Of a stretch of DNA of 64,000 nucleotides, positions 1 through 64,000 are shown piece by piece (within the stretch, counting starts at the first letter, position 1; every line of letters begins with the position of its first letter). Source of the DNA: Raillietiella orientalis (taxonomy: Eukaryota); contig JAYWIR010000113.1 of the NCBI GenBank assembly GCA_036172245.1, forward strand, positions 1 to 64,000. Reading direction: 5' to 3'. The position numbers were made by a program, and so were the translations under genes. The notes beneath the pieces were generated by a model. That model was given only the letters and a program-made list of their open reading frames with translations, was not told the origin of the DNA and did no database searches.

Positions 1-974
1 TTCAGCTGCGGTGGCGAACCCTCGCCATCGCAGCGAAGATGTGGAGCACCTCTTGGTGCGTTCCGGCCCGCCACCTCGCCAGGCGTGTGTCCCGATGCGA
101 AGGACTCGCGTCGTTTCTTCTGTGCCCTGGCCGGAAGTTCCGAAGATGCGGCCTTATGCTCGGACGGATAGCAACCCTGGCGAAGTCGAACGGTTGGATG
201 TTTTGTGGCCCCCCCAACACCTCCGCTTGGTTGGAGGAGTCTGCTGGCACATGGGCTAAGCAGAACCGGAGGAGTGAAAACAACATGAACTGCCTGCGAA
301 TCGGCCCATACGCCAACCGCACCCTGCGGGAAATACTGGAATTTCCTCGGAGTCGCAGATGGGCGTTGACGACCCCCCTTGCTACGGCGATGCCCTACCT
401 CTTGAAGGCGCTTCAGGATCGCCAGAAGCCGAGGTGGCAAGTCACCTGCCAGATCGCAGGCAGGGAGAAGATGTTTAGCGGCTGGACCACAGGAGAACTG
501 GCGGACGCCACGACCCCAAGCGTCAAGCCGCGTGGATTAATGAGATGCGGCGAGCTGCTCCCCATCCCAACGGATGCGCTGAAGTGGCCCCCGGTACAAG
601 AGGAATCCAGGATCCTGCCCCTTAAGTGGCAAGAGTCGGCGTTCCTACTGCTGCACTGGGGTTTACTCTGCAACGCACGCCGCTTCCACTGGACAAGGGG
701 AACTGTGGATCCTGAGTGTGTCAGGTGCGGAGAGCAAGAATCGCTATTCACAGCGCTTAGTGATCCCTTCCCTGCCCTCCAACTTCTTTGTGTCTGTTTA
801 TTTTTTTATTTTTCTTTATGTTTTATCCCTATCTTCCTTCGCTGCTGAGGAACGCTACGCTGGGCTGCGTCCCGGCGTCCCGGCAGGTCCAGTGCATATG
901 GCCGTGAGCGGGGCCTTGTATCGCGGATGTAGAATTTTTTAAAAATAAACGTCCCGGGCGTACCCGGGTGTAAA
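1..974 (+). mobile_element. 3' fragment of L1/Tx1-like non-LTR retrotransposon (gamma/delta-type 3' UTR)
   Basis: ORF2 C-terminus (LPLKWQESAFLLLHWGLLCNARRFHWT..CVRCGE) with a deletion near 750, followed by a T-rich UTR, AATAAA (944-949) and terminal hairpin cccgggcgtacccgggtgtaaa. Confidence 0.85.
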
Positions 975-3900
975 CCTCCAAGGCTGGCAAGAAGGCAGTG
1001 AGGCGTCCGGCCTCCACCGAGGAGTCGGTAACTTCCGACCCCGAAGCGCAGGCCGGAAACCAAGTTTCCATCTCCGCAGCACCCCGCCGGAAGGCTGGAA
1101 GGAAGTCCAGCAAACCTTGGAAAGCCTCTCTTGAGGTCGAAGGCGTGGAGATGACTTCCAACTGCGAGGGTGCCATGAGCGTGGGAGAATCCCAAGAATC
1201 GTCACCCGAGAGACCACCACGCACTGACACGGAGGTGATGGAGGGGGTTGAAGCCGGAAAGGTACCCAAGGTGCCTGAGGAGGCTGAAAGCCTAATGGTC
1301 ATCTCACCCGCCTCGGAAGAGGCGGGTTCCCCCACACCGTCATCTTTCCGGCAGTAGTGCCGGGAATCTCCTCCCGCCGTCGTCGTGATCTCTGCAGAAC
1401 AAGCGCAGTAGATCGAACGCATCTACGGAGGGAGGCTGTGGTATCGGTGTGGAACATTGAGAAGCTGTGGTGTCGCCTAACTGCTTCGGCCCGCTATCGA
1501 GGCCGCCGCCCGTGGAGTTCGGTTCGACCATCACGGTCGTGTAGGCCAGCTGACTTTCAGCTGGTCCCACTCGATCGACCTGATCGTTACGAACGTTTAC
1601 GCCCCGAGCGGAGCGGACCTGACGAACAGGAGGGCCAGGAAAGAATTTTTCCTCGCCCTATATCGCGACTGGTTGACCGAGGCAGGCGTGCGGAATGCCC
1701 ATCAGGTTGCAGGCGATTTTAACGTTCGTCTGAAACCGAATGGGCCGAATCACGAGCGTGACCTGGTCAACGAGGTGTGCGCGGCGGTGCACACATGTAA
1801 TTTGTTGGCCAGTGTACCAAAGATAAAGGACAACATCGGACACGTGTTCCTTGACGAGCACCTGTGCACTCGCGTAGGCGCTGCAAGATGCCGTGCGAGT
1901 TCTCCGACCATCGCCCAATCGTGATTGAAATCCATCCGCGCGACAAGGCCCCCCCCTGGTCAGCGTGGCGTTTGCCAGGGGACTGGCTGAAGCTCCCGGA
2001 CGCGACGGAACATCTCCGCACGTTTATACGGAGCTTTAGGATGCAGACACTTCAGGATTGGGACCGCTTTAAACGGTCGGTCCAGGAGTTCTGCGACCAG
2101 TTCCCTCTGAACCGCCTACCTGCGGGATTTGGGACCGGGGTCCGTAACGAACGAGCCTACCTGCACGTCCGTCGTTACGCCAGGACCCACGACATCCGCA
2201 CGCTGGCGGAATACAAAGCGAGAGCCGAGAGGCAAGCCAGGCAGTCCGGATCGGCCTGCTTGCTGGACGATCAGGGCCAGGAGCATTCGGCACCCGCTCA
2301 GATCCGCGGTCTGCTGCGGCGATTTAACTCCTCCTTGTACGCAAGAACGCCTCCCGAGCGGGATTTCTCACGAATCCTGCTCCCGGAAAGCGCTCCTGCG
2401 ATCTGGGAAGAGAAGAAAAATTCCCTCGACGAGTCTTTCAGGATGGGCGGGATCATCTCGGCCATCGGAAAGCTGAAGAGGCGAAAGGCTCCAGGGGAGG
2501 ACGGCCTCTCCGCGAAGTTTTAACAAACTTTCGCGGCTGAGCTAACCCCCTCGGTACATCAACTCACCTTGCTGATACGCGAGACAGGTGACGTTCCCGC
2601 CTCGTTTCGTTCGGCAAAGATGCGGCTTCTCCCTAAGGGAGGAGATCTGAGGAGCATGAACAACTGGCGTCCCATCACAATAGTGAATGCGGATGCCAAG
2701 TTGATAGCTAAGGTTTGGGCTGAGCGTTTGGGACAAGTTGCAAACGCCTTCATCAGCCCGGAACAAACGTATGCTGTTCCGGGGCGAAGCATGGAGGCGA
2801 ACCTGTTCTACGCTTCCACCTGGCTAGAGCTGCAACACGAAAGGGGCTTGATGCGCTCCGGGAATTCCGGTGAGTCCGTCAGTCATGCGACGGATGGTCG
2901 GATGGGTGAGGGAGCACTTGCGGTCGCTGTCGACTTCCGTAAAGCATTCGACAGCGTCGACCAGAATGTCCCGCTGGAGCTTTTGGTACGCTTGGGCTTC
3001 CCGGCCTCATTATTGGCCTATCTGCGCTCTAGCTGGCGCGATGCGCTAATCAATGTTACTTTCAGCGGGCATACGGTACACGGCGTGCCGGTGCGACGTG
3101 GAATCCGGCACGGGGACAGCCTGAGCCCCTTGCTCTTCAGTACCTACTTTGAGTTGGTACTGAAAGCGCTCAGGGAAACTCTGGCGCACCTGCCACATGA
3201 ATGCGCCAGCACGCCTGCTGTTTCAGCATATACGGACGACCTCCTGCTACTGCTCTCTATGTCCACCCCGGCTTCGGCGGTCGAGAAGTTCTTCGACCTG
3301 CTGAATCGTGGAACCGGCCTCACGGTGAACAGGGCGAAGTCGTCCGTGATGCCAGTTGGTGCGGCGTGGGCAGGGCAGCAGGACTGGGTCCGTTTGGGGA
3401 TCCCCACGGTGAGGTACTTCAAGTATCTTGGTGTGCCGTTGGGGGACTACTCCCCTGCGGAAGCGTGATCCGGCTGCCTTCAAAAAGTAGAGACGGCTAT
3501 CGGCCCGTTCCAAGGCGGCAGGTTTTTTCTGCCTGAACGGGCCGCGGTTTGGAACATGTACGCGGCTCCCCTCCTCCGTTCCCTGCTGTTTGTTTGCCCC
3601 CCCACAGAGAGGATCAGAAAGCGGACGAAAAACCTCCTCCGTATCGCCCTTTGAGGCAACGGGAGGCCCCGAGTCCGCCTGAAGAACTTGTGCGCTCCGC
3701 GTCGGGACGGCGGTCTCGGCCTCCTGACATTGGAGCGGCTGAAGCCGCAGCTCTGGTTCCGGATTTTGGCACTTGTGCCGGAGTTGTGGTGCACCTGTTG
3801 GTGCGTCCCTGCACGTCTCCTCCTTCAGCAAGCCACCGGCAAGACGGGACTTACGTCGTTACTTGCACTCCATCGAAGCCCCATCAACCGATGTGGGCTT

Positions 3901-5052
3901 CAGCTACGGAGGGTGGCTGCGATGGCAAGGAAAAATCAAGGATGGATCACCTGTCTCCCCGCGAACGGTAGTGCCTGGTTGCAGTAAACCGTTCGTACGT
4001 GGGAGCAGTTCGGCATGCAACGCTATCAACAGGAACGAAGGTTCCTGTTTGGGGGTTACAGAAGTTGCACGCTCCGCGAGATCCTGGGGGATCCTAAGAA
4101 GAGAGCGTGGTCAGGAAGAACCCCCCTCGCTGCTGCGCTATACTCCCTAGTGGAACATCAGGACAGCGATGTAGCGGCGAAGTGGGAGATTACAATAAAA
4201 ATCTCCGGGAAGGGAAGAAGCCTAGAGAGTGGAAGACAAGCCAGATAACTGATGCTGCGACCCCGAGTACGCCTCCTAATGGACTTCTGCGCTGGGGAGC
4301 GCTGCTGGATGTTCCGATTGAACATCTGAAGTGCCCCTGATTCTTATGAACACTTCCATCCTCCCCCTAAAATGGCAAGAGTCGGCATTCCTGTTGCAGC
4401 ACTGGGGACTCCCCTGCAACGCCCGTCGACATCACTGGACCTGGGGAGCGGTGGATCCCAATTGTGTAAGGTGCGGGGAAAGGGAGTGCCTCCCCCATCT
4501 CCTAGTGGATTGTGTTGCCCTTCGGCCCATTTGGTTCCGCTTTGCTGCGGCCATCGGTATCCATTGCAGGAATCCCAGGGACGCTCTAAAAGCCTTCTTC
4601 GTTGCCGACGCCCTGCGGCCAGCGTCTTCGATAGCAGCCTTGTGCTGCCTTCGTGGGATCGTCGCCGCCTGGAGCACGGCGACGGGAGGATCTAGCGATC
4701 AGCAAACCATCCAGTGCTCCTCCGAATTCCTGAGAAGGGCGTCGCGATGGCCCCACCTGTATGTTCACAATAAACAAGAGCTTGCCAGCATCCTGAGAGG
4801 GATGATGCGGCCCTAGAAGCAACAGTGATTCCTTCCCGTTCCCTCCCACCCTTTGTTTTTTTTTTTTTTTTTTAGTTTTTTTTGTTTTTCCCCTTTCCCT
4901 TGCTGCCTTGATGGACGGTACCGGTATAGAAACCGGTGAATTGGCAGACGCCGTGGTTCTTAGCTTCTGGCTGGAGCATTGCCACAGCCATTAATAATTT
5001 GTTTACAAAGTTTATTTTTTTATTAAACGACTCGGAGAAATCCAGGTGAAAA
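975..5052 (+). mobile_element. Family alpha retrotransposon, 3' part (ORF1 C-terminus, EN-RT-zf, 3' UTR)
   Basis: ORF1 tail, TAGTG junction at 1355-1359, GDFN, NNWRPITIVNAD, DFRKAFD, RHGDSLSP, YTDD, CVRCGERECLPHLLVDC; ends attaaacgactcggagaaatccaggtgaaaa. Confidence 0.9.
1357..4816 (+). pseudogene. ORF2 (APE endonuclease-reverse transcriptase-zinc finger), disrupted
   Basis: Pieces in ORFs 1673-1924, 1864-2523, 2569-3468 and 4331-4816, separated by stops and frameshifts. Confidence 0.9.
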
Positions 5053-6750
5053 TCGAATGCTTTCCGCAAGTCGATTGCGACCGCAAGGGCTTCCTCCCCC
5101 ACCCGACCATCCGACCCCTTGCTGGCGCACGCACCGGAATTCCGACTGCGCACGAAGCTCCTTTCATTTTGGAGCTCTATCCAGGTAGAAGCGTGGAACA
5201 GGTTCGCCTCCATGCTTCGCCCGGGAACAGCATATGTCTGTTCCGGGCTGATGAAGATGTTGGCAACCCGTCCCAACCGCTCTGCCCAAACGTTAGCCAG
5301 CAACTTTTCGTCCGAATTCACTATTCTGATGGGACCCCAGTTGTTCATGCTCCTCAGATCTCCTCCCTTTGGGAAGAGACGCACCTTTGCCGAACGAAAC
5401 GAGGCGGTAACGTCACTTGTTTCCCGTATCAGCAAGGTGAGTTGCTTTACCAGGGTAGTAAGCTCAGCCGCGAAAGTTTGATGAATCTCCGCGGGTAGGC
5501 CGTCCTTTTTTGGAGCCTGGCGCCTCTTCAGCTTTCCGATGGCCGAGAGGATCTCGTCCATCGTGAAAGGCTCGTCGAGGGTCTTTCTCTGCTCCTCCCC
5601 GATGGCTGGAGCGCCTTTCGGAAGCAGGAGTCGTAAGACGTTCCTCTCCGGAGGTGCAATGGCATACAGGGAAAAGTAGTAACTCCGCAGCAGGTCTCGG
5701 ATTTGGCCCTACCCTGGCCCTGATCGTCCAGCAAGCTGGCTTATGCGGACTGCCAGGCTCTCCTCTCGACTCTTGCTTTGTATTCCGCCAGCCTGCGGAT
5801 GTCGGTGGTCCTGACGTAACGACGGGCCTGCAGATAGGCTCGTTCGTTACGGACCGCGGTCCCAAAACCCGTAGGTAGGCGGTGCAGAGGGAACTGGTCG
5901 CAGAACTCCTGGACCGGCCGCTTAAAGCGGTCCCAATCCTCGAGTGTCCGCAGCCTGAAGCTCCTTATGAACGTGCGGAGATGTTCTGCCGCGTCCGAGA
6001 GCTTCCGCCAGTCCCCTAGGAGACGACACGCTGACGAGGGGGGGCCACTTTCGCGCGGATGGATCTCGAGGTCTAGCGGGCGATGGTCGGACAGCTCGCA
6101 CGGTAACTTTCCGCGCCTGGCCACGCGAGGGCACAGGTTCTCGTAAAGAAACACGTGGTCAATGCTGTCTTCCATCCCCGGTGCACTGACCAACAAATTA
6201 CAGGGGTGCACCGCCATGCACACCTTGTTGACCAGGTCACATTCGGGATTCTCCCCATCTGGATTCAGGCGAACGTTGAAATCTCCTGTAACCAGATGGG
6301 CATTCCGCACGCGTGCTTCGGTCAGCCAGTCTCGGCGGAGGGCAAGGAAAAACTCCTTCCTCGCGCTCCTGGTCATCAGGTCCGCGCCGTTCGGTGCGTA
6401 CACGTTCGTGACGATCAGATCGATCGAGTCGGACCACCTGAGAATCAGCTCGCAGACACGACCGTGATCGTCGAACCGCACGTCAGGAGCTGCGGAATCG
6501 ACGGCTGGTCGAAGCAGGTAGACGACACCGCAACTTTTCGCTCTCCCACACCTGTACCATAGCCGCCCTCCGTAGATCCATTCGATCTCTTGCGCTTGTT
6601 CTGCAGAGCTCACGTGGGTCTCCTGCAGCAGCGCAAGGTCGTAGGACTCCAGAAAGGCGGCCATGTCTCGTCTCCTGCCGGCGTCTGTCATGCCGTTCAC
6701 GTTCCAAACGGCGATGCGCAGACGACGGCGGGAGGAGATTCCCGGATATA
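5053..6750 (-). pseudogene. ORF2 endonuclease and N-terminal RT, truncated
   Basis: ORFs 5741-6700 and 4872-5561 carry EN and RT motifs. Confidence 0.88.
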
Positions 6751-8382
6751 CTGCTGGGAAGAATAAGGTGTTGGGGAGCCCGCCTCTTGCGAGGTGGGCG
6801 GGATGTCCATGGGGGTTTCGGCCTTCTCAGGCACCTGAGGCACCCGTTCGGCCTCCACCCCCTCCATCCCCTCCGTGTCCCTGCGTGGGAGTCTCTCGGG
6901 CGACAGCTCCAGAGAGTTTCCCACGCTCATGGCACCCTCGCTTGCGGAAGCCATCTCTTCCCCTTCGACGGGGGAGACGAGCTTCCTTGGCTTTGTGGAC
7001 TTATGTCCAGCCTTCTTGCGCGGTGCCGTGGAAACCGAGGCTGCGCTTCCGGCCTCCACCTCGGGGTCGGAAGTGAGGGAATTCTGAGGGGAGGCCGGAC
7101 GCCTTACGGCCTTCTTGCCAGCCTTGGAGGGTTCTGGCTGCAGAGAAGCTGCCAGCTCCTCCGCGGCTCGCGCGAAGGCGACGTCATCGATGGTGGTGTC
7201 GATGACGGACGCCGCCGCCGGCTCGCTCCCCTCGCTGTTGACTGTGTCAACAGAGGGGAGGTCGTCGGTAGCGGCGAGTTCTTTCCGGCAGCGTTCGGCA
7301 ACATCGAGAACCCGTTCGACAACGACGCTGCACTCTTTAATTATCGCGCTACCCTGCTCTTTCTTCTTCTGTTGGTAGGCGATTTTCTTTTCCATCCTCC
7401 TCTCCTTCTTTGATTTTTTGGCCGTTGCCACTTGCCACCCAGTCTCCTGGCCGGCTCCCTCAACTTTTTCGGCGTTGGTCGCCGGGGTCTCGGGTGCGGC
7501 CTGGGTCTTGGGCGCGGGTGGCACAGCCTTCGCGGCAGCTTTCGCCGCCAGCCTTTTCTGCAGAAGCCGGGCGCGTTTTTTAAGGTTTCTCTTGGAAACC
7601 ACCCGCACTGCTGCTTTAGGGCACACCTCCTTCGTGTGTCCCATGGTTCTGCATACTTGTCACTGCACATTGGGACACCTCTTTTTGAGGTGGCCTGAGG
7701 TATTGCAGAAGCTGCAGTATTTCGGCTTCCCCACATACCAGAGGTCGACGGTTCCGCCTTCGACCACCAGTTTGTGGGGAAGAGTGCAGTCCTTCCGAAC
7801 GGTCACGCGCGCAGCAGTGAGGTCGTGTTGCAGCTCCGTGTAGTCCTCGGAAAAACTAACTTTCGTCCACTGCGCGTGGACCGTTCCAAATTGTTCTAGC
7901 GAGGCGCGAAGCTGTTCCTTGCGCATCCGCGCGGTGACACCTAACAGGTGGACCACCATGCTGCGGTCCGCCGGAATAGGGAGGAGCCTGCGCATCCCCA
8001 TCACCACGGGGGTTTTAAGCAGTCGTTGGGCCAGCTTTGCTTGTTTGCAGATGACCTCAACGTACTGACCCCCGCTGTGGATGGTGATAGCGCTGAGCTC
8101 CTCGTCTTTCACATCGAGAGCTCGCATGCCCTTCGAGAACGCGCACTCGCTCTCTAAAGAATATAAATTGCTTACCTTGTATAACAATGAGGGTTTGTAC
8201 CCCTCCTCTACATAGATAGACAATTCCGCCGCGGCTGCAGGCGATGGCGCCGACACAACGGCGCTGCACGCCCGCGCTGCAGCGGGGACCGATTCTGTGG
8301 GGGCGGATGCTTCCACCTCCATCGCCTCTGGGGACGACGTTGCCGCTGCCCCCTGTCCATCCCTGGTGGTCGCGTCAAGCAT
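6750..8382 (-). pseudogene. ORF1 gag-like nucleic-acid-binding protein with CCHC zinc knuckles
   Basis: ORFs 7660-8631 and 6697-7644 joined by a frameshift near 7660; ATG at 8382 (MLDATTRD); two CX2CX4HX4C knuckles. Confidence 0.85.
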
Positions 8383-8475
8383 TGCTGCCTGATCGACCAC
8401 CGAACCACACGATGTTAGCACTAGGGGAGACTTCCTGGCACGAGGAGCACCGAGAAAACACGTCCACCCTAGAGC

Positions 8476-8557
8476 GCACAAGGCGTTCGACAGCGTCAAC
8501 GAGAATCTCCTGCTGGAGCTTCCTGAATGCTTGGACTTCCCGTCTTCATTAGTGGCC
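8476..8557 (+). mobile_element. Short RT fragment starting at HKAFD (host flank of the alpha element)
   Basis: Translates HKAFDSVNENLLLELPECLDFPSSLVA; similar to 9381-9457. Confidence 0.8.
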
Positions 8558-8774
8558 TTGGAAAAGGGAGCGTTTGTTCTCTCCTCCGTGGTGCAGTTTT
8601 CCCTACTTGCGTGTATTAAGGAGCGCAACAATCCTTTTCTCTTCCAATATCCACCGTGGCGTCCTCAGGCAGTCCTGCCATGAAATAACGGCGATTCATC
8701 ACTCAAAAGAACACTAAAGAAAAGCTTCGCAAACTGGTGCGGCAAAAGCGCAAAGACAACACGTTTGCACGCCT

Positions 8775-11471
8775 CCCGCACGCGACAGCATTTCCCTAGA
8801 GGGATATCTCACGACTCTTGGTTTTGAAATGCGCTCCAGCTATCATGGAGGAGGATAAAAAGTTCCTCGACGAGCCTTTCACGATGGGCGGGATCATCTC
8901 GGCCATTGGGAAGCTGAACAGGAGCAAGGCTCCATAAGAGAACGGCCTGTCCGAGGAGTTTTATCAAATTTTCGTTACTGAGCTTACACCCCTGGTACAT
9001 CAACTCACCTTCCTGATACGCGAGACAGGTGACGTTCCCGCTTCGTTTTTCTTGGCTAAGTTGCGGCTCCCGAAGCAACGAGATCAGAGGAGCATGTGAA
9101 ACTGGCATCCCATCACAATAGTGAATGCGGATGCTAAGGTGAGAGCTAAGGTTTAAGCTGAAGGCTTGTTTCGCGTAGCAAACGCCTTCATGAGCTCGGA
9201 ACAGACATATGCTCTTCCCTAGCTAATCATGGAAGGCGAACCTGATCCACGCTTCCACCTGGTTAGAGCTCCAACAAGGAATGGGCTTATTGAGTAACCA
9301 GAATTCCGGTGCGTCCGTCGCTCGGAGTTGGGATGGTCGGGTGGGGGAAGGATCTTCTGCGGTCCCTCTCGACTTGCGCAAGCATTAGACAGCGTCGACC
9401 AGAATCTCCTGCTGGAACTTCTGGAACGCTTGGGCTTCCCGTCTTCATTAGTGGCCTATCTGCGCTCCAGCTGGCGCGACGCGTTGATGAACCTTTCTTT
9501 CAGCAGGCAGACTGCGCACGGCGTGCCGGTGCGGCGTGGGATACGACAGTGAGACAGCCTAAGCCCCTTGCTGTTCAGAACCTACATTGAATTGGTACGG
9601 TGAGCGAACAGAGAAACTTTGGGGTACCTTCCTCAACTATGGCGGTTCGCCTGCGATGTCAGCATTCGCGGACTACCTACTGTTACTGATCCCTATGTTC
9701 AACTTAGCATCAGCGATCGAGGATTGCTTCGACCTGGGAACTGGGCTTTTGTTGAACGGGCAAAGTTATCCTTGATGCCAGTTGGTGTGACGTGGCATTG
9801 CAACAGGACTGGGTCCGTTTGGGGATCACCACTGTTCGGATCTTCAAGTACTTTGTTGTACCGATGGGGGATTATCTCTCTTCGGATGCGTTTTCCAGAT
9901 ACCTTCAGGAGGTAGAGAAGGCAATCGACCCGTTCCAAGGCCGCAGGTTTTTCCTGCCGGAAAGGGCCGCGGTGTTGAACGCGTTGGCGGTCCTTCTTTT
10001 GAGTTGCCTACCTCTTCTTTGTTCTTCCACTACAGAGAGAAAAATGCGGACGAAGGACTTCCTCTAAATTGCCCAGTGGGGTAGGAGTATGGTCCGAGTT
10101 CAGATTGTACACTTGAGCGCTCCGCATAGAGAGGACGTTTTCGGCCTCCGGACGATGAAGCGGCTGGAGAGCCAGCTACAGTTTTCATTACTCGCACTAG
10201 GGACTTAGTATTATAGCAACATCTCTTGCGAGCTGGCACGTCTCCTCGTCAAACAGGCCACCGGCAAGGTGGAACTGTCATCCTACCTTGGGCTCTATCG
10301 TCGCTGCCAAGTCGCCCACTGCGCTTTGCAGCTTTGGAGAATGGCCGAATTGATGAGAATGATCGCGGGATGGCTCTTCTCTCGCCCCGTTAATGGATCC
10401 GCATGACTGCAGAAAACTGTTTACATTTGGGCGAAGAGCAACGAACAACGCACCCAAATAGATCGCAGGCAATTGTTTGCACGTAACGACCACCTAACGT
10501 TACGGGAGAACCTGGAGATCCCCAAAAAACAAGCATGGGCAAGGAAAACCCTCCTCGCTGCAATATTGTCTTCCCTCTTGCATCATCTTTACAGCAACAC
10601 TACGGCGTGATGGGAAGTGGTCGCTCAAGTCTTCGGCACGGAGGAACAGATCAAGAAAAGGAAAACGGGTTTTCTATGTGATACTGAGGCCCGGATTACC
10701 ACTACTATTGGACTTTTGAGCTGCAGCGAGCTGCTGGAAGTTTCGCCGGAGCAACTGAAGTGGTCCCTTGTGCTGATGAACCACTCCCACCCTCCCATTA
10801 GAATAGCAGGGGTCGGCATTACTGTTGCTGCTTTGGGGACTCCCTTGCAACTCCTGCTGGCACCACTGAATCTGGGGAGCGGTAAACTCTTATTGTGTGA
10901 GGTGTGGAGAACGGGTTTCCCTCCTTATGGATTGCGTTGCGCTTCGGCCCCTTTGGAACCGCTCCTCCGCGTCAATCGCAATCCACTGTGGCAATCCCAG
11001 AGACGCAGTTAGGTTCCTCTTCATTTGTAACGCCCTTCGGCCTGCGACCTTGTTAGCAGCTATGTGCTGCTTTCGCGGTATCGTCGCTGCTTGGAGCAAG
11101 GCAACGGCAGAACAACGCGATAACCTTGTCGTCCAATGCAGAGCCGAATTCATGAGCACGGCGACAAGATGGACACATTTGGTTAGCCTAATCAAAGAGC
11201 AGCTTGCTGTCATTCTAGAGGGGATGTAACGGCCCCACAGAAGACTGTAATCCGTTCCCGTGTCCTCCAGAAGTAGTTTTCATGTTTTTTTTTATGTTTT
11301 CTTATATCATTTTGTTTTTGTCAGCCCTCTCTTTTACCGTGGTGGAACCTACTGGAGTGCGAACCGGTGACGCGGTAGGCTTAGTGCTGTTTACTTGTGC
11401 GTGGATGGACCACCAGTAAAGCCACTGGTTCTCCTTTTATTCAAAAGAATAACCCGCGAAACCGAATGAGA
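8775..11471 (+). mobile_element. Degenerate retrotransposon, RT to 3' end (beta-like 3' UTR)
   Basis: RT remnants (GVPVRRGIRQ, SAFADY, FKYF), zf remnant ORF 10897-11229; 3' UTR resembles the 36616-36860 UTR. Confidence 0.8.
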
Positions 11472-12950
11472 AGCGAACGTGAGCGCGTGTGTGTTTACTT
11501 TGTTCGTGCGCTTGTTATGCTTTTTTTCCTTTTCTGGTGTCCCTATGGATTCGGTGGTGGCTTGGCAGCAATGCCTGAGGTCACCACTAGTTACACCATG
11601 CGTGTGACGCCTAAGTCTCCCTCAGAATAAATGGATGTGGGGCAACTGCCCCACAGAAGCTTCACTTGCTTTAGCGAAAAGCTGGAGTTTCGTGGCTACG
11701 TCGTCATTGCTAGCGGCTGTGGCTGATTTGAGCGTCCACCTGGAAGAATACATTCGCTTGCTGGTCCACAAGGTAGGCAATCTATAAACCCCGTAGATTG
11801 CGCGCATTTTCTTCAAAACGATGCACTTTCTGAAAGTTACAGAGAAGCTGCTGTTTGCAATGTCCATCAGGAACTCTGAACCGTACGTGGAGTGATTTGC
11901 AAGGAAGGAATTCTTGCCCAGCGTCGGTTTTGGATACCAGTTCTATTCGGAAATTGCCGGTTTCGCCTTATTACGAAGGATAGTTCCGTCGTGATCTATC
12001 TCATACGTATAAACTTTCTGATGGTGAAAAAGGTTGTCCGAAAACAATTTTAAAATTTGGCACCATCCACGCGTTGTGCCAAAGTCCACTCCATTTTCGG
12101 AATACAGCCGGTTCTTATGCGGACTGGCTGCCACCCCGATAACGGCCTGCGATCGCTGTTCCATAAGTAAGAAGCATGAGGTCTACGGCGAGTCCTTTGA
12201 CATTTGGTATGTTGGCAAGCCACATTACTGCGGGAATTGCAGCACTTCGGAACACCTGAAAAAAGGTGTACCCACGTGCATTGCAAGCATTGCTATCACC
12301 CCGGGCACACTCGTCCGATGTGCACGCAAAATCTAGTTCTCGTCGCATCCGCACGGCATGGGAAGAAGCACGAGGCAAAGAGATTAAGAATTGTAGCAGC
12401 ACGAGATTCCGCTTAAAACGAAAATTCCACGCTCAGTGTAGAGGTCAGCTCTGAGACCATATAGTTAAACAGTGATGAGGTTGAAGAGAAGAAACAGGAG
12501 CCTGGGAGATAGGTAGTTCAGTACAAGTGGCTAAAAAACTGAAAGGAAAGAAAGTAAAAGCATATCGCGAGACAGCGAGGATTTGCTGCAACGCGAAAAA
12601 CCAAACCATGCTCCGTGGTCATCGAACGAACTTCTGCGGTCGAACAGAGCGTCAAAGATAAACTCTTCGCTGCCCACTCTCAGCCCTCGGGTTGTATGAT
12701 CACGGAGGTATAAACACGGCGGTAGCGTCCGTCATCGCGCACATACTTTATGAAGTCTATTTTAAGCGAGCGGCAAATGAGCACGCTGCGTCATTGCAAC
12801 GATCCCCCTTGGCCGCGAAAAAGCCTCAAGGCGTCCGACCTCGTTAAAGAAGTCGGAAGTTTCCGACTCCGACGCGGAGGTGGAATATAAAGTCTGCGGG
12901 ATCCCAGTCTCCTTCCTGAAGCCCTACCGCATGACCAAGACTACCCGGAA
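11472..12950 (+). mobile_element. Highly degenerate ORF1 region of a related element
   Basis: DIWYVGKPHYCGNCSTSEHLKK knuckle motif near 12200. Confidence 0.65.
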
Positions 12951-12959
12951 AATTATTTG

Positions 12960-14310
12960 CTCCATCGAAAGGGGAGGGATATTTGCAAAACCTTTCGTAT
13001 GTCGCTCTCTTGGCCGTGCAATTCGGCCTTGAGTTCTTCCGACGACTGGTGGAATGTGGCCTCCTCCATCTCATCCAGCTCATCTTGCGGCTCCCTCTGT
13101 TTCCTCAGAAGATTTGCGTGCGATCGTCGCGGCATCGTCGGATAGAAGTGGGCAATCTCTGCCTCGGTGGTGGCATCGGTTGTCTCTACACACTAAGGCC
13201 ACCAATCGTTGATGGAGATTTTCGCGGAGCCTTTCTTTGACGCGACGCCTTTTTGCCCTTTCTCGGAGCCTTTTTTGGAATTTCTATAGTCCTCACCAAT
13301 TGCCGTCGCTCACTCGCACCAGTTCCGTCGGTACGTCTCTCCCTTTGGAAGCGTTTGCCTGCTGGTTTGAGGATCCGGCATTCGCCTTTATACTTTTTTC
13401 ATACTGGGTTTGTTTTTCAGTTCTCACGCGCGTTTCGCCTTGTACTTCTCGAGCAGATGCGGGTACTGGTGTTTTTCTCGTGGAACATGCAATTTGCATG
13501 GGACCGTTTTCTCTGCAAACGCAGCATTCGCTTTCCCCGCTCCGTATCACCAGATGTCCCGGAGTTTCGCAATGCCCGCAGTATTTAGGCTTCCCATGCA
13601 CCAGACATCCACCGACTCGCTTTCGAACTTGATTTTGTGGGGAAGCTATTTATTTTCATCACCCGTGATGCGCGCGGTTGCCAGCTCGCTGAAGAGCCAA
13701 CCGAACTCTTCCAGTGCGTTCGGCTTGGTTAATAACGCGTATAGGGTGCCCAATTCCTGCGATTTCTCGTGCACTGTCTCTATTTTCATTTGAAGGGTGA
13801 ATCCCTTTACGTGCAACACCATTAATTGATCTTGTAAATAGGGTAAGACCTTGCGACTGTTGATCACGATCGGGTCCTTAACAAGCTCCGATCCAGACCA
13901 GACTTGCTTCTTGACAGATCAGCTCGATGCGGCGACTCTCACTCAGAAATGCCATTTCTTCAAGGTCTTCCTCCTTCACGTAAAGTCTCCGGAATTCCCT
14001 CGCGATCGCACGCGAGATATTCCCTTGCAATACGCAGCTTACCTCATATTTGAGGCTCGGGTTATAGACCTGTTCCTGATAGGTGGCTGATTCCCCTAGA
14101 GCTTCCTCGGATATTATTCAAACCACGCTGCTCCTGCTCCTCGCCTTCCGCGAAGAGGGCCTCAAAGAAGCGGCTGCCTCCGATTGCAGTGAGAAGGTGC
14201 TTCAAGTTCCATAGGGTCTATGCTTTTAGTACCGTGGATGGAAGAGAGGAACAGGACTCTTCTTTCCCTGCCTCCATCCTGGTGTCCTCAGGAATCTCTG
14301 CCATGGGACA
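12960..14310 (-). mobile_element. Degenerate ORF1 region of a related element
   Basis: YNPSLKYEVS near 14050; LATARIT; HGKPKYCGHCETPGHL (ORF 13293-13601). Confidence 0.65.
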
Positions 14311-14349
14311 CCGGCGAACCCACACAACACACGCCAACAACAAAGATAG

Positions 14350-14900
14350 CTTCCAAACGACCAGCTTGAGAAGCGATGCGCAAATACATCTGGACAGTAG
14401 GGGGTGTGGATGTCAATTGGCCTTGCTGCGGGGGAAGAAAAACCTTTCTCTACCTGCTCATGGACTCTGTCGCTATCCACTCAATTGGGAATGGACAATG
14501 GTCGTTCCTTGACTTTCCGGCTGACGACCCAAAAAACATTTTCGTTCGCCTCCTGATGCGGGACGCCTCGTCAGCAGCCGCATGTGTAGGAGTTTTCTCC
14601 TGCATAATCAGAATCCTGGACAAATGGAATGAGTCGATGAGAGGCTGCAACATCCGGAGAGCCATTCACTGAACAGCTATCTGAGTGGATAAAGATTCCC
14701 AATGGTGCCAGTTACGAACTTTACGTCCAGCACTTCTACGCATCCATATCCGGATGCGGAAAAGCACACGCTGCGAGCAGTGATTTCTTTTGTTTCTACT
14801 TCTCCTTGGAAAACATCGCCTTTTTTTCTTGTTTTTGTTTATTCATTTTTGAGGTTTTCCCTCTACATAGCCAACGAAGATGACCTCATCGTTCTGCCTG
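14350..14900 (+). mobile_element. Degenerate ORF2 C-terminus and 3' UTR remnant
   Basis: WT.GGVD..CCG....YLLMDSVAI resembles the zf region of other copies; followed by a T-rich tract. Confidence 0.55.
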
Positions 14901-17900
14901 TCAGTAACGACAAGTTCTCTTTGACAGGCAGAATCACCTATTCTGCCTGAATAAACTTAAAGACATTGCTATAAAGTTTTCTTCTATAACATTCAGGATT
15001 AAATGCTTTGTCATATCTATGTGAAAAACTTGTTCTAAGAACTGCACGCATTTCTTGTAAGTTCTTCTCAGAGTTAGCGGTTTTCGAGCTTGTCTCTGTT
15101 ATTGCGGCTGTTGAACGGCAGAAATGCATGTAAACACCGCTTGACCTACCAACGGAGACGTGAAACCAACGTTTCTTGACCTTCTTGACCTTGAAATTTT
15201 TTCTACTTCATTCTTTATGCCCAGTGTAGGCATAAAAGAAGGAATCCACGCCTACCTGCGTGACGAAATCTCGGCAGTTTTCCAAGTTTTTCATGGTCTC
15301 GAACGTGGTAGAGGTGTTGGCCCTACCTCCTTTTTCATTTTCCTGGTATCGCAGGAAATAGGCGATTGACTGTACCCAAATAAGGACTCTGTGAAAGCAA
15401 CTTTGTGCAGGACTCACAAATGCATTCTTGCTAACGTGAATGACCCATGGAATACGAAGAAAGCTTCCGGATCACTACGACCAGGCTGCAAAACTTCTCC
15501 CAGAGAGAAGAAAAGCCTCATAAAAACACATCACGTCATCTTGCGGTCGCTGTCTGCAGACATAACCACCGAACAGCGTTCATTAAGGCATGCAAGATAA
15601 GGGAATGTCGACCAGAACCGCCTGAATTCTAGTGACCTTTGCCCGTATCATCTTTGCGGATGCAAAAATTACAACGATTTCAGGCATCCACGTTCTCGGG
15701 GAGGAAAAGATGCAAAGTGAGCACCTAGAAATACTCTAGTAGTCCCGAGAGTATAGGACCTACTGTAGAACGAAGATGCATGTTAGACATACGACAACGC
15801 TCGCTCCGACTTCTGAGGATGATCCAAGTGCAGTCCGAACGCACCCTAATCAGATGCTTCCTCTTCTACCTCCCATATATCGGCTGCACTCTTTTTCCAG
15901 AAAGGAGGCGAACCCTCTCGCTGGCTTTGCACGCGCCTCGTTCTGCAGGACTCCTGAGCGACCCCGCACGCCCAACGCGCTCACCTTCACCGTCACAAGA
16001 CAAGCGCACTCGAGTGACGTCAGCCGCACGGAAAGAGTGCGACCGCTAGCCGCACTCTTGCGTCGGTCAGCAATGCACACCCTTCTTCCCGGAATCCACA
16101 ACGCACCGTTACCATCATCCTGCCACCCCTTCCTCGCCGTCAAGATCAGCACTCAGGGCATCAGCAAACCTATTTCGTGCCCTTACCTCCCACGCTTGCC
16201 CTAGTGACACGAAACCGGAGATGCGTCTATCTACTGCCTGCCTGGAAACAGCCGGTGCCTCGCGAGCGCATCCGCTGAAACTGCGTGAGCATTCACTGAC
16301 GTAGGGAGACAGATTGCTTCTCTTGCAGGGCGGCCGCAAGAGTCGATATGCTCGTCCGGTGGATGTCTATTAAGGGTACAGTCGTTTCGCAGCGCGCGCA
16401 TGCCACATTGCCGTCGACGGTCCACCTAATCTGTCGTGAGATCTCCTCAGCTTCGAGTTGCGCGGCTGCTGCAGTGGCTCGCTGCCTCACGAAGGAAAGA
16501 CAATCCGGAAAGCAGGTGATCGTAGCAAACACGAGCCATCCAGGTGGCACCATTTTCACTGAGTGTCCGACAGTTTCACTGAGTAGGCAATTTCACTCAA
16601 ACCACGTTTCTTCCTTGCCGAAATTTAAGCTGTGTTGCCATGGCGAGGTCACGATTGTTGGCCTTTCCGATTGTGTTGCTTCCTCTCCCTAGGCCGTTCT
16701 TTGGCCCCGTTTTTTGTTGCTCCCAAGACGGAAGCACAAATCCTTGAGTGCGAAGACTTCTCGGCTTGCATACAAGCCCTCCGGAGTGCGCGTTCATCGC
16801 CTAGATCCTGCCCTCAGGCCTCATGGTCGTGATGGCATCGGAGGTAAGTGACAGTGATCTCTGCTAGTGCAACTAGCGACTGATTTTCAGCAAGGGACAG
16901 CAGAGAATTCCATGCGAATCCAGACCCATGCCGATTTCCCCATTCTGTGCTCGTTAAAGAGAACCATCCGCAGCTTGTCTGTGCAGCACAGAAAGAGGCA
17001 AGCGGACATCGATGGACTGCAGAGAAGCTCGAAGTTGCTGCAAAAACCATCCAGAAGGGCGGTGAGAAAGCAGGAAATCAGATCGGTACGTGAACCGCAG
17101 CCGGATCTGAGACATTAACGAGTTGCGGTACTCTTTCTTACTCGAAAATGGGTATGTTCCAGGGGTTGACAGTAAAGGATGGAAGCCCCTCAGGACTGGA
17201 GACAAACCACAGAAGGACGGCAGAGGATGCTTACGCGAAACCGATTGAGGAGAACTGGAGACAGCGATGTCTGCGCATGCTTGAGGATAGCTTGGTGGAA
17301 GCAACGTGACTATCTGGCGGAGACAAGGTGGCAGTTGCAGGTTTCTGCCTTTGTTTTTCAGGAGTGGGGTCGCGACAGAGGACGAGAGTAAGCTCCGTCG
17401 GTGGGAGGAGATGCGCTTGGCATGCACGGATAATCTCTTGCAAGTGCTACAGGAGGAGGTAAATCTAAATGCAGCCTGCTGTGCTTTGCAGGATGATATC
17501 TCAGTAATCACAAACGCCAAGGAGGAAGAGCATGCATTGTTTGCCCAGAGAAGCAGATTCTGGTAAGTCGGCTGCAGGTGGTTACTTCTAGTGCCTTCAG
17601 CTGGTTGCTGGAACGCAGACTGTACGACAAGGAGTTGGCGGTCTTGACTTCCAATATGCCCAATACCGTTATTTCAAGTGTGGAAAGAAAGCTAAGGGAG
17701 GAGCTGAGATTTATGCGCTTTTGCATAACGATCATTAAGAGTTCCACAGCGAGGATCTTAAAAAATGAATTCGCAAACATTTTTTCCCTTCAATTGATGT
17801 GTGCGTCTAACTTTAAAACTACTTTCGAAGAGGTGCATGCTATCGAAAAGGTACAGCATCATAGAATCAGAATAGAAGCTGAGGATGAAAATTTCCGGAG

Positions 17901-19159
17901 GTTAGGACCTCTTCTCCATGAATTCTTTAACACATTCTTCACAGCAATATTTGCAATATGCAATTGGCCACTGCAATCCAGCAGTCGCGGGAAATTGTCG
18001 AAGAAAACAGAAAGGCATCCGAGACAATGGAAAGTATAGAGGAAACGAAGAGACAGGTGAGGGTAATCATCGCTTTTTCTCCGGATATACGTCGATGAAT
18101 TTTCCTCGTCCTTAGTGTAGCAACATCAACGATGGCCTCCTGGAGCACCTGAAGCACTTGAGGAATGCCCTTTTGTCAAAACTCCGAAGACGATGGCGAC
18201 TGGGCAGTTCCCTGGTCGGCCTGCACGAATACAACCAGCTCATGCTGAAAATGTTCCATGCCTTGGGTGCGTGCAGTAGTCAAAGGTGGGTGTGTCTTTC
18301 GACGCTGGTTCACGTGCTTACGGTCATCATAAGGATGGAAAGCTCTCGCTCATCCGTGCAGTATGCTGGCAGCACCGCTGATGCAAGAGCGCCGCGCGAG
18401 GAACAGTAGAGATTTGTCGGACGAGAAGCCGGGCACAAGAATGAGGAACCACGAGATCCTTGACCAATTGAGGAAAGCTTTTCAAAAATACCTCCAGAAA
18501 CCCTGCTCCTTGGATAAAGTTAAACGATGTTTAAACCTTGTACTGGAAGGTGAATCGTTTTGTCGCAGCCACAGACCCAAACTGCTCCTTGCCCCTGCAT
18601 GCTCCCTCGAACGACCGAAATATGTCTTGGCAACACAACGGTGTAATCCAGTGTGGTGTCGATGGTGATGGTTGAATGCTGTGAACTCGAGAGGGACAGG
18701 TTGCCACCCGTTTCTCTCAGAGCCACTACCGGGAGGACCACGCCGCTCGCAGTCGGTGCTGCAGCTTTACCGGAACCACCCTTCCGGTCACTGTGGCGTG
18801 GAGCTGGGTAGCTTCCTCTGCTGTGCTTCATGTATTTTTTATTTGACAAGGCAACGCGCAGACGGAAGTCCAAGGGTCGCCGAGCCGTTTGCTTTCAGCA
18901 GAACGCTCTATGTGTTCTCCGGCAGATCACATTACCCACAGTCGACCGTGCAGCCAGCCTCCTGTCTTTGCGCATTCCGGATTACAGCAGCTATCTCCTC
19001 CTTGGAGGGAGGTGCAATTGACGGTCAAGACACGCACTTTCGATCGGTTAGCGGTTGTCTCTTATTCTTACGGACGGCACTTCCTCCTGTAACGGTTGCC
19101 ACGTAGGGCAGACATACTCTGACGCCAGTTTCAAGGAGTAGCGGTGCAACTTCGTATCG

Positions 19160-19750
19160 TTTATTATCCGGGACGTTTATTAATAAAATCAACTGGAAAC
19201 TGTTCCTAGGTAGGGGAACCGAATGTGAAGGAGAGGGTTCCTGGCTTTGCTGCGCCACGACTTCCTGCAGCTGCATCCATGTACGCGCGAAATGATGTTC
19301 GCCTCCATGGATCGTCCCGGAACCGCGTAGGTTTGTTCCGGGCTCACCACAGATTCCGCGTTACTTTCCAACCGCGCGACCCACAGCTTCGAAAACAACT
19401 TGACGTCCGAGTTCACCAAGGTGATCGGACGCCAGTTGTTAAGTTGGCGCAAGTCTCCGCCTTTCGGCAGGAGACGCACCTTTGCTGAGCGGAATGAATC
19501 CGGGACATTCCTGGATTCACTCATCAGCGTCGCAAGTCTCAGCATCAAGAGAATGAGCTCCACTGCAAAGCACTGATAAAACTCTGCAGGGAGCCCATCC
19601 TCGCCTGGCGCCTTTCGTCTCTTCAGCCCAGCGATTGCGGACGAAAATTCATCCGCCGTGAAGGGCTCGTTGAGACGAAGTATTAGCGTCTCACAATGCG
19701 GCGTACTTCGGCTGGGGCCAAGCATTCCTGGCCCTTTTCGTCCAACAGGC
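19160..19750 (-). mobile_element. Family epsilon RT fragment with internal deletion running to a 3' end remnant
   Basis: KAPGEDGLPAEFY, NNWRPITLVNSD; very similar to 55560-56170; aataaacgtcccgg near 19165-19180. Confidence 0.75.
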
Positions 19751-20209
19751 GTCTCTAGCAGTCCTCTGCTGCGTGCGCGGCAGTGCAAAGGTGGCACGCA
19801 AGAAGGAGAGGCCCAAGATGCAGGGACGCCATCCACTGGACGACGATCTCTTAAGAGACGGCGACAAGGTAGCGTCTACCTCCAACAGTAAAAGCTGAAC
19901 TTGACTGCATCCTAAACGGGATGCAGAGGACCGACCCAGGCGCCCAGTGATCCCTTCCCTGCCCCCCCATCTCCCCATATAACTGTTTCCCTCCCCGTTA
20001 TTTCTCTTTTTGTTTGTTTTTGTTCAAGTTTTCCCTTCCCATGCGCCTCGGGAATGGACCTAACCGGTCTATGCACCGGCAAGCGACACGTCAAACAAGG
20101 TAAGAGAACCCAGTGTTTCCCCACAGAAAACATCTTTTTGAAGACTTTATTATCTAACTTTTTGTAAAAAATTAGAATTATAAATTCCCCTGCATATCCG
20201 GGTGACAAA
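19751..20209 (+). mobile_element. Short 3' fragment of a retrotransposon (eta-like UTR)
   Basis: tgatcccttccc motif, T-rich tract, ggacc..ccgg..ccgg motif, terminal cccctgcatatccgggtgacaaa. Confidence 0.7.
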
Positions 20210-22070
20210 CTTCGGCCGCGCCCGAGCACTCAAGGCACAGGTGGTCGAGCAGACAAGATGCTCCTAACTGCCAGACCTGGCGCTCGGCCTTGGCCTTGTA
20301 CACCGCAAGGTACCGGACGTCCGGGCATCGGGAGAATTGGCGGGCCTGCAGAAACTCTCTGCTGTTGGCCACGCCTTCCCCGAAGCCACGGGGAAGCAGG
20401 CGCAAGGGGAACCGGCTGCAGAATTCGCGGACCGATCTTTACAGGTCATCCCAGTCCACGAGCTCTCGAACGGCAAAGGTCCGGAGATGCTGGCGGAGGA
20501 GCTCCGCAGCCACCGGATTTCTTAACCAGTCGGCCGGCAACCTCCAGACGTGCGTCGGAGGGCCCTTGCCAGGCGGGAGTAGCTCAAACTCCTGCCTGTA
20601 GTGGTCGGAAAGCTCGGACGCCACGGGACCTCTGCGACCCACCCGACAATGCAGGTGATCGTCAAAAAACACATGGTCCGGCAAAGCACGCATCCCGGAA
20701 TCGTCGGCCAGCAAATTCGAGGAGTGCACGGATGCGCACACGTCGTTCACCACCCGTTTCTCCCGGAGACCGTGAGACTCCTCCGATAGCGCGTGGACGT
20801 TGAAATCCCCGGCTACGAGGTGAGCCACGTCGGGGCCGGAGTTGCTGAGCCAGCGGTTGCGCAGTCTCTCGAAAAACTCGAGTTTCTCGGTGCGACGCGC
20901 GGAGCCGCTCGGCACGTACACGTTCGTGACGACAAGGTTGATCGCTTCGGACCACTTGAGGACAAGTTGGCCCACACGAACTTCCTCGTCGAAACAAACG
21001 CTCCGCGCCGCTCCCGCCATACTGTCCCGGACAAGGAATGCGACTCTGCAGGTATTCTGGGAGCCTGACCTCCAATGGAGCGTCCCTCCTGCGCGAACTT
21101 GCAGATCGGCCAATTGCTGCTCGGAGAGTGCGTGAATCTCCTGCAGCAGGGCCAGATCCAAGTCGCGCAAGACGTTGGCAACCAATCGCCTCTTCTCGTT
21201 GTCCTGCAGCCAGTTGACGTTCCAAGAGGCCACTCGGACGCGACGGGAAGAAGCCAGACCGCGCATTGCTGCTACGGACATGGAGGTGCGTTCCTCGCCC
21301 CGTCCGGCGGCATCAGGAGGATGAGGTAGTGCAAGCGCTTCCTGTCCCTGTCGCACCGCTCGCGGCTGGCTCGTTGTAGTCAAGGACCATTGCCTCGGGC
21401 TCCGAGGAGCATCGGGAACCGTTCCTGGCATCAGGCTCTTGCCTGGCAAATTTTGGCTACCGCGAAGCCCTGGCCTTCACCGGGGCTTGGCGAGCCTTAG
21501 CGCTGCCCTCGGACTCCACCTCGGAGTCCGAATTGCGCGTGCGCGGCGGGCGTTTCGCCTGCCTCTTTTTTTGCTGGCAGCCCGGAGCTGGTCCAGCACT
21601 CTTAGAGGGTGCCTTCGTCGCCGATCCCCCTTTCGGGGTCACGGCTTCGGCTGCTCCCCTCTCGCCGCGGGTGTTTGCGGCGGCGCGCGCGGCGGCAGCA
21701 GAAACTTTTCCTTGCGCCTTTCTGAACGCACGGGGTTGCCTCTTCACCCCGCCTACCTTTTTGATCGGGAAGTGGGAAGGATCGCGCGGTTTGCGCTCCT
21801 TCTTTCCCCCGACGAAGGTCCAGCCATCCTCGCCGCCTTCCTGTTTGCCTCGGTTGGGCTCGAGGGCTTCCAGCGTCCTTCGCATCCTTTCCAAGCCCTC
21901 GGATACGGCGAAGCAGGCCAGTGTCTCCTTCGCCACGTCTGCCATCTGCACCTCCTTACCGGAAGGTGCGGGCAGAGTGGAGGGATTCTCGGAGGTCGCG
22001 CGAGGCTTTTGTGCCTTTGCTGGCGTTCGGCCCGCCGTGGCCGACTTGCCTGTCGCGAGCAAAGGAGCGC
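20210..22070 (-). mobile_element. Family epsilon-like element: ORF1 C-terminus and endonuclease
   Basis: ORF 20439-21449 (SWNVN, LLQEIH, GDFN, SDH), with a basic low-complexity ORF1 tail upstream. Confidence 0.85.
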
Positions 22071-22075
22071 GCGAC

Positions 22076-22101
22076 CCGCTTCGGGCGTTCCCGGGTGGCA
22101 A
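22076..22101 (+). mobile_element. Isolated 3'-terminal hairpin of a delta-type element
   Basis: cgcttcgggcgttcccgggtggcaa matches the delta 3' end at 47285-47311. Confidence 0.65.
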
Positions 22102-22211
22102 CACCAAATCCCCTTTGTGGAGAGAGTACGTGCTTTTTCTGCGCTCCTCCTGCGTGGCAAGGCGAGTGGTTTTCCCTTGAGTGGTTTGTGCGTTCACATC
22201 GTCGGTGTCCT

Positions 22212-23945
22212 ATGGCAGCGTTGCCAGAGGACACCGCGATGGAAGTAGGCGTGGGGAGGCTTGTTCGTCCCCACAGCCCACTGGATCAGAAGCATCCGCC
22301 TTGGAATCATCCCCGGCGGAGCCGAGGTCATGGAGCGCCATGGTGGCCGCGCCAAGCACGGAAACCTAGGCGGAGCAAGCGGCCTACAGGGCCTCAGGAT
22401 ATAAACCATCTCTCGTTTATAAGGTAGGACCCCTGTTTCATGGTCACTCCGGCCGGGCCTTCAGTAAGGCACTACAGGACTTCACTGTGAGAGAAGAGGA
22501 TGTTGACGGCCTCTCCGTACTCAGCGGGGGGCAGCGCGTGGAGGTCGTCAGCAAAGACGTGGCCTTAGCGCAGCGCCTTATTAGCACCCCGCTGAATGTG
22601 GATGGCCAAAAGATCCTACCGGTTAGCATGGACCGCTCCGTAGTGGTCCATCTAACCGGAATCACAAATCGGATGACGCGCTCGGCGGTGAATTCCGAAT
22701 TGATGAAATACGGAGAGGTACACGCGTTGTGGCCAAAGTTCACCATCTTCGAAGGGTTTCATAGCCATTTCGGAGGCCAGGCTGCAGCGCGTGTTACTGT
22801 CGATGAGGGTGCTGGGTTGCCCCACAAACTGGAGGTCGCGAAGGAATCCGTCGACCTCTGGTACGTGAAGAAACCCCACTATTGTAACTACTGCGATGCA
22901 GTAGGGCACTTGCGCAAGCGGTGCTTAAATATCGAGTGCCACTTGTGCGGGGTGAAGGGACAGGTTCGTCGCGTGTGCCACCTGCTGCCAAAGAGGCACA
23001 GGCAAAAAAAGGAAAAAAGGTCGAAAGACCTTACCACGAAACTGGACGGCCCCAGCCGCCATCTCCTGTTCCTCACACCCAGGCGTCGGAGGAAAAACCC
23101 GCTGAAGACGCGGGAGAGGAAGAAGGATGGAAGCTGGTAAAGGCCAGAAAAGAAAAAGAAAAAGTTCTCCCCGTGGAACCCGCGAGAGCGAAGAAAGGAA
23201 AGAGTGCGAAACCGAAAAAACCCCAGTCCGCGCTCGAAAACTCTTCTCGAGAGCACGGTGGCACTCGAACGGATTGCCGTTCCCGAGGCTGCCACTCGGG
23301 GCGACGAGCCTCCCCTCGCCGTTTCTGCCGCGCCCGAGGTTCGCGACGACGAATCCTCTGTTTGCACAGAGGGTGAGTCGCGCGAAGCACGCGCCGAAAG
23401 CGAAGACGCCGCGTTCGCGCAGGCGGCGGAGGAACCCGCGGCCACGCTGGCCGAGCGTGAAAACCCCTCACGCAAGGCCGTGCGAAGGCCCACTCCGGCA
23501 AAGAAGGCCCCCGCAGGTGAGTGCGACCTTGGGGCCGGAAGCACATTCTCCTCCTCGGAGGCATCCCTTGGAGGACGGGACGCAAGTCCCAGAAGCCGAG
23601 GATGCGCCTCCCCTCCACGAGCGAGGATGAGAAGACGGAAGCCGACGGTAGCTTTGGAATCCCGGAGGGGGTACTCCCACACGCAGAAGTCGTCGAGTCG
23701 ACCACCACCATAGAGGAGGGTGAGCAGCGGGCGAAGTCCCCCTTGCCGTCGCGGACCCTGCACAGCCCACCCCTATGGAGGAGGGCGAACAGGTAGGCAG
23801 GACCCCACCTGAGGGTGTCCCGCCCGACGCGCCTTCACTGTTGGAGAAGGGGGACCAGGTGCTCGAGGCAGCTGTCCCTCCTCCTTTACCTAACGTCCCG
23901 CCCCAACAGGTGACCGACTCCGCAGAGTGGATTTCACATGAATAG
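22212..23945 (+). pseudogene. ORF1 with two CCHC knuckles, disrupted
   Basis: MAALPEDTAMEV start; CNYCDAVGHLRKRC; CHLCGVKGQVRRVC; stops and frameshifts. Confidence 0.85.
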
Positions 23946-26900
23946 CACCTGGGCTCGCCTGTCGCCGTCGGATCCGCGTGGCCAGTTGGAACGTCAACGG
24001 GCTGCGCGACGACGGCAACAGACGAGATACGGCCGACACCCTGCGGGAGTTCGACCTAGCCCTGCTGCAGGAGATCCACGTGATCAGCTCAACAGACGTC
24101 CTGGAGTTCGGAACGATCGCGGGAGGTCGACAGTATTGGCGATGCGGCGCCCGCAACACCTGCGGGGTCGCGTTCTTCGTCAAGCCGGCCATCGACGCTG
24201 CCGTGAAGGGCGTACGCTTCGATAACGACGGTCGGGTCGGTCAGCTGATTCTCAGCTGGTCCGACTCGATCGAATTGATCGTCAAAAACGTGTACGCCCC
24301 AAGCGGTAAAAAGGGATACAGCGACCGTAACAGGTTGCTGGAGACCCTGGAGAGCGATTTGCTGGCCGACACGAATGTGCGGAAGGCACACCTGATAGCT
24401 GGAGACTTTAATCTCCGTCTGCTGTCAGGTGAGCCCGAAGCACAAGAACGCAGGGCCAACGAGTTGTGCGCTGCCATGCGCACGCGCAACTTGTTGGCAT
24501 ATGCGGAGGGAATGAACCGCAGCATCGAACACTTTTTCCTGGTTGCCGACCTGTGCTCACGGGTCCGCAAACGGGGGGAAGTTGCGTCGACGCTGTCGGA
24601 CCATTCCAGGATAATCGCCGAGGATTGCCGGAGCCACAAAGGACCCCCGTCCAGGGCGTGGCGGCTGCCTGGGGACTGGACGCGGCTCTCAGGAGCGAAG
24701 GAGCACCTACGCGAATTCCTGAGAGGCGTCACCCTCCGCAGTCTCAAAGATTGGGACCTCTTCAAGGCCTCGGTCCGCGAGTTCTGCAAGGAGTTCCCGC
24801 TGCACCGCTTGCCCCCCGGATTTGGGGAGGAAGCTTGGAAACATAGAGCCTATATGCAGGCCCGCCAATACGAGAGGACCCCCAATGTTTGTCGCCTGGC
24901 AGAATATCGAGCCGGGGCCGAGCGCCAAGCCTTGCAATCCGCGACGGCCAGCTTGCTGGACGACCAGGGCCGGGAGCGATCGGCCCCACCCGCGATCAGG
25001 CACCTTGTGCGGCATTATTATTCCTTCCTCTACGCTAGGGAATCCTCAGAGCGGGACGCATCACGGCTCCTGCTTCCGGACGGAGCCCTGGCAATAGGGG
25101 AAAAGAAAAGGATCAGCCTCGACGAGCCTTTTTCTAACGGTGAAATTCTCGCCTGTATTAAAAGGCTGAAGAGGCGTTAGGCGTCAGGGGAGGACGGACT
25201 GCCTGCGGAATCTTTTCGATGCTTCGCGGCAGAGCTGGCACCCCTGGTGCTTCAGTTGACCGGGCTGATCCGAGACGGAGGCGACGTTCCCGCCTCGTTT
25301 TGGTCAGCCCGTGTGAGGCTCCTCGCGAAGGGAGGAGACCTGAGATCCATAGGCAACTGGCGTCCGATGACAATTGTAAATACGGACGCGAATCTGGTCG
25401 CTGGACTGTGGGCTTTGCGTCTAAGACAGGTGGCAGACTCCATAATTAGCCCGGAGCAGACATACGCTGTTCCCGGGCGAAGTATTGATGCCAACCTGTT
25501 CTTCGAGAGCACGTGGTTCCATGTGCAGCGCTGCCTAAACGACGCTGGCAGAAAGATTGGCAGCCCCACTTTAGGGCCGCCAGCTGGGCTGAGAATGGAC
25601 ACCTGGGATGCGAAGGGGGCCCTGGCGATCGCGGTCGATCTGCATAAGGCGTTCGACTGCTTTGACCAGGAGCTACTGTTTTAGCTCCTGGGTAGCATGG
25701 GCTTCCCACCCTCCCTTCTCTGCTTCCTTCGCTCCTCCTGGCGCAACGCCATCGTCAACGATGCTTTTCTAGTCAACAGGTGTACGGCGTGCCGGTGCGG
25801 CTGGGCATACGGCAGGGCAATAGCCTCAGTCCCCTGCTCTTTAGCACCTACTTTGAGTTCGTGCTGAGAGCGTACAGGGTGACTTTGGATGCCCTGCCCA
25901 GCTCGTGCTTCGGCACGCCCGCTGTAGCAGCATACGCCGACGCCCTTCTGCTCATGTTGTTCATGTCCGCCCCGGCGGCCGCAGTCCAGGATTTCTTTGA
26001 CCGGCTAAGTCGTGGGACTGAACTTCGGGTAAACAAGCCGAAGTCGTCGGTCGTACCGGTGGGTGCGACGTAAGTCGGACGGCCTGAGTGGATCCGCCTA
26101 GGGATCAACGCGGCCAGGTACCTGAAGTACCTAGGTGTCCCGTTGGGGGACTTCTGCCTCGCAGAAGCCTGGTAAGGTCGTCTCCAAAATGTGGAGTTAG
26201 CAATCGGCACGTTCCTGGAAGGCAAGATCCTTCTGCCGGAACGGGCCGCGGTGTGGAACGCGTTCACGGCTCCCATCCTCCGCCGCCTGCTTTTTGTTTG
26301 CCCCGTCCCCTGTGACATTAAAAAGAGGACCAAGATCCTACTCCGCATCGCCCTCTGGGGCAGCGCGAGGCCACGGTTGCCTCCAGATAACTTATGCGCA
26401 CCTCGCCTGCACGGCAGTCTCGTCCTCGTGACGCTAAAGCGCCTGGAAATACAGCTGCGATGGCGCACCCTCGCTATCGCAGCGAAGTCGTGGAGCACCC
26501 CTTGGTGCGTTCCGGCCCGCATCTTCGCCTGCCGTGTGTCCAGGACGCTAAGACTCGGGTCGTACCTTCTGTGCTCTAGCAGGAAGCTCAGAAGATTTGG
26601 CCTTCTCCTTGGGCGCATGGAAGCCCTGATAAGAGACAACGGCTAACGGTATGCAGCCCTGCCAACTCCTCCGCCTGGAAGGAGGAAGCCGTTGCGACGT
26701 GGGCCAAGCCGAACCTCCAGACTTCCCCGGACTGGAACCGCCTGCGATTCCGCCCCAACGCCTGCTGCACACTGCGGACTACTCTGGATTGTCCCGTCAG
26801 GAGCACGTGGACGAAGACTACCCCTCTAGCATCGACCCTGCCCTTCCTACGAAGGGCTTTAACCAGCGGCCGCAAGCCAAAGTGGCAAGTCTCCTGCCAA

Positions 26901-27503
26901 ATCGCAGGCAAGGAAAAGAAGAGGAGCTGTTGGACCATGGGAGAACTGGCAGACGCCACGACCCCGAGTGTCCTCCAGCGTGGACTTCGTAGATGGGGCG
27001 AGCTTCTCGACATCCAGACGGATAACCTGAAGTGGCCCCCAATATCAATAGGATCCAGGCTTCTCCCCCTGAAGTGACAAGAGTCGGCGCTGCTGCTGTT
27101 GCACTGGGGTCTACACTGCAACGCGCGCCGCTTCCCCTGGACACGGAAAAGTGTAAGGCCTTAGTGTGCAAGGTGTGGGGAGCGGGAAGCGCTCCCACAC
27201 CTACTTGTTGACTGTGCTGCCCTCCGACCCCTGTGAAAAAGGCTCAGAGACGTTCTTCGACCCCTCTTCGTGCGGGACGCCCTGCAGCCTGCCGCAGCCC
27301 TCGCAGCCCTCTGCTATATCCGGGGCATCGTGGCGGCCTAAGGCAACATTCGCGACGAAGGATTGGATGCCAACGCGAGGGATGTCATCCCGTATGCGGT
27401 CTGCTTCATGCGGAAAGCTGCGACATGGCCTCATCTGCGAAGCATAAAGAGGGACCTGGAGAGCATCTTGGGAAGGATGGGCCCTCCTCCCATTGGAATG
27501 TGA
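23945..27503 (+). pseudogene. ORF2 EN-RT-zf, disrupted
   Basis: ORFs 23978-25180, 25247-25684, 25780-26073 and 26191-26646. Confidence 0.88.
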
Positions 27504-27717
27504 TCCCTTCTCCTCCCCACAAACTCTTTTGGTTTTTTTTTCATATCCTAATTTTTCTTTTTGTTTTCATCCCCATCCCCCTCCACTGCGGAGGAGCGTC
27601 ACGCCGGGCTGCCCCCGGCACCCCTGCAGGTCCTGTGTTGTGTGGCCGTTAGTGGGGCCTCGTACCACGTTCTGTAGAGTTTTGAAAATAAACGCACCGG
27701 GCGTACCCGGGTGGAAA

Positions 27718-28480
27718 CCATAAATCCCGCAGGTAGGCGATGCAGGGGGAACTGGTCGTAGAACTCCTGGAACGACCGCTAGAAGCGCTCCCAGTTTTGA
27801 GGTGTCTGCACGCTGACGCTCCGAATAATCGCGCGGAGCTGTTCCGCCGCGTCGGGAAACTTCATGCAGTCCCCTGGCAGACGCCACGCTGACAAGGGGG
27901 CGTTCTTGTCGCGCGGACGCACTTCGAACATGATCCGACCATGGTCCGACAGCTCGGATGGTACCTTGCCGCGCCTGCCCACCCGAGAGCATAGGCGCTG
28001 ATCAAGGTACACGTGATGGATGCTGCTTCCCATGGCCGTATCCCCGGCCAACAAGTTGCGCGTGTTCATTTCTGCGCACAACTCGTTGATGCGGTCGTCC
28101 AGTGCATCCGGCGCACCTGAAAGCAGGCGCAGATTGAAATCACCTACGATCAGGTGCGCTTTACGAACTCCTGCATCGGTCAGCCAATCGCGTCTCAGGG
28201 CAAGGTAGAATTCCCTTCTTGCCTTCGCCCTGAACGCGTTATTTCCGCTAGGAGCGCATAGGTTAGTGACGACCAGGTCGATAGAGTCGGACCAGCTGAG
28301 AGTCAGCTGATCGACGCGACCTGCGTCATCGAACCGAACGTCCTTTATTGCGGTCTCGATTTCTTGAGAAGCAAGAAGGCGACACCGCTTCATTCCGCGG
28401 TGCCCCAACGCCACAACAACCGTCCACCCGAGATCCGTTCGATCTCTTGCGCTCTTACAGTTCAGACGTGTTTCCGCGTC
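27718..28480 (-). mobile_element. Family beta endonuclease fragment cut at LPAGF
   Basis: ORF 27779-28492 (GDFN, SDH); close to 41536-42240. Confidence 0.85.
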
Positions 28481-28689
28481 TATGCGCGCCAATGATCGGG
28501 CATCTTTGTGCCTGCGTTTTCGCTCGCACTTGTGTGTTCCTGTGCAATCTGCCTAGTAGCATAGTGCAACATGTCCAGTACACAGGATAGTGTGGAGGAG
28601 CAAGCCACTGGATGCAATTCAGCTGCACTTGAAGTGGTTGCACACTCCGTAATGGTTTCCTCGTACCCAGTGAGGAGTTAGGCCGCCGT

Positions 28690-29791
28690 TACCTCCCAAA
28701 AACCAGGACTTTGCGATGCGGAGTTCCAGGCATATGTGTCATCAGGATACATGCCTGCACTCCGTTATAAGGTCAGTGCGCCCCTTAACGGGAGAATCGG
28801 TCGAGAGCTCAATGATGAGCTCGTGCGCATCCGCGTTCGCGAGGAGGAACTCCTTGCCACAATGCCAGCTGGAAGGATAAAATATACGAAGATTCGGTTC
28901 AAGAACGCAGCACTTGTGCAGCGCCTTCTCCGTATGCCGTCGACCACCAATGGAAAGGAAGTCGTACCTACCGCGATGGACGACTCTTTTGTCGTTCAAT
29001 TGTGCGACATCGAACCGGAAATCTCCGAGCGCGATGTCGTAAGTGTGCTGGCAAAGTTCGTCACCGTGCACGCTCTGTGGAGGAGGCCAATTCCTCTGAA
29101 GGATTTCCCCTCTGTCCACATTGAACAAGCCTCCGCGCGGATTACCGTCAAGAACAGGGGTGTTGTGCCTGAGCAGCTGTAGGTGAACGGCACGGTCGTT
29201 CACCTGTGGTTCATAGGCCAGACTTGCGCGTGGGAGCAGTGTGGCAAGCATGGGCACCGAATTATAGAGTGCCCCTCTCCAAAATGCTGCTATTGCAAGA
29301 TTCTGGTACTTGCAAGAAAAAGAGCCGCAGCGGAAATTCGTCGGTTTTAAGAGACCACTGCACGAAAAGCCGCAGCGACAAATAAAAAACGTCGTCCGCA
29401 AAAACTCGGAAAAAACAACGAGCGATCCTCGGATGAAAAGAAAGGGTCCCCGCCTACAACGCCCTGAAAGGGGAAAGTCACGGCGGGGAAGCCAATTAAA
29501 AAGGGGCGCGAGGATTTGACGCGTGCCGTGCCCTCCCTCCCTGCCGAACTCTCAGGCACCTCTCCGAGCCAGGAAACAGGTAATCTTCGTTTAACCCTGG
29601 AGGGAAAGGTAGGAAAACAGGAAGATCGCAACAGTGCGAATACTTGTTGCCCCGTTCCGTTGTCCCTTCCAAGTTCCGCACAGCCCTACTGCAGCGCAGG
29701 TCCCTCGGCAAAGGCTACGAAAGCCGTAAAAAGCAGCGTCACGATAAGCAAAAACCCGCTGCATGCAGTCGCCCCATCGCCGACTCGGCAG
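28690..29791 (+). mobile_element. Family epsilon ORF1, N-terminal half
   Basis: YMPALRYKVS...VHALWR; homologous to ORF 52605-53462. Confidence 0.8.
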
Positions 29792-30096
29792 TTTCCCCCA
29801 AGTCCAACGAGGGGTGGGGTAAATTTATCTTTCTAAAATTTTTCTATAAAAACATTCACACTAGAATCTCATCCATACCATTAGCACTTTGTTTACCACT
29901 ATGAAGTCCTTGGGTTCTCACACGTTCTGCACTCATGGTGGGTTCCCTGCTGTTTGGTCCCGGGCGTCGTCTTCTTTCCTCTTCAGGATGAATCGGTACG
30001 TCCACGCTCGGCTTTTCTCACAGATTCTAATGCCGATTTTCCTCTTCAGGAGCCCTTGTAGGATCTCCATCGGTGGTGCGGCACTTCTGGCTTTCC

Positions 30097-33000
30097 TCAT
30101 TTTCCACCACCGAGTAGTATGGCGGTGATAAAGAGGGCTATGGTCGTCCTCACCATGGGATTGTAACAGGGAAAATTACCATCCCCCTCAAACATCCCGG
30201 CGAGGATCTCCATTACGGACCTTGTGGTGAGTCTGATGATCCTTTTCAGGATCAGCCAGTCATGCAGCAATGTGGCAAACGTCAAGACGTGAAGTCTAGT
30301 GTCGATGTCTCTAAATGCTGTGCAGTCTCGATCTTCCCTTATTCCAGTGTAGTGCTGCAATCGGGACCCACTCGGGATTCCTCCATGATAAAACATCAGC
30401 AGGTCATCCTGCGTGCCCGGCGGAAGGTCACTTCTCCAGAGCGTCGTGCCAATCGCTAACAGGTTGATTCGGTCACTCCCGTAGCGATCGGCGGCTTCCT
30501 GGAGGGCACTAATATCACTGCCTTCTTCTTGAATTAGTCTTCGGAGGTTTGTTTTGGTTACCCTGGACCACGCAAAGTCGTTGTGGCTGAACCACACTTC
30601 GCGAGTCATGTGGGTAAACCTTCCTAACATCATCTCTATATACCTAAGTATAGGAGTGTTATGTAGGTACCCTCCACGTTTCCACTCCTGGATTCGTTGA
30701 AGGGTAACTCTGGACCGCTGGTGGATCCAGCTTCTCGTGTTCGGCGGGACAGGAAGCATCCAAGGGATCACCAGGATGGACTCGTCCTGCCAGAGTTCCC
30801 TACTTCTCGGCACGATCTTGATTTTGTGCTTTCGCACCAGCCGTTGCTTCCTCGTCCAGGTTGGGTCGATTTAATTCCATTTGCCTGCTCGGCCTAGCAG
30901 CGCACTGATCAGGCCTTCGAGTTGTTCAACAACAACGCGTAGGCCCTGTGCGACGCATGCGGGCAGTAATCCCAGTGATTGGCAATATCCAGGATGTGTC
31001 GCGTATTCATGATTTCTAAGGAGTGTACAAGCGAATTCATCGCGGAATTGTCTTCTTTCCTGGTACGACACAGGGGCTTTAGTCGGACTCTTGGGCGATA
31101 GTGGCCCCACAGTCTTTTCCTCTGCAGCTTGTCGAACTCCCTCGTGCTGTCCTTGTTTATCCTCGCGAAGGCCGCCCCGAAGAGCACTTTTGGAAGGAGT
31201 ACTCCGTTTTATATGTTGGCCTTTCGCTTCATTTCAAGGTCAGTTCGGGTGTACCTGGCTGCTTCCTTGGCCGTTTTCCCTAGGATCTCGGTCCACAATA
31301 TCTTCGACGCGGTGACGTCGCCAATGTAGACACCCAGGTACTTGGCCTTGTCCACCGTTCGGAATCCTCTCCCCGCTAAAGTGGAGAGATCGAAGATTCC
31401 AAAGGGCAAGAGCTGGCTTTTCTGGGCGTTGATCTTTAGACCCAGCCCTCGATCCATCAGGTCTAACACATCCAGAAACGCTTGTTGATTTCTCTCTCCC
31501 TTGATAAAGAAGAGTAGATTATCAGCGTATGCCAGATAAGTTAGACGCTGCCCATCGATTGTTAAGCCTTGCAGTCGTCCGCTTTTCTCGATAAAGGACG
31601 ACAACCCCTCCATGTAGATGACGAACAGCATCGGACTTAGCGAATCGCCCTACGGGACACCCCGTTCCATTCGGATTGCTGCCGTCTCCTGGCCGTTAAT
31701 TTTAATTCGGCAGTACTGGTTCTGGAGTACCACTCTCACGAAGTTGCTGAAGTGTTCCGGAAGGCCTAGTTTCTCCAGAACCTTCAGCAGCATCCCATGG
31801 TCGATCGTGTCGAAAGCCTTCTTCATGTCAGTGAACACCAGCGCCAGATTCTCGTCGACGTATCGGCTGAGTCCGACGGTGTCCTGGGCACACTTGACAT
31901 TGTCCAACATGTGAAGTCCAGGGACTGCACACCTTTGGACGGAAGAGATGATCCTCGACAAGATCTTGCCTAAGCGGTTGGACCAGATCTTCGTGAACCA
32001 CTTGGCTCCCGAGTTCAGGAATGAGATTGGCCTCCGTTGAGCGACTTGCGTGAGGTCGCCTCCTTTTGGCAACAATCTCATCCGACTCTCGTAGAAGGAC
32101 TGTGGAAGTCTTCCGTCTTCGCGGATGCAGAGGGTCCACTGGTGGAACAAACGCAGGTAGGCATGCAAGTACCGCTGATAGTGAGTGATGGGTACGCTGT
32201 CTGGGCCCGCTGCCACGTCCTTGCGTAGTTGACCAAACGCAGTCTTCACCTCGTCTTCGGAGAATTGCTCTTTCAGTCTGTTCCGCTGGAGGTCGTCGGT
32301 CGTCTTCTCGAGGTAGCTCAGAAAGTCCTGTTGTCTAGAGCGACAGAGATGTTTTCGCCTGAAGTGTTTCGTGTAAAGCCTGTGAAAAGCATCCACGATG
32401 TTTTCAGACGACTGTCGCTTTTCACCGTCGTACTGGATGCAGAAGATATCTGTTGCCAGATTTCTTTTTTCCAGCACGCCGACTTCCCCTTTTATGTTCT
32501 TGAAGTCGTACCGACTCTGGTACTGATCGCAGTACTTTGATAGTGAGCGATCTTGGTTGTTCAGATCCCGGTACGCCTCCTGCCTTAATCGCCTATCCCC
32601 GAACTGCAGGTTTGCAAACAGGTGTATCCTGTGTTTCAGGCGGTCCCTGCCGGCGACTCTCCGGATTGTTGTTGCCTTCAGAATCGTCTCCAGGACAGCC
32701 TGATGTCCTGGATGAGTTTTGAACCAGGCGAGCATGCTGATGAGCGCCGTCCTGGTGCCTTGCTACCGTCGAGGATTCTCCGTTCTTAGAAAAAACCGCA
32801 GCAGGGGGTGATCGGACACCGTGGTTATAATGATTCGAAAACCTTGGATGCGATTCCCAAGTTCGGTGCTGCGCAGGACGTAATCGATCGGCGTGTGACT
32901 TGCAGTTCGCCACTCCAGTCCGAACTCTTCGGATAACCACCGATACGCCGTCCTTCCTCTGGAGTCTTGGGAGTGAGCGATCTCATCCAATATGTTGAGA

Positions 33001-33449
33001 TCGTTAGCAACAATCACGACGTCCTTTGGGGCAACCTTTTCACGGAGTGCTGCATGCAGCGCCTCCGCACAACAATGTTTTAGCCTGTGCGTCCCGTACA
33101 CGTTCACCAGGATGAGGTGAACAGTAGCGGACCAGGCCAGTCGCACGCCGATGATTCGTCCGTGTTATGGACAGAACACTCCCAGAATAGTGGAGGCCAA
33201 GCTGTTCTTGATTAGGACCGCCACACCCTGCGTGTTCCGTTCTCCCTTGCTGACGAAAATCTGCCCGTTAAATCGCCGTTGCATTTGCTGACTAATCTCG
33301 AGACCCATCTTGTGGTTCTCCTGCAGGCACACTATGTCTTGTTGTGCGATGGTTCGCACAATACATTTTCTTTTTCCCTGGTCGACCATACCGTTTACAT
33401 TCCAGGAGGCGATGTTCAGCCTCCTGGCGGTCGACAGGGAATAGGCCAT
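30097..33449 (-). pseudogene. ORF2 EN-RT of family zeta, frameshifted
   Basis: ORFs 33165-33554, 32763-33146, 31650-32735, 31209-31631 and 30097-30837. Confidence 0.88.
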
Positions 33450-33462
33450 AAAAGGGGAAGAC

Positions 33463-35145
33463 CTATTTCTTGGTCTTCCTGAGCTTCCTTTGTGTGAGAG
33501 AGCGTGCTCTTCCAGACGATAAAGAAGCAGCGGGCTTCTCGCTGCCGGCGTCACTTTCTGTTCCGGTGAGGTCGATTACTTCCGCCTCCTCCGTCGATTG
33601 TTCGGCCCAAGCGATCAATTTTCGAGATATCGTCTCTATCTCGACCTTGGCGCAGAAGTTGTCCCTTACGTCAAGAAGCTGTTCCTCTAGCTTTTCGCGC
33701 TCGGTGACCTTCACAACCTGGTTGACCTTCTCCTGTGCATTGCAGATCTTCTGCAAGAATTTCTCTTGCTGGGAACCGCTCTGTACCTCTAGGACTTCAT
33801 TAGCCAGTGATGCCAGCTCCTCCGTAGATTGCAGAACCTTGTGCGACACCGAAGTTTCTTCGGCTATGTCTTCTACCGCGCCTTCCAGCGCTACCTCTAT
33901 CTTCTCACCTTCTTGCTCTTCATTTTCCAGGATAAGAGGCGTTTCTAGCTCCTTGACGAGCATCCTCCTCTTTCCTTTCTTTCTTACCTCAATGAAGCCG
34001 TCCGCCGATACCTGGACGGCTTTCTTCACCTTCTCCGGCCTTCCTACCTTCTGAAGCTGTTCCGCCTTCTTGGTGTTTCTCTCTCTCACGGGAGAGAGAC
34101 CTCGAATCCTTCTGCAGTTTGCAAACTTCGGACAGCTCCATTTGGCATGTCCGTGTTTCTTGCAGAAGGAGCACTCCTTCGCCTGCGGGCAGTTTCGTAC
34201 TTGATGTCCTACTGTGCCGCAGCGGAAACAACGACACGTTGGGCAAGCGCCGGCCCCTTGGCCGAACTGCTTTCACCCGGTGTAGAATATCGGTTGTTGC
34301 CGGTAACGCACGTTCACTCCCTTGGATTGTCCGTCAAGAACGGCTAATCCAGGGATCACAGCCCCCTCTTTCAACTTCATTTTGGCGATCATGTCGCCAC
34401 AAAATCTATTTCCAGAGATGTTCTGAAATTCAAGGTCCAGAACTTCCCCATACTGCTCCAAAAAGTTCCACACCGTTAGTTGCGGTGTGAGAATGGAGAT
34501 GCCGTTCAGAAAGACGGTTGTGTATGACATTTTGCCAATACCACAAACCATCCTCCCTTGCATATTGATCCCCTTCTGGATTAATCGCTTTCTAATATTT
34601 TCACAGTCTGTGAAGACTGTGAACCCGTTATTTGCCGGTATGATCACCTGTATGCGATAAAAATTGATATCCGTCTTATCGATGCACAGATACACCTCCT
34701 TGATTTTGTTAAATTTTATCAGCTCAGTCTTAAAAATGATAAGCTTTACATTCGGCCTTAAATCCACAATTGGCTGATCCACCTTTTGGACTTTGCCGCA
34801 TAGCAACTTCCCAAATTTTCTTGGTGGGTGGACACTCGGTTGTCCAGCCGCCACCGACGCATAGGAAAAGGGCTGCGCCGCCGCAGCCGAACAAGATGGC
34901 GTCTCGCCCTGCACCGCGTGGACGCCCGTGGGTCCTTACTGGGTCGCCTCCGCCGCGAGCGAACCTTCGACGTCGCCACCGTTGCCACAGCGGGCGGCAC
35001 CCTCGGCATCGCCGCTGCAGGCGCGACCTTCGCTGCCGCGGGCACGACCCTTGGCATCTCCGCCTCCGGCGCAGCAAAGCTCGCCGCGAACGCGATCCTC
35101 AGCATGCCTGCCACCGCCTCGCCGTTGCCGCGCGTTACCTCCATG
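33463..35145 (-). pseudogene. ORF1 of family zeta, frameshifted
   Basis: AMEV N-terminal motif, RRM-like segment (LEQYGEVLDL), CCHC remnants near 34100-34270, acidic coiled-coil tail. Confidence 0.75.
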
Positions 35146-35194
35146 GCTTCTATAGGGGACGACGGTCTCTCAGCCAGCAACGCCCCCAGAGAAC

Positions 35195-36615
35195 GCAGCG
35201 AAAATACCAGAGGTTTCCGCAACTACTGTTGCGGAAGCCTACGAAAATCGCAATGGCGAATGGAAGGCTGTGGAGAGGAGGAAAGAAAAATCTCCAAAAG
35301 AAGCGTCGCAGCATCTATCCCTGAGCTCTTCAAAGGAAAAAGCAGTCGCGCGAATACGTAAACACGCGCAGCTTGTGCCTCTTTCCAAGAAAAAGCCAGC
35401 AGCCTCAACGCGTGAAGGTCCGCTTAAGTGACCGCCGAGAAGACAATTCCGTGGCAATCGGACGGATGCAAGCGCACGTCGATCGTGCGAGCATCAGACT
35501 CCGTAAAGGAGTCCGATAGCGCCGCTGAAGGACGCATTACTCGCACAAGAGCGAGCGCCCGCAGGGCTGGAGCCCTGAGGCGTGACACACTCGCCGCGAT
35601 ACGGCGAGTGCTCACTCCGCAACCCACAGGTTCTGCACCCGGGGAGGAGCACTCGATTATGTACAGCACAGTTGAGGCTGGTGGCAACGGCGCCCTCCAG
35701 CCCGTCGTGCTGCTTACTGCCCGCTCGCCCGGTGAGGCGAGCACCACGGCCTCGCTTTGCCAGCCGTGATGAGGGCAATCGCCTCTTCTCGTCGTGCTGC
35801 CGTGATGAGGGCAATCGCCTCTTCTCGTCGTGCTGCCGTGACGTCTTGGAACGTCAACGGGCTCCCACAAGAGGAGAAGAGGCGACTAGTGGCTCACGCT
35901 CTGCGAGCTTTCGACTTGACGCTCCTGGAGGAGATTCACAGCATCTTCGAAGAGCAGGCTGCCGAAATCGAACAGCGCGCGGGCGGAACGCTACTTTATA
36001 GGTGCTGCGTTGCACGTACGTGCGTTGTCGCTTTCCTCGTGCGAGGAACTTTGCAGGGAGCGGTGCGCACCGTTCGTTTCGACACGGAAGGCCGAGTGGG
36101 ATAGCTTGTACTCAAGTGGTCCGACTCGATCGACCTTGTCGTAACCAACGTGTACGCCGCGCCGTGCGGTGCTGGGCGATATGCCGAAAGGATTGAGTTC
36201 TTCGGTACCGTTAAAAGCCAGTGCCTTACTCGATCTCACCCTGCTGTGGCCCATTTCATTGCGCGGGCTTTAACGTCCTCCTGCTTTCCGAGAATATCTC
36301 CCACAAAAGGGAAAAGTTGCTAGCGTAAGGGATGTGCGCGTCCGTGCACGCGCGCAACTTCTTTGCTAGCGACCCTGTTATGGCAGCCACGCTGGACCAC
36401 GTACACCTTGATGAACACTTGCTCTCTCGACTGGGTCGGAGAGGACCCGTGCCGTCCGTACATTCAGACCACGACAGGCTCGAGTTCGAGTTGCTCCCGC
36501 CAGGCAGGGTGCCTCCAAACTGTTTTTGGAGGATGCTGGAAGACTAGCTAAGCCAGCCGGAGGCAACTGAGCATCTTTGCTAGTACCTTCTCGGATTTGC
36601 CATAAGAGAGCTCGA
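35195..36615 (+). mobile_element. Family epsilon: ORF1 C-terminus and endonuclease, cut at GFAIREL
   Basis: LQPVVLL ORF1 tail, TGATG junction 35767-35771, SWNVNG, SDH. Confidence 0.85.
35763..35834 (+). repeat. Exact 36-bp tandem duplication at the ORF1/ORF2 junction
   Basis: gccgtgatgagggcaatcgcctcttctcgtcgtgct present twice. Confidence 0.95.
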
Positions 36616-39600
36616 TTTTCACCCGGTTGCGGCGGGACGTTTATTCTTTGGAATAAAACAAACGTTGGTGGCTCACCAGGTGGTCCGGCCACGCACTGAT
36701 ATACAAAATTTAGCCTGGCGGTTCACCGGTTCGTATTCCGACACGGTCCTTCACGACAGCAGAGGGGCCAAGGACAAAACAAAAAATAAAACAAAAAAAA
36801 GAAATATATAAAATCAAGATCTGGGAGGCACGGGAAGGGAGCACATTCTGCTGTTGGGCCGTTACATGCTTTGCAGGATGCCGGCAAGCAGTTTTTGCAT
36901 GTTTGAATCCAGGGGGGTCCATCCTGTCGCCGTCCGCATAAATTGGGCTGCACACTCGAGGGCACCCTTATCGCGAGGTCCTCTTGTTGCTTTGCTCCAT
37001 GCAGCGACGATCCCGCGAAAGCAGCTCAGAGATCGTAACGAGGCCGAGGGCCGAAGGGAGTTGCAAACGAAGAGGGATGTAATTGCGTCTCCGGGGTTGC
37101 CACAGGGGTTACCGATTGCCCTGGCGAAACGGTTCCAAAGGTGCCAAAGAGCCACACAATCCGAAAGGAGGTGAGTGAGGGACTGCCGTTCTCCATACCT
37201 CGCACAATTAAGGCTCACCGCTCCCCAAATCCAATGGTGTCGGCGGACGTTGCATGGGAGTCCCCAATACAGCAACAATAGCGCCGACTCCTGCCATTTT
37301 AAGGAAAGGGTGGAGGTGTTCATCAGCACCGGGGGTCACTTTAATTGTTCTCGCGGAACATTTAGCAGCTCGCCTCAGCGCAAAAGTTTAATGAGGGTGG
37401 TAGTCCGGGCCGCGGTATCGCAGAGAATTCCCGTTTTTTATTACCCGATCTTTTTCTCCGTACCCGAGATTTTGACGTAAACATCCCATTTCGCAGCGGT
37501 GTTACCGTTTAAATGTTCCGCGAGCGGAAACAGCATTGCAGCGAGGGGAGTTTTTCTTGCCCACGCTCGTTTTTGGGGGTTCTCCAGGACCTCCTGGAGC
37601 GTCAGGCGGTCATTATGGGTGAAGAATTGTTTCTGCCCTTCTTGAGTGCGTTGCTGGTTGCTCTTTGCCCACGTCTGAACCGTTTCCTGCAGCCATGCAG
37701 GTCCGTTAACGGGCAACAGCAGAGCCATCCTGCGTTCTTCCTCGTCAGGTCAGCCACTCTCCGTAGCTGCAACCCGCAGTGACCGACTTGGCGGCGCCGA
37801 CGGAGCGCAAGGAAGGATGACAGTCCCACCTTGCCTGTAGCCTGCTCGACGAGAAGACGTGCGGGCTCGCACCAACTGCCACTCCAATATTTCGCCACTA
37901 GGGAGAGTAACCGAAACTGGAGCTGGAGGTTCAGTTGCTCTAGCGTCAGGAGGCCGAGACCGCCGTCTTGACGCGGAGCGCTCAAGTCCTCAAGCCGGAC
38001 TGGTTCCCTCCCATTACCCCACAGGGCAATCCTTAGGAGATCCTTCGTCCGCTTTTTAGTGTTTGTGGTGGGGGGAATAACAAAAAGCAGGGAACGGAGG
38101 AGGGGCGCCGCGAATCCGTTCCACACCGCGGCCCGTCCCGGCACGAGAAACCTGCGGACTTGGAACGGGCCGATCTCCGTCTCTACTTTTTGAAGGCAGC
38201 TGGACCACACATCCCAAGGGAGATATTGACCCTTCGGCAAACCGAGGTACTTGAAGTATTGTACCGTGGGGACCCCCAAACGGACCCAGTTTGGCTGCCC
38301 TGCCAACGCCGAACCGAATGGCATGACGGACGACTTCGCCCTGTTCACCACAAGCCCGGGTCCCCGACTTAGCAGGTCGAAGAACTCCTCGACCACCGAT
38401 GCCGGGGTGGACATAGGGAGCATCAGAAGTAGGTCGTCCGCATATGCTGACAGCGCGGGCGTACCGGGATAGTCGCGCGGCAGGTGTGCTAGAGTTTCCC
38501 TCTACGCTCTTAGTACCAACTCAAAGTAGGTGCTAAAGAGCAAGGGACTGAGGCTGTCGTCCTGCGGTATGCACCGCTACACCGGCACGCCGTACGCCAT
38601 TTGACCTCTGAAAGAGATATTGATGAACGCGCTGCGCCAGCAAGAGCGCAGGTAGATCAGTAAGGAGGGAGGGAAGCCCATGCGTCCCAGGAGCTCCAAC
38701 AGGAGATCCTCGTCCACGCAGTGAAACGCCTTATGCAGATCGACTGCAATCGCTAGGGTTCCCTTCCCCTCCTGGAAGTCCTGTCCCTGCCCGGCTGACG
38801 CTCCCAAAGCGGGGCTGCCAACCGTTCCGTCTTTCATTTCTTGCCTACACTGCACATGAAACCATGTGCTCGCGAAGAAGAGGTCGGCATCCATACTTCG
38901 CCCGGGAACAGCGTAATTTTGCTCCGGTCTAATTATGGATTTGGTCACCTGCCCCAAACGCGAAGCTTACAGTCCGCCGATCAGCTTCGCGTCCGTATTC
39001 ACAATTGTGATGGGACGCCAGTTGCTGAGTTTCCTGAAGTGGAATCCTTATGAAAGGATTCTCACTCTGGCTGAACGAAAAGATGCGGGTACATCGCCTT
39101 TATCTCGGATCAGCCTTGTCAACTCAAGCACCAGGGGTGCCAACTCTGCCGCGATGCATTCAAAAAACTCCGCAGGCAGGCCGTCCTCCCCTGGTGCTTT
39201 CCGCCTCTTGAGACTTTTGATACCGGCGAGAATTTCGCCGGTGGTAAAAGACTCGTCGAGGCTTTCCTTCTCCTCCTCCCCTATTGCCGGGCACCGTCCG
39301 GAAGCAAGGCCCGAAAGGCATCTTGGTTCGGGAGCGCCCTGGCGCAAAGAAAGGAATAATAACGCCGCACGAGGTGCCGTATTCTAGCCGGTGCCGAGGG
39401 CTCCCGGCCCTGTTCGTTCAGCAGGCTGGCGGACCCGGATTGACAGGCTTGAAGTTCGACCCCGGCTCGGTACTCTGCCAGGCGACGGACTTCAGGTGTC
39501 CTCGCGTAACGACAAGCATACAAGTACGCTCTTTCGTTACGGACGTCTTTCCCAAATCCCCAAGGCAGGAGGTGCAAGGGGAACTTCTCGCAAATCTCGC

Positions 39601-39646
39601 TGACCGAGACCTTAAAAAGGTCCCAATCAGCGAGATTTCGGAGCGT
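36616..39646 (-). mobile_element. Family beta element, 3' part (linker, RT, zf, 3' UTR)
   Basis: KAPGEDG, DLHKAF, YADD, zf ORF 36862-37329; ends aataaacgtcccgccgcaaccgggtgaaaa. Confidence 0.88.
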
Positions 39647-42242
39647 CGAGCCGACATGTCTTTTAACTGCTCCCGAATTCCGATTTCCGGTGATGTTTTG
39701 TGTGGTATGGGTGGAGGATTAGGCAGCAATGCCTGATTCCACCACCGGTGAGATTCTGGGGGCGATGACCCCATTGTCCCCGGAGGAGATGGAAGTGGGG
39801 GATCTTGCACCCAGTGATGCGCCCCCGTCCCCAGCCAGGGCTTGGAACGCCGTGGCTGCCGCGCTCACGCCGGCGGCTGTGGCGGAGATGCGGGCCTACC
39901 TGGAAGAGGGGTACAACCCACCCCTTCTATACAAGGTAGGCGGTTTATATTCTCCCGAGAATGCGCGCGCCTTCTCGCGGGAGATGCGCGCTATCGACGT
40001 AAGAAAGGGGTATCTTCTGGCAATGTCCGTCAGAAGCTGGGGACAATTCGCAGATGTAATCTGCAAGGAGGCAACTCTGGCGCAGAGGCATCTGCGAACC
40101 CCCGAAATGATGGGCAGCCGGAGGCTTCTTCCAATAACGGAACAGAGGTCGGTGATCATTCACTTGACCGGTATCACGTTAAGGATGACCAAGGAGGCCG
40201 TCCGGAACGAAATAAATAAATTTTGCGATCGTCAACGCACTGTGAGGGAAGCCAAACTTGTTTGCTCAATGCGACGGGTTTCTTGGCGGCCTGGGTGCAG
40301 CGCGAGTGGCGGTTCGCGAGGGATGTGAGTTTCCCCACAAACTCACCGTCAACGGTGAATCCGTTGACGTGTGGTACGTGGGGAAATCCAAGTTTTGCGG
40401 CTGCTGCAGCAGCTTTGGTCACCTATAAATGAGCTGTCCGAGCGTGCAGTGCGAGCAATGAAACAAGAGGGGCACACCCGTCTGGTGTGCCCCCAAAACA
40501 CAGTCCGCGTCGTGTCCGCGAAAAACACGAGAAAGCGCGAGGCAAAAAAGAGAAAGAAGCTGGCAGCTCGTGCTGCTGCTAAGGAGGTCACCTCCGCCAC
40601 CAAGGCGAAGGCCAGCCCCGAGACCCCGGCGAAAAACGCCGAAGAGGTCGAGGGCGAGGGTCAAGAGCCAGGGTGGCAGAAGGTGGACCCCAAGAAAAAC
40701 TCCCAGAAGAAGGGTAACAACGTGGAAGAACGGAGCAAAATTTATCCGCGCCGCGAAAAAATTAAAAGCTGCTGCGTCTTCGTAGAGCGGATTCATGCCA
40801 TCGACGAATGCGGCGCTAAAGAACTCGCTGCTGCCTCTGCTGAACCCTCTGTTGACAAAGTCAACAAGGAGGAAAGCGAGGCGGCGGTGTCCGTCATCGA
40901 GCCCACGCTCGATCACGTCGTCTTCAAGCGCGCCGCGGAGGAGCTGGCTGCCTCGTTGTAGCCTGCCGCCCATAAGGCTGGCAAGAAGGCCGTCAGGCGT
41001 TCAGTTTCCCCTCAGCAGTCGGCCACTTCCGACCCCTAGGTGAAGGCCGGAAACACAGCATCCATCTCCGCGGCACCCCGCAAAAACGCCGGACGAAAGT
41101 CTACAATGCCCCAGGAGATCGTCTTCCCCGACGAAGGGGAACAGATGGCTTCCGGTAGCGAGGGTGCCATGAGCGTGGGAAACTCCCGGGACCCGTCGCC
41201 CAAGAAAATTCCACGCTCGGACACGGATGGAATGGAGGGGATGGAGGCCGAACAGGTACTAAATGTGCCTGCAGAGGCCTCCGTCCTCGTTCTGATGGTC
41301 CTCGTACCGATGGACCTTACCCCACCTACGCCTCGACGCCACTTTCCCAGCCATAATTATGGGAATCGCCTCTCGCCGTCGTCTGCTGATCGCCTGTTAG
41401 AACGTCAACGGGCTAAGCGACGACGGCAATAGGCGTAACGTGGCTGCCACCCTGGCATCCTTTGACCCGGTGCAGCTGCAGGAGATCCACGTGAACGCCG
41501 CAGATCAAGCCCGGGAGATCGAACGGATCTAGGGTGTGCGGCTGTTGTGGCATTGCGGCACCGCGAAGTCAAGCGGTGTCGCCTTTCTGCTTCGGCCAGC
41601 CATCGAGACCGCTATAAAGGACGTTCGGTTCGATGACGCCGGTCGCGTCGGTCAAATGACTCTCAGCTGGTCCGACTATATCGTCCTGGTCGTCACCAAC
41701 CTATACGCTCCTAGCGCAAACTCTGCGTTGAGGGCGAAGGCAAGAAGGGAGTTCTAACTTGACCTGAGGCGCGATTGGCTGACCGATGCAGAAGTTCGAA
41801 AAGCGCACCTGATCGCAGGTAATTTCAACCTGCGCCTGCTTTCAGGTGTGCCAAATACACTGAACGACCGCGTCAACGAGTTGTGCGCAGAAATGAACAC
41901 GCGCAACTTGTTGGCCGGGGATACGGCCATGGAAAGCAGCATCGATTACGTGTACCTTGATCAGCGCCTATGCCTCGGGTGGACGGGCGCGGCAAGGTAC
42001 CATCCGAGCTGTCGGACCATGGTCAGATCATGTTCGAGATGCGTCCGCGCGACAAGAACGCCCCCTTGTCAGCGTGGCGTCTGCCAGGGGACTGCATGAA
42101 GTTTCCCGACGCGGCGGAAAACCTCCACGCGTTTATTCGGAGCGTCAGCGTGCAGACACTTCAAAACTGGCAGCGCTTGAAGCGGTCGTTTCAGGAGTTC
42201 TACGACCAGTTCCCTCTGCATCGCCTACCTGCTGGATTTGAA
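39647..42242 (+). mobile_element. Element 5' part (probably family beta): ORF1 and endonuclease, cut at LPAGF
   Basis: ORF1 from 39729 (SPEEMEV, YNPPLLYKV); ORF2 ATG 41359; GNFN, SDH. Confidence 0.85.
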
Positions 42243-45200
42243 GCTGCCACCCGGGTACGCCCGGTGCGTTTATTTTCAGAAACTCCTTAAAACGTGGTAC
42301 AAGGCCCCACTAACGGCCACACAACACAGGACCTGTCGGAGCGCCGGGGCCAGCCCGGCGTGACGCTCCTCCACAGTGGAAGGGGATGGGGATGAAAACA
42401 AAAACAAAAATAAGGATGAGAAAAAAAAACCAAAAGAGTTTGTGGGGAGGACAAGGGATCACATTCCAATGGGAGGAGAGCCCATCCTTCGCAAGATGCT
42501 CTCCAGGTCCCTCTTCATGCTTCGCAGATGAGGCCATGTCGCAGCTTTCCGCATGAAGCAGACCGTATACGGGATGACATCCCTCGCGTTGGCATCCACT
42601 CCTTCGTCGCGAATGTCGCTCCAGGCCGCCACGATGCCCCGGATGCAGCGGCGGTCTCCGAGGGGTGCGGCGGGCTGGAGAGCGTTCCGCACGAAGAGGG
42701 ACTGAAGAACGTCTCTGTGCGCGGCGCTTATTGGGAGGACGAGGGTCGTCATGAGCCGTTCCCACAGGGTTCGGAGGGCAGCACAGTCAACAAGTAGGTG
42801 TGGGAGCGATTCCCGCTCTCCACACCTTGCACACTAAAGCCTTACACTTTTCCGCGTCCAGTGGAAGCGGCGCACGTTGCAGGGTACACCCCAGTGCAAC
42901 AGCAGCAGCGCCGACAGTTGCCACATCAGGGGGAGAAGCCTGGATCCGATTAATATTGGGAGCCACTTCAGGTTAACCGTCGGGATGTCGAGCAGCTCGC
43001 CCCATCAACGAAGTCCGAGCGGGAGAACACTCGAAGTCGTGGCGTCTACCAGTTCTCCCATGGTCCAACCGCTCCTCTTCTTTTCCTTGCCTGCGATTCG
43101 GCAGGAGACTTGCCACTTTGTCTTGCAACCGCTGATTAGTGCCCTTCGTAGGAAGAGCAGGGTCGAAGCTAGAGGGGTAGTCTCCGCCCACGTGCTCCTG
43201 GAGGGACACTCTAGAGTAGTCCGCAATGTGCAGCAGGCGTTGGGGCGGAATCGTGGGCGGTTCCAGTCCGGGGAAGTCTGGAGGTTCGGCTTGGCCCACG
43301 TCGCAACGGCTTTTTCCATTTAAGCGGAGGAGTTGGCAAGGCTGCATACCGTCGAGCCGTTGTCTCTCACCATTGCTTCCATGCGCCCAAGGAAAAGGCC
43401 GCATCTTCTGAGCTTCCTGCCAGAGCACAGATGGTACGACGCGAGTCCTTGCGTCCTGGACACACGGCTGGCGAAGATGCGGGCCGGAACGCACCAAGGG
43501 GTGCTCTATGACTTTGCTGCGATAGGGAGGGTGCGCCATCACAGCTGTATGTCCAGGCGCTCCAGCGTCATGAGGCCGAGACCGCCGTCCCGACGAGGAT
43601 CACATAAGTCATCTTGAGGCACAGGTGGCCCTTTTCGCAGCCCAAGTGTCCATTCCCAACGCAGCTGGCGGCTTCAAAGTGGGATTGCCAATCTATCCGT
43701 TAGTGTTGTTTAGACAGCGCTTCACATGGAAGCATTTGCTCGCGAAGAACAAGTTGAAATCCATACTTCGCACGGGAACAGCGTATGTGTGGTCCGGGCT
43801 AATTATGGAGTCTGCCACCTGTCATAGTCGCAAAGCCCACAGTCCAGCGATCAGCGTGGCGTTCGTATTTACAATTGTGATCGGACGCCAGTTGCCTAGG
43901 AATCTTAGGTCTCCTCCCTTCGGGAGGAGCCTCACACGGGCTGACCGAAACGAGGCGGGTAGGTTGCCTTCGTCTCGGATCAGCCCGGCAAACTGACGCA
44001 CCAGAGGGGCAAGCTCTGTCGCGAAGCTTCGAAAAAATTCTTCAGGCAGGCCGTCCTCCCCTGGCGCCTTACGACTCTTGAGCCTTTTAATACCGGCGAG
44101 AATTTCCATGGTAGAAAAAGGCTCGTCGAGGCTGATCCTCTCCTCCTCCTTTATTGCCCTGGCTCCGTCCGGAAGCAGGCGCCGCGATGCGTCCCGCTTT
44201 GGGGTTGCCCTAACGTAGTGGGAGGAATAATAATGCCGCACGAGGTGCCTGATCGCGGGTGGCGCCGTTCGCTTTCAGCCCTGGTCGTCCAGCAAGCTGG
44301 CCGACCCGGATTTTCAGGCTTGGCGCTCGGCCCCGGCTCGATATTCTGCCGGGCGACGGACATTGGGGGTCCTCTCGTAACGGAGGGCCTGTAAATAGGC
44401 CATATGATTCCGAGCTTCTTCCCAAAATTCGGGTGGTAGGCGGTGCAGGGGGAACTCCTCGCAGAACTCACGGACCGAGGCCTTGAAGAGGTCCCAATCT
44501 GTGTGACTGCGGAGGGAGACGCCTCTCAGGAATTCGCGAAGGTGCTTCTTCGCACCTGAGAGCCGCGTCCAGTCCCCAGGCAGCCGCCACGCCGTGGACG
44601 GGGGTCCTTTGTGGCTTCGGCAATCCTCGGCGATTATCCTGGAATGGTCCGACAGCGTCGACGCAACTTTCCCCCGTTTGCGGACCCGTGAGCACAGGTC
44701 GGAACCAGGAAGAAGTGGTCGATGCTGCGGTACATTCTTCCGCGTCCGCCAACAAGTTGCGCTTGCGCATGGCAGCGCACATCTCCTTGACCGTGCGTTC
44801 CTGTGCTTCGGGCTCACCTGGCAGCAGACGTAGATTAAAGTCTCCAGCTATCAGGTGTGCCTTCCGCGTATTCGTGTCGGCCAGCAAATCGCTCTCCAGG
44901 GTCTCCAGCAACCTGTTACGGTCGCTGTATCCCCCTTTACCGCTTAAGGCATACACGTTCTTGACGATCATTTCGATCGAGTCGGACCAGCTGAGATTCA
45001 GCTGACCGACCCAACCGGCGTCATCAAAGCGTACGCCCTTCAAGGCAGCGTCGATAGCCGGCTTCACGAAAAACGCGACCCCACAGGTGTTGCGAACGCC
45101 GCATCGCCAATACAGTCGACCTCCCGCGATCGTTTCGATCCCCTGGACGTCTGCCGAGGTGATCACGTGGATCTCCTGCAGCAGGGCCAGGTCGAACTCA

Positions 45201-47274
45201 CGCAGGGTGTCGGCCGTATCTCGTTTGTTGCCGTCGTCGCGCAGCCCGTTGACGTTGCAACTGGCCACGCGGATTCGAAGGCGACAGGCGAGCCCAGGTG
45301 CTATTCCTGAGAAATGGGCTCTGCAACGTCCGCCACCTGTTGAGGCGGGACGTTAGGTGGAGTAGGAGGGACAGGTGCCTCGAGCACCTGGTCCCCCTCC
45401 TCCATCGGTGAAGGCGCGTCGGGCGGGTCACCCTCAGGTGGGGTCTCGCCTTCCTGTTGACCCTCCTCCATAGGGGTGGGCTGTGCAGGATCCGCGACGG
45501 CAAGGGGGACTTGTTTCCCTTGCTATCCCTCCTCTATGGAGGTGGCCGGTTCGACGGCTTTTGAGCGTGGGAATCCCGGAGGGAGAACTCCCGGATTCCC
45601 ACGCTGCAGCTTCCTTCCGGCTTCTCCTCCTCGCTGGTGGAGAAAAGGCTCCTCCTGGGTTTCTGGGACTTGCTCCCCGACTTCCCCGTTGGTGCCTCCG
45701 AGGAAAAGGATGCACTTCCGGCCCCCAGGTCGCCCTTACCTGCGGGGGCCTTCTTCGTCGGTGCCGGCCTGAGTACGCCCTTGCGCGACAGAGTTTCGCG
45801 TTCGGAGAGCGTTGTAGCGATCTCCTCCGCCGCTTTTCCCAACGCGGCGTCTTCGCCAGCGGCGACCGTTGCCGCGGGCTGCTCCACGACCTGATCGAGC
45901 GCGGCGTCATCACTGACGGACAACGTATTGCGGGCTCCTCCGCTACTTTATCGAGCGCGGCGTCCTGGCTGTCGGCGCAAGAGTCTCGCGTCTCACCCTC
46001 TAAACGTAGATTGCGCTCGTCTACGCGAGTATCCAGCGCGTCCGCATCAGCTGTTCTGTGAACATTGCCCCGGGCGGCCTCAGCAAGAACTGCTAAGCGT
46101 TTTAATGCCACCGAGCATTCGCGGAGTTGTTTTTTTGAAAGCGGCGCGGCTTTTTTCTTTTTGCCTGCAGTTTTCTTCTCCGACTTTTCTTCAGCCATCA
46201 TTTTGATTTTTTCTTTTCTGGCCTGAACGAGCTGCCAACCCTCCTCCAATCCCGCGTCCACGGGAGCTCTTTGCTCCTACGCCTGTGCGGGAGGAAGGGA
46301 GGCTGGCAGTTGGGAACGGCCATTTTCGCGAACTGGTCTTTCTACCAGCTTTCCACGTTTTCACTGCGCCTTTTTAGCGGCAGTGGGCACCGGGCTGGGG
46401 CTTTTGGGGCACAAGGACCGAACGTGACACTTTTCTCCGCATAGGTGGCACACAATGTTCGGGCACCTTTTTCGTAGATGACCAACTGCATTGCAGTAGC
46501 CTCAAAATTATGGTTGCCCCACGCACCAGAGATCCAACGCTTCTTGGTAGACCTCCAGCTTGTGGGGAAGCGCACCACTCTCTTTTCCGGTGACTCGTGC
46601 CGCAGCTTGACCCCCGAAAAGGCTATTGTATCCTTGGAAAATCGTGGGCTTTGGCCAAAACGCGTGCACTTCTGCGTGCTTCCGCCACTGATCACCAACC
46701 GTTGACCTAATCATGCGACTGGAGATCCCAGTGAGATGGAACACTACCGAGCTGTCCATCGTCATCGGCAAGATCTTCCGACCATCAACGATCAGCGGGC
46801 CGGTCATCATGCGTTGGGCCAAGGTGATATCTTTGCATAGCACCTCGACTCGCTGCCCGACGCTGAGGACGAAAAGGCCGTCAAGATCTTGTAAGAAGGT
46901 ATTGGCGTTCTGCAGCGCCTTCGTGAAGGCGCGTGAAGTTCGCCCATCGAAAAGGTTGCCTATCTTATAGACTAGCGAGGGTTTATACCTTGCTTTCTTG
47001 AAGGCTCCCATCTCGGTAATGGCTTCAACCCTAGGCGAGGCCACCATGGCGCTCCATGACCTCAGCTTCGCCGAAGATGATTCCGGGGCCGATTCACCTG
47101 ATCCAGTGGGCTGTGGGGACAAACAAGCATCCCCTACGCCTACTTCCATCGCGGTGTCCTCTGGCAACTCGGCCATAGGACGCCGACGGTGTGAACGCAC
47201 AAACCACTCAAGGAAAAACCACTGCCCTTGCCGCGCAGCCGGAGCGCAGGAAAAGCACGTACTCTCTCCACAAA
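42243..47274 (-). mobile_element. Family gamma element with internal deletion of the RT core near 43620
   Basis: ORF1 46508-47293; EN 44468-45268; NWRPI; the KAFD-YADD segment is missing; 3' hairpin at 42247-42274. Confidence 0.9.
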
Positions 47275-47284
47275 GGGGATTTTG

Positions 47285-50228
47285 TTTTGCCACCTGGGTA
47301 CGCCCGAAGCGTTTATAAATAAATCTCTACAATTGCAGTACCAGGTCCCGCTCGCGGCCTTATGCACGGGACCTACCGGGACACCGGGATGATGCCAGGC
47401 GTGGCACTCCCCGGCAGCGAAAGAGGATGGGGAAAAAAAAAAAAGAAAAAAAAGAAGTAAAAATAAAAACACAAACAAACAAAAGAGGTTGGAAGGCATG
47501 GAAGGGATCACTGTTCACTGATAGTGAAGCCCATCCGTTGAAGGAAGCCCTCGAGGTCCATCCGTCTATTCTTTAGTTGGGGCCATCCAGCAGCTCTCCG
47601 CAAGAAGCGTTGGGCATATGGGATGACATCCCTCGCGTGTTGACCCACTCCTTCCTTGTTGGTGTCGCTCCATGCCGCCACAATGCCTCGGACGCAGGAC
47701 AAGGCTGCAAGGGCTGCGGCTGGCTGAAGGGCGTCATTCACGAAGAGGGGTCGAAGAACGTCTTTAGGGGAACTGCCCGTAGGTTGACCGAGGGTCGTCC
47801 CAAATCGTTCCCAAAGGGGACGGAGGGCAGCACAGTACACAATAAGGTGAGAGAGCGATTACCGCTCTCCGCACCTGACACACACAGAATCCACAACTCC
47901 TCCTGTCCAGTGTTAGCGGCGTGCGTTGCAGGGTACACCCCAATACAACAACAGCAACGCCGACTCTTTCCACTCCAGGGGCAGGATCCTGGATTCCTGA
48001 ATAAGCGGGTGATACTTCAGCACATCCGTAGGGATGGCCAGCAGCTCGCCATATCTTCTCAGTCAACGAGGCTGAACCCTCGGGGTCGTGGCGTCCGCGA
48101 GTTGACCCATGGTCCAGCCGCTCATTCTCTTCTCCCGTCCCTCGATGCAGCAGAAGACTTGCCACCTTGGAGTCCGACTGCTGTAAAGCGAACTCCTCAG
48201 GAAAGGCAGCTCCGTAGCCAGGAAGTTTGTCTCTGTCCACGTGCTTCTAGCTGGATTCTCCAGGAGATTCCTCAGTGCAGCGAGCGTAGGGGCGCATCGG
48301 AGACGATTCCACGTTACGTGGCTTCTCTGGTTCACCAATGCTCACGTTCCAATATTTTCCTCCAGCCAGGCGGGAGAGTTGGCGGGGCAGCAAACCATCC
48401 AGCTGTTCTCCATGGCCAACGATGCCATGCGCCCGAGCTGTAGGCCAGCACTTCTGATCTTCCGGCCCGGGCACAGAAGAAAAGAAGCGAGTCCCTCGCA
48501 CCGGGACACACGACTGGCGAGGAATCGAGCCGGAATGCATCACGGGGTGCTCGACATCTTCGATGCGATGGCGAGGGTACGCCATCGCAAAAGTTTCTTC
48601 ACGCGCTTCAGCGTCAGGAGGTAAGTTCACCGTCACGACGAGGAACGCAAACGTCCTTCAAAAAGAATCCGGACCTCCCCTAGCCCCAAAGGGCGATGCG
48701 CAGGAGGTCCTTCGTCCTCTTTTTAACTACTCCTGGAGCAAGGCAAACAAAAAGCATGGGGCGGAGAATGGGAACCGCAAAGGCGTTCCAAACCGCGGCC
48801 CGTTCCCGCAAGTGAAACTTGCCTTCCAGGAACATGCCGATCGCCGTCTCGACTTTTTGGAGGCAGCTGGACCACGCTTCTGCACGGTAGATGTCCTTCA
48901 ACGGAACACCAAGTTACCTGAAGCACCTCGCCGTGGGAATCCCCAAACGGGCACAGTCTTTCTGCCCTGCCCAGACCGCTCCAACTGGCACCACCGACGA
49001 CTTCACCCTGTTAAACTGTAATCCGGCCCCACGGCTAAGCAGGTCGAAGAAATCTCCGACCGCCTTCGCCAAGGTGGACATAGGTAAGAGAAGCAGAAGA
49101 TCGTCGGCATACGCCGCTACAGCTGGCGTGCCGAAACACGAGCTCGGCTAGGGGGTTAAATTAACCCTGTGCGCTCTCAGCACAAACTAAGCGTAGGTGC
49201 TAAAGGGCAGGGGGCTGAGGCTGTCGCCCTTTCTTATGCCACGCCGCACCGGCACGCCATACACCTTTTGACCACTGAAAGTAATCGAGATTATCTCGTT
49301 CCTCCAGCAAGAGTGCAGGTAGGTAATCAAGGAGGGTAGGAAGCCCATGCGACCCAGGAGCTCCAAGAGGTGTTCCTAGTCAAAACATTGGAATGCCCTA
49401 TGGAGGTCGACTGCATTCGCTAAGGCCCCCTTTCCTGCATGAGGGTCCCTACTTTGTCCCACTGACGGCCCCAAAGTTGGATTGCAAATTTTCCCTTTCC
49501 CTTCTTTCTTACTCCTCTGCGTGTGCATCCATGTGCTCGCGAAGAAGAGGTTGGCCTCCATACTTCGCCCGTGAACATCGTAATTCTGCTCCGGGCTAAT
49601 TATGGAATTGGCCACCAGCCCCATATGCGAAATAAACAGTCTGGCAATTAGCTTGGCGTCCGCATTCACAATTGTGATCGGACGCCAGTTGCTGAGTTTC
49701 CTGAGGTCTCCTCCTTTCGAAAGGGGCCTCACACTGGCTGGCCGAAACGAGGTGGGTACATCGCCTTCATCTGGGTTAAGCCTTGTGAACTCAAGCACCA
49801 GGGGTGCCAACTCTGCCGCGGAGCATTGAAAAAACTCCGTGGGTAGGTCCTCCTCCCCTGTTGCTTCCCGCTTCTTGAGCTTTTTTATACCGGCGAGAAT
49901 TTCGCCGGGGGTAAAAGGCTCGTCGAGGCTTCTTTTCTCCTTCTCTTCTATTACCGATGCACCGTCCGGAAGCAAGCGCCGGGAAGTATCCTGGTCCCGG
50001 GGCGACCTGGCGTAAAGAGAAAAATAATAACGCCGCACGAGGTGACGTATTCTAGCCGCAGCGGAGTGCTCTCGGCCCTGGTCATCCAGCAAGCTTCCCG
50101 ACTTGGATTGCCAGGCTTGAGGTTCGGCCCCAACTCGGTACTGTGCCAGGCGACGGACATTGGTGGTCCTGGCGTAACGACGGGCATACAAGTACGCTCG
50201 TTCGTTACGGACCACCGCGCCGCATCCC
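47285..50228 (-). mobile_element. Family delta element, 3' part (linker, RT, zf, 3' UTR)
   Basis: ORF 49376-50215 (NWRPI, DLHRAF), YADD near 49100; UTR ends ataaacgcttcgggcgtacccaggtggcaaaa. Confidence 0.88.
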
Positions 50229-52550
50229 GTGGCGAGCGGACGTGTTTTTCCTTCGCTCCCGAGTGAGTCGACAGGAAGCGGTTTTTTCTATTGTTGTTTG
50301 GTGTGGAACATCGTTGGTGTCCGATGGCAGCGATGCCTGAGGACACCACGATGGAGGTAGGTGTGGGGGAGGCTTGCCCACCCCCACAGCCTACAGAATC
50401 AGGGGCGTCCGCCCCGGAATCGCCCTCGCCGCTCAAGGCGAGGAGCTGGAGCGCCATGGTGGCCGCGCCGAGCGCGGAAACCATGGCCGAGATGGCAGCC
50501 TACCGGGCAGCTGGGTACAAGCCCAGCTTGGTATACCAGGTAGGCAATCTCTTTGACGGGCGAACTGCACGCGCTTTTTCGAAGTCGCTGCAGAACGGCA
50601 ACGTGTTAGAAAAGGATCTTGACGGTCTATCCGTGCTCAGCGGGGGTCAGCGCGTCGAGGTTGTCTGCAAGGACATCACCTTGGCGCAAAGCTTGATTAC
50701 CACCCCGCTGAACGTGGACGGACGCAAGATCCTACCAGTCACGATGGACCGCTCCGTAGTGGTACATCTGACTGGCATCACCAGCCGCATGACGCGGTCT
50801 GCGGTTGCGGATCAGATGAAAAAATACAGAGAAGTCCACGCGTTATGGCCTAGGGCCACAATCTCCGATGGCTACGATAGCCTTTCCGGAGGGAAGGCCT
50901 TCCCGCGTGTGACGGTGAAGAAGGATAGTGGGCTTCCCCACAAACTAGAGGTCAATGACGGAGTCGTAGAACTCTGGTACGTGGGGAAGACATGCTTTTC
51001 TGGCTAATGAAATGCAGTAGGCCATCTGCGCATGCGGTGCCCGAACATTGTGTGCCACTTATGCGGGGAGAAGAGCCACGTGCGCCGCGTATGCCCAAAA
51101 CGCCCCACCCCGGTGCCGCCTGTCGCAAAGAAAGCGCAGGCAAAACACGGAAAATTGTTCGAAAAACCAAAGAGAGATACTGGCCGGCAGCAGCCGCTAG
51201 CCCCGGTTTCTCCAACACAGGCGTCGAAAGAAAAACTACCGAAGACGTGGGAGTCCAGGAGAGCTGGCGGCTGGTTAAGGGCAGGAAGGAGAGAAAGGTG
51301 CCCCTCGCGGAACCCGCGAAAGCGGTAAAAAGGACAGCAGGCAAGGCGAAAAAACCTGGGCCGCGCGCCAAGTCCATGCGGGAATATACGTTGGCACTGG
51401 AACGCATAGCCGTTCCCGAGACTGCCAGCCGGAGAGACGAGCCTCCCCTCGCCGTTTCCGCCGCGCCCGAGGTTTGCGACGGCGAACCCTCTGTTTACAC
51501 ACAGGGTGAGCCGCGCGGAATAGCGACGGTCGAATTCGAGGACGCCGCGTTGGTGCAGGCGGCGGTGGAGCTCGCGGCCACTCTGGCCAAGCGTGAGTTC
51601 CCCTCGCGCAAGGCCGTGCAAAGGCCGGCTCCCGCGAAAAAGGCCCCTACAGATAAATTGGACCTGAAGGCCGGAAGCACAACCTCCTCCTCGGAAGCAC
51701 CTCCCTAGAAGTCAAGACGCAAGTACTAGAAGCCCAGAAGGCGCCCCCTCTCCACCAGCAAGGACTACAAGCAGGAAGGTAGCGGTAGCGTGGGAATCCC
51801 GGAAGGGGAACTCCCACGCTCGGAAGCCGTCGAGCCGGCCACCTCCATGGAGGAGGGTGAGCAGGGGGGCGAAGTCCTCCCTGCAGTCGCCGAGCCTGAA
51901 CAGCCCGCCCCCATAGAGGAGGGCCAACAGGTAGGCGCGACCCCACCTCAGGATTACGCGCTCGAAGCGCTCTTACCCATGGAGAAGGGGGACCAGGTGC
52001 ACGCAGCGCCTGACCCTCCTCCTCCACCTAGCGTCCCGCCCCAACAGGTGGCGGACGCCGCATCGCCATCTTCCCAGGAGTAACACCTGGGCTCGCCAGT
52101 CGCCGTCGGATTCGCGCCGCCTGTTGGAACGTCAACGGGCTGCGCAACGACGGTAACAGGCGAGATACGGCCGACACCCTGCGGGAGTTCGACCTGGCCC
52201 TTTTGCAGGAGATCCACGTGATCACCGCGGCGGACGTCCAGGAGATCGAAACGATCGCGGGGGATCGGCTGTACTGGCGATGCGGCCTCCGCAACAACTG
52301 CGGGGTCGCGTTCTTCGTGAAGCCGGCCATCGACGCTGCCGTGAAGGGCGTGCGCTTCGATGACGACTCTCGGGTCGGTCAGCTGACTCTCGGCTGGCCG
52401 ACTCGATCGATCTGATCGTCACGAATGTGTACGCCCCAACCGGTCAAAAGGGATACAGCAACCGTACCAAGCTGCTTGAATCCCTGAAGCGCGACTAACT
52501 GGCGAACACGAACGTGCGGAAGGCTCACCTGATTGTGGGAGATTTCAATC
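50229..52550 (+). mobile_element. Family gamma element, 5' part, cut at endonuclease GDFN
   Basis: ggacgtg at 50238; ORF1 ATG 50324 to TAA 52083; CWNVNG, LQEIH, IVGDFN. Confidence 0.88.
50238..50249 (+). promoter_or_regulatory. Putative internal promoter motif GGACGTGTTTT (DPE-like)
   Basis: Recurs within about 15 nt of the 5' end of several elements (8465 minus, 22126, 39652 decayed, about 47262 minus, 52557). Confidence 0.55.
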
Positions 52551-55500
52551 GAGTGAGGACGTGTTTTTCAACGCTCTCGTCTCAGTGCTTTCATCCGCTT
52601 CATCTTGGCGTCGTACATTTTGACGACGATGTCGACCCAACTTGAAGCTACTGAAGTTGGAGGAAGAGCATCCGGATCTGCAATCGCGGAACCTACGGCC
52701 GCCTCCACTTCGACTTTCTCGCCAATAGAGAGGAGTTTTGCTGACGTTGCTGCCACAGCAGCCGTCAAAGGGAAACCACTCGACAAGTCGGAGTTGCGGG
52801 CATACGTAGCCCAAGGCTATAGACCTGCTCTCCGATATAAGGTGAGTGGCTTTCTTTCTGCGCGCGACGGGAATCAGTTCAACGATGAACTGACCCGTGT
52901 TGGCGTGCGGGAGGAGGACCTTCTCGCCATTATGCCCGTAAAAGACATGGGCTATTTCAAGGTACGTTGCAAAGACGCTGCACTTGTGAAACGCTTGCTG
53001 CGCACCCCGTTGTCGATCCGTGGCCAGAAGGTCTTCCCGGCCGCCATGGACGACTCATTTGTGGCGGAGATTTTCGACATCGAGTCGGAAATCTCCGATA
53101 TTGATATTCGGAACGCGTTGGCGAAATTCGCCACGGTCCATGCGCTGTGGAGGATGCGTAGCAACCTCAAGGACTTCCCGTCCATACATAGCGGAGTCGC
53201 TGGAGTCCGGCTTACAATGCCGGACCGCCGTCTGCTGCCCACGAAACTACAGGTGAAAGACACGGCCGTTCATCTGTGGTTCGTGGGCAAAGTGAGAACG
53301 TGCGAGCAATGCGGGAAGGAGGGGCATTGTTTGGATAAATGCCCCTCTGGAAAATGCCGTTTTTGCAAACTATCCGGGAACCAATTAAAAAATTGCCCGG
53401 ATCTTTTGCGAAAAAAGGCAGCCGCGGAGCTCCATTTTAAAAAACAAAGCGCGGATAAATAGAAAAAATCTGCGAAAAACCTGGAGTCCCCACGGCAGAA
53501 ATTCCGAAAAATCGCGAGGCGGAATGTCCCCCAAAGCAGCAGGAAACCTCGCACGCGAAGCCCTACGCGCCCCCTCTCGCGGCAGGGGAGCCGCAAAAGA
53601 AAGGGTGCGGGGAATCCGGGGCAATGGTAAGTCCCCCTAGGCGCAATAGCTGTCCTTCCCAAGCTCGTTTGGCTGTTTCGGAGTTCGAGCAACCGGCGGG
53701 GACGTCAATGGACAACGGCGGTAAGGACACTTCCAGTACCGTCAGATCCATTCCTTCAACTCCTGCAGTGGCTGAGAAGCCCAAATCGGGTAAGAAGGGT
53801 TGTGCCGTTTCGACTTCGAAAGTCAGCAAAAAAAAATCCGCGTCGCGATCCAACACCGCGAAAGCGGAGAAAAATCTCACGCCGTCGCAATCGGAGAGCA
53901 AGCTCTCGACTGGCGCGGATGCCATGCCAACGAAGGGATTGAAAGCCCTTCCGAAGGCAGCTTCCATGACGAGTGTGTCGAAGCCATCCAAAGTGCTCCC
54001 GTCCAAAGACGTGGATGGCTTCAAAGATGGCAATGGAGCACAATCTCCATTTACGGCGCCACGCGAATTGAGGAACCGTAATGAAGTAAAGAAGACTTCA
54101 GCAAAGGTCCCTCGTGCAACTGCGCGTGAGCACGCTGAAAACGCGCGCGCCGGGAAAGCAGCCGTCACCAAAAGCGATGCTCTGGTGACGGAAAACGAAA
54201 ACAGGACAGCTGTCAATCCAGCAGAACCTGTCACTGCTTCGCGGAAGGCCGAAACCCGATCGAACATGCGCCGGTCGGACTCCGAAATGGATGCCGTTCC
54301 GATCACCGAGACGAGGACAACTCGCTCGAAAGCGTGTGCGCGCCGATCAAAAGTAGGCAGCCAGGCAACTGTAGCCGCGAAGCCACGCGAAGTCTCCACG
54401 AAACCCGACGGGGATAAGCCTGGCGTGGAGGCATTACATGCATGCAGCACGATAGAGGAAGGTGGCGACCGTCCCCTCCAGCCAGTCGTGCTGCTCGCCG
54501 TCTGCTCGCCGGATAAAGCGAGCAAAAAGCCGCCACCTTCCCAGCAGTAATGCGGGGAATCGCGTCTTCTCGTCGTCTGTCCGTAACGTGTTGGAACGTG
54601 AACGGACTACAGAACGACGAGAAGAGGCGATTAGTAGCCAACGCCCTGCGCCCCTTCGACCTCGCGCTCCTGCAGGAGATTCACGTAATCTCCGTCGAGC
54701 AGGCAGCCGAAATCGAGGAGCGCGCAGGCGGAACGCTACATTGGCGGTGCGGCGGCGCACACACGTGCGGCGTCGCGTTTCTCGTAATAGGAAAAATGGC
54801 GGAAGCGCTGCGTAGTGTTCGTTTCGATGACGACGAACGGATAGGCCAGCTTGTCATCAAGTGGTCCGAGTCCATCGATCTCGTCGTTAAGAACGTCTAC
54901 GCGCCGAGTGGCTCTCGCTACCTCGAAGAAAGAGTAGCTTTCTTTGGTGAGGTGCAGAGCCACTGTCTCAACAACTCCGGTTTCCAAGTGGCCCACCTCG
55001 TCGCTGGGGACTTCAACGTCCGCCTGCTCTCCGACGATTGGAGCCGCCCGAGGGAGCGCGCCCTGCCCATCGAGATGTGCGCGTCCGTGCACGCCGCCAA
55101 CTTGATGGTCAGCGAACCTGGAATGGAAAGATCGCTCGATCAAGTTTTCCTCGATGAAAACCTGCATTCGCGTGTGGGTAGGAGAGGAAGATTGTTGACT
55201 AGGCTTTCTGACCACCACAGGTTGGAGTTTGAGATCCTTCCGCCAGGCAGGATACCTCCGTTGCAAAACTGCTGGATGCAGGCGGATTGGATTAGCCAAC
55301 CGGAGGATGCGGAGCATCTACGTGGATACCTCCGAGGCTTTGCCATTCAAGAACTTGCGAGCGCGATCTTGATATCAAAAGATGTGTCTGCGAGTTCTGC
55401 TGCCAATTCCCCTTGCACCGGCTTCCACGCGGTTTCGGAGAGGGCGTGGCCAACAGTAGAGACTTTCTGCAGGCCCGCACGTTTCCGAGACGCGCGGATG

Positions 55501-56269
55501 TCGGGCGTCTTGCGGAGTACAAGGATAGGGCCGATCGCCAGGTCTGGCAGTCCGGAGCAGCATGCCTGTTGGACGACAAGGGCCAGGAATGTTCGGCCCC
55601 AGCCGAAGTACGCCGCATTGTGAGACGCTACTACTCCTGGCTGTAAGCGGAATCCCCGACGGAGGATATTCTCTCTTAGATACTCCTGTCTCAGGATGCT
55701 CGTGTTGTCGGAGAGGAGGAACGCGAACGTCTCAACGAGCCCTTCACGGCGGAGGAATTTTCGTCCGCCATCGCTGGGCTAAAGACACAAAAGGCGCCAG
55801 GCGAGGATGGGCTCCCAGCAAAGTTTTATCAGTGCTTTGCAGTGAATCACATTCTGTTGATGCTGAGACTCGCGACGCTGATGAGTGAATCCAAGAATAT
55901 CCCGGATTCATTTGGCTCAGCATATGTGCGTCTCCTGCCGAAAGGCAGAGACTTGCGCCAACTTACCAACTGTAGTCCGATACCCTTGGTGAACTCGGAC
56001 AACAAGTTGTTTTCGAAGCTGTGGGTCGCGCGGTTAGGAAGTATCGTGGAATCTGTGGTGAGCCAGGAACAAACCTACGCGGTTCTGGGACGATCCATGG
56101 AAGCTAACATCCTTTTCGCGCGTACATGGATGCAGCTGCAGGAATTCGTGGCACAGCAAAGCCAGGCTGCTGCTAAAGTCACAGCCGCAGGCAAGAAAAA
56201 CAGGCGACGACAACAGGAGGGAAAGCCAGGTGCCTTGGCATTCGCTGTCGATCTCCACAAGGCGTTCGA
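52551..56269 (+). mobile_element. Family epsilon element, 5' part, cut at RT DLHKAFD
   Basis: ggacgtg at 52557; ORF1 52629-54550 with CEQCGKEGHCLDKC; TAATG junction; EN ORF 54550-55623; RT 55842-56269. Confidence 0.9.
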
Positions 56270-59200
56270 TTTTCACCCGGATTTCGCCGGGGCGTTTATT
56301 GTAAAATAAACGTTTACAGATAAGTGCGGTGGTTGGACCATTACTGCAGCCGCGCACGAAGAAACACAAAGCGTGCCGGGTCACCGGTTCGCAGACTGGC
56401 ACGGTCCACCACGGCAGCAGCAGGAAGGTGAAAAACAAAAAACAAAACAAAAAGAAAAGAAAAAACTTTGAGGGTACGGGAAGGGATCACTGTAGCTGGT
56501 GGGGCCGTTGCATCCTTTGCAGGATGCCGGCAAGCCCCTTCTGTATTCCTGGATCCAAGTGGGGCCATCGGGACGCTCTCCTCAGGATCTAAAAGGCTAA
56601 CTGGATGGCACCCAGGTCGTGTGGTCCTCTCGTAGCCTTGCTCCAGGATGCAACGATCCCGCGAAGGCAGCACAGGTCTGCTAACGAGGCCGCTGGCCGG
56701 AGGGCTTCGGCAAAGAAGAGAGCTTGCAGTAAATCCCTTGGTTTGACGCAGGGGATTTCGATGGCCGCGGCAAAGCGCAACCACAGGGGCCTGAGGGCAA
56801 CGCGATCCACTAGCAGGTGGGGGAGGGAATACCCATTCCCTACACCTGACGCAATTAGGGTTCATGGCTCCCCAGGTCCAGTGGTGTCGGCGGTCGTTCC
56901 AGGGGAGTCAACAGTGCTGCAACAGGATTGCCGATTCCTGCCATTTTGAGGGGAGGGTGCAGTTGTTCATGAGCACCGGGGTCCACTTCAGATATTAAAT
57001 GGGAACCTCGAGCGGCGCGCCCCAGCGCAGAGGTCCATTGGGAGGCGTACTCGGGGTCGAAGTGTCTGTTAGCTGGCCCGTCTTCCAGTCTCCTATCTTC
57101 TTTCCCTTTTCGGAGATTGTTACCGTAACCTCAGACTTCGCCGCAACATCGCTGTCCAGATCTTTCATCAGGGAGGGCAGCGCAGCAGCGAGGGGAGTTC
57201 TTCATGCCCACGCTCTCTTTTTTGGATCCTCCAGGATCTCGCGAAGCATGCAACTTCTGTAACCCTCAAACAGGAACCTTCGTTCCTGTTGGGAGCGTTT
57301 TTTGCCGAACTGTCGATACGTTCGAACTTTTTCCTGCAACCAGGCACTACCGTTAAAAGGGAGACAGGTGAGCAATCCTGGGCTTTTCCGGTACAGCGCA
57401 GCCACCCTCCGCAGCTGGAGTCCGCATCGGTTGACGCGGCGACGGAGTGCAAGAAACGACGTCAGTTCCTTCTTGCCTGTGGCTTGCTGGAGAAGGAGAC
57501 GTGCAGGGACGCACCAAGAGGTGCACCACAACTCTGGAACGAGTGCCGACAATCGGAACTGGAGCTGAAGCTCCAGCCGCTCCAGCCGTTCCAGCGTCAG
57601 GAGCCCAAGACCACTGTCCCGACTAGGAGCGTACAAGTCCTTTAAGCGGAATCCGGCATTGCCGTTTCCCCGAAGGGCGATACGGAGGAGGTTTTTGGTT
57701 TGCTTTTTAATTCTTTCTGTGGGGAAGCAAACAAAAAGCAGGGTTCGGAGAAGAAGAGCTGCGAACGCGTTTCAAACCACGTCCCGTTCAGGCAGGAAAA
57801 ACCTGCCTCCTCGGAACGGGCCGATCGACGTCCCTACTTTTTGGAGGCAGCCGGACCACGCTTCTGCAGGGGAGTAGTCCTCCAACGGCACACCAAGGTA
57901 ATTGAAGTACCTCACCTTGAAAATCCCCTAACGGACCCAGTCCTGCTGCCCTTCCCACGCCGCACCAACTGGCATCACGTAAGACTTCGCCCTGTTCACC
58001 GTAAGTCCGGTTTTCTGATGCAGAAAGTCGAAGAACTGCGCGACCGCCGCAGCCGGAGTGGACATAGGGAGCAGCAGCAGAAGGTCGTCCGCGTACGCTG
58101 AAACGGCTGGCGTACCGGCAAAGTCGTGCGGCAGGGGCGCCAGAGTTCTCCTGTACGCTCTCAGTGCCAACTCAAAGTAGGTACTGAAGAGCAAGGGGCT
58201 CAGGCTGTCTCCCTGCCAGATCCCACGCCGCACCGGCACACCGTGCACGGTCTGCCCTCTGAAAGTTACGTTGATGAGCGCGTCGCGCCAGCAGGAGCGC
58301 AGATAGGCCACTAATGAGGCCGGGAAGCCCAAGCGTTCCGGAAGCCCCAGAAGGAGATTCTGGTCGACGCAATCGAATGCTTTCCGCAGTTCAATTGCGA
58401 TTGCAAGGGCTCCCTTCCCCATATGACCATCCGACCCTCTGCCTGCGCACGCACCGGAATTCCAGGTTCGCACCAAACTCCTTTCTTGTTGGAGCTCTAG
58501 CCAGGTGGAAGCGTGGAACAGGTTCGCCTCCATGCTTCGCCCGTGAACAGCATATGTCTGTTACGGGCTGATGAAGATGTTGGCAACCCGTCCCAAGATC
58601 TCTGCCCAATTCTTAGCTAGCAATTTGGCGTCCGCGTTCACTATTCTGATGCGACGTAAGTAGTTCATGCTCCTCAGATCTCCTCCCTTAGGGAGGAGCC
58701 GCACCTTTGCCGAACGAAACGAGGCGGGAACGTGACCTGTTTCGCGTATCAACAAGGTGAGTTGATGTACCAGGTGGATGAGCTCAGCCGCGAAAGTTTG
58801 GTAAAACTCCGCAGGCAGGGCGTCCACATCTGGAGCCTTGCGCCTCTTAAGCTTTTTGATGGCCGAGAGGATCTCGTCCATCGTATAAGTCTCGTCGAGG
58901 GTCTTTCTCTCCTCCTCCACGATCGCTGGAGCGCCTTCAAAGAGCAGGAGACGTGAGACGTTCCTCTGCGGAGGTGCCCTGGCATACAGGGAGGAGTGGA
59001 ATTTCGCAGCAGGCCGCGGATTTGGGCAGGTGCCGAGTGCTCCTGACCCTGATCGTCCAGTAAGCTGGCCGATCCGGACTGCCAGGCTTGCCTCTCGACA
59101 CCCGCTATGTATTCCGCCAGCCTACGGATGTCGGGGGTCCTGGCGTGACGGCGAGCCTGCAGATAGGCTCGTTCGTTACGTACCTTGTCCCCAAATCCCG

Positions 59201-59720
59201 CAGGTAGGTGGTGCAGAAGAAACTGGTCGCAGAACTCCTGGACCGACCGCTTGAAGCGGTCGCAATCCTGGAGTGTCCGCAGCCTGAAGCTCCGTATCAA
59301 CGTACGGAGATGTTCCGCCGCGTCCGGTAGCTTCAGCCAGTCCCCTGGGAGGAGCCACGCTGACAAAAGGGGGCCCCTGTCGCGCGGATGGATCTCGAGG
59401 ACTAGCGGGCGATGGTCGGACAGCTCGCACGGTAACTTGCCGCGCCTGCCCACGCGAGGGAACAGGTGCTCATCAAGAAACACGTGGTCAATGCTGTCTT
59501 CCATCCCCGGTGCACTGACTAACAAATTACAGGTGTGCACCTCTATGCACACCTCGTTGACCAGGTCACGCTCGGGATTCTGCCCATCTGGTTTCAGGCG
59601 AACGTTGAAATCGCCTGCAACCAGATGGGCATTCCGCACGTCTGCTTCGGTCAGCCAGTCTCGCCGGAGGGCAAGGAAAAACTCTTTCTTCGCCCTCCTG
59701 GTCATCAGGTCCGCGCCGCT
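56270..59720 (-). mobile_element. Family alpha element, 3' part
   Basis: ORFs 58749-59705 and 57928-58533 (YADD); ends aataaacgccccggcgaaatccgggtgaaaa. Confidence 0.9.
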
Positions 59721-59752
59721 TGTTCACACCCGGATGTGCCGGGGCATTTATT
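59721..59752 (-). terminator. AATAAA plus terminal GC hairpin at the element 3' end
   Basis: Same layout at 944-974, 5022-5052, 27687-27717, 36616-36645, 42243-42274, 47285-47316 and 56270-56300. Confidence 0.6.
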
Positions 59753-59979
59753 TCATAGAAATAAACTAACAGAAAAATTGTCGCGTGGCGAACCCGAAGG
59801 TTCACCACTCCATAACAGCTTGCTGGTTACCGGCTCCGTGCCGGAGAGGTCCTTCCGATGCGCGGGGATGGGAAATAAAGAAAAACCAAAAGAAACAAAA
59901 AGTTCAAATGTGGGGGGGGAACAAATGTTGTAGGGATGGGAGGGCGGGGAAGGGATCACGGTGCGCGTGGAGAGGTCCT

Positions 59980-62900
59980 CTAGATCCTATTCAGGATCCG
60001 CACAAGCTGAGTCCTTTCAGCGCCCAAGTGGCGCCACTTGCAGACACTTCGCGCGAAAACGCGAGTCCAGTGTAAGGCGTTGCCGGTTGGCTGACGCCGT
60101 CTTCTGGTGGCGTTCCAAGCCGCCACTATTCCTCTGATGCAGCAGAGGACTGCTACACTAGCGGGCGGGGAGAAGGCGTCACTACAGAAGAGGCGCCTGA
60201 AAACGTCCTTTGGGCCGAATCCGCGCAAGTCCAGGATCGCCGCGAGACGATCCCATAAAGGGCGGATGGCAGTGCACTCGATGAGAAGGTGGGGGAAGGT
60301 CTCTTTTTCCCCGCACCGGTCACAATAAGGATCCACAGCCCCCCGGGTTGTGTGATGAAGGCGTGCTTTGAATGGAAGTCCCCAGAGGACCACAAGCAAC
60401 GCCACATCCTGCCATTTCAGGGGGAGGGATGCACTGTTCCAGGACGCTGGGGGCCCCTTCATCTCCTCCGGAGATAGTCCGAGTAGCTCGCCCCAGCGTC
60501 GAATTCCGTTGGGCGGGACACTCGGCGTCGCAGCGTCAGCTAGCTGCCGAGATGTCCACGCCTTTATCGATTGTGTCCTGCCGCCTATAGTGCAGGACAC
60601 GGTCCATTTCCCCTGCTCGCTACTGTCCCTGGCATTCACAAGGAAGGGCAGCACTGGGGCGAGGGGGGTTATCAAGGCCCACAGAAGCTTGTCGTGGGAC
60701 TGCACGATCTCCTGCAGCGTCCAGCGGGCGTGCCTTTTCATACAAGTGTTCCTTGTGCCCGCCGGAACGTGGATCTTAACCAGGTGGAGACTGACTCGTG
60801 CAACCAGGCGGAGTAGTTCCCTGGGAGGCAGGAGATCCAGGCGTTCTCCCGAACCGCAACAAAGATGCGTCGCAGCATAGAGCCACAGTATGGTCTTCTG
60901 CAGACGCGCGCAGACAGAAACGACAAAAGTCCGCCGATTCCGCAGGCTTGTTGGGCCAGGAGGCGTGCTGGAACGCACCAAGGCGTGTCCAACAATTCTG
61001 CCGCAAGGGCGAGAGTCCTGAATCGAAGTTGTATTTCGATGCGCTCCAGCGTAAGTAAGCCAAGTCCACCGTCCTTACGTGGAGCGCACAAGTCTTTGAG
61101 CCTCACACGGGACCTCCCTTTGCCCCAAAGGACTGTCCTCAGGAGGCCCGCTGCTCGTTTTCGAATAAAATAAGGGGCGGGGCAAACAAAAAGTAGGGGG
61201 CGAAGGAGGGGAGCCGCAAACGCGTTCCACACCGCGGCCCGTTCCTGCAAGTAGAACTTGCCTTCTTGGAACGGACCGATCGCCAACGCTGCCTTTTGGA
61301 GACGGTCGGACCAGGCTTCTGCTGCGCAGAAGTCCCCCAACGGTACACCGAGGTACTTGAAGCACCTGCCCGTGGGGATCCCCACGCGGATCCAGTCCGA
61401 CCGTCCAGCCCACGCCGAACCGACGAAGACCATGGACGACTTCGCCCTGTTCACCTCCAGGCCCGTCCCGCGGCGCAGCAACTCGAAGAAGTCCTCGAGT
61501 GCACTCGCCGGGGTGGACCCGTGAAGCAGCAGCAGAAGATCGTCTGCATAGGCCGACACGGCAGGCGTGCCGGCACACGAGCTCGGCAGGGTTGCCAGAG
61601 TTACCCTGTATGCCCTCAGCACCAACTCGAAGTAGATGCTGAAGAGCAAGGGGCTCAGGCTGTCACCCTGCCGGATGCCGCGGCGCACTGGCACACCGTA
61701 CACGTGCCGGCCGCTAAAACCAATATTTATTGACGCGTTGCGCCAGCAGCAGCGCAGGTAGGACTGGAGCACGGCAGGGAAACCCATGCGTTCCAGGAGC
61801 TCCAGAAGGAGATCCTGGTCGACGCAGTCGAATGCTTTGTGCAAATCGACCGCGACGGCAAAGGCTCCCGCCGAGTCCATCCCACCCTCTGCCCGATCTT
61901 CTTGGTCAGAGGGGGCGCGAGGCTCCCTTGACCGTCCTGTGCAACGCGTTGTCGCAACTGCCACCATGAGCTGGCGAGGAGCAGGTTGGCCTCCATGGTT
62001 CGTCCGGGAACAGCATAGGTCTGCTCGGGACTCACCACGGAAGCGGCCACCAGCCCCAAACGCTCAGCCCACAACTTGGCATACAACTTTGCGTCCGCAT
62101 TCACTACTGTGATGGGACGCCAGTTGCCAATGTTGCGTAAGTCTCCTGACTTCGGCAGGAGACGTACTTTAGCTGACCGGAACGAGGCGGGAACTTCGCC
62201 GTGTTCGCGAATCAGCGCACTTAACCTGAGCACCAGGGGGGCCAGCTCTGGCGCGAAGCGATGGTAAAACTCCGCGGGCAGGCCGTCCTCCCCTGGTGCC
62301 TTCCTTCTCTTTAGCCTGTTGATGGCGGAGATGATCTCCGCCATCGTGAACGGTTCCGCCAATCTGGAACGGTCCTCCTCCTTGAGCGCGGGAGCGCCAT
62401 CCGGCAGCAGGCGCTGCGCGAAATGGCGCTCAGGTGTCAGTGGCGCGTACAAGGAGGAATAAAACTCCCGCACGATGCGGCTTACCTGGGCTGGGCTGGA
62501 GCGTTCTTGGCCCTGATGATCCAGCAGGCAGGCCGAGCCGGACTGCCAGGCCTGCCTCTCCGCCTCAGCCTTGAATTCAGCCAGGCGACGGACGTCGGGA
62601 CGCCGGGAATAACGGCGCGCCTGGAGGTACGCCCGCTCGTTCCTGACACCCTCACCGAAGCCCGGCGGAAGACGTTCCAGCGGAAACTGGTCGCAAAACT
62701 CACGGACTGAGCACTTCATTTCGTCCCAGTCCGCGAGCGTCTGAAGCTGGAATCCTCGCAGGAAACAGCGTAGATGTTCCGCCGCTCCTGCGAGGCGCAA
62801 CCAATCCCCTGGCAGGCGCCATGTTTTCAGGGGAGGGCCCTTATTGCGCGGATGTAACTCGAGCACGAGCCGTGGATGGTCGGACAGCTCTGCCGGGAGC

Positions 62901-63535
62901 GTTCCTCGAGTTCCCACCCGCGTGCACAGGTGGTTGTCGAGGAACATGTGGTCGATGTTCCGATCTCTCCCGGCATCGCCGGCCAACAAGTTGCGCGCAT
63001 GCATGGCTGCGCACAACTCGTTGAACAGCTGGGCTCGTCCGCTGGGCGCACCTGCCAGCAGGCGGAGATTGAAATCGCCCGCAATGAGGTGCGCCCTTCG
63101 CACGCCTGCTTCGGCCAACCAGTCTCGCCGCAAGGTTTCGAAGAACGCAGTGCGTTCCTCGGCCCTGTGGCTGCTCACCGGAGCGTACAGGGTCGTGACT
63201 ACGAGGTCGATCGAGTCGGACCACTTGAACACAAGCTGCCCAACTCGACCATCCCCGTCGAACCGTGCACTGCGCAGTGAGTTGTCGACGGTTGGCTTTA
63301 GCAGAAAGGCCACTCCGCAGGAGTTGTCCGTTCCGTTCCTCCACAGTAGCCGCCCTCCCGCGATTCTTTCGATTTCCTGGACATCTCCCGGTCGGAGAAC
63401 GTGCGTCTCTTGCAGGAGCACCAGGTCGAAGTCTCGCAGTATGGCGGCTACATCTCGCCTCTTTCCGCCGTCGCGCAACCCGTTGACATTCCAACAGGTG
63501 ATGCGCAAGCGGCGGCAGAAGGCGAGCCCACGCAC
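59980..63535 (-). pseudogene. ORF2 EN-RT-zf with two frameshifts and no internal stops seen
   Basis: ORFs 61727-63535, 60738-61967 and 59980-60981 tile the protein: CWNVNG, DLHKAFD, RQGDSLSP, YADD, CDRCGEKETFPHLLIEC. Confidence 0.9.
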
Positions 63536-64000
63536 TGATGCGTTTATTGTGGGGTGGAGGCGGCCTCCTCCCTTGCGGGAGGCGGCTTGTTGGCGGCCGT
63601 GACGACGGTCGGCTGCTCACACGGCAGCACGTCGTCCACAGCGACTTCCATGGGGCTGGCTTCCGAGACACGGATCGGAGAGGGGTCGCGTGGCGCGACG
63701 CACATTGCCTCCTCCTCCGTGCCCGAGGACATGGCCTCCTCCACCTGCGGAGGGGCGACCCGTCTCGGGCAACCGGTCTTCTTGCCAGCCTTCCTCTTCG
63801 GCACGGCTGCGGAAGTAGAACACCCGGCTTCGGTTTCGGACTCGGAATTTTCCGGGCCCTTCACCGTTGCCGGTCGTCTCAAGGCCTTCTTCTCGGCCTT
63901 GGCAGGCTGCCGTAACATGGCTGCCAGCTCTTCCGCGGCCTGCGCGACGGTCGCGTCCGTTATGCGCGCCGCCTCCTCGCTTTCCGCACCGACGCTTTGC

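Follow-up and report, generated by a model that had tools for sequence, protein, structure and literature searches.

Can an L1-like retrotransposon home to the codons of a conserved protein motif in other L1-like retrotransposons? The question is raised by three junctions of one family, here called alpha, in a 64-kb window (the whole stretch of DNA analysed). Self-BLAST and a tblastn map show the window to be densely packed with nested L1-like non-LTR retrotransposons that carry APE endonuclease and reverse transcriptase (RT) domains. Nearly all of its sequence is L1-like, so any insertion there hits another element. The known targets of specific LINEs are rRNA, snRNA and tRNA genes, microsatellites, telomeres and one DNA transposon. 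To our knowledge, the self-nesting LINEs (Zepp, Cnl1) have no defined codon-level site.

Domain content and relatives of alpha

Alpha is an APE-type (L1/Tx1-like) non-LTR retrotransposon. The APE domain (PF03372) is detected at 5741-6826(-) in the alpha element that serves as host at the first junction ("host alpha"; E = 2.3e-14, 54.1 bits vs a cutoff of 24.5) as well as in the elements epsilon, gamma, B1 and F8, and is located at the N-terminus of ORF2. The RT domain (PF00078) lies downstream of it and is found in alpha copy 1 (2524-3468, E = 7.7e-22), alpha copy 2, gamma and P0001. A zf-RVT match is restricted to gamma (59980-61074) and, at 23.8 bits, stays below the cutoff of 27.5. The translation of alpha ORF1 shows CCHC-like strings, where Pfam gives no hit.

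The nearest named proteins in the protein search are only 26-31% identical and derive from plants, Xenopus and Closterium. Protein searches gave no named algal relative and no candidate for chimeric ORFs ending in ...KAFDFHPDF, the APE search gave no named relative, and the ESM Atlas returned generic RT clusters only. The ORF across the epsilon junction yields 8383 hits at E <= 0.001 in the representative library, of which only P0001 is close (50%); none among the 150 matches listed reaches the junction tail past query residue 198. Two candidates were discarded: P0121, with four matched stretches in the representative library, is an unrelated tandem gene model, and the single locus from a metagenome scan with the family-wide 3'-end pattern is a bacterial-looking coding stretch and hence a chance match.

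Three alpha junctions at the RT motif-A codons

Alpha copy 1 (975..5052, +; from self-BLAST, tblastn map and tail) is degenerate with numerous stops. Its 5' part is cut off at 974/975, where a different element, F1, adjoins with its 3' end; the 3' end of copy 1 is ...CCAGGTGAAAA at 5052. It lies antisense in host alpha (5053..8475, -), a full-length alpha that extends from its 5' end (8475) via ORF1 (ATG at 8382) and the APE domain up to the RT 'KAFD' codons (5063-5052), where it is split. This first junction reads ...aaatccaggtgaaaa(5052)|(5053)TCGAATGCTTTCCGCAAGTCGAT; the - strand frame gives GEEALAVAIDLRKAFD, then FHLDF... At the second junction, alpha copy 2 (56270..59722, -; from self-BLAST, tblastn map and tail) ends with ...CCGGGTGAAAA at 56270, while on its 5' side it is cut off by the gamma 3' end at about 59722. 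The host is epsilon (52551..56269, +), represented by a full-length 5' half with 5' motif (52557), ORF1, APE domain and RT up to 'KAFD' (56259-56270), which is cut after ...TTCGA. The junction reads ...GTCGATCTCCACAAGGCGTTCGA(56269)|(56270)ttttcacccggatttc with the + strand frame GALAFAVDLHKAFD, then FHPDF..., and its reverse complement is ggtgaaaa-TCGAACGCCTTGTGG.

The third junction is the 5' end of host alpha itself, which adjoins, in antisense, an 88-nt remnant of an F5-like RT (F4, 8476..8563, +). It reads ...ccaccctagagc(8475)|(8476)GCACAAGGCGTTCGACAGCGTC, translated as HKAFDSVNENLLLEL. The remnant starts at GCACAAGGCGTTCGA (8476-8490), a putative copy of a 15-bp target-site duplication (TSD). 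In a nucleotide alignment with four intact RTs, RT homology begins at 8476 (+/-2), with none before. Position 8475 is a genuine full-length 5' terminus of alpha: the motif GGACGTGTTTTYC lies ~10 nt inside and recurs at the 5' ends of B4 (50238) and epsilon (52557) and, with two mismatches, of B2 (47262), in each element ~85-100 nt upstream of an ORF1 start.

All three junctions (5052|5053, 56269|56270 and 8475|8476), as named in the original prediction, are present in the sequence. Strikingly, the two alpha 3' ends (5052|5053 and 56270|56269) fall into the same alignment column, after the host sequence ...AAR GCR TTC GA; the junction base in host alpha is ambiguous by <=2 nt, as GATT is found at this position in its closest relative. 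At the third junction the RT piece begins 15 nt upstream of the 3'-junction base, which matches the prediction of a 15-bp TSD. This offset compares 3' junctions with the 5' junction of a different event, and the TSD is thus pieced together from different events since every alpha copy lacks at least one end in the window. The junction sequences, reading frames and alignment bear out the claim that alpha lies antisense at one base of the 'KAFD' codons, that its hosts belong to more than one family, and that the implied TSD is about 15 bp. The downstream host half proposed at 8475 stands as to its expected offset, but the piece is only 88 nt long and F5-like instead of epsilon. Two other readings of this end were rejected: twin priming, as the inverted piece F4 comes from another family and alpha begins there with its position 1, and junctions 2 and 3 being both ends of one event, as the remnant is F5-like.

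For 3/3 alpha copies in the window the only visible host junction is located at the KAFD codons and always antisense. Of the 11 RT motif-A sites that the window contains, alpha junctions account for three, and the other eight are unoccupied. Under a uniform null over a 5.5-kb element with two orientations, the chance of two alpha 3' ends within 2 nt plus an alpha 5' end 5-25 nt upstream is 8.7e-7; the chance of any coincidence among the nine independent 3' junctions of the window is 0.016 under a uniform null. Both upstream hosts, host alpha and epsilon, extend completely from their 5' terminus up to KAFD, as expected of full-length elements split by insertion. The three alpha copies show 82.2-85.5% pairwise identity (host alpha vs copy 2, 85.5%; copy 1 vs either, 82% by self-BLAST). 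All alpha copies seen in the window are old, degenerate and dead.

Further antisense insertions in the APE-RT linker

Two further ORF2 positions, both in the APE-RT linker, carry other elements inserted antisense: 'GFxLxxL' (site X) and 'LPxGFG' (site P). Neither is part of the original prediction, which covered KAFD only. At site X, the epsilon-like element F12 (35479..36615, +) is cut after 'GFAIREL' (...GAGCTCGA) by the 3' end of F13 (36616..39652, -). F13, whose tail is of the alpha type (GGTGAAAA), is a mosaic that changes at about 38600 from B-like sequence upstream to alpha-like sequence downstream. What is visible of it begins, with an overlap of 15-23 nt, at 'GSTLRNLADWD', homologous to site X, and there adjoins the 5' end of an antisense full-length alpha-like element, F14 (39653..42246, +; ORF1 ATG at 39729). 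The junctions are paired: along one and the same query, F12 runs to q46 and F13 sets in at q40.

At site P, F14 in turn is cut after 'LPAGFEA' by the 3' end of B2 (42247..47274, -), a full-length B-type element in antisense with an internal deletion of ~755 bp relative to B1. It is followed by a 15-nt spacer resembling site P (47275-47289) and B3, which together span 47275..50229 (-), the B3 tail ...GGTGG being located at about 47290. The visible part of B3 begins with '(G)AVVRNERAYL', i.e. at site P, and adjoins the 5' end of B4 (about 50224-50237, + strand). Again the junctions are paired: 'LPAGF..' is the end point of both F14 and F10, and '..VVRNERAYL' is the start of B3. The probability that at least 3 of 5 random 5' ends lie 5-25 nt upstream of a 3' site is 4.5e-5. 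The replicated junctions at KAFD, X and P are all antisense, and this common logic points to antisense homing into conserved stretches of ORF2 as a general property of these elements, by which the nest is built.

Several other positions were rejected as sites or site events. At F8/F7, around a 462-nt delta insert, identity over the 46-nt overlap reaches only about 65%, and the halves differ in family. The Y/F5 joint (8778/8779) is without replicate. The F13 crossover lies about 120 nt downstream of KAFD, and the B2 deletion, whose start lies 35 nt upstream of this motif, is simply a GGCC-microhomology deletion.

Proposed integration mechanism and alternative explanations

We consider alpha to be a sequence-specific L1-like LINE that integrates at the KAFD codons of resident L1-like elements, a reading to which we assign a probability of roughly 75% on the basis of only three events in one 64-kb window. 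The element would comprise ORF1 with CCHC knuckles and ORF2 with APE and RT; at its 3' end a stem-loop would precede a short A tail. Its target would be the RT motif-A codons ...AAR GCR TTC GA^C, those of its own family included, used by target-primed reverse transcription (TPRT). The first nick would fall on the host sense strand after TTCGA, and its 3' OH would prime the cDNA on alpha RNA; since the cDNA is primed from the host sense strand, alpha would come to lie antisense to the host. A second nick ~15 nt upstream on the other strand would then produce the TSD of ~15 bp. We infer the nick positions, the TSD and the reading of the site as DNA sequence; the reader may be the endonuclease, the RNA 3' end annealing to TCGA, or both.

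Whether base pairing mainly sets the site depends on the sequence next to the alpha-type tails. All four are followed by TCGA (5053, 56269-56266 and 36615-36612) or GCGA (F5), hence the last 4 nt may belong to the element or derive from annealing, and the junction shifts by 4 nt accordingly. Alpha RNA ending in ...GAAAAUCGA, or a read-through transcript from a KAFD-sited master copy, could anneal to nicks or breaks ending in ...TCGA-3', so that insertions would still be site-preferring, via RNA. In line with this, TCGA is palindromic, such that a terminal UCGA is able to pair with a primer that has TCGA at its end, and F13, with its B-like 5' part and alpha-like 3' end, keeps the TCGA flank. 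However, counted on both strands, the window holds 578 matches to TCGA and 168 to TCGAC, whereas there are only seven to AARGCRTTCGA, all in RT motif A. A preference for 4-5 nt alone can therefore not account for the KAFD hits, and 4 nt cannot select KAFD 3/3 times; longer read-through homology is possible but unseen. We thus regard base pairing as the main determinant as rather unlikely.

Alpha-type tails are not all located at KAFD, as F13 is found at site X, and the tail of F5 is separated from the 5' end of a further element by no more than GCGAACG (6/7 matches to the KAFD flank). Moreover, the APE domain of F14 is alpha-like (72.8% to host alpha), yet F14 sits at site X, so endonuclease similarity is no predictor of the site.

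The junctions could also be scars of rearrangement (by ectopic recombination, inversion or RT template switching) in the part of the RT that is conserved best. Recombinants do exist in the window, F13 switching from B-like to alpha-like ~120 nt downstream of KAFD, and microhomology deletions occur as well. Inverted-RT recombination would however join RT to RT. Instead, KAFD is joined to the last base of the alpha tail (twice) and to the first bases of the alpha 5' UTR (once), which is the hallmark of complete TPRT insertions, and this explanation is disfavoured as very improbable.

Segmental duplication and recombination both occur in the nest. An inverted duplication of ~5-6 kb (23400-28446 vs 45856-41515, 87-91% identity) carries one junction twice, and the 85.5% identity between host alpha and alpha copy 2 is at a similar level, so a single insertion that was later copied might be considered. 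The three hosts are nevertheless different elements: alpha itself, epsilon and an F5-like element. Host alpha and epsilon are only 57.2% identical and hence unrelated at the level of the duplication, whereas the remnant F4 is 88% identical to F5 (9382-9457) and has only 14 nt in common with epsilon. These differing host sides exclude a single duplicated event, in agreement with the original prediction, and the position of alpha copy 1 inside host alpha requires at least two successive events; copying as the source of the junctions is accordingly highly improbable. That alpha merely favours an island of transposable elements (e.g. centromeric chromatin) and hits KAFD by chance would fit the almost wholly L1-like window and the regional clustering of related LINEs (Zepp, ZeppL) documented in passages of PMC8226300 and PMC3446292, but is equally improbable and disfavoured given the same base and orientation in three different hosts (P = 8.7e-7) and, besides, the paired junctions at sites X and P.

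Returning to sequence-specific integration of alpha, it is tempting, though doubtful at present, to extend it to a guild of related L1-like lineages. Each would insert antisense into its own ORF2 stretch (KAFD, 'GFxLxxL' or 'LPxGFG') of the others and of itself by a ~15 bp staggered cut. Coding constraint would keep the landing pads available across diverged families while host genes stay untouched, giving a self-renewing, Russian-doll-like repeat body similar to algal centromere clusters. That hosts are unable to escape KAFD targeting and that each insertion inactivates a relative is conjecture, against which the unoccupied motif-A sites (8/11) and the uniformly dead alpha copies have to be set.

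If true, homing of a LINE to catalytic-motif codons in its fellow LINEs would represent a novel kind of safe haven, whose target is held constant by selection on the parasites and common to families, each hit disabling a competitor. It would offer a concrete mechanism for the growth of LINE-only islands, including the putative centromeres of several green algae, and a naturally occurring APE endonuclease that recognizes a long site.

Comparison with known target-specific LINEs

Among target-specific LINEs, alpha seems to be related in its logic to Tx1L, Zepp and Cnl1. Tx1L of Xenopus, an APE-type and target-specific member of the Tx1 clade, targets the DNA transposon Tx1D. As proposed for alpha, it is an APE-type LINE with a defined landing sequence inside another transposable element; in contrast, the target of alpha would be the coding sequence of related LINEs. 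Self-targeting and ORF-antisense orientation are not known to belong to the Tx1L system.

R1/R2 and other rDNA- or snRNA-specific LINEs, as far as covered by the passages of PMC4640811 used here, resemble alpha by using one nucleotide-precise site in a conserved multicopy sequence, and as these targets are conserved the sites persist. Their targets are host RNA genes, whereas that of alpha would be a conserved protein-coding motif of selfish elements. The same passages name 'transposons' among specific non-LTR targets and assign APE-type specific families to the Tx1 and R1 clades.

Zepp (Chlorella/Coccomyxa) and ZeppL (Chlamydomonas) are described in parts of PMC8226300, PMC3446292, PMC9940879 and PMC11005252 as L1 LINEs nesting in existing copies. 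Similar to the nest reported here, they are L1-type, insert into existing copies and form one dense nested cluster. Those parts portray Zepp nesting as tandem arrays of mostly 3' ends and report neither a codon-level site nor an antisense rule. Compared by description, the present nest differs by holding several diverged families and full-length hosts split at fixed ORF2 positions, and its replicated junctions at KAFD, X and P are antisense. Cnl1 of Cryptococcus 'inserts preferentially within itself' and forms nested arrays, in tandem near telomere repeats, according to an excerpt of PMC9942834. It is comparable to alpha as a LINE inserting within itself in nested arrays, but differs in this tandem, telomere-near arrangement from the antisense position of alpha at RT motif-A codons.

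Double insertion of site-specific elements is presented in part of bioRxiv 10.1101/158386 as a source of tandem dimers and as a satellite origin in Drosophila, and thus concerns satellites there and not nesting inside ORF2 as here. The model would account for the B3 tail 15 nt from the B2 5' end by a second hit in the TSD copy. Tail-to-head arrays as described for Zepp are also seen in this window, with three joints at 47288, 22075 and 11477.

Alpha junctions at the RT motif-A codons

The three junctions claimed in the original prediction, at which the L1-like non-LTR family alpha ends antisense within the KAFD codons of other retrotransposons, are present as written. A six-frame search of the window for [KRQ]A[FY]D gave nine matches, eight of which are RT motif A while one (35904) lies inside an APE domain. 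Five motif-A sites are uninterrupted (2941, 25646, 31820, 58383 and 61838). Two sites are represented by an upstream half, which breaks off immediately behind KAFD and gives way to a reverse-complemented alpha tail (5063-5052 and 56259-56270), and one by a downstream half starting at HKAFD (8480). Together with further sites in the elements F5, F13 and B3, which are uninterrupted but mutated, alpha junctions are found at 3 of the 11 motif-A sites in the window. A twelfth, in the B-type element B2, is gone with a 755-bp microhomology deletion.

When aligned at the nucleotide level to four intact RTs, the two alpha tails begin at one column, after ...TTCGA. The downstream half begins at GCACAAGGCGTTCGA, 15 nt before that column; compared to F5, this start may be placed anywhere in 8474-8476. 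Alpha 3’ ends read ...CCRGGTGAAAA and alpha 5’ ends ...GGACGTGTTTTC. The putative target stretch of the host is ...AAGGCGTTCGACAGC..., containing TTCGAC, and a 15 bp target site duplication (TSD) resembling GCAYAARGCRTTCGA would be expected for alpha.

Alpha comprises three elements with a mutual identity of 82.2-85.5% over the 580 nt upstream of KAFD, compared to 56-66% between alpha and epsilon, gamma and the B group over the same stretch. Two of them are interrupted in their 5’ part by a 3’ end from another element, alpha copy 1 (975-5052, +) at 974 by that of F1 and alpha copy 2 (56270-59722, -) at 59723 by that of gamma. Host alpha (5053-8475, -), which copy 1 splits at 5052|5053, has its 3’ part outside the window. 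One end of each alpha copy is hidden, and all visible ends are located at KAFD, antisense to the host.

Three different elements serve as hosts, namely host alpha, epsilon (split by copy 2 at 56269|56270) and F4, an 88-nt remnant (8476-8563) adjoining host alpha at 8475|8476. Epsilon shows 57.2% identity to host alpha. F4 is 88% identical to the motif-A region of F5 and 81-84% to the alpha copies, and has only 14 nt in common with epsilon. Neither of the upstream hosts, host alpha and epsilon, lacks any part between its own 5’ motif and KAFD, and both hence have the look of a full-length element split by insertion. Judging from the common 5’ motif at 8465-8453 and the ORF1 start at 8382, position 8475 is the genuine 5’ terminus of host alpha. 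An isolated B-like 5’ UTR with ORF1 start (8564-8778, -) lies between the F4 remnant and the 5’-truncated F5.

Evaluation of alternative explanations

The probability of the observed arrangement was calculated under a null model uniform over a 5.5-kb element with two orientations. Two alpha 3’ ends within 2 nt plus an alpha 5’ end 5-25 nt upstream are obtained with P = 8.7e-7, and at least one coincident pair out of the 36 formed by the 9 independent 3’ junctions counted in the window with P = 0.016. On both strands of the window TCGA occurs 578 times and TCGAC 168 times, whereas the longer AARGCRTTCGA has 7 matches, all of them RT motif A. A short sequence preference is thus insufficient to account for the placement of alpha. 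The KAFD junctions are real and are not randomly placed.

An origin by recombination at a conserved motif is unlikely, as the KAFD codons are joined to element termini and not to internal sequence. That the three junctions are copies of one duplicated event is excluded, the hosts being unrelated. Twin priming was considered for the junction at 8475|8476 and rejected, since F4 belongs to another family and the alpha part begins at position 1.

The best reading of these sequences is that alpha represents a target-specific L1-like family that homes to RT motif-A codons in related elements and inserts there in antisense orientation, with the evidence limited to few old events within one window. 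APE-type target-specific families are assigned to the Tx1 and R1 clades (PMC4640811). Zepp and ZeppL are described as L1 LINEs targeting existing copies (Craig et al. 2021, PMC8226300; Blanc et al. 2012, PMC3446292), with one nested cluster per chromosome and mostly tandem 3’ ends (PMC8226300; PMC3446292), and Cnl1 as inserting within itself in tandem orientation (PMC9942834). The primary Zepp work aside, the open-access texts consulted describe neither a LINE targeting the RT codon block of other LINEs nor an antisense insertion rule.

Proposed mechanism of insertion

The junction anatomy is that of target-primed reverse transcription (TPRT): the 3’ tail is complete and attached to a host strand ending ...TTCGA-3’, and the 5’ UTR, likewise complete, is attached to host sequence in which the last 15 nt are repeated. 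Based on these joins, the first nick would be set in the Asp codon of the host sense strand (GA^C) and the second in the other strand 15 nt upstream.

All alpha-type tails (4/4) are followed by TCGA or GCGA. F13 retains a TCGA flank despite its position at a different site, the linker site X described below. The APE domain of F14 is alpha-like (72.8% to host alpha), yet F14 is also found at site X. Considering these flanks and the location of F13 and F14, site choice may partly depend on base pairing between the RNA 3’ end and the palindrome TCGA. Four nucleotides are too few to hit KAFD three times, so that a longer stretch must be recognised, whether through the endonuclease or through a read-through RNA bearing the target sequence.

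Antisense junctions at other ORF2 positions

Other elements of the nest appear to follow the same antisense habit at other ORF2 positions. Two sites in the APE-RT linker, X (‘GFxLxxL’) and P (‘LPxGFG’), were examined using a 90-aa query spanning the linker and nucleotide alignment. At the 3’ junction of site X (36600-36620) the epsilon-like F12 (+) breaks off behind ‘GFAIREL’ (...GAGCTCGA), where the F13 tail adjoins (36616, -). At the 5’ junction (39625-39660) the visible part of F13 starts with ‘GSTLRNLADWD’, the homologous position with an overlap of 15-23 nt, and there meets the 5’ end of F14, a full-length alpha-like element with its ORF1 ATG at 39729.

At site P, F14 (42240-42255) and its duplicate F10 (27710-27725) stop after ‘LPAGF..’ at the tails of the B-type elements B2 and B1, respectively. 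The visible part of B3 starts a few codons on with ‘..VVRNERAYL’ (50220-50240) and meets the 5’ end of B4. Moreover, the B3 tail is located 15 nt from the B2 5’ end (47270-47295), and the spacer (47275-47289) resembles antisense site P, which would fit a second insertion into a TSD copy.

The junction pairs at sites X and P are all antisense. The probability that at least 3 of 5 random 5’ ends lie 5-25 nt upstream of a 3’ site is P = 4.5e-5. Both readings are nevertheless less secure than that of KAFD, because one 3’ and one 5’ junction are available per site, F10/B1 and F14/B2 are segmental duplicates of each other, site P is similar in sequence to the B-type 5’ terminus (leaving the border uncertain by ~10 nt) and F13 might in theory be a 5’-truncated copy.

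Three joins are in sense orientation, each without replicate. In alpha copy 1 the F1 tail enters upstream of the APE domain (974/975), in alpha copy 2 the gamma tail enters the APE domain itself (59722/59723), and in B4 the ‘GDFN’ motif is followed by the epsilon 5’ end (52550/52551). The F5 tail is separated by GCGAACG from the 5’ end of an adjoining element. At three tail-to-head joints (47288, 22075 and 11477) a full-length element is preceded at its 5’ end, at a distance of 0-15 nt, by the 3’ tail of another element with the same orientation.

Composition and rearrangements of the nest

The 64-kb window has a GC content of 48-63% and is almost entirely filled with mutually nested L1-like non-LTR retrotransposons. 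Pfam domains Exo_endo_phos (APE) and RVT_1 are found on many reading frames in the window and a weak zf-RVT on one. Self-comparison shows many copies with 70-91% identity. A tblastn map of the window, using one long gamma ORF2 piece, P0001 and one C-terminal piece as queries, contains ~20 ORF2 fragments on both strands. P0001, a 619-aa RT from a JGI record, shows 75% identity to alpha across the queried RT segment and was, among the matches listed, the only protein found in searches for chimeric ORFs and close relatives. The nearest named proteins show 26-31% identity. A metagenome scan returned one match, judged to be chance.

All families have a common 3’ architecture, in which AATAAA is followed by a short GC stem-loop (CCCGG-N4-6-CCGGG), TG and a run of 2-4 A. 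The terminal hairpin is predicted in 6/6 folded 3’ ends, with weak individual z-scores (-0.5 to -2.6). The 5’ motif GGACGTGTTTTYC is common to the families, ~85-100 nt upstream of ORF1.

A distant L1-like family (30954-33440, -) shares 25-30% protein identity with the others; its ‘TDMKKAFDTIDH’ motif is intact and without alpha insertion. The region 11478-19200 has a lower GC content (48-51%) and carries ORF1-like remnants with CCHC strings (11614-12350, +; 13485-14093, -), beyond which no ORF2 is recognisable in this region.

F13 (36616-39652, -) is a recombinant with 80-85% identity to B3 upstream of ~38600; downstream, including the alpha-type tail, it is 76-84% identical to alpha copy 1 and 70-79% to F5. 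At 19240-21272 two antisense epsilon-like pieces, one with 91% and one with 71% identity to epsilon, flank a gamma-like 3’ fragment of 462 nt (19749-20210, +). The two pieces overlap by 46 nt in element coordinates at only ~65% identity, which together with their unequal similarity to epsilon rules out a simple insertion.

In B2 (43621-43627) ~755 bp are missing compared to B1 (25621-26378), including the KAFD site, with GGCC microhomology at the joint. An inverted segmental duplication of ~5-6 kb (23400-28446 vs 45856-41515, 87-91% identity) carries a B-type element and its junction with an alpha-like host. Its homology reaches left to ~22040 vs 47320, including 33 nt of an upstream B-type tail.

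Follow-up and report, generated by a model that had tools for sequence, protein, structure and literature searches.

Antisense junctions of gamma and delta LINEs at the L-P-A-G-F-G codons of sibling ORF2 sequences in a repeat cluster of Raillietiella orientalis

The window analysed here is a stretch of 64,000 nt from Raillietiella orientalis (GCA_036172245.1 JAYWIR010000113.1:1-64000), and all of the evidence comes from this one window. At least 16 LINE fragments belonging to five or more families lie nested or in tandem across the 64 kb. The window appears to be a nest of at least five L1/Tx1-like LINE families with an APE endonuclease (EN), a reverse transcriptase (RT) and a candidate C-terminal zinc motif. 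The nest resolves into properly nested insertions, and the longest open frames are in E62, the innermost copy. PF03372 (APE endonuclease) was matched in E62 (E = 2.2e-15), gamma1 (2.2e-11), E52 (3.4e-08) and gamma2 (1.2e-07), and PF00078 (reverse transcriptase) was matched in E62 (6.6e-18) in the same ORF, downstream of EN. The putative zinc motif (PF13966, C-terminal zinc-binding motif) scored 23.8 bits against a curated cut-off of 27.5. Two domain features of APE-type (L1 superfamily) LINEs, an N-terminal apurinic/apyrimidinic-like endonuclease in ORF2 and an RT downstream of it, are present.

The best named protein match of the window ORF2 is 'Transposon TX1 149 kDa protein' at 25% identity, which is the only lead to the Tx1 clade, and the closest solved structure by sequence is human L1 ORF2p (E = 1.4e-31; PDB 8uw3, 8sxt and 8c8j). 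The only close protein relative found, P0009, is 68% identical to the RT of E62; for longer relatives, the best match in the protein search covered 31% of the query at 36% identity. A metagenome scan with the EN-linker alignment of seven window ORFs returned 10 pattern matches, none of them a relative, and a metagenome scan with P0009 returned seven loci of 22-61% identity over short stretches and no close relative. The features in the part of the window considered below are given in Table 1.

Table 1. Coordinates of the gamma and delta elements, their hosts and the adjoining tails and target copies, counted from the first nucleotide of the window.
Feature	Coordinates	Strand	Description
X, delta-like 3' end remnant	22076..22098	+	23 nt, ending ..CGCTTCGGGCGTTCCCGGGTGG; array 2 homology begins at 22076
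Tail and left target copy of gamma1	22099..22112	+	7-nt tail caacacc and AAATCCC, then C-TTT
gamma1	22117..27721	+	Full length; 5' end GTGGAGAG; ORF1, then APE endonuclease, then RT
gamma1 3' end and tail	27714; 27715-27721	+	Conserved 3' end ..CCCGGGTGG at 27714; tail aaaccat
host1	27722..28446	-	5' part of a beta-like element, EN region to G-F codons
host2	39653..42239	+	5' end to G-F codons (..CTACCTGCTGGATTT); 91% identical to host1
gamma2	42240..47271	-	5' end 47271; conserved 3' end 42247; tail cagcttc 42240-42246
Left target copy of gamma2 and delta tail	47276..47289	-	AAATCCC 47276-47282; tail caaaaca 47283-47289
delta	47290..50228	-	3' part of element, G-x-G-x-x-VRNER codons to 3' end ..CCCAGGTGG
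gamma3	50229..52550	+	5' end (GTGGCGAGCGG) to GDFN codons of EN, where E52 begins

The original prediction placed gamma and delta inserts antisense in the L-P-A-G-F-G codons of the linker between EN and RT. The three strings that it quoted are present (ccataaatcccgcaggtagg at 27718-27737, cttcaaatccagcaggtagg as the reverse complement of 42224-42243, and gttacggaccaccgcgccgcatccc at 50204-50228, directly preceding gtggcgagcgg at 50229), and the observation of antisense junctions at these codons is confirmed. The address is a heptamer, GGGATTT, at the G-F codons within L-P-A-G-F-G, and lies about 65 residues past the endonuclease SDH motif of ORF2 in sibling L1/Tx1-like LINEs. Twelve copies of this position occur in the window, nine intact and three broken. 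In the alignment, the broken hosts (host1, host2 and delta) are interrupted at the same seven columns, at reference positions 2717-2726 of a 5.6-kb element, each time by an antisense insert.

host1 and host2 end in ..CTACCTGC(G/T)GGATTT (L-P-A-G-F), and in the delta host the sequence continues with GGGATGCGGCGCGGTGGTCCGTAACGAACGA (G-C-G-A-V-V-R-N-E-R), opening in sense with GGGATGC (50222-50228). Alignment of these ends to the intact copies shows the same seven columns on both sides; these form the overlap between the broken ends, and the spacing of the reading frame is preserved. The junctions at 27714/27722, 42247/42239 and 50228/50229 represent the two sides of a single address and not a pair of adjacent segments. 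The 50229 junction thus shares the address of the two 3' junctions, as proposed, and can now be assigned to its 5' side, with a 7-base overlap. The positions given for the gamma ends required correction: the conserved 3' ends lie at 27714 and 42247, with a variable tail of 7 nt after each, and the 5' end of gamma1 (GTGGAGAG) lies at 22117, position 22076 being the start of the 23-nt delta-like remnant upstream.

gamma1 is flanked by AAATCCC at 22106-22112 and at 27722-27728 (7/7 identical), the right target copy being the AAATCCCGCAGGTAGG with which the + strand of host1 opens. gamma2, in which the RT has an internal deletion of ~735 bp, is flanked by AAATCCC at 47276-47282 and AAATCCA at 42233-42239 (6/7 identical). 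The flanks of gamma1 and gamma2 have the form of a target-site duplication of constant length, 7 bp. At both gamma 3' junctions the heptamer runs unbroken into 700 bp of host ORF2, and GCATCCC directly precedes the 5' end of gamma3. The predicted use of the site by delta was also found, N7 and AAATCCC following the delta 3' end (47276-47298).

The conserved gamma/delta 3' end is AATAAACG, a small hairpin and GGTGG, followed by seven variable bases and then by the heptamer. The 5' end has the form GTGG(A/C)GAG..GACGTG. A search for this 3' motif gave six matches, of which five are element ends by context, and N7 and AAATCC follow four of these five. A gamma/delta-like 3' end at 971 adjoins a truncated alpha copy downstream and has no AAATCC after its tail. 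Every family ends with AATAAA(C/T)G, a hairpin with a 5-bp stem and a short tail that is specific to the family. Runs of A are absent, and so is the poly(A) or simple-repeat 3' tail of APE-type LINEs. Folding of six 3' ends gave a small hairpin in each, with weak z-scores (-2.3 to +0.2), so the hairpin is supported by its positional conservation and not by energy.

AAATCCC as such is not enriched in the window (11 copies versus 8.6 expected). Five further AAATCCC heptamers in the window carry no insertion, and E1, E59 and E36 have a perfect GGGATTT at the site, yet are empty. The lack of enrichment, together with the many other breakpoints in the cluster, is what would be seen if unrelated breakpoints had coincided by chance in a heavily rearranged repeat cluster. 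This is scarcely credible, given three breaks in the same seven columns of a 5.6-kb unit with antisense orientation in 3/3. Moreover, CCCRGGTGG-N7-AAATCC occurs four times in the window (22090, 27706 and, on the - strand, 42255 and 47298) and in none of 100 dinucleotide shuffles, a comparison that takes the copies as unrelated and ignores kinship among them. A scan of genome contigs for the junction pattern gave no matches.

It is probable that gamma (three copies) and delta entered AAATCCC antisense by target-primed reverse transcription, in the linker codons of sibling ORF2 sequences. AAATCCC corresponds on the host sense strand to GGGATTT, the G-F codons of L-P-x-G-F-G-x-x-V-R-N-E-R between EN and RT. 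A nick by the element's EN at GGGATTT^G in the host sense strand would expose the 3'-OH that primes the cDNA. A cut of the opposite strand seven bases off (AAATCCC^G) would then give the 7-bp target-site duplication. As the target would be restored on both sides, the same address would be open to a second element, which may account for the head-to-tail delta-gamma arrays. The constrained codons of relatives would remain usable as targets while those relatives stay functional.

The heptamer could instead belong to the terminus of the element itself, as a 5' leader or as a 3' tail that is copied along with the RNA, perhaps by read-through or by a jump from one LINE RNA template to another. Its match to L-P-A-G-F at the host junctions would then be coincidence or a microhomology used in joining, with no endonuclease specificity behind it. 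Head-to-tail joins with no target between them do occur (from the 3' end at 971 to E1 and from the 3' end of E62 to E59, both E1 and E59 being truncated). The alpha tails (ATCGAAYGC) match the alpha target exactly and are also found on E8, which is not located at that target, and delta and X have the same base at 5/7 positions of their tails, as if inherited. However, the GCATCCC at the gamma3 5' end is part of the host and keeps the register and reading frame of the host ORF (antisense of G-C, then G-A-V-V-R-N-E-R), and a terminus of the element accounts neither for the continuation of the heptamer into host ORF2 at both 3' junctions nor for three hosts broken at identical columns. Such an origin is therefore very unlikely.

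The weight of the recurring junctions depends on the kinship of the copies. The gamma1 array (22076-28446; array 1) and the gamma2 array (47310-41515; array 2) form one inverted repeat of ~6.4 kb that extends through both junctions, with ~90% identity in the element and ~91% in the 700 bp of host flank, and the order of delta-type end, heptamer and gamma is common to both. The caveat in the original prediction that the junctions at 27717 and 42243 may not be independent was justified, as 27714 and 42247 are inside this repeat of ~90% identity; the case for independence is weak, and the two arrays may descend from one array. The further claim that 50229 is an independent event is not established. 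host2 (ref 1-2726, +) and delta (ref 2717-5616, -) are complementary parts in opposite orientation, and an inversion between the inverted heptamers would give the same sequence; the 50229 junction is independent only if they are not halves of one inverted element.

E35 and E36 form a similar complementary and oppositely oriented pair, which is more inversion-like. Their junction (36599/36607), with CAAATCC after the E36 tail, was considered as a fourth linker-site junction and rejected by translation: it falls at codons ..Y-L-L-G-F, ~92 nt upstream of the linker site (site 2), and E36 starts at the next codons. Twin priming was rejected for E35/E36, in which the direct and inverted parts are in the wrong order.

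One or very few ancestral insertions may thus have been multiplied and rearranged later, array 1 having arisen from array 2 as an inverted segmental duplicate, and host2 and delta being one element whose 3' part was inverted together with gamma2 through a GGGATTT/AAATCCC exchange. In that case, the recurring junction tells little about target choice. We regard this history as unlikely, though it would explain why ~90% identity extends alike over element and host flank in the 6.4-kb inverted repeat, why the two arrays are built alike, and why the non-overlapping, opposite host2 and delta join seamlessly and in frame once the 7-mer is set aside. The E35/E36 pair would be such a rearrangement occurring in the window. 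A history of this kind is also consistent with the sequence to the left of array 1 (21325-22075), which is not the other half of host1 that would be expected; in this stretch, no similarity to ORF2 was detected by tblastx of 19000-22100.

Several differences between the copies argue against multiplication. gamma1 and gamma2 have 7-nt tails that differ at five of seven positions (2/7 agree) within flanks that are 92-95% identical, the 303-column alignment around them having 271 identical columns, and the ORF1 regions of the two are only ~68% identical versus ~90% elsewhere. host2 is nearer to alpha (70-74% identity versus 62-63% to gamma), whereas delta is nearer to gamma (72-73% versus 64-65% to alpha), which argues against both being halves of one element and would require that element to be a mosaic. 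Likewise, E35 is 54% identical to host2 and E36 is 80% identical to delta; if both pairs were halves, mosaics would be needed. Finally, even with multiplication, insertion directed by the heptamer would still be needed to produce the tandem arrangement (3' end, N7, AAATCCC, 5' end) and the heptamers on either side of the full-length gamma copies.

Junctions at a fixed ORF2 address are also seen in the alpha family. The K-A-F-D codons of RT motif A are the address of all three alpha-family junctions with a host flank, and the hosts are from two or more families. Alpha-family elements probably behave at K-A-F-D in the same way as gamma and delta at the linker. Further addresses are represented by single cases, E52 at the GDFN codons, E28 at ref 2006 and host2 at ref 2640. 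In EN, the families differ in the segment from GDFN to the I-D-H motif. The suggestion that each family has a private site gains from the three alpha junctions and has exceptions in the 3' end at 971 and the five empty AAATCCC heptamers; its basis is the three to five junctions that this one window offers for each address.

Human L1 nicks DNA at TTTT/AA, a loose consensus, and uses poly(A) for priming. The window elements have the EN-linker-RT order of human LINE-1 ORF2p but, unlike human L1, terminate in a hairpin with a short tail and are associated with a fixed heptamer. LINEs of the R1/R2 type are rDNA-specific and use one conserved site in a multicopy, constrained target, with a precise 3' junction; the endonuclease of R2 is restriction-like. 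The target described here is similarly conserved, multicopy and constrained, and re-use of the site can likewise yield tandem copies, for which work by McGurk and Barbash is said to offer a comparison. However, the R1/R2 target is a host rRNA gene, whereas the target here is the coding sequence of other retrotransposons.

Going by the available portions of their descriptions, the closest precedents are Tx1-Mar in Mariner and the nested Zepp clusters. Tx1-Mar families are described as inserting at fixed positions in the Mariner-N4_AMi transposon (Kojima 2015, PMC4494074), in which there are two preferred regions, sibling families differ in preference, and one region is used in the orientation opposite to the host (PMC4494074). 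The elements here resemble Tx1-Mar, so far described, as APE-type LINEs at fixed positions in another transposon with family-specific regions. They differ in having sibling LINEs from their own group as hosts, in place of a DNA transposon, and the conserved ORF2 codon blocks L-P-x-G-F-G and K-A-F-D as addresses.

Zepp and ZeppL of green algae are reported as L1-type LINEs in nested, tandem clusters (Blanc 2012, PMC3446292; Craig 2021, PMC8226300) that are GC-richer than the remaining genome (PMC3446292; PMC8226300). The window shares with them nested and tandem clusters of the element itself; the likeness is to the architecture as described, and protein searches for window ORFs returned no algal name. 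A fixed nucleotide address and family-specific addresses, as proposed here, are not named in the portions of the Zepp descriptions considered (PMC3446292, PMC8226300). Set against Zepp, no element here carries a poly(A) tail, and full-length copies are numerous. In literature judged largely from titles and abstracts, no description was found of LINE families targeting codons of a sibling LINE ORF2.

A broader reading, put forward tentatively and more doubtful than the insertion mechanism itself, is that a guild of sibling LINEs lives almost only inside one another, with endonucleases retargeted to separate, selectively frozen blocks of ORF2, entry always antisense, one gene shared out among the families as distinct landing sites, and self-growing LINE-only islands as the result. 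If so, RT motif A (K-A-F-D) would serve alpha, and the linker L-P-x-G-F-G would serve gamma and delta. Mutation of the target would kill the host element, and the logic of R1/R2 in rRNA genes would have been transferred to retrotransposons.

If the pattern is genome-wide, related APE endonucleases with distinct and precisely known sites, GGGATTT^G versus the KAFD-codon site, would be available as material for mapping the endonuclease loops behind sequence specificity in L1-type elements. On algal LINE clusters, the literature, in the portions considered, goes no further than 'targets existing copies' (PMC3446292; PMC8226300). A genome-wide pattern would provide a sequence-level growth mechanism for LINE-only clusters, as at algal centromeres, and would be a clean case of transposons landing safely in each other's constrained coding sequence.

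Stop-to-stop ORFs across the window matched the APE-type endonuclease (EN) PF03372 (best E 2.2e-15) and the reverse transcriptase (RT) PF00078 (E 6.6e-18); a zf-RVT match fell below threshold. Human LINE-1 ORF2p is the closest protein of known structure (E 1.4e-31); among named relatives, the best is annotated 'Transposon TX1 149 kDa protein' and shares only 25% identity. Self-comparison of the window resolved at least 16 LINE fragments, which were placed on the copy gamma1 (ref = window coordinate minus 22098) and assigned to families by pairwise identities (see table). The nest of LINEs is broken up by a lower-GC retroelement of a different kind. E36 is a mosaic, with a delta-like early RT region and an alpha-like 3' region (68% identical to E1, versus 53-54% to gamma and delta) that carries a tail of the alpha type, TGAAAATCGAGC. 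In gamma2, an internal deletion of ~735-750 bp has removed part of the RT (43627-43630 versus gamma1 25621-26369).

Families and coordinates of features in the window
Feature	Family	Coordinates (strand)	Identity or remark
E1, E5, E8, E59	alpha		78-91%
host1	'beta-like' pair	27722-28446 (-)	91% to host2
host2	'beta-like' pair	39653-42239 (+)	91% to host1
gamma1	gamma	22117-27721 (+)	76-93% within family
gamma2	gamma	42240-47271 (-)	76-93% within family
gamma3	gamma	50229-52550 (+)	76-93% within family
delta	delta	47290-50228 (-)	80% to RT part of E36
X		22076-22098	23-nt delta-like 3' remnant
E36	mosaic; RT part delta	36607-39652 (-)	RT part 80% to delta
E35	epsilon	35815-36599 (+)	
E19/20, E52	epsilon		
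E62	singleton		
Lower-GC retroelement		about 29800-35700 (-)	RT match 31650-32762, E 2.1e-09; CCHC zinc knuckle 33463-34272
Tandem duplication		35735-35835	..ccgtgatgagggcaatcgcctcttctcgtcgtgctg.. twice, just upstream of E35 EN region
3' ends examined		27670-27721, 42240-42291, 47283-47334, 5010-5063, 56262-56315, 59724-59775	

According to the original prediction, gamma and delta copies are inserted antisense into the L-P-A-G-F-G codons of the ORF2 linker. The three flanks quoted for it were present as described and were aligned with nine copies in which this part of ORF2 is unbroken. In this alignment the broken copies host1 (- strand) and host2 (+ strand) both end after ..CTACCTGC(G/T)GGATTT, and the delta copy that hosts gamma3 begins with GGGATGCGGCGCGGTGGTCCGTAACGAACGA; hence the junctions at the 3' and 5' ends represent two sides of one address (site 2). 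The two sides overlap by 7 columns, and the insert is antisense to its host in all three cases. Site 2 comprises the G-F codons of the block F-P-L-x-R-L-P-x-G-F-G-x-x-V-R-N-E-R-A-Y, which is kept in all families and lies ~65 residues past the EN S-D-H motif, making 'linker' a fair description. The observation was confirmed in a sharper form, as one address entered antisense with a duplication of 7 bp. The most probable explanation of these junctions is site-directed insertion, which may represent only two to three independent events in the window.

A fuzzy search of the window for the gamma 3' end gave six matches. Five are real ends by context, with AATAAACG upstream and homology stopping there; the sixth (38457) lies inside E36 ORF2 and was rejected. 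Four of the five ends read ..CCC(G/A)GGTGG, then 7 variable bases (caacacc, aaaccat, cagcttc or caaaaca), then AAATCC, and CCCRGGTGG-N7-AAATCC matched four times in the window and in none of 100 shuffles. The fifth end (971) reads ..GGGTGT plus aaacctc and passes directly into the 5'-truncated E1. AAATCCC stands on both sides of full-length gamma1 (22106-22112 and 27722-27728), AAATCCC (47276-47282) and AAATCCA (42233-42239) border gamma2, and GCATCCC directly precedes the 5' end of gamma3. Judged by their sequence, these heptamers look like a 7-bp target-site duplication. The left heptamer of both arrays (X, gamma1 and host1 in array 1; delta, gamma2 and host2 in array 2) is preceded by a delta-type 3' end and tail, belonging to the remnant X and the 2.9-kb delta, respectively; the order of events would therefore be delta first, then gamma into the regenerated target. 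AAATCCC occurs 11 times in the window (8.6 expected): three times at junctions, three at intact site-2 copies (E1, E36 and E59) and five elsewhere. None of the latter eight carries an insert, and the heptamer alone is insufficient for insertion.

In all families the 3' end consists of AATAAA(C/T)G, then a 5-bp-stem hairpin that varies in sequence with pairing preserved, and a short family-specific tail; comparison of these ends revealed no poly(A) tail in any LINE family of the window. If these elements follow the TPRT mechanism established for LINEs, a nick at GGGATTT^G in the host sense strand would supply the 3'-OH that primes cDNA synthesis at the RNA 3' end, which bears the conserved small hairpin, then TGG and the 7-nt tail. 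This tail could be either an inherited sequence that changes rapidly or a non-templated addition. A second-strand cut at AAATCCC^G would generate the 7-bp duplication, and persistence of both target copies would leave the address re-usable and give rise to head-to-tail arrays.

A history of duplication plus inversion is an unlikely account of the site-2 junctions, in which GGGATTT of an element 'host2+delta' would have recombined with an AAATCCC-type copy at a downstream gamma2-gamma3 tandem junction. Host2 covers ref 1-2726 on the + strand and delta ref 2717-5616 on the - strand; the two are indeed complementary and oppositely oriented with gamma2 between them, and inversion between inverted heptamers would yield exactly the sequence seen. 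E35 and E36 form a second such pair: E35 ends ..E-H-L-C-*-Y-L-L-G-F, the codons that follow (..T-L-R-N-L-A-D-W-D) are the first of E36, and the E36 3' tail plus 7 nt joins the two. This pair is ambiguous between an inverted 3' half of one element and a third recurrent address; as a fourth site-2 junction (last bases of E35 GGATTTG) it was dropped, being ~92 nt upstream of site 2. The 5' end of host2 (39653) meets E36 at ref 2640, the same codon as the E35/E36 break. However, host2 resembles alpha (70-74%) more than gamma (62-63%) and delta resembles gamma (72-73%) more than alpha (64-65%), and with E35 versus host2 at 54% and E36 versus delta at 80%, the 'reconstituted' elements would share 3' but not 5' halves. 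These affinities are not decisive, since mosaics such as E36 are present. Even under inversion, heptamer-directed insertion would be needed to account for the tandem junctions and flanking heptamers; only the claim of repeated hits on the ORF2 position as such would fall.

With regard to INDEPENDENCE, the original caution that the junctions at 27717 and 42243 might not be independent was justified, while the certainty placed in the independence of 50229 was not, as an inversion would give the same sequence. When 21900-28700 was globally aligned with reverse-complemented 41260-47480, a single inverted repeat was seen from 22076 to about 28446, ~90% identical across the gamma 5' UTR, ORF2 and 3' UTR and ~91% across 700 bp of host flank. 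Insert and host have diverged to the same degree and the delta-then-gamma order is shared, both of which favour common descent of the arrays. Against plain copying of one array, the 7-nt tails of gamma1 and gamma2 agree at 2 of 7 positions within a surrounding alignment identical at 271 of 303 columns, and the ORF1 region (gamma1 22296-23747, gamma2 47090-45600) is only ~68% identical, compared with ~90% elsewhere. These identities suggest an exchange of the ORF1 module between lineages. We infer one of two histories, either separate insertions by two gamma sub-lineages into different copies of a single host family, or duplication of an array that was subsequently converted from a further gamma/site-2 junction; under either reading, more than one site-2 junction allele seems to have existed. 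The gamma1 and gamma2 junctions (27714 and 42247) were not counted as independent.

In RT motif A, the K-A-F-D codons form a second address (site 1). E1 and E59 end there antisense, their 3' ends (5052-5060 and 56261-56271) adjoining the codons in E5 (alpha) and E52 (epsilon), respectively, whose flanks are unlike each other, and the full-length 5' end of E5 (8467) adjoins a + strand RT fragment (8472-8610) starting ..A-H-K-A-F-D-S-V-N-E-N-L-L-L-E-L. Thus, every alpha junction in the window with host flank (3/3) is antisense at K-A-F-D. The alpha 3' tail ATCGAAYGC has the same sequence as the antisense strand of the target, which leaves the exact junction ambiguous over 9-11 nt. Within the window, site 2 holds no alpha end, and site 1 no gamma end with host flank. 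The EN segment from G-D-F-N to I-D-H, which carries the DNA-contacting hairpin in L1-type endonucleases, differs between alpha (VRLKPDGQNPERDLV..NLLVSAPGMEDS) and gamma (LRLLSGEPEAQERRA..NLLAYAEGMNRS); this fits separate specificities but does not prove them.

There are exceptions: the gamma/delta-like end at 971 lies upstream of E1 within the site-1 array, and the E62 3' end (..CCGGGTGTGAACAAGCG) lies upstream of the 5'-truncated E59. Other ends, including that of host2 in E36, are single cases. The E8 tail is followed directly by the 5' end of another element (11480/11481), the E52 5' end is joined in sense to the G-D-F-N codons of gamma3 (52550/52551), and the E28 5' end meets host1 in antisense orientation at ref 2006 (28446/28455); GACGTGTTT occurs near the start of all three full-length 5' ends. 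In the two exceptions, 971/E1 (956-979) and E62/E59 (59700-59740), the copies are joined head to tail with no target sequence between them, each upstream of an alpha copy at the K-A-F-D site; an occupied site may have been targeted again, or template jumping may have occurred. The proposal that sibling families partition ORF2 into private sites is a reasonable hypothesis backed by two addresses, with no demonstrated rule.

The right half of the window can be read as properly nested insertions: E35 contains E36, which contains host2, and host2 in turn the delta-gamma2 array; gamma3 lies in delta, E52 in gamma3, and E62/E59 in E52. The longest open frames belong to E62, the innermost copy, and the closing halves of all nested elements are expected past base 64000.

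In the portions of the literature searched, no LINE families were found whose fixed addresses are conserved codon blocks in the ORF2 of their siblings; the original Zepp papers may bear on this. Targeting of other transposons is known from Tx1-clade LINEs. Crocodilian Tx1-Mar families use two fixed regions of Mariner-N4_AMi with preferences differing by family, one region being used in the opposite orientation (PMC4494074).

Follow-up and report, generated by a model that had tools for sequence, protein, structure and literature searches.

The 64,000 nucleotides of contig JAYWIR010000113.1 from Raillietiella orientalis that we analysed (the window) raise the question of how a tract built from copies of one kind of element grows. 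Nested LINE clusters have been proposed or shown to be the centromere DNA of several green algae, and their growth is poorly described. Using similarity mapping, we found nine pieces of L1-like LINEs, with endonuclease, reverse transcriptase and zinc-binding tail, between positions 35195 and 64000. Over this whole stack the window maps as copies within copies of the same lineage, a LINE-only tract. The region consists only of repeats with 65-90% mutual identity; among 46 open frames scanned none belonged to a cellular gene family, and the search for tRNA and Rfam matches found none. The stack probably makes up the left flank of a nest in which several related subfamilies of L1-like non-LTR retrotransposons inserted serially.

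The coordinates of all pieces were placed on one common scale, built from two copies, on which a full-length element measures about 5.79 kb. From left to right, the stack begins with an epsilon-like piece on the plus strand (S1, 35195/35479-36615; scale ~1430/1711 to ~2800), which is cut at site A. It is followed by a minus-strand beta piece, which was aligned to reference copies and runs from its 3' terminus to site A (S2, 36612-39633; ~2797), and by a plus-strand beta piece running from its 5' terminus to site B (S3, 39634-42239; 2884, ...GGATTT). Between S3 and the next piece lies a complete gamma element on the minus strand (S4, 42240-47271). A minus-strand delta piece extends from its 3' terminus to site B (S5, 47277-50228; 2878, hairpin at 47291-47317), and a plus-strand gamma piece starts at its 5' terminus and breaks off in the GDFN codons (S6, 50229-52549; 2469). 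The right part is formed by epsilon on the plus strand, which spans the part between its 5' terminus and the KAFD codons (S7, 52550-56270; 3722, site C), alpha on the minus strand, from its 3' terminus to scale 2352 (S8, 56271-59719; hairpin at 56274-56300), and eta on the minus strand, which starts at its 3' terminus and leaves the window at scale 1536 (S9, 59720-64000). This map reproduces the order and orientation given in a preliminary description of the stretch. The same description assigned to each element a true end on the left and an internal cut on the right, an anatomy which we found in seven of the nine pieces, but neither in S1, which has no 5' terminus, nor in S4, which is complete.

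S4 has termini at both ends, with its 3' hairpin at 42248-42274, and lacks about 750 nt internally, as measured against positions 25621-26369. It is flanked on each side by GGATTT, a 6-base target duplication, with 5 additional bases at its 5' junction. Since it is complete at both ends, S4 is not an open layer but a side insertion. At the left end of S1, no 5' terminus was found at 35195; similarity to epsilon sets in at 35479 (scale 1711), preceded by a stretch without any match (35195-35479). The true 5' end of this layer probably lies near 28455, with S1 resuming after a full-length insert. An epsilon-like 5' terminus with part of ORF1 occupies 28455-29812 on the plus strand (E28); it aligns with the other 5' ends, matches residues 25-292 of the epsilon ORF1 at 48% and probably supplies the outermost epsilon layer with its 5' part. 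The tail of E28 and the head of S1 add up to 1078 nt, compared with a linker of 1112 nt in the intact epsilon S7. Between them lies theta (29813-35194, minus strand), a divergent, apparently full-length LINE with putative ends, which gives endonuclease, reverse transcriptase and zinc-knuckle matches and has 25-33% residue identity to eta. If E28 and S1 are one element, theta is probably a closed insertion between two epsilon parts.

A second, mirror-image series is located at the left edge of the window (3-8558) and consists of F1 (3-971, plus), F2 (972-5054, plus), F3 (5055-8475, minus) and H8 (8476-8558, plus). Here the tail of F2 meets F3 at the KAFD codons, and the 5' terminus of F3 meets H8, which itself starts at KAFD. 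The proposal that this nest runs leftward from 8557 holds for 3-8475, but 8557 is only the point where an 83-base fragment stops; the junction after it (8558/8559) connects one internal point with another and does not have the form of an insertion junction.

The breaks concentrate at three exact sites, and each site displays both junction types that an insertion makes. At site A, S1 stops against the 3' end of S2, and S2 begins against the 5' end of S3. At site B, S3 stops against the 3' ends of S4 and S5, and S5 begins against the 5' end of S6. At KAFD, S7 and F3 stop against alpha 3' ends, and H8 begins against the 5' end of F3. Independent copies were cut twice at site A, twice at site B and three times at KAFD. 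Among 10 independent antisense breaks, 5 pairs lie no more than 10 nt apart, compared with a mean of 0.16-0.47 under uniform placement (P = 1e-5 to 4e-4). The GDFN spot is used once in the window and again in a contig from another locus, where a 3' end ...GGGTGATAA is joined within the GDFN codons of an eta-like copy, at the spot where S6 is cut. Insertion is thus site-specific, in that separate insertions share the same target nucleotide position. Moreover, at all three sites the downstream host part begins 4-15 nt ahead of where the upstream part ends, as expected from target duplication.

The termini that meet these sites are uniform. All five minus-strand pieces start at a 3' terminus in which AATAAA is followed by a GC hairpin and a short tail. 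When this terminus was searched for with a strict pattern, the window gave 6 matches, compared with 0.02 expected, and these include three of the five stack ends; the termini of S2 and S9 are variants of it. The 3' terminus of S2 ends in GGGTGAAAATCGA, the reading of all three alpha/beta 3' junctions, where TCGA can also be assigned to the host; accordingly, the last four bases of S1 (TCGA) are readable as host or as the tail of S2. All four gamma/delta tails carry AAATCC. Poly(A) was absent from the 11 readable hairpin-type 3' ends (13 termini were listed), the hairpin being followed by 2-16 bases, in which runs of A do not exceed four. All five 3' hairpins fold at the same place, and none folds better than shuffled sequence (z +0.24 to -1.29). 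The four 5' sides visible in the stack (S3, S4, S6 and S7) are all full length, reaching a common 5' terminus in an alignment with the other 5' ends of the window; a 12-base search with the 5' motif (66 matches, 55.5 expected) is powerless alone. One clearly 5'-truncated copy sits outside the stack (19756-20206).

If each copy entered the previous one, inserts should be younger than the elements around them. The minimum number of stops and frame changes per kb is 4.9 in S1, 3.3 in S2 and in S3, 3.0 in S5, 2.8 in S6, 1.1 in S7, 2.2 in S8 and 0.75 in S9, and decreases from left to right (rho -0.97, exact one-sided P = 0.0002). A homology-based count gave a similar trend (rho -0.905, P = 0.002). 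In the reference-free counts neighbours cannot be separated, neither S7 from S8 (P = 0.37) nor S8 from S9 (P = 0.12). At both KAFD junctions the presumed host looks less decayed per kb than the insert (S7 1.1 vs S8 2.2; F3 1.2 vs F2 2.4), a gap that narrows if the same coding region is compared. The age order resolves into three tiers only, and alpha is not visibly younger than the epsilon that surrounds it. The earlier view, in which each copy lies within its predecessor and the stack grows younger to the right, is in part supported, indirectly, by junction anatomy, recurrent sites, the decay trend and the contigs that cover eta, but not by the order of alpha and epsilon.

Eta is the least decayed piece, as had been noted from the sequence, with 2 frame changes and no stop over 3.6 kb. 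It contains open frames of 629, 441 and 364 residues. Two of its domains pass the curated cut-offs (Exo_endo_phos, 2.2e-15; RVT_1, 6.6e-18), and zf-RVT (7.2e-5) scores 23.8 bits, below the cut-off of 27.5. Judged by their ORF2 content, namely an apurinic-type endonuclease, a reverse transcriptase and a C-terminal zinc-binding domain, the elements would be classified as L1-clade LINEs. The closest proteins to ORF2 are unnamed (65-67% and 80% over 93 residues), and the rest reach at most 37%. Near-identical contigs from an independent short-read set span 59953-63853, each with 1-6 differing bases (about 98-99.7% identity); in the covering run, these were contigs of 229-444 bases among the 8 listed of 78 pieces. 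Among the contigs listed, eta is the sole part of the stack that is well covered in this way. The contigs have one extra base each at 60775 and at 61910, both inside the two frame-change zones of eta. A contig from another locus begins to match at 59721, which fixes the terminus of eta (59720/59721).

The most likely mechanism behind the observed map, termini, recurrent sites and decay gradient is target-primed reverse transcription, by which each element would be copied into an older relative. The host would be split, and only its left part would be visible here. Elements of the alpha/beta type, with the 3' end GGGTGAAAATCGA, would join antisense at TCGA-containing spots, namely the KAFD codons of the reverse transcriptase and the spot at ~2800. 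The gamma/delta elements (3' end ...AAATCC) would join at GGATTT, at ~2880, and epsilon in sense within the GDFN codons of the endonuclease. We infer that the tail of the RNA would pair with the target; TCGAT occurs 12 times on S7, counting both strands, so that tail pairing alone cannot account for the choice of KAFD. A landing spot would remain usable after a hit, and a second element could therefore settle alongside the first, as S4 beside S5. Eta, at the right edge, would be the innermost and youngest element seen, and later block copying and deletions would have altered the pile.

Under this mechanism, the order of events predicts which halves should follow beyond 64000: the 5' part of eta, alpha 1-2352 (minus), epsilon from KAFD (plus), gamma from ATTTCAAT (plus), then delta 1-2878 (minus), beta from 2884 (plus), beta 1-2797 (minus) and epsilon from ~2800 (plus). 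Nesting is well supported, not proven, since these matching halves would lie outside the window. For the same reason, the depth, proposed as at least eight layers, is uncertain, between 6 and 9. The count might drop to six, should the beta pair and the delta/gamma pair each represent one inverted insertion; it might reach nine or more, should the stack include the pieces at 27722-29812.

The six-layer count leads to an alternative for part of the stack. In twin priming, as it occurs in L1 elements, a minus-strand 3' segment and a plus-strand 5' segment derive from a single RNA, and target spots have no bearing on the breakpoint. S2 with S3 and S5 with S6 would then each be one element with a 5' inversion, the stack would represent about six events, and there would be no separate 5' halves of beta (minus) and delta (minus). 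The layout fits, as an inverted 5' segment reaching a true 5' terminus directly abuts the 3' segment at S2/S3, at S5/S6 and, with an overlap of just 15 nt, at F3/H8. The segments of each pair in the stack do not overlap in sequence, and the partners are equally decayed per kb (S2 3.28 and S3 3.28; S5 2.98 and S6 2.79). However, the 3' segments start within a few bases of spots at which other elements are interrupted by an incoming 3' end, namely site A, site B and KAFD. Such a coincidence of breakpoints and target spots is not expected from twin priming and counts against it. Moreover, the same junction type unites different subfamilies: beta is joined with epsilon at 28453/28455, and S5 is beta-like in its reverse transcriptase part (76%), whereas S6 is gamma. 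We regard inverted single insertions as unlikely.

Rearrangement among LINE copies, that is unequal exchange, inverted block duplication and deletion, might also have produced a one-sided series whose other halves were lost or never lay beyond 64000. Block copying has shaped the region as well, as shown by an inverted paralogue of 41515-47311 at 22077-28453 (plus strand). In this 6.4-kb block, the stub of a delta tail occurs together with a complete gamma and with a beta piece that breaks at site B; the block is 84-96% identical to the stack in ORF2 and the beta piece and about 68% in ORF1. It has the junctions of the stack, the 5-base filler at the gamma 5' junction and one in-frame stop in common with it. 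Because such a junction is specific to one event, some adjacency was copied, not inserted. The 750-nt deletion in S4 and the internal-to-internal junction at 8558/8559 point in the same direction, and excerpts of a study of Chlamydomonas ZeppL arrays, which expand and contract, credit unequal exchange over transposition (PMC9977147). Yet at each of eight successive stack junctions one partner contributes a true terminus, the sites recur and tail and target overlap, a combination that breakage and joining would not produce, and decay drops monotonically in tiers. As an account of the whole series, rearrangement is improbable. A misjoining of related repeats by the assembler, into a series that exists in no real molecule, is very improbable: although the region consists only of repeats (65-90% identity) and none of the 8 contigs listed from the covering run (of 78) bridges a stack junction, the adjoining pieces are too diverged to confuse an assembler, the junctions lie at biologically meaningful termini with recurrent target sites, and the contig from another locus confirms the terminus of eta.

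The junctions of the stack, resolved at base level, suggest that growth is bound by rules: insertions land at a small number of exact positions within genes of the elements themselves, every subfamily keeps to one strand, a position that has been hit can be used again, and the copies are full length, with ends that are structured and lack a tail. Should this be true genome-wide, the order of insertion could act as a clock for such regions, and the landing rules are amenable to a retrotransposition assay. More tentatively, the stack might belong to a self-sustaining community of LINEs, a possibility that we consider rather doubtful. Each subfamily would recognise, always on the same strand, a single short motif within its relatives' coding sequence, in part through pairing between the nicked target and its own RNA end, which has a hairpin but no tail. 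The elements would give each other the only safe landing sites and build LINE-only blocks of chromatin, perhaps centromeres, by a rule-based chain of insertions and not by chance.

The closest known systems share some features with the stack and differ in others. In Coccomyxa subellipsoidea C-169, 26 clusters of the L1-type LINE Zepp, known also from Chlorella, are described with sizes of 1.5-42 kb in passages of PMC3446292, and a nesting mechanism that aims at existing copies is given in passages of PMC8226300. Zepp resembles our stack in its mutually nested copies and LINE-only, GC-rich tracts. However, Zepp and L1-1_CR are given as (A)n-ended in Table 1 of PMC3472496, whereas the copies analysed here end without poly(A). 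According to the same passages of PMC8226300, 3' ends predominate in Zepp arrays because of 5' truncation, whereas all four 5' sides visible in the stack reach full length. The stack is also set apart by the participation of several diverged subfamilies, each of which keeps to a landing spot and a strand of its own. ZeppL-1_cRei (L1-1_CR) of Chlamydomonas reinhardtii likewise forms nested clusters of L1-type LINEs with few other sequences, which are bound by CENH3 according to excerpts of bioRxiv 10.1101/2025.03.28.645958 and PMC9940879; as described there, it is a single poly(A) family of about 8.3 kb, in contrast to the elements found here, which measure about 5.8 kb, lack poly(A) and form at least six subfamilies. 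The Stringent-type L1-clade LINEs of the maize LINE1-1_ZM lineage have a conserved 3' stem-loop, which part of PMC3472496 interprets as a handle that serves their own reverse transcriptase. They share with our elements a conserved 3'-terminal module with a hairpin; the sequence is different, and here the module follows AATAAA and continues into a short, subfamily-specific tail that overlaps the target.

The window has a GC content of 48-63%, and comparison with itself revealed dozens of related stretches of 65-90% identity on both strands. Long open frames encode an endonuclease of the apurinic type, a reverse transcriptase and, C-terminally, a zinc-binding domain, as does ORF2 of L1-type LINEs. 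A scan of 46 open frames gave no match to any cellular gene family, and neither tRNA genes nor Rfam matches were found in the window. A stretch of ~4 kb with lower GC (0.48-0.53, ~14900-19150) lacks LINE-protein similarity and, in its open frames, any Pfam match. Using a plus-strand copy (52550-56259) and a minus-strand copy (59750-64000) as references, we placed every piece on one scale, on which the full-length element measures about 5.79 kb. The same map resulted at the protein level and, for the 5' regions, from sensitive DNA mapping.

From left to right, the series begins with S1 (epsilon-like, +, to 36615), which runs up to ~2800 on the scale, and S2 (beta, -, 36612-39633), which covers the 3' terminus to ~2797. 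These are followed by S3 (beta, +, 39634-42239; 5' terminus to 2884), S4 (gamma, -, 42240-47271; complete), S5 (delta, -, 47277-50228; 3' terminus to 2878) and S6 (gamma, +, 50229-52549; 5' terminus to 2469, the GDFN codons of the endonuclease). The last pieces are S7 (epsilon, +, 52550-56270; 5' terminus to 3722, the KAFD codons of the reverse transcriptase), S8 (alpha, -, 56271-59719; 3' terminus to 2352) and S9 (eta, -, 59720-64000; 3' terminus to 1536 at the window edge). Subfamilies, strands and order agree between the scale and both mappings, and are those of the preliminary description, whose series is real except for the left end of S1 and the standing of S4 as a layer.

S1 had been given a true left end, but epsilon similarity starts only at 35479 (scale 1711), and a similarity search of 35195-35479 gave no match. 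An epsilon-like 5' terminus with ORF1 lies at 28455-29812, separated from S1 by theta, a divergent minus-strand LINE that appears to be full-length. The tail of this piece and the head of S1 add up to a linker of 1078 nt, compared to 1112 nt in S7; direct similarity over this low-complexity stretch is weak. Quite probably the two are a single epsilon split by theta, in which case the outermost epsilon starts near 28455 and 35195 is where it resumes. Theta (29813-35194) shows 25-33% residue identity to eta, carries a CCHC zinc knuckle in ORF1, has candidate ends only and is represented in the window by this one copy alone. Within the old and decayed S1 we also found a perfect 36-bp tandem duplication (35763-35841, 2.2 copies, 100% match), a small, recent event amid old sequence. 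S4, described before as an open layer cut on its right, has both termini and GGATTT on each flank, and five additional bases stand at the 5' junction. It is no layer but a side insertion where S3 meets S5.

Each 3' terminus is made up of AATAAA followed by a small GC hairpin and 2-16 tail bases, without poly(A). The strict form of this pattern occurs at 6 places, where 0.02 would be expected. The hairpin folds at the same place in all five 3' ends of the stack, and its energies there are no better than those of shuffled sequences (z +0.24 to -1.29), so that the evidence lies in the position of the hairpin and not in its stability. The 5' termini can be aligned across subfamilies; a search with the bare 12-base 5' motif had no power (66 matches, 55.5 expected).

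Alignment of all copies around the breaks showed that these are clustered and not scattered. At site A, S1 ends in ...GAGCTCG and S2 starts at the homologous TCGCTGA. At site B, ...GGATTT ends both S3 and its paralogue at 27722, and S5 starts at the homologous GGGATG. At the KAFD codons, S7 and the left-hand piece F3 end, both against alpha 3' ends, and H8, a fragment of 83 bases (8476-8558), starts there against the 5' terminus of F3. An antisense insertion leaves two types of junction, the host 5' part against the insert 3' end and the insert 5' end against the host 3' part, and these joins show both types at each of the three sites. At all three, the downstream host part begins 4-15 nt ahead of the end of the upstream part, an overlap as expected from target duplication. 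Of 10 independent antisense breaks, 5 pairs fall no more than 10 nt apart; breaks placed uniformly would form 0.16-0.47 such pairs on average (P 1e-5 to 4e-4 according to the permitted range), with the paralogous break at 27722 counted once and a candidate site near 3070 left out. This fourth common spot was rejected, since the piece at 8779 actually starts at ~3090-3130 and the first alignment was partly the 5' end of another fragment. Elsewhere, the left-hand piece F2 has at 1384 a gap of 107 bases relative to F3, which ends within ~8 bases of the point where an epsilon 5' terminus cuts the beta piece 27722-28453 (at 28453, scale ~2150). Scale ~2150 may be a further landing spot.

The junctions also differ by subfamily. 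Each of the three alpha/beta 3' junctions reads GGGTGAAAATCGA, in which TCGA or ATCGA could equally belong to the host, namely to TTCGAT of KAFD (twice) or GAGCTCG (once). AAATCC is present in 4/4 gamma/delta tails and coincides with the host GGATTT in two of them. The overlap between tail and target suggests that the RNA end may pair with the nicked target; such pairing can at most be part of the rule, since S7, both strands counted, contains TCGAT 12 times. The 5'-end junctions agree with subfamily, as beta S3 lies at the alpha/beta site A and gamma S6 at the gamma site B. In a short-read contig from another locus, a 3' end ...GGGTGATAA is joined to an eta-like copy inside its GDFN codons, the same spot at which the epsilon 5' terminus cuts S6.

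By a reference-free minimum count, stops and frame changes per kb amount to 4.9 in S1, 3.3 in S2 and in S3, 3.0 in S5, 2.8 in S6, 1.1 in S7, 2.2 in S8 and 0.75 in S9, with ~5-7 in shuffled sequence. The path behind this count places single disruptions unreliably, and its totals alone were used; one 'shared stop' taken from it was out of frame and was discarded. The homology-based count gave 6.2, 4.7, 4.4, 4.9, 4.0, 1.8, 3.4 and 0.46 for the same pieces and favours eta, because eta is its reference. Decay falls with position by both counts (rank correlation -0.97, exact one-sided P 0.0002, reference-free; -0.905, P 0.002, homology-based). As previously proposed, eta is the least decayed, with the lowest value of the 8 pieces in either count. 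The age order is resolved only as tiers, with S1-S6 old, S7-S8 intermediate and S9 young; neighbours are inseparable by decay (S7 and S8, P 0.37; S8 and S9, P 0.12). In both KAFD pairs (S7 and S8; F3 and F2), the presumed host appears less decayed than its insert, a gap that narrows when the shared coding region alone is compared.

Further information on eta came from a single DNA read set, whose short contigs were matched at >=97%; no RNA set was listed alongside it. Over 59953-63853, the pieces listed each differ from eta at 1-6 bases (~98-99.7% identity); the rest of 44001-64000 has almost no contig cover, and among the contigs listed none bridges a stack junction, both of which are uninformative either way. 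One contig carries 255 unrelated bases before its eta match begins at 59721, which fixes the eta terminus and reveals a second genomic context. Contigs have one extra base after 60775 and one after 61910, both homopolymers inside the two zones of eta frame change. Related eta copies thus read through where the window copy, or its assembly, does not, and the frame changes are either true single-base losses or homopolymer assembly errors.

Overall, the reading with the best support is that the elements nested one after another, the youngest lying on the right, and we consider it moderately probable. The overall decay trend and the recurrent sites speak for this earlier proposal, although neighbouring layers cannot be separated; the depth is 6-9 layers. 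If the nest is true, the sequence to the right of 64000 should begin with the 5' part of eta, as far as the shared 5' terminus, and continue in turn with alpha 1-2352 (-), epsilon from the KAFD codons (+), gamma from ATTTCAAT (+), delta 1-2878 (-), beta from ~2884 (+), beta 1-2797 (-) and epsilon from ~2800 (+).

Rearrangement has real support as a contributor to the shape of the region. The stretch 22077-28453 is an inverted paralogue of 41515-47311, with 84-96% identity in ORF2 and the beta piece and ~68% in the gamma ORF1. Both loci have in common a delta-tail stub, a five-base filler at the gamma 5' junction and one in-frame stop, and hence derive from one insertion event, the block having been copied and ORF1 exchanged later; it is the mosaic identity that suggests such a module exchange. 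S4 has lost ~750 nt internally, and on the left two internal points are joined at 8558/8559. The mirror-oriented series reported there holds for F1 (3-971, +), F2 (972-5054, +) and F3 (5055-8475, -), each with its true end on the right and its break on the left, and is disturbed beyond H8. This reverse-transcriptase fragment is 87% identical to 9376-9457 and adjoins, internal to internal, a 220-base 5'-terminal gamma-like fragment (to 8778), a junction that simple insertion does not explain. However, rearrangement leaves eight consecutive terminus-bearing junctions at recurrent spots unaccounted for.

A minus-strand piece of 500 bases at 19241-19755 is 91% identical to S7 (55728-56166), the closest epsilon pair in the window, and is directly adjoined by ~70 bases of 3' terminus, as if the interior had been deleted. 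We rejected the idea that 19241-19755 and 20207-21483 are two parts of a single host, their 42-nt overlap being only ~60% alike and their identity to S7 91% and 70%, respectively.

Twin priming would turn S2+S3 and S5+S6 each into a single inverted insertion and reduce the stack to six events. The layout is as this would predict and decay is equal between partners, but twin priming gives no reason why 3' segments should start exactly at the spots of incoming 3' ends, nor does it explain the beta-epsilon join of the same junction type at 28453/28455. A homology-driven version, with S3 beyond site A as the remainder of S1, was discarded, as the sequence there is alpha/beta-like and not epsilon-like. 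Misassembly of the stack is unlikely because neighbours are 65-90% identical.

Word-index, full HMMER, cluster and Atlas protein searches found no named close relative, and the nearest database proteins are unnamed, only two being close. For comparison, the facts on Zepp structure come from Blanc 2012, Craig 2021 and Ohshima 2012. According to these and related papers, Coccomyxa C-169 has nested Zepp clusters, one per chromosome and thought to be centromeric (PMC3446292), in which existing copies are targeted and mostly 3' ends are left owing to 5' truncation (PMC8226300). In Chlamydomonas, the centromeres are made up of the related ZeppL-1_cRei (PMC8226300, PMC9940879), whose regions are bound by CENH3 (bioRxiv 10.1101/2025.03.28.645958). 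Zepp and L1-1_CR end in poly(A) (PMC3472496 Table 1), a 3' repeat is absent from 5/15 L1 families of green algae and 'stringent' L1 lineages are marked by a conserved 3' stem-loop (PMC3472496). Base-level landing spots for Zepp-like elements were not found in the portions of the literature searched, which lay outside the original Zepp papers. The elements studied here resemble Zepp in their nesting; unlike Zepp, they lack poly(A), have full-length 5' ends in 4/4 cases, bring together six or more diverged subfamilies in a single pile and use exact, subfamily-specific landing spots.

Follow-up and report, generated by a model that had tools for sequence, protein, structure and literature searches.

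Two sister families of LINEs in the genome of Raillietiella orientalis, A and B, insert antisense at one homologous coding site in the ORF2 of other LINEs. The shared target site is real. It lies just after the endonuclease domain, as an earlier note on this DNA had proposed, and is met to the nucleotide by 60 of 60 sampled ends of A and 58 of 60 of B. The reading of that note, in which a single family ('beta') accounts for both junctions, is wrong. Judged on sequence, A and B are very probably site-specific APE-type LINEs that inherited a target in the ORF2 of other LINEs and move by TPRT, and the window (the whole stretch analysed, 64,000 nucleotides of contig JAYWIR010000113.1 in assembly GCA_036172245.1) would hold two of their insertions, joined later. 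Genome-wide searches covered the 210-Mb assembly, and the family names A, B and H1-H8 were coined in this analysis.

By self-comparison, the window contains decayed, nested LINEs that are 65-90% identical to one another and carry APE endonuclease, RT and zf-RVT domains. Both junctions read by the earlier note, at 36616 and 39647, are present in the sequence. The last base of A on the minus strand is 36616 (...GGTGAAAA), followed by TCGAGCTCTC, which is the antisense of host codons; on the plus strand this host reads ...GFAIREL. B starts at 39647 on the plus strand behind GCGAGATTTCGGAGCGT (39630-39646), the antisense of TLRNLA in a minus-strand host that reads TLRNLADWD. Alignment bears out the claim that these are homologous codons in two different hosts, and places the shared motif, R-x-L-x-D-W-D, in a helix ~35 residues past the endonuclease. 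The 5-mer WCGAG occurs at 273 of the 128,000 strand positions of the window, and the concentration of sampled ends at the site greatly exceeds chance. Three further features of the window are an A/T-skewed LINE of a different kind, with CCHC knuckle and RT, inside the H5 region (28745-35360, minus strand); a 36-bp stretch duplicated exactly in tandem where the H5 ORF2 begins (35763-35841); and a region of lower G+C (47-55%) at 11500-19200 that is almost without match to the LINE families of the window.

Table 1. Features of the A and B junctions, their hosts and related sites. Positions are those of the window unless a locus is named.
Feature	Position	Strand or orientation	Identity or basis
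Host of A: H5 LINE, end of ORF1 and ORF2 endonuclease to ...GFAIREL(D), cut off by A	33920..36615	+	88% to H5 reference L160; with H5 in EN tree (100/99)
3' copy of the 5-bp TSD of A (TCGAG on element strand)	36611..36615	-	
3' third of A: end of RT, C-terminal region, 3' UTR	36616..38514	-	89-90% to full-length A, 71% to B
3' UTR of A: AATAAA, short inverted repeat, A4 end	36640-36645 (AATAAA)	-	
In-register crossover between A and H1b in conserved RT region	38515..38522	.	
Host of B: H1b ORF2, LRNLADWD into RT	38523..39643	-	89.7% to H1b L138, 78.9% to H2
5' copy of the 14-bp host-derived duplication of B (GCGAGATTTCGGAG)	39630..39643	+	
CGT brought by B, in place of GGT or GAT of native H1-type hosts; matches main host H2	39644..39646	+	
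5' half of B: 5' UTR, ORF1 (ATG 39729), endonuclease, own unfilled QTLQ.W site	39647..42240	+	
3' end of H1a-like LINE in B at GFG motif (another target site)	42245..43630	- (antisense)	81.6% to H1a L136
Empty A-type target in H4 host (AVRELVDWDD)	20440..20480	-	uninserted reference
H2 KAGKKA site	40965-40990, 970-980; L094, L088, L132-L135	sense	
H5 in B near QEIHVISADQARE, B position ~1889	41484-41519; L082, L083, L086, L090, L094, L095	antisense	
Endonuclease without ~13 residues at L1 hairpin	L096:5597-6280 (-); window 41330-42010		alignment

The two pieces that the earlier note assigned to one family belong to different ones. The 3' piece is A (89% against 71% to B), with ~90% identity in each 150-bp bin to 20 other A loci, and the 5' piece is B (88-89.5% to full-length B against 67% to A), with which it also groups in the EN tree. 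They had been said to barely overlap; in fact there is no overlap, as they cover positions 3639-5535 of A and 1-2626 of B. Full-length copies from other loci, tabulated with their flanks, assign the pieces to different, sister families, the very outcome that the note had named as contrary to its own proposal. Between the pieces, diagnostic sites are H1-type at 38523 and above and A-type at 38514 and below. This step in identity and the in-register breakpoint in RT indicate that A-in-H5 and B-in-H1b were separate events, later joined by recombination, and on the same grounds 36616-39646 was rejected as one self-targeted element. Flanks from different host families are found in 3 of 11 full-length A copies (L066, L078, L079), which suggests that recombination reshuffles junctions. 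The window copy of B is itself interrupted at the GFG motif.

Both families consist of ~5.5-kb L1-group LINEs and are 72.9% identical to each other. They were collected genome-wide without flank, A by its 3' end (best 40 of 805 candidates scored, 30 fetched and 20 extended to 8.5 kb) and B by its 5' end (best 40 of 346 scored, 30 fetched and 20 extended). The A 5' end is reached in 11 of the 20 long loci, and all 11 are A-type there and start CGAGAGCGGACG, unlike the sequence at 39647; nine of these full-length copies measure 5,450-5,548 bp and the other two have internal deletions. Similarly, the B 3' end is reached in nine of 20 long loci, all nine B-type, 5,515-5,536 bp in length and ending GGGTTTCAA. 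Among these 11 A and nine B copies, no A end is joined to a B end. The endonucleases of the two families are ~79% identical. In the EN DNA tree (33 stop-free copies, one distant row omitted) A and B are sisters (100/98) and form separate clades (100/100 and 100/99). The EN protein tree also joins them (93/86), and an RT tree made by a quick method places B beside a third family (91) rather than beside A alone. Median pairwise identity is 91% among A copies and 95% among B copies, and the A copies are the older.

One copy of this group, L096, has an ORF1 of 554 aa and an intact ORF2 of 1173 aa from stop to stop, and matches PF03372, PF00078 and, weakly, PF13966. As in APE-type L1-group LINEs, there are an ORF1 and an ORF2, the latter with an APE endonuclease at its N terminus, an RT and a zinc-binding region at its C terminus. 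As in elements of the TPRT type, there are TSDs (5 and 14 bp) and an AATAAA followed by 2-4 A; a long poly(A) is absent. The predicted fold of the endonuclease is of the human L1 EN type (pLDDT 89; Foldseek E 6e-16, with human L1 EN as the top structure match), and the catalytic motifs are present. In homology searches the relatives of L096 ORF2 are distant, with best matches at 24-28% identity; the best named matches are fish proteins at 27%, which we take to be Tx1-like. Throughout this LINE group the endonuclease is without ~13 residues at the target-reading hairpin of human L1 EN, and the families are still site-specific. A 2-residue insertion after YAPSG is common to A, B and one relative.

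The sampled ends, which are the best-scoring or exact-match ends and so a subset of all copies, fall on the site in 118 of 120 cases; the threshold for a target-specific LINE given by Kojima, in the available part of PMC4494074, is more than 20% of flanks of one kind. All 30 A 3' ends are at the site, 27 in hosts (eight in H3, ten in H4 and nine in H5, including the window copy) and three directly before another A. The same is true of all 30 A 5' ends fetched from 42 matches (27 in a host, three in tandem). For B, 29 of 30 5' ends are at the site (26 in a host, three tandem-like), and L060 is without its first 49 bases. Of 30 B 3' ends fetched from 78 matches, 29 are at the site, seven in tandem and 22 in hosts (H2 13, H1-like 6, H7 3); the remaining one (L116) is not clearly on site, and the 5' terminus of this element is itself interrupted by another LINE. 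The 5' junction rebuilds the target, and tandem copies result from this. In L039 and L040 the B 5' end follows an element ending ...CCAAGTTTACA, with a spacer of 14+3, and this upstream element is possibly a third family using the same site.

The 3' junctions of A and B fall at the homologous base, past the second base of the codon following Leu. This base is on the host coding strand, and the insertion is therefore antisense. With the junction marked by a slash, the A target is roughly CCCAGTCC/WCGAGY and the B target CCCARTCN/NNGAGRTTSCGGAG. Among the matches listed, 15 of 124 A targets (193 matches) and 17 of 101 B targets (206 matches) are filled. That A needs YTC behind the core was rejected, since CGA stands there in tandem insertions. 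The used hosts of A are told apart from the unused H8 better by the base preceding the nick than by YTC, and none of the ~20 H8-type sites listed is filled.

The target duplications of the two families differ, and neither is the 17-18 bp of the earlier note. (T/A)CGAG flanks full-length A copies at either end, with the first base following the host, giving a TSD of 5 bp, or 6 where the first base of A matches the host. In H2, B is flanked by a 17-bp repeat, and B tandems are spaced by the same 17 bp. Empty H1-/H7-type sites have GGT or GAT after base 14. CGT is absent in 20 of 20 listed empty CCCAATC-type sites, while the filled ones have CGT or TGT in 5 of 5; across 11 loci with filled H1-/H7-type 5' junctions there are eight CGT, two TGT and one AGT. 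The presence of CGT in filled but not empty sites indicates that B duplicates 14 host bases, at least 10 of them certainly host-derived, and brings CGT itself. The apparent TSD is then 17 where this CGT matches the host (H2), and a plain 17-bp TSD for B was rejected because the last three bases do not follow the host. Thus the 17-bp estimate does equal the apparent TSD of B in H2, but it came from joining the flanks of two families and is wrong for the element at 36616. All families examined begin GAGCGGACG; the few additional 5' bases seen in A and B agree with their commonest hosts and, on sequence, look captured. No 5'-truncated copy was found on site in 60 short and 20 long loci, so the stagger is not readable apart from the 5' leader.

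The two families divide their hosts. Among the sampled ends A occurs in H3, H4 and H5 and B in H1, H2 and H7, and no end of either family lies in a host of the other. In the EN trees the hosts of A form one clade and those of B another (100/99 and 100/100), and H3, H4 and H5 are 72-75% alike at the site. A and B also spare themselves: their own-type site is filled in 0 of 105 cases among the matches listed (111 matches, four of them not A/B-like). In protein this site reads QTLQ, against REL or RNL in the hosts. At the Leu beside the nick, 17 of 18 A/B-like copies have CTT and 49 of 51 others have CTC, a synonymous difference that is a lead only, since it amounts to one ancestral change and CTT makes up 28 of 151 Leu codons in the ORF2 of B.

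Most of these insertions appear to be independent, since filled hosts are mostly nearer to empty copies: of 43 filled hosts compared across five host groups, 32 have an empty copy as closest neighbour and six a filled one, with five ties. No pairs exceed 97% identity in both flank and element. Duplicate loci are found (L035/L036, L039/L040, L084/L085, L103/L104 and L012/L024). Element and flank identity are correlated for A (rho 0.35-0.58), which is read as shared age; duplication would give the same.

With junction positions, TSDs, tandems and host use read directly from the copies, we infer the enzymology as follows. The endonuclease would nick the host coding strand first, and the freed 3' end would prime on the end of the RNA, with its AATAAA, short inverted repeat and 2-4 A. 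The other strand would be opened by a second break, at a distance of 5-6 bases in A and 14-17 in B, a position in which the sisters have presumably come to differ. A handful of target-derived bases at the RNA's 5' end may then let the cDNA end anneal to the cut target and give the uniform full-length 5' joints, as in Drosophila R1. The TPRT chemistry underlying these steps is that described in the available part of PMC1950540. In the window, the ends would have been juxtaposed by recombination in RT between A and an H1b copy.

That a single family with a TSD of 17-18 bp made both junctions retains next to no probability. It would fit the homologous site, the common orientation and the similar length of 5.5 kb, and likewise the relatedness of the 5' and 3' ends and the apparent 17-bp TSD of B in H2, but it was rejected on the 72.9% identity of A and B, their separate clades (100/100 and 100/99) and the full-length ends, which are never joined among the 11 A and nine B copies; moreover, the TSD of A is 5 bp. 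A subtler alternative keeps the second cut the same in both sisters and lets TSD length depend on the point of a longer overhang at which the cDNA, through its shared 5' GAGCG start, anneals. GAG stands at positions 3-5 of the A target and at 3-5 and 12-14 of the B target, both TSDs end in GAG, and the common GAGCGGACG start is of the kind needed. However, pure microhomology would sometimes allow the nearer GAG, which B uses in 0 of 29 full 5' ends, and we regard this account as somewhat unlikely.

It is rather improbable that targeting comes mainly from base pairing of co-transcribed flanking target on the RNA and not from endonuclease specificity. In nearly all copies the 3' junction bases track the local host (ACGAG in H4, TCGAG in H3/H5), and one family uses one exact bond in hosts only 72-75% alike, although the H2-like bases at the 5' end of B, the ~13 residues missing at the L1 target-reading hairpin and the few 3' junctions that begin with the first bases of another host (L022, L124) speak for such pairing. 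Duplicated loci, flank swaps and the element-flank correlation of A could instead come from a few old insertions multiplied by segmental duplication and gene conversion, with no strong targeting. This is highly unlikely given that the homologous base is hit in three host families by A and at least three by B, that the closest neighbour of a filled host is, in this rough form of comparison, mostly an empty one, and that tandem re-insertions make up 3 of 30 A and 7 of 30 B 3' ends.

As sister site-specific LINEs, A and B appear to function in the manner of R1 and Tx1 without being R1 themselves. R1 elements belong to another clade, defined by a 28S rDNA target, and the target of A and B is LINE ORF2. 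In the available part of PMC2718515, Drosophila R1 lineages share a bottom-strand site but not the one on the top strand, with a 14-bp TSD, variants of 8-13 bp and a 9-bp deletion, target sequence at the RNA's 5' end gives precise joints, and tandem arrays are separated by the TSD (Stage and Eickbush 2009). A and B resemble these lineages in an apparently shared first nick, a probably lineage-specific second cut and TSD-spaced tandems. The R1 target, however, is rDNA and one sequence, whereas that of A and B is coding DNA of diverged sibling LINEs and is split between two families.

Other parallels come from LINEs that enter transposons. Zepp (Coccomyxa C-169) and ZeppL (Chlamydomonas) are, like A and B, L1-type LINEs in nested clusters, which they form by insertion into existing copies (available parts of PMC3446292 and PMC8226300). 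A further mark of Zepp is one cluster per chromosome, at centromeres. Zepp inserts into copies of itself, leaving 3' fragments for the most part, whereas A and B hit other families, with full-length 5' ends at the site; apart from tandems at a rebuilt target, 0 of the 105 own-type sites listed hold such a self-insertion. In the Tx1 clade, Tx1L inserts in Tx1D, Tx1-Mar in Mariner-N4_AMi and Tx1-8_Crp in LTR elements. These too are APE LINEs with a fixed site and orientation in another transposon and with tandems around the TSD. Their targets are DNA transposons or LTR elements, in contrast to the ORF2 of sister LINEs, and reciprocal targeting is not described for them in the available part of PMC4494074, from which all these features are taken. 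In the part of the literature covered, no example was found of sister LINEs that share out sibling LINE hosts at a single ORF2 coding site, which is weak evidence of absence.

LINE-in-LINE targeting is common in this genome, and several LINE clusters per contig are visible in the genome match lists. H2, the main host of B, lies at full length in the ORF1 of B in L094 and is also present at that site in L088. H5, a host of A, occurs antisense in the endonuclease of B in 6 of 11 interrupted B loci examined, and in L082 both halves of B remain around it. H8 is found antisense near position 4871 of B, another fixed site, in the C-terminal region of ORF2, in 6 of 30 loci (L106, L114-L117, L126). 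In the copies seen, the 3' flanks of H3 and H4 are non-LINE.

Other placements were observed alongside these. H2 inserts in sense at a KAGKKA motif in the ORF1 of B and B-like families. The GFG motif of B, which lies 25 codons downstream from the R-x-L-x-D-W-D site, holds antisense insertions of H1a-like elements (42240-42245 and 27717-27722). H3 is found inside the ORF1 of A (L074 and L075 at position 1271, L063 at 1295) and of B (L088 at 1137).

One tentative reading, which we hold possible rather than probable, is an evolving predator-prey web of LINEs, in which A and B tracked diverging host clades, shifted the second cut by 9 bp, escaped themselves and were struck back by their hosts. An ancestral family would have aimed at one conserved ORF2 motif and then split into A and B. 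The A/B lineage would have altered its own copy of the site, including the synonymous change of CTC to CTT, thereby escaping itself. The hosts would in turn strike fixed sites in B (H2 in ORF1; H5 and H8 in ORF2), and all of this would be done with an endonuclease without the hairpin that sets target choice in L1.

Each mechanical feature of A and B has a precedent in R1, Tx1 or Zepp; what is new is the A/B pair, its partition of hosts and its self-sparing. The pair offers a clean and testable instance of a change in specificity, and provides a natural experiment on how APE endonucleases gain and change sequence specificity: two ~79% identical enzymes act at the same homologous bond in different sequences, with duplications of 5 and 14 bp, and dozens of insertions can be read. 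It also shows LINEs that spare themselves and exploit the conserved coding motifs of their competitors as safe sites in many copies, a behaviour that would account for the build-up of LINE-only clusters.
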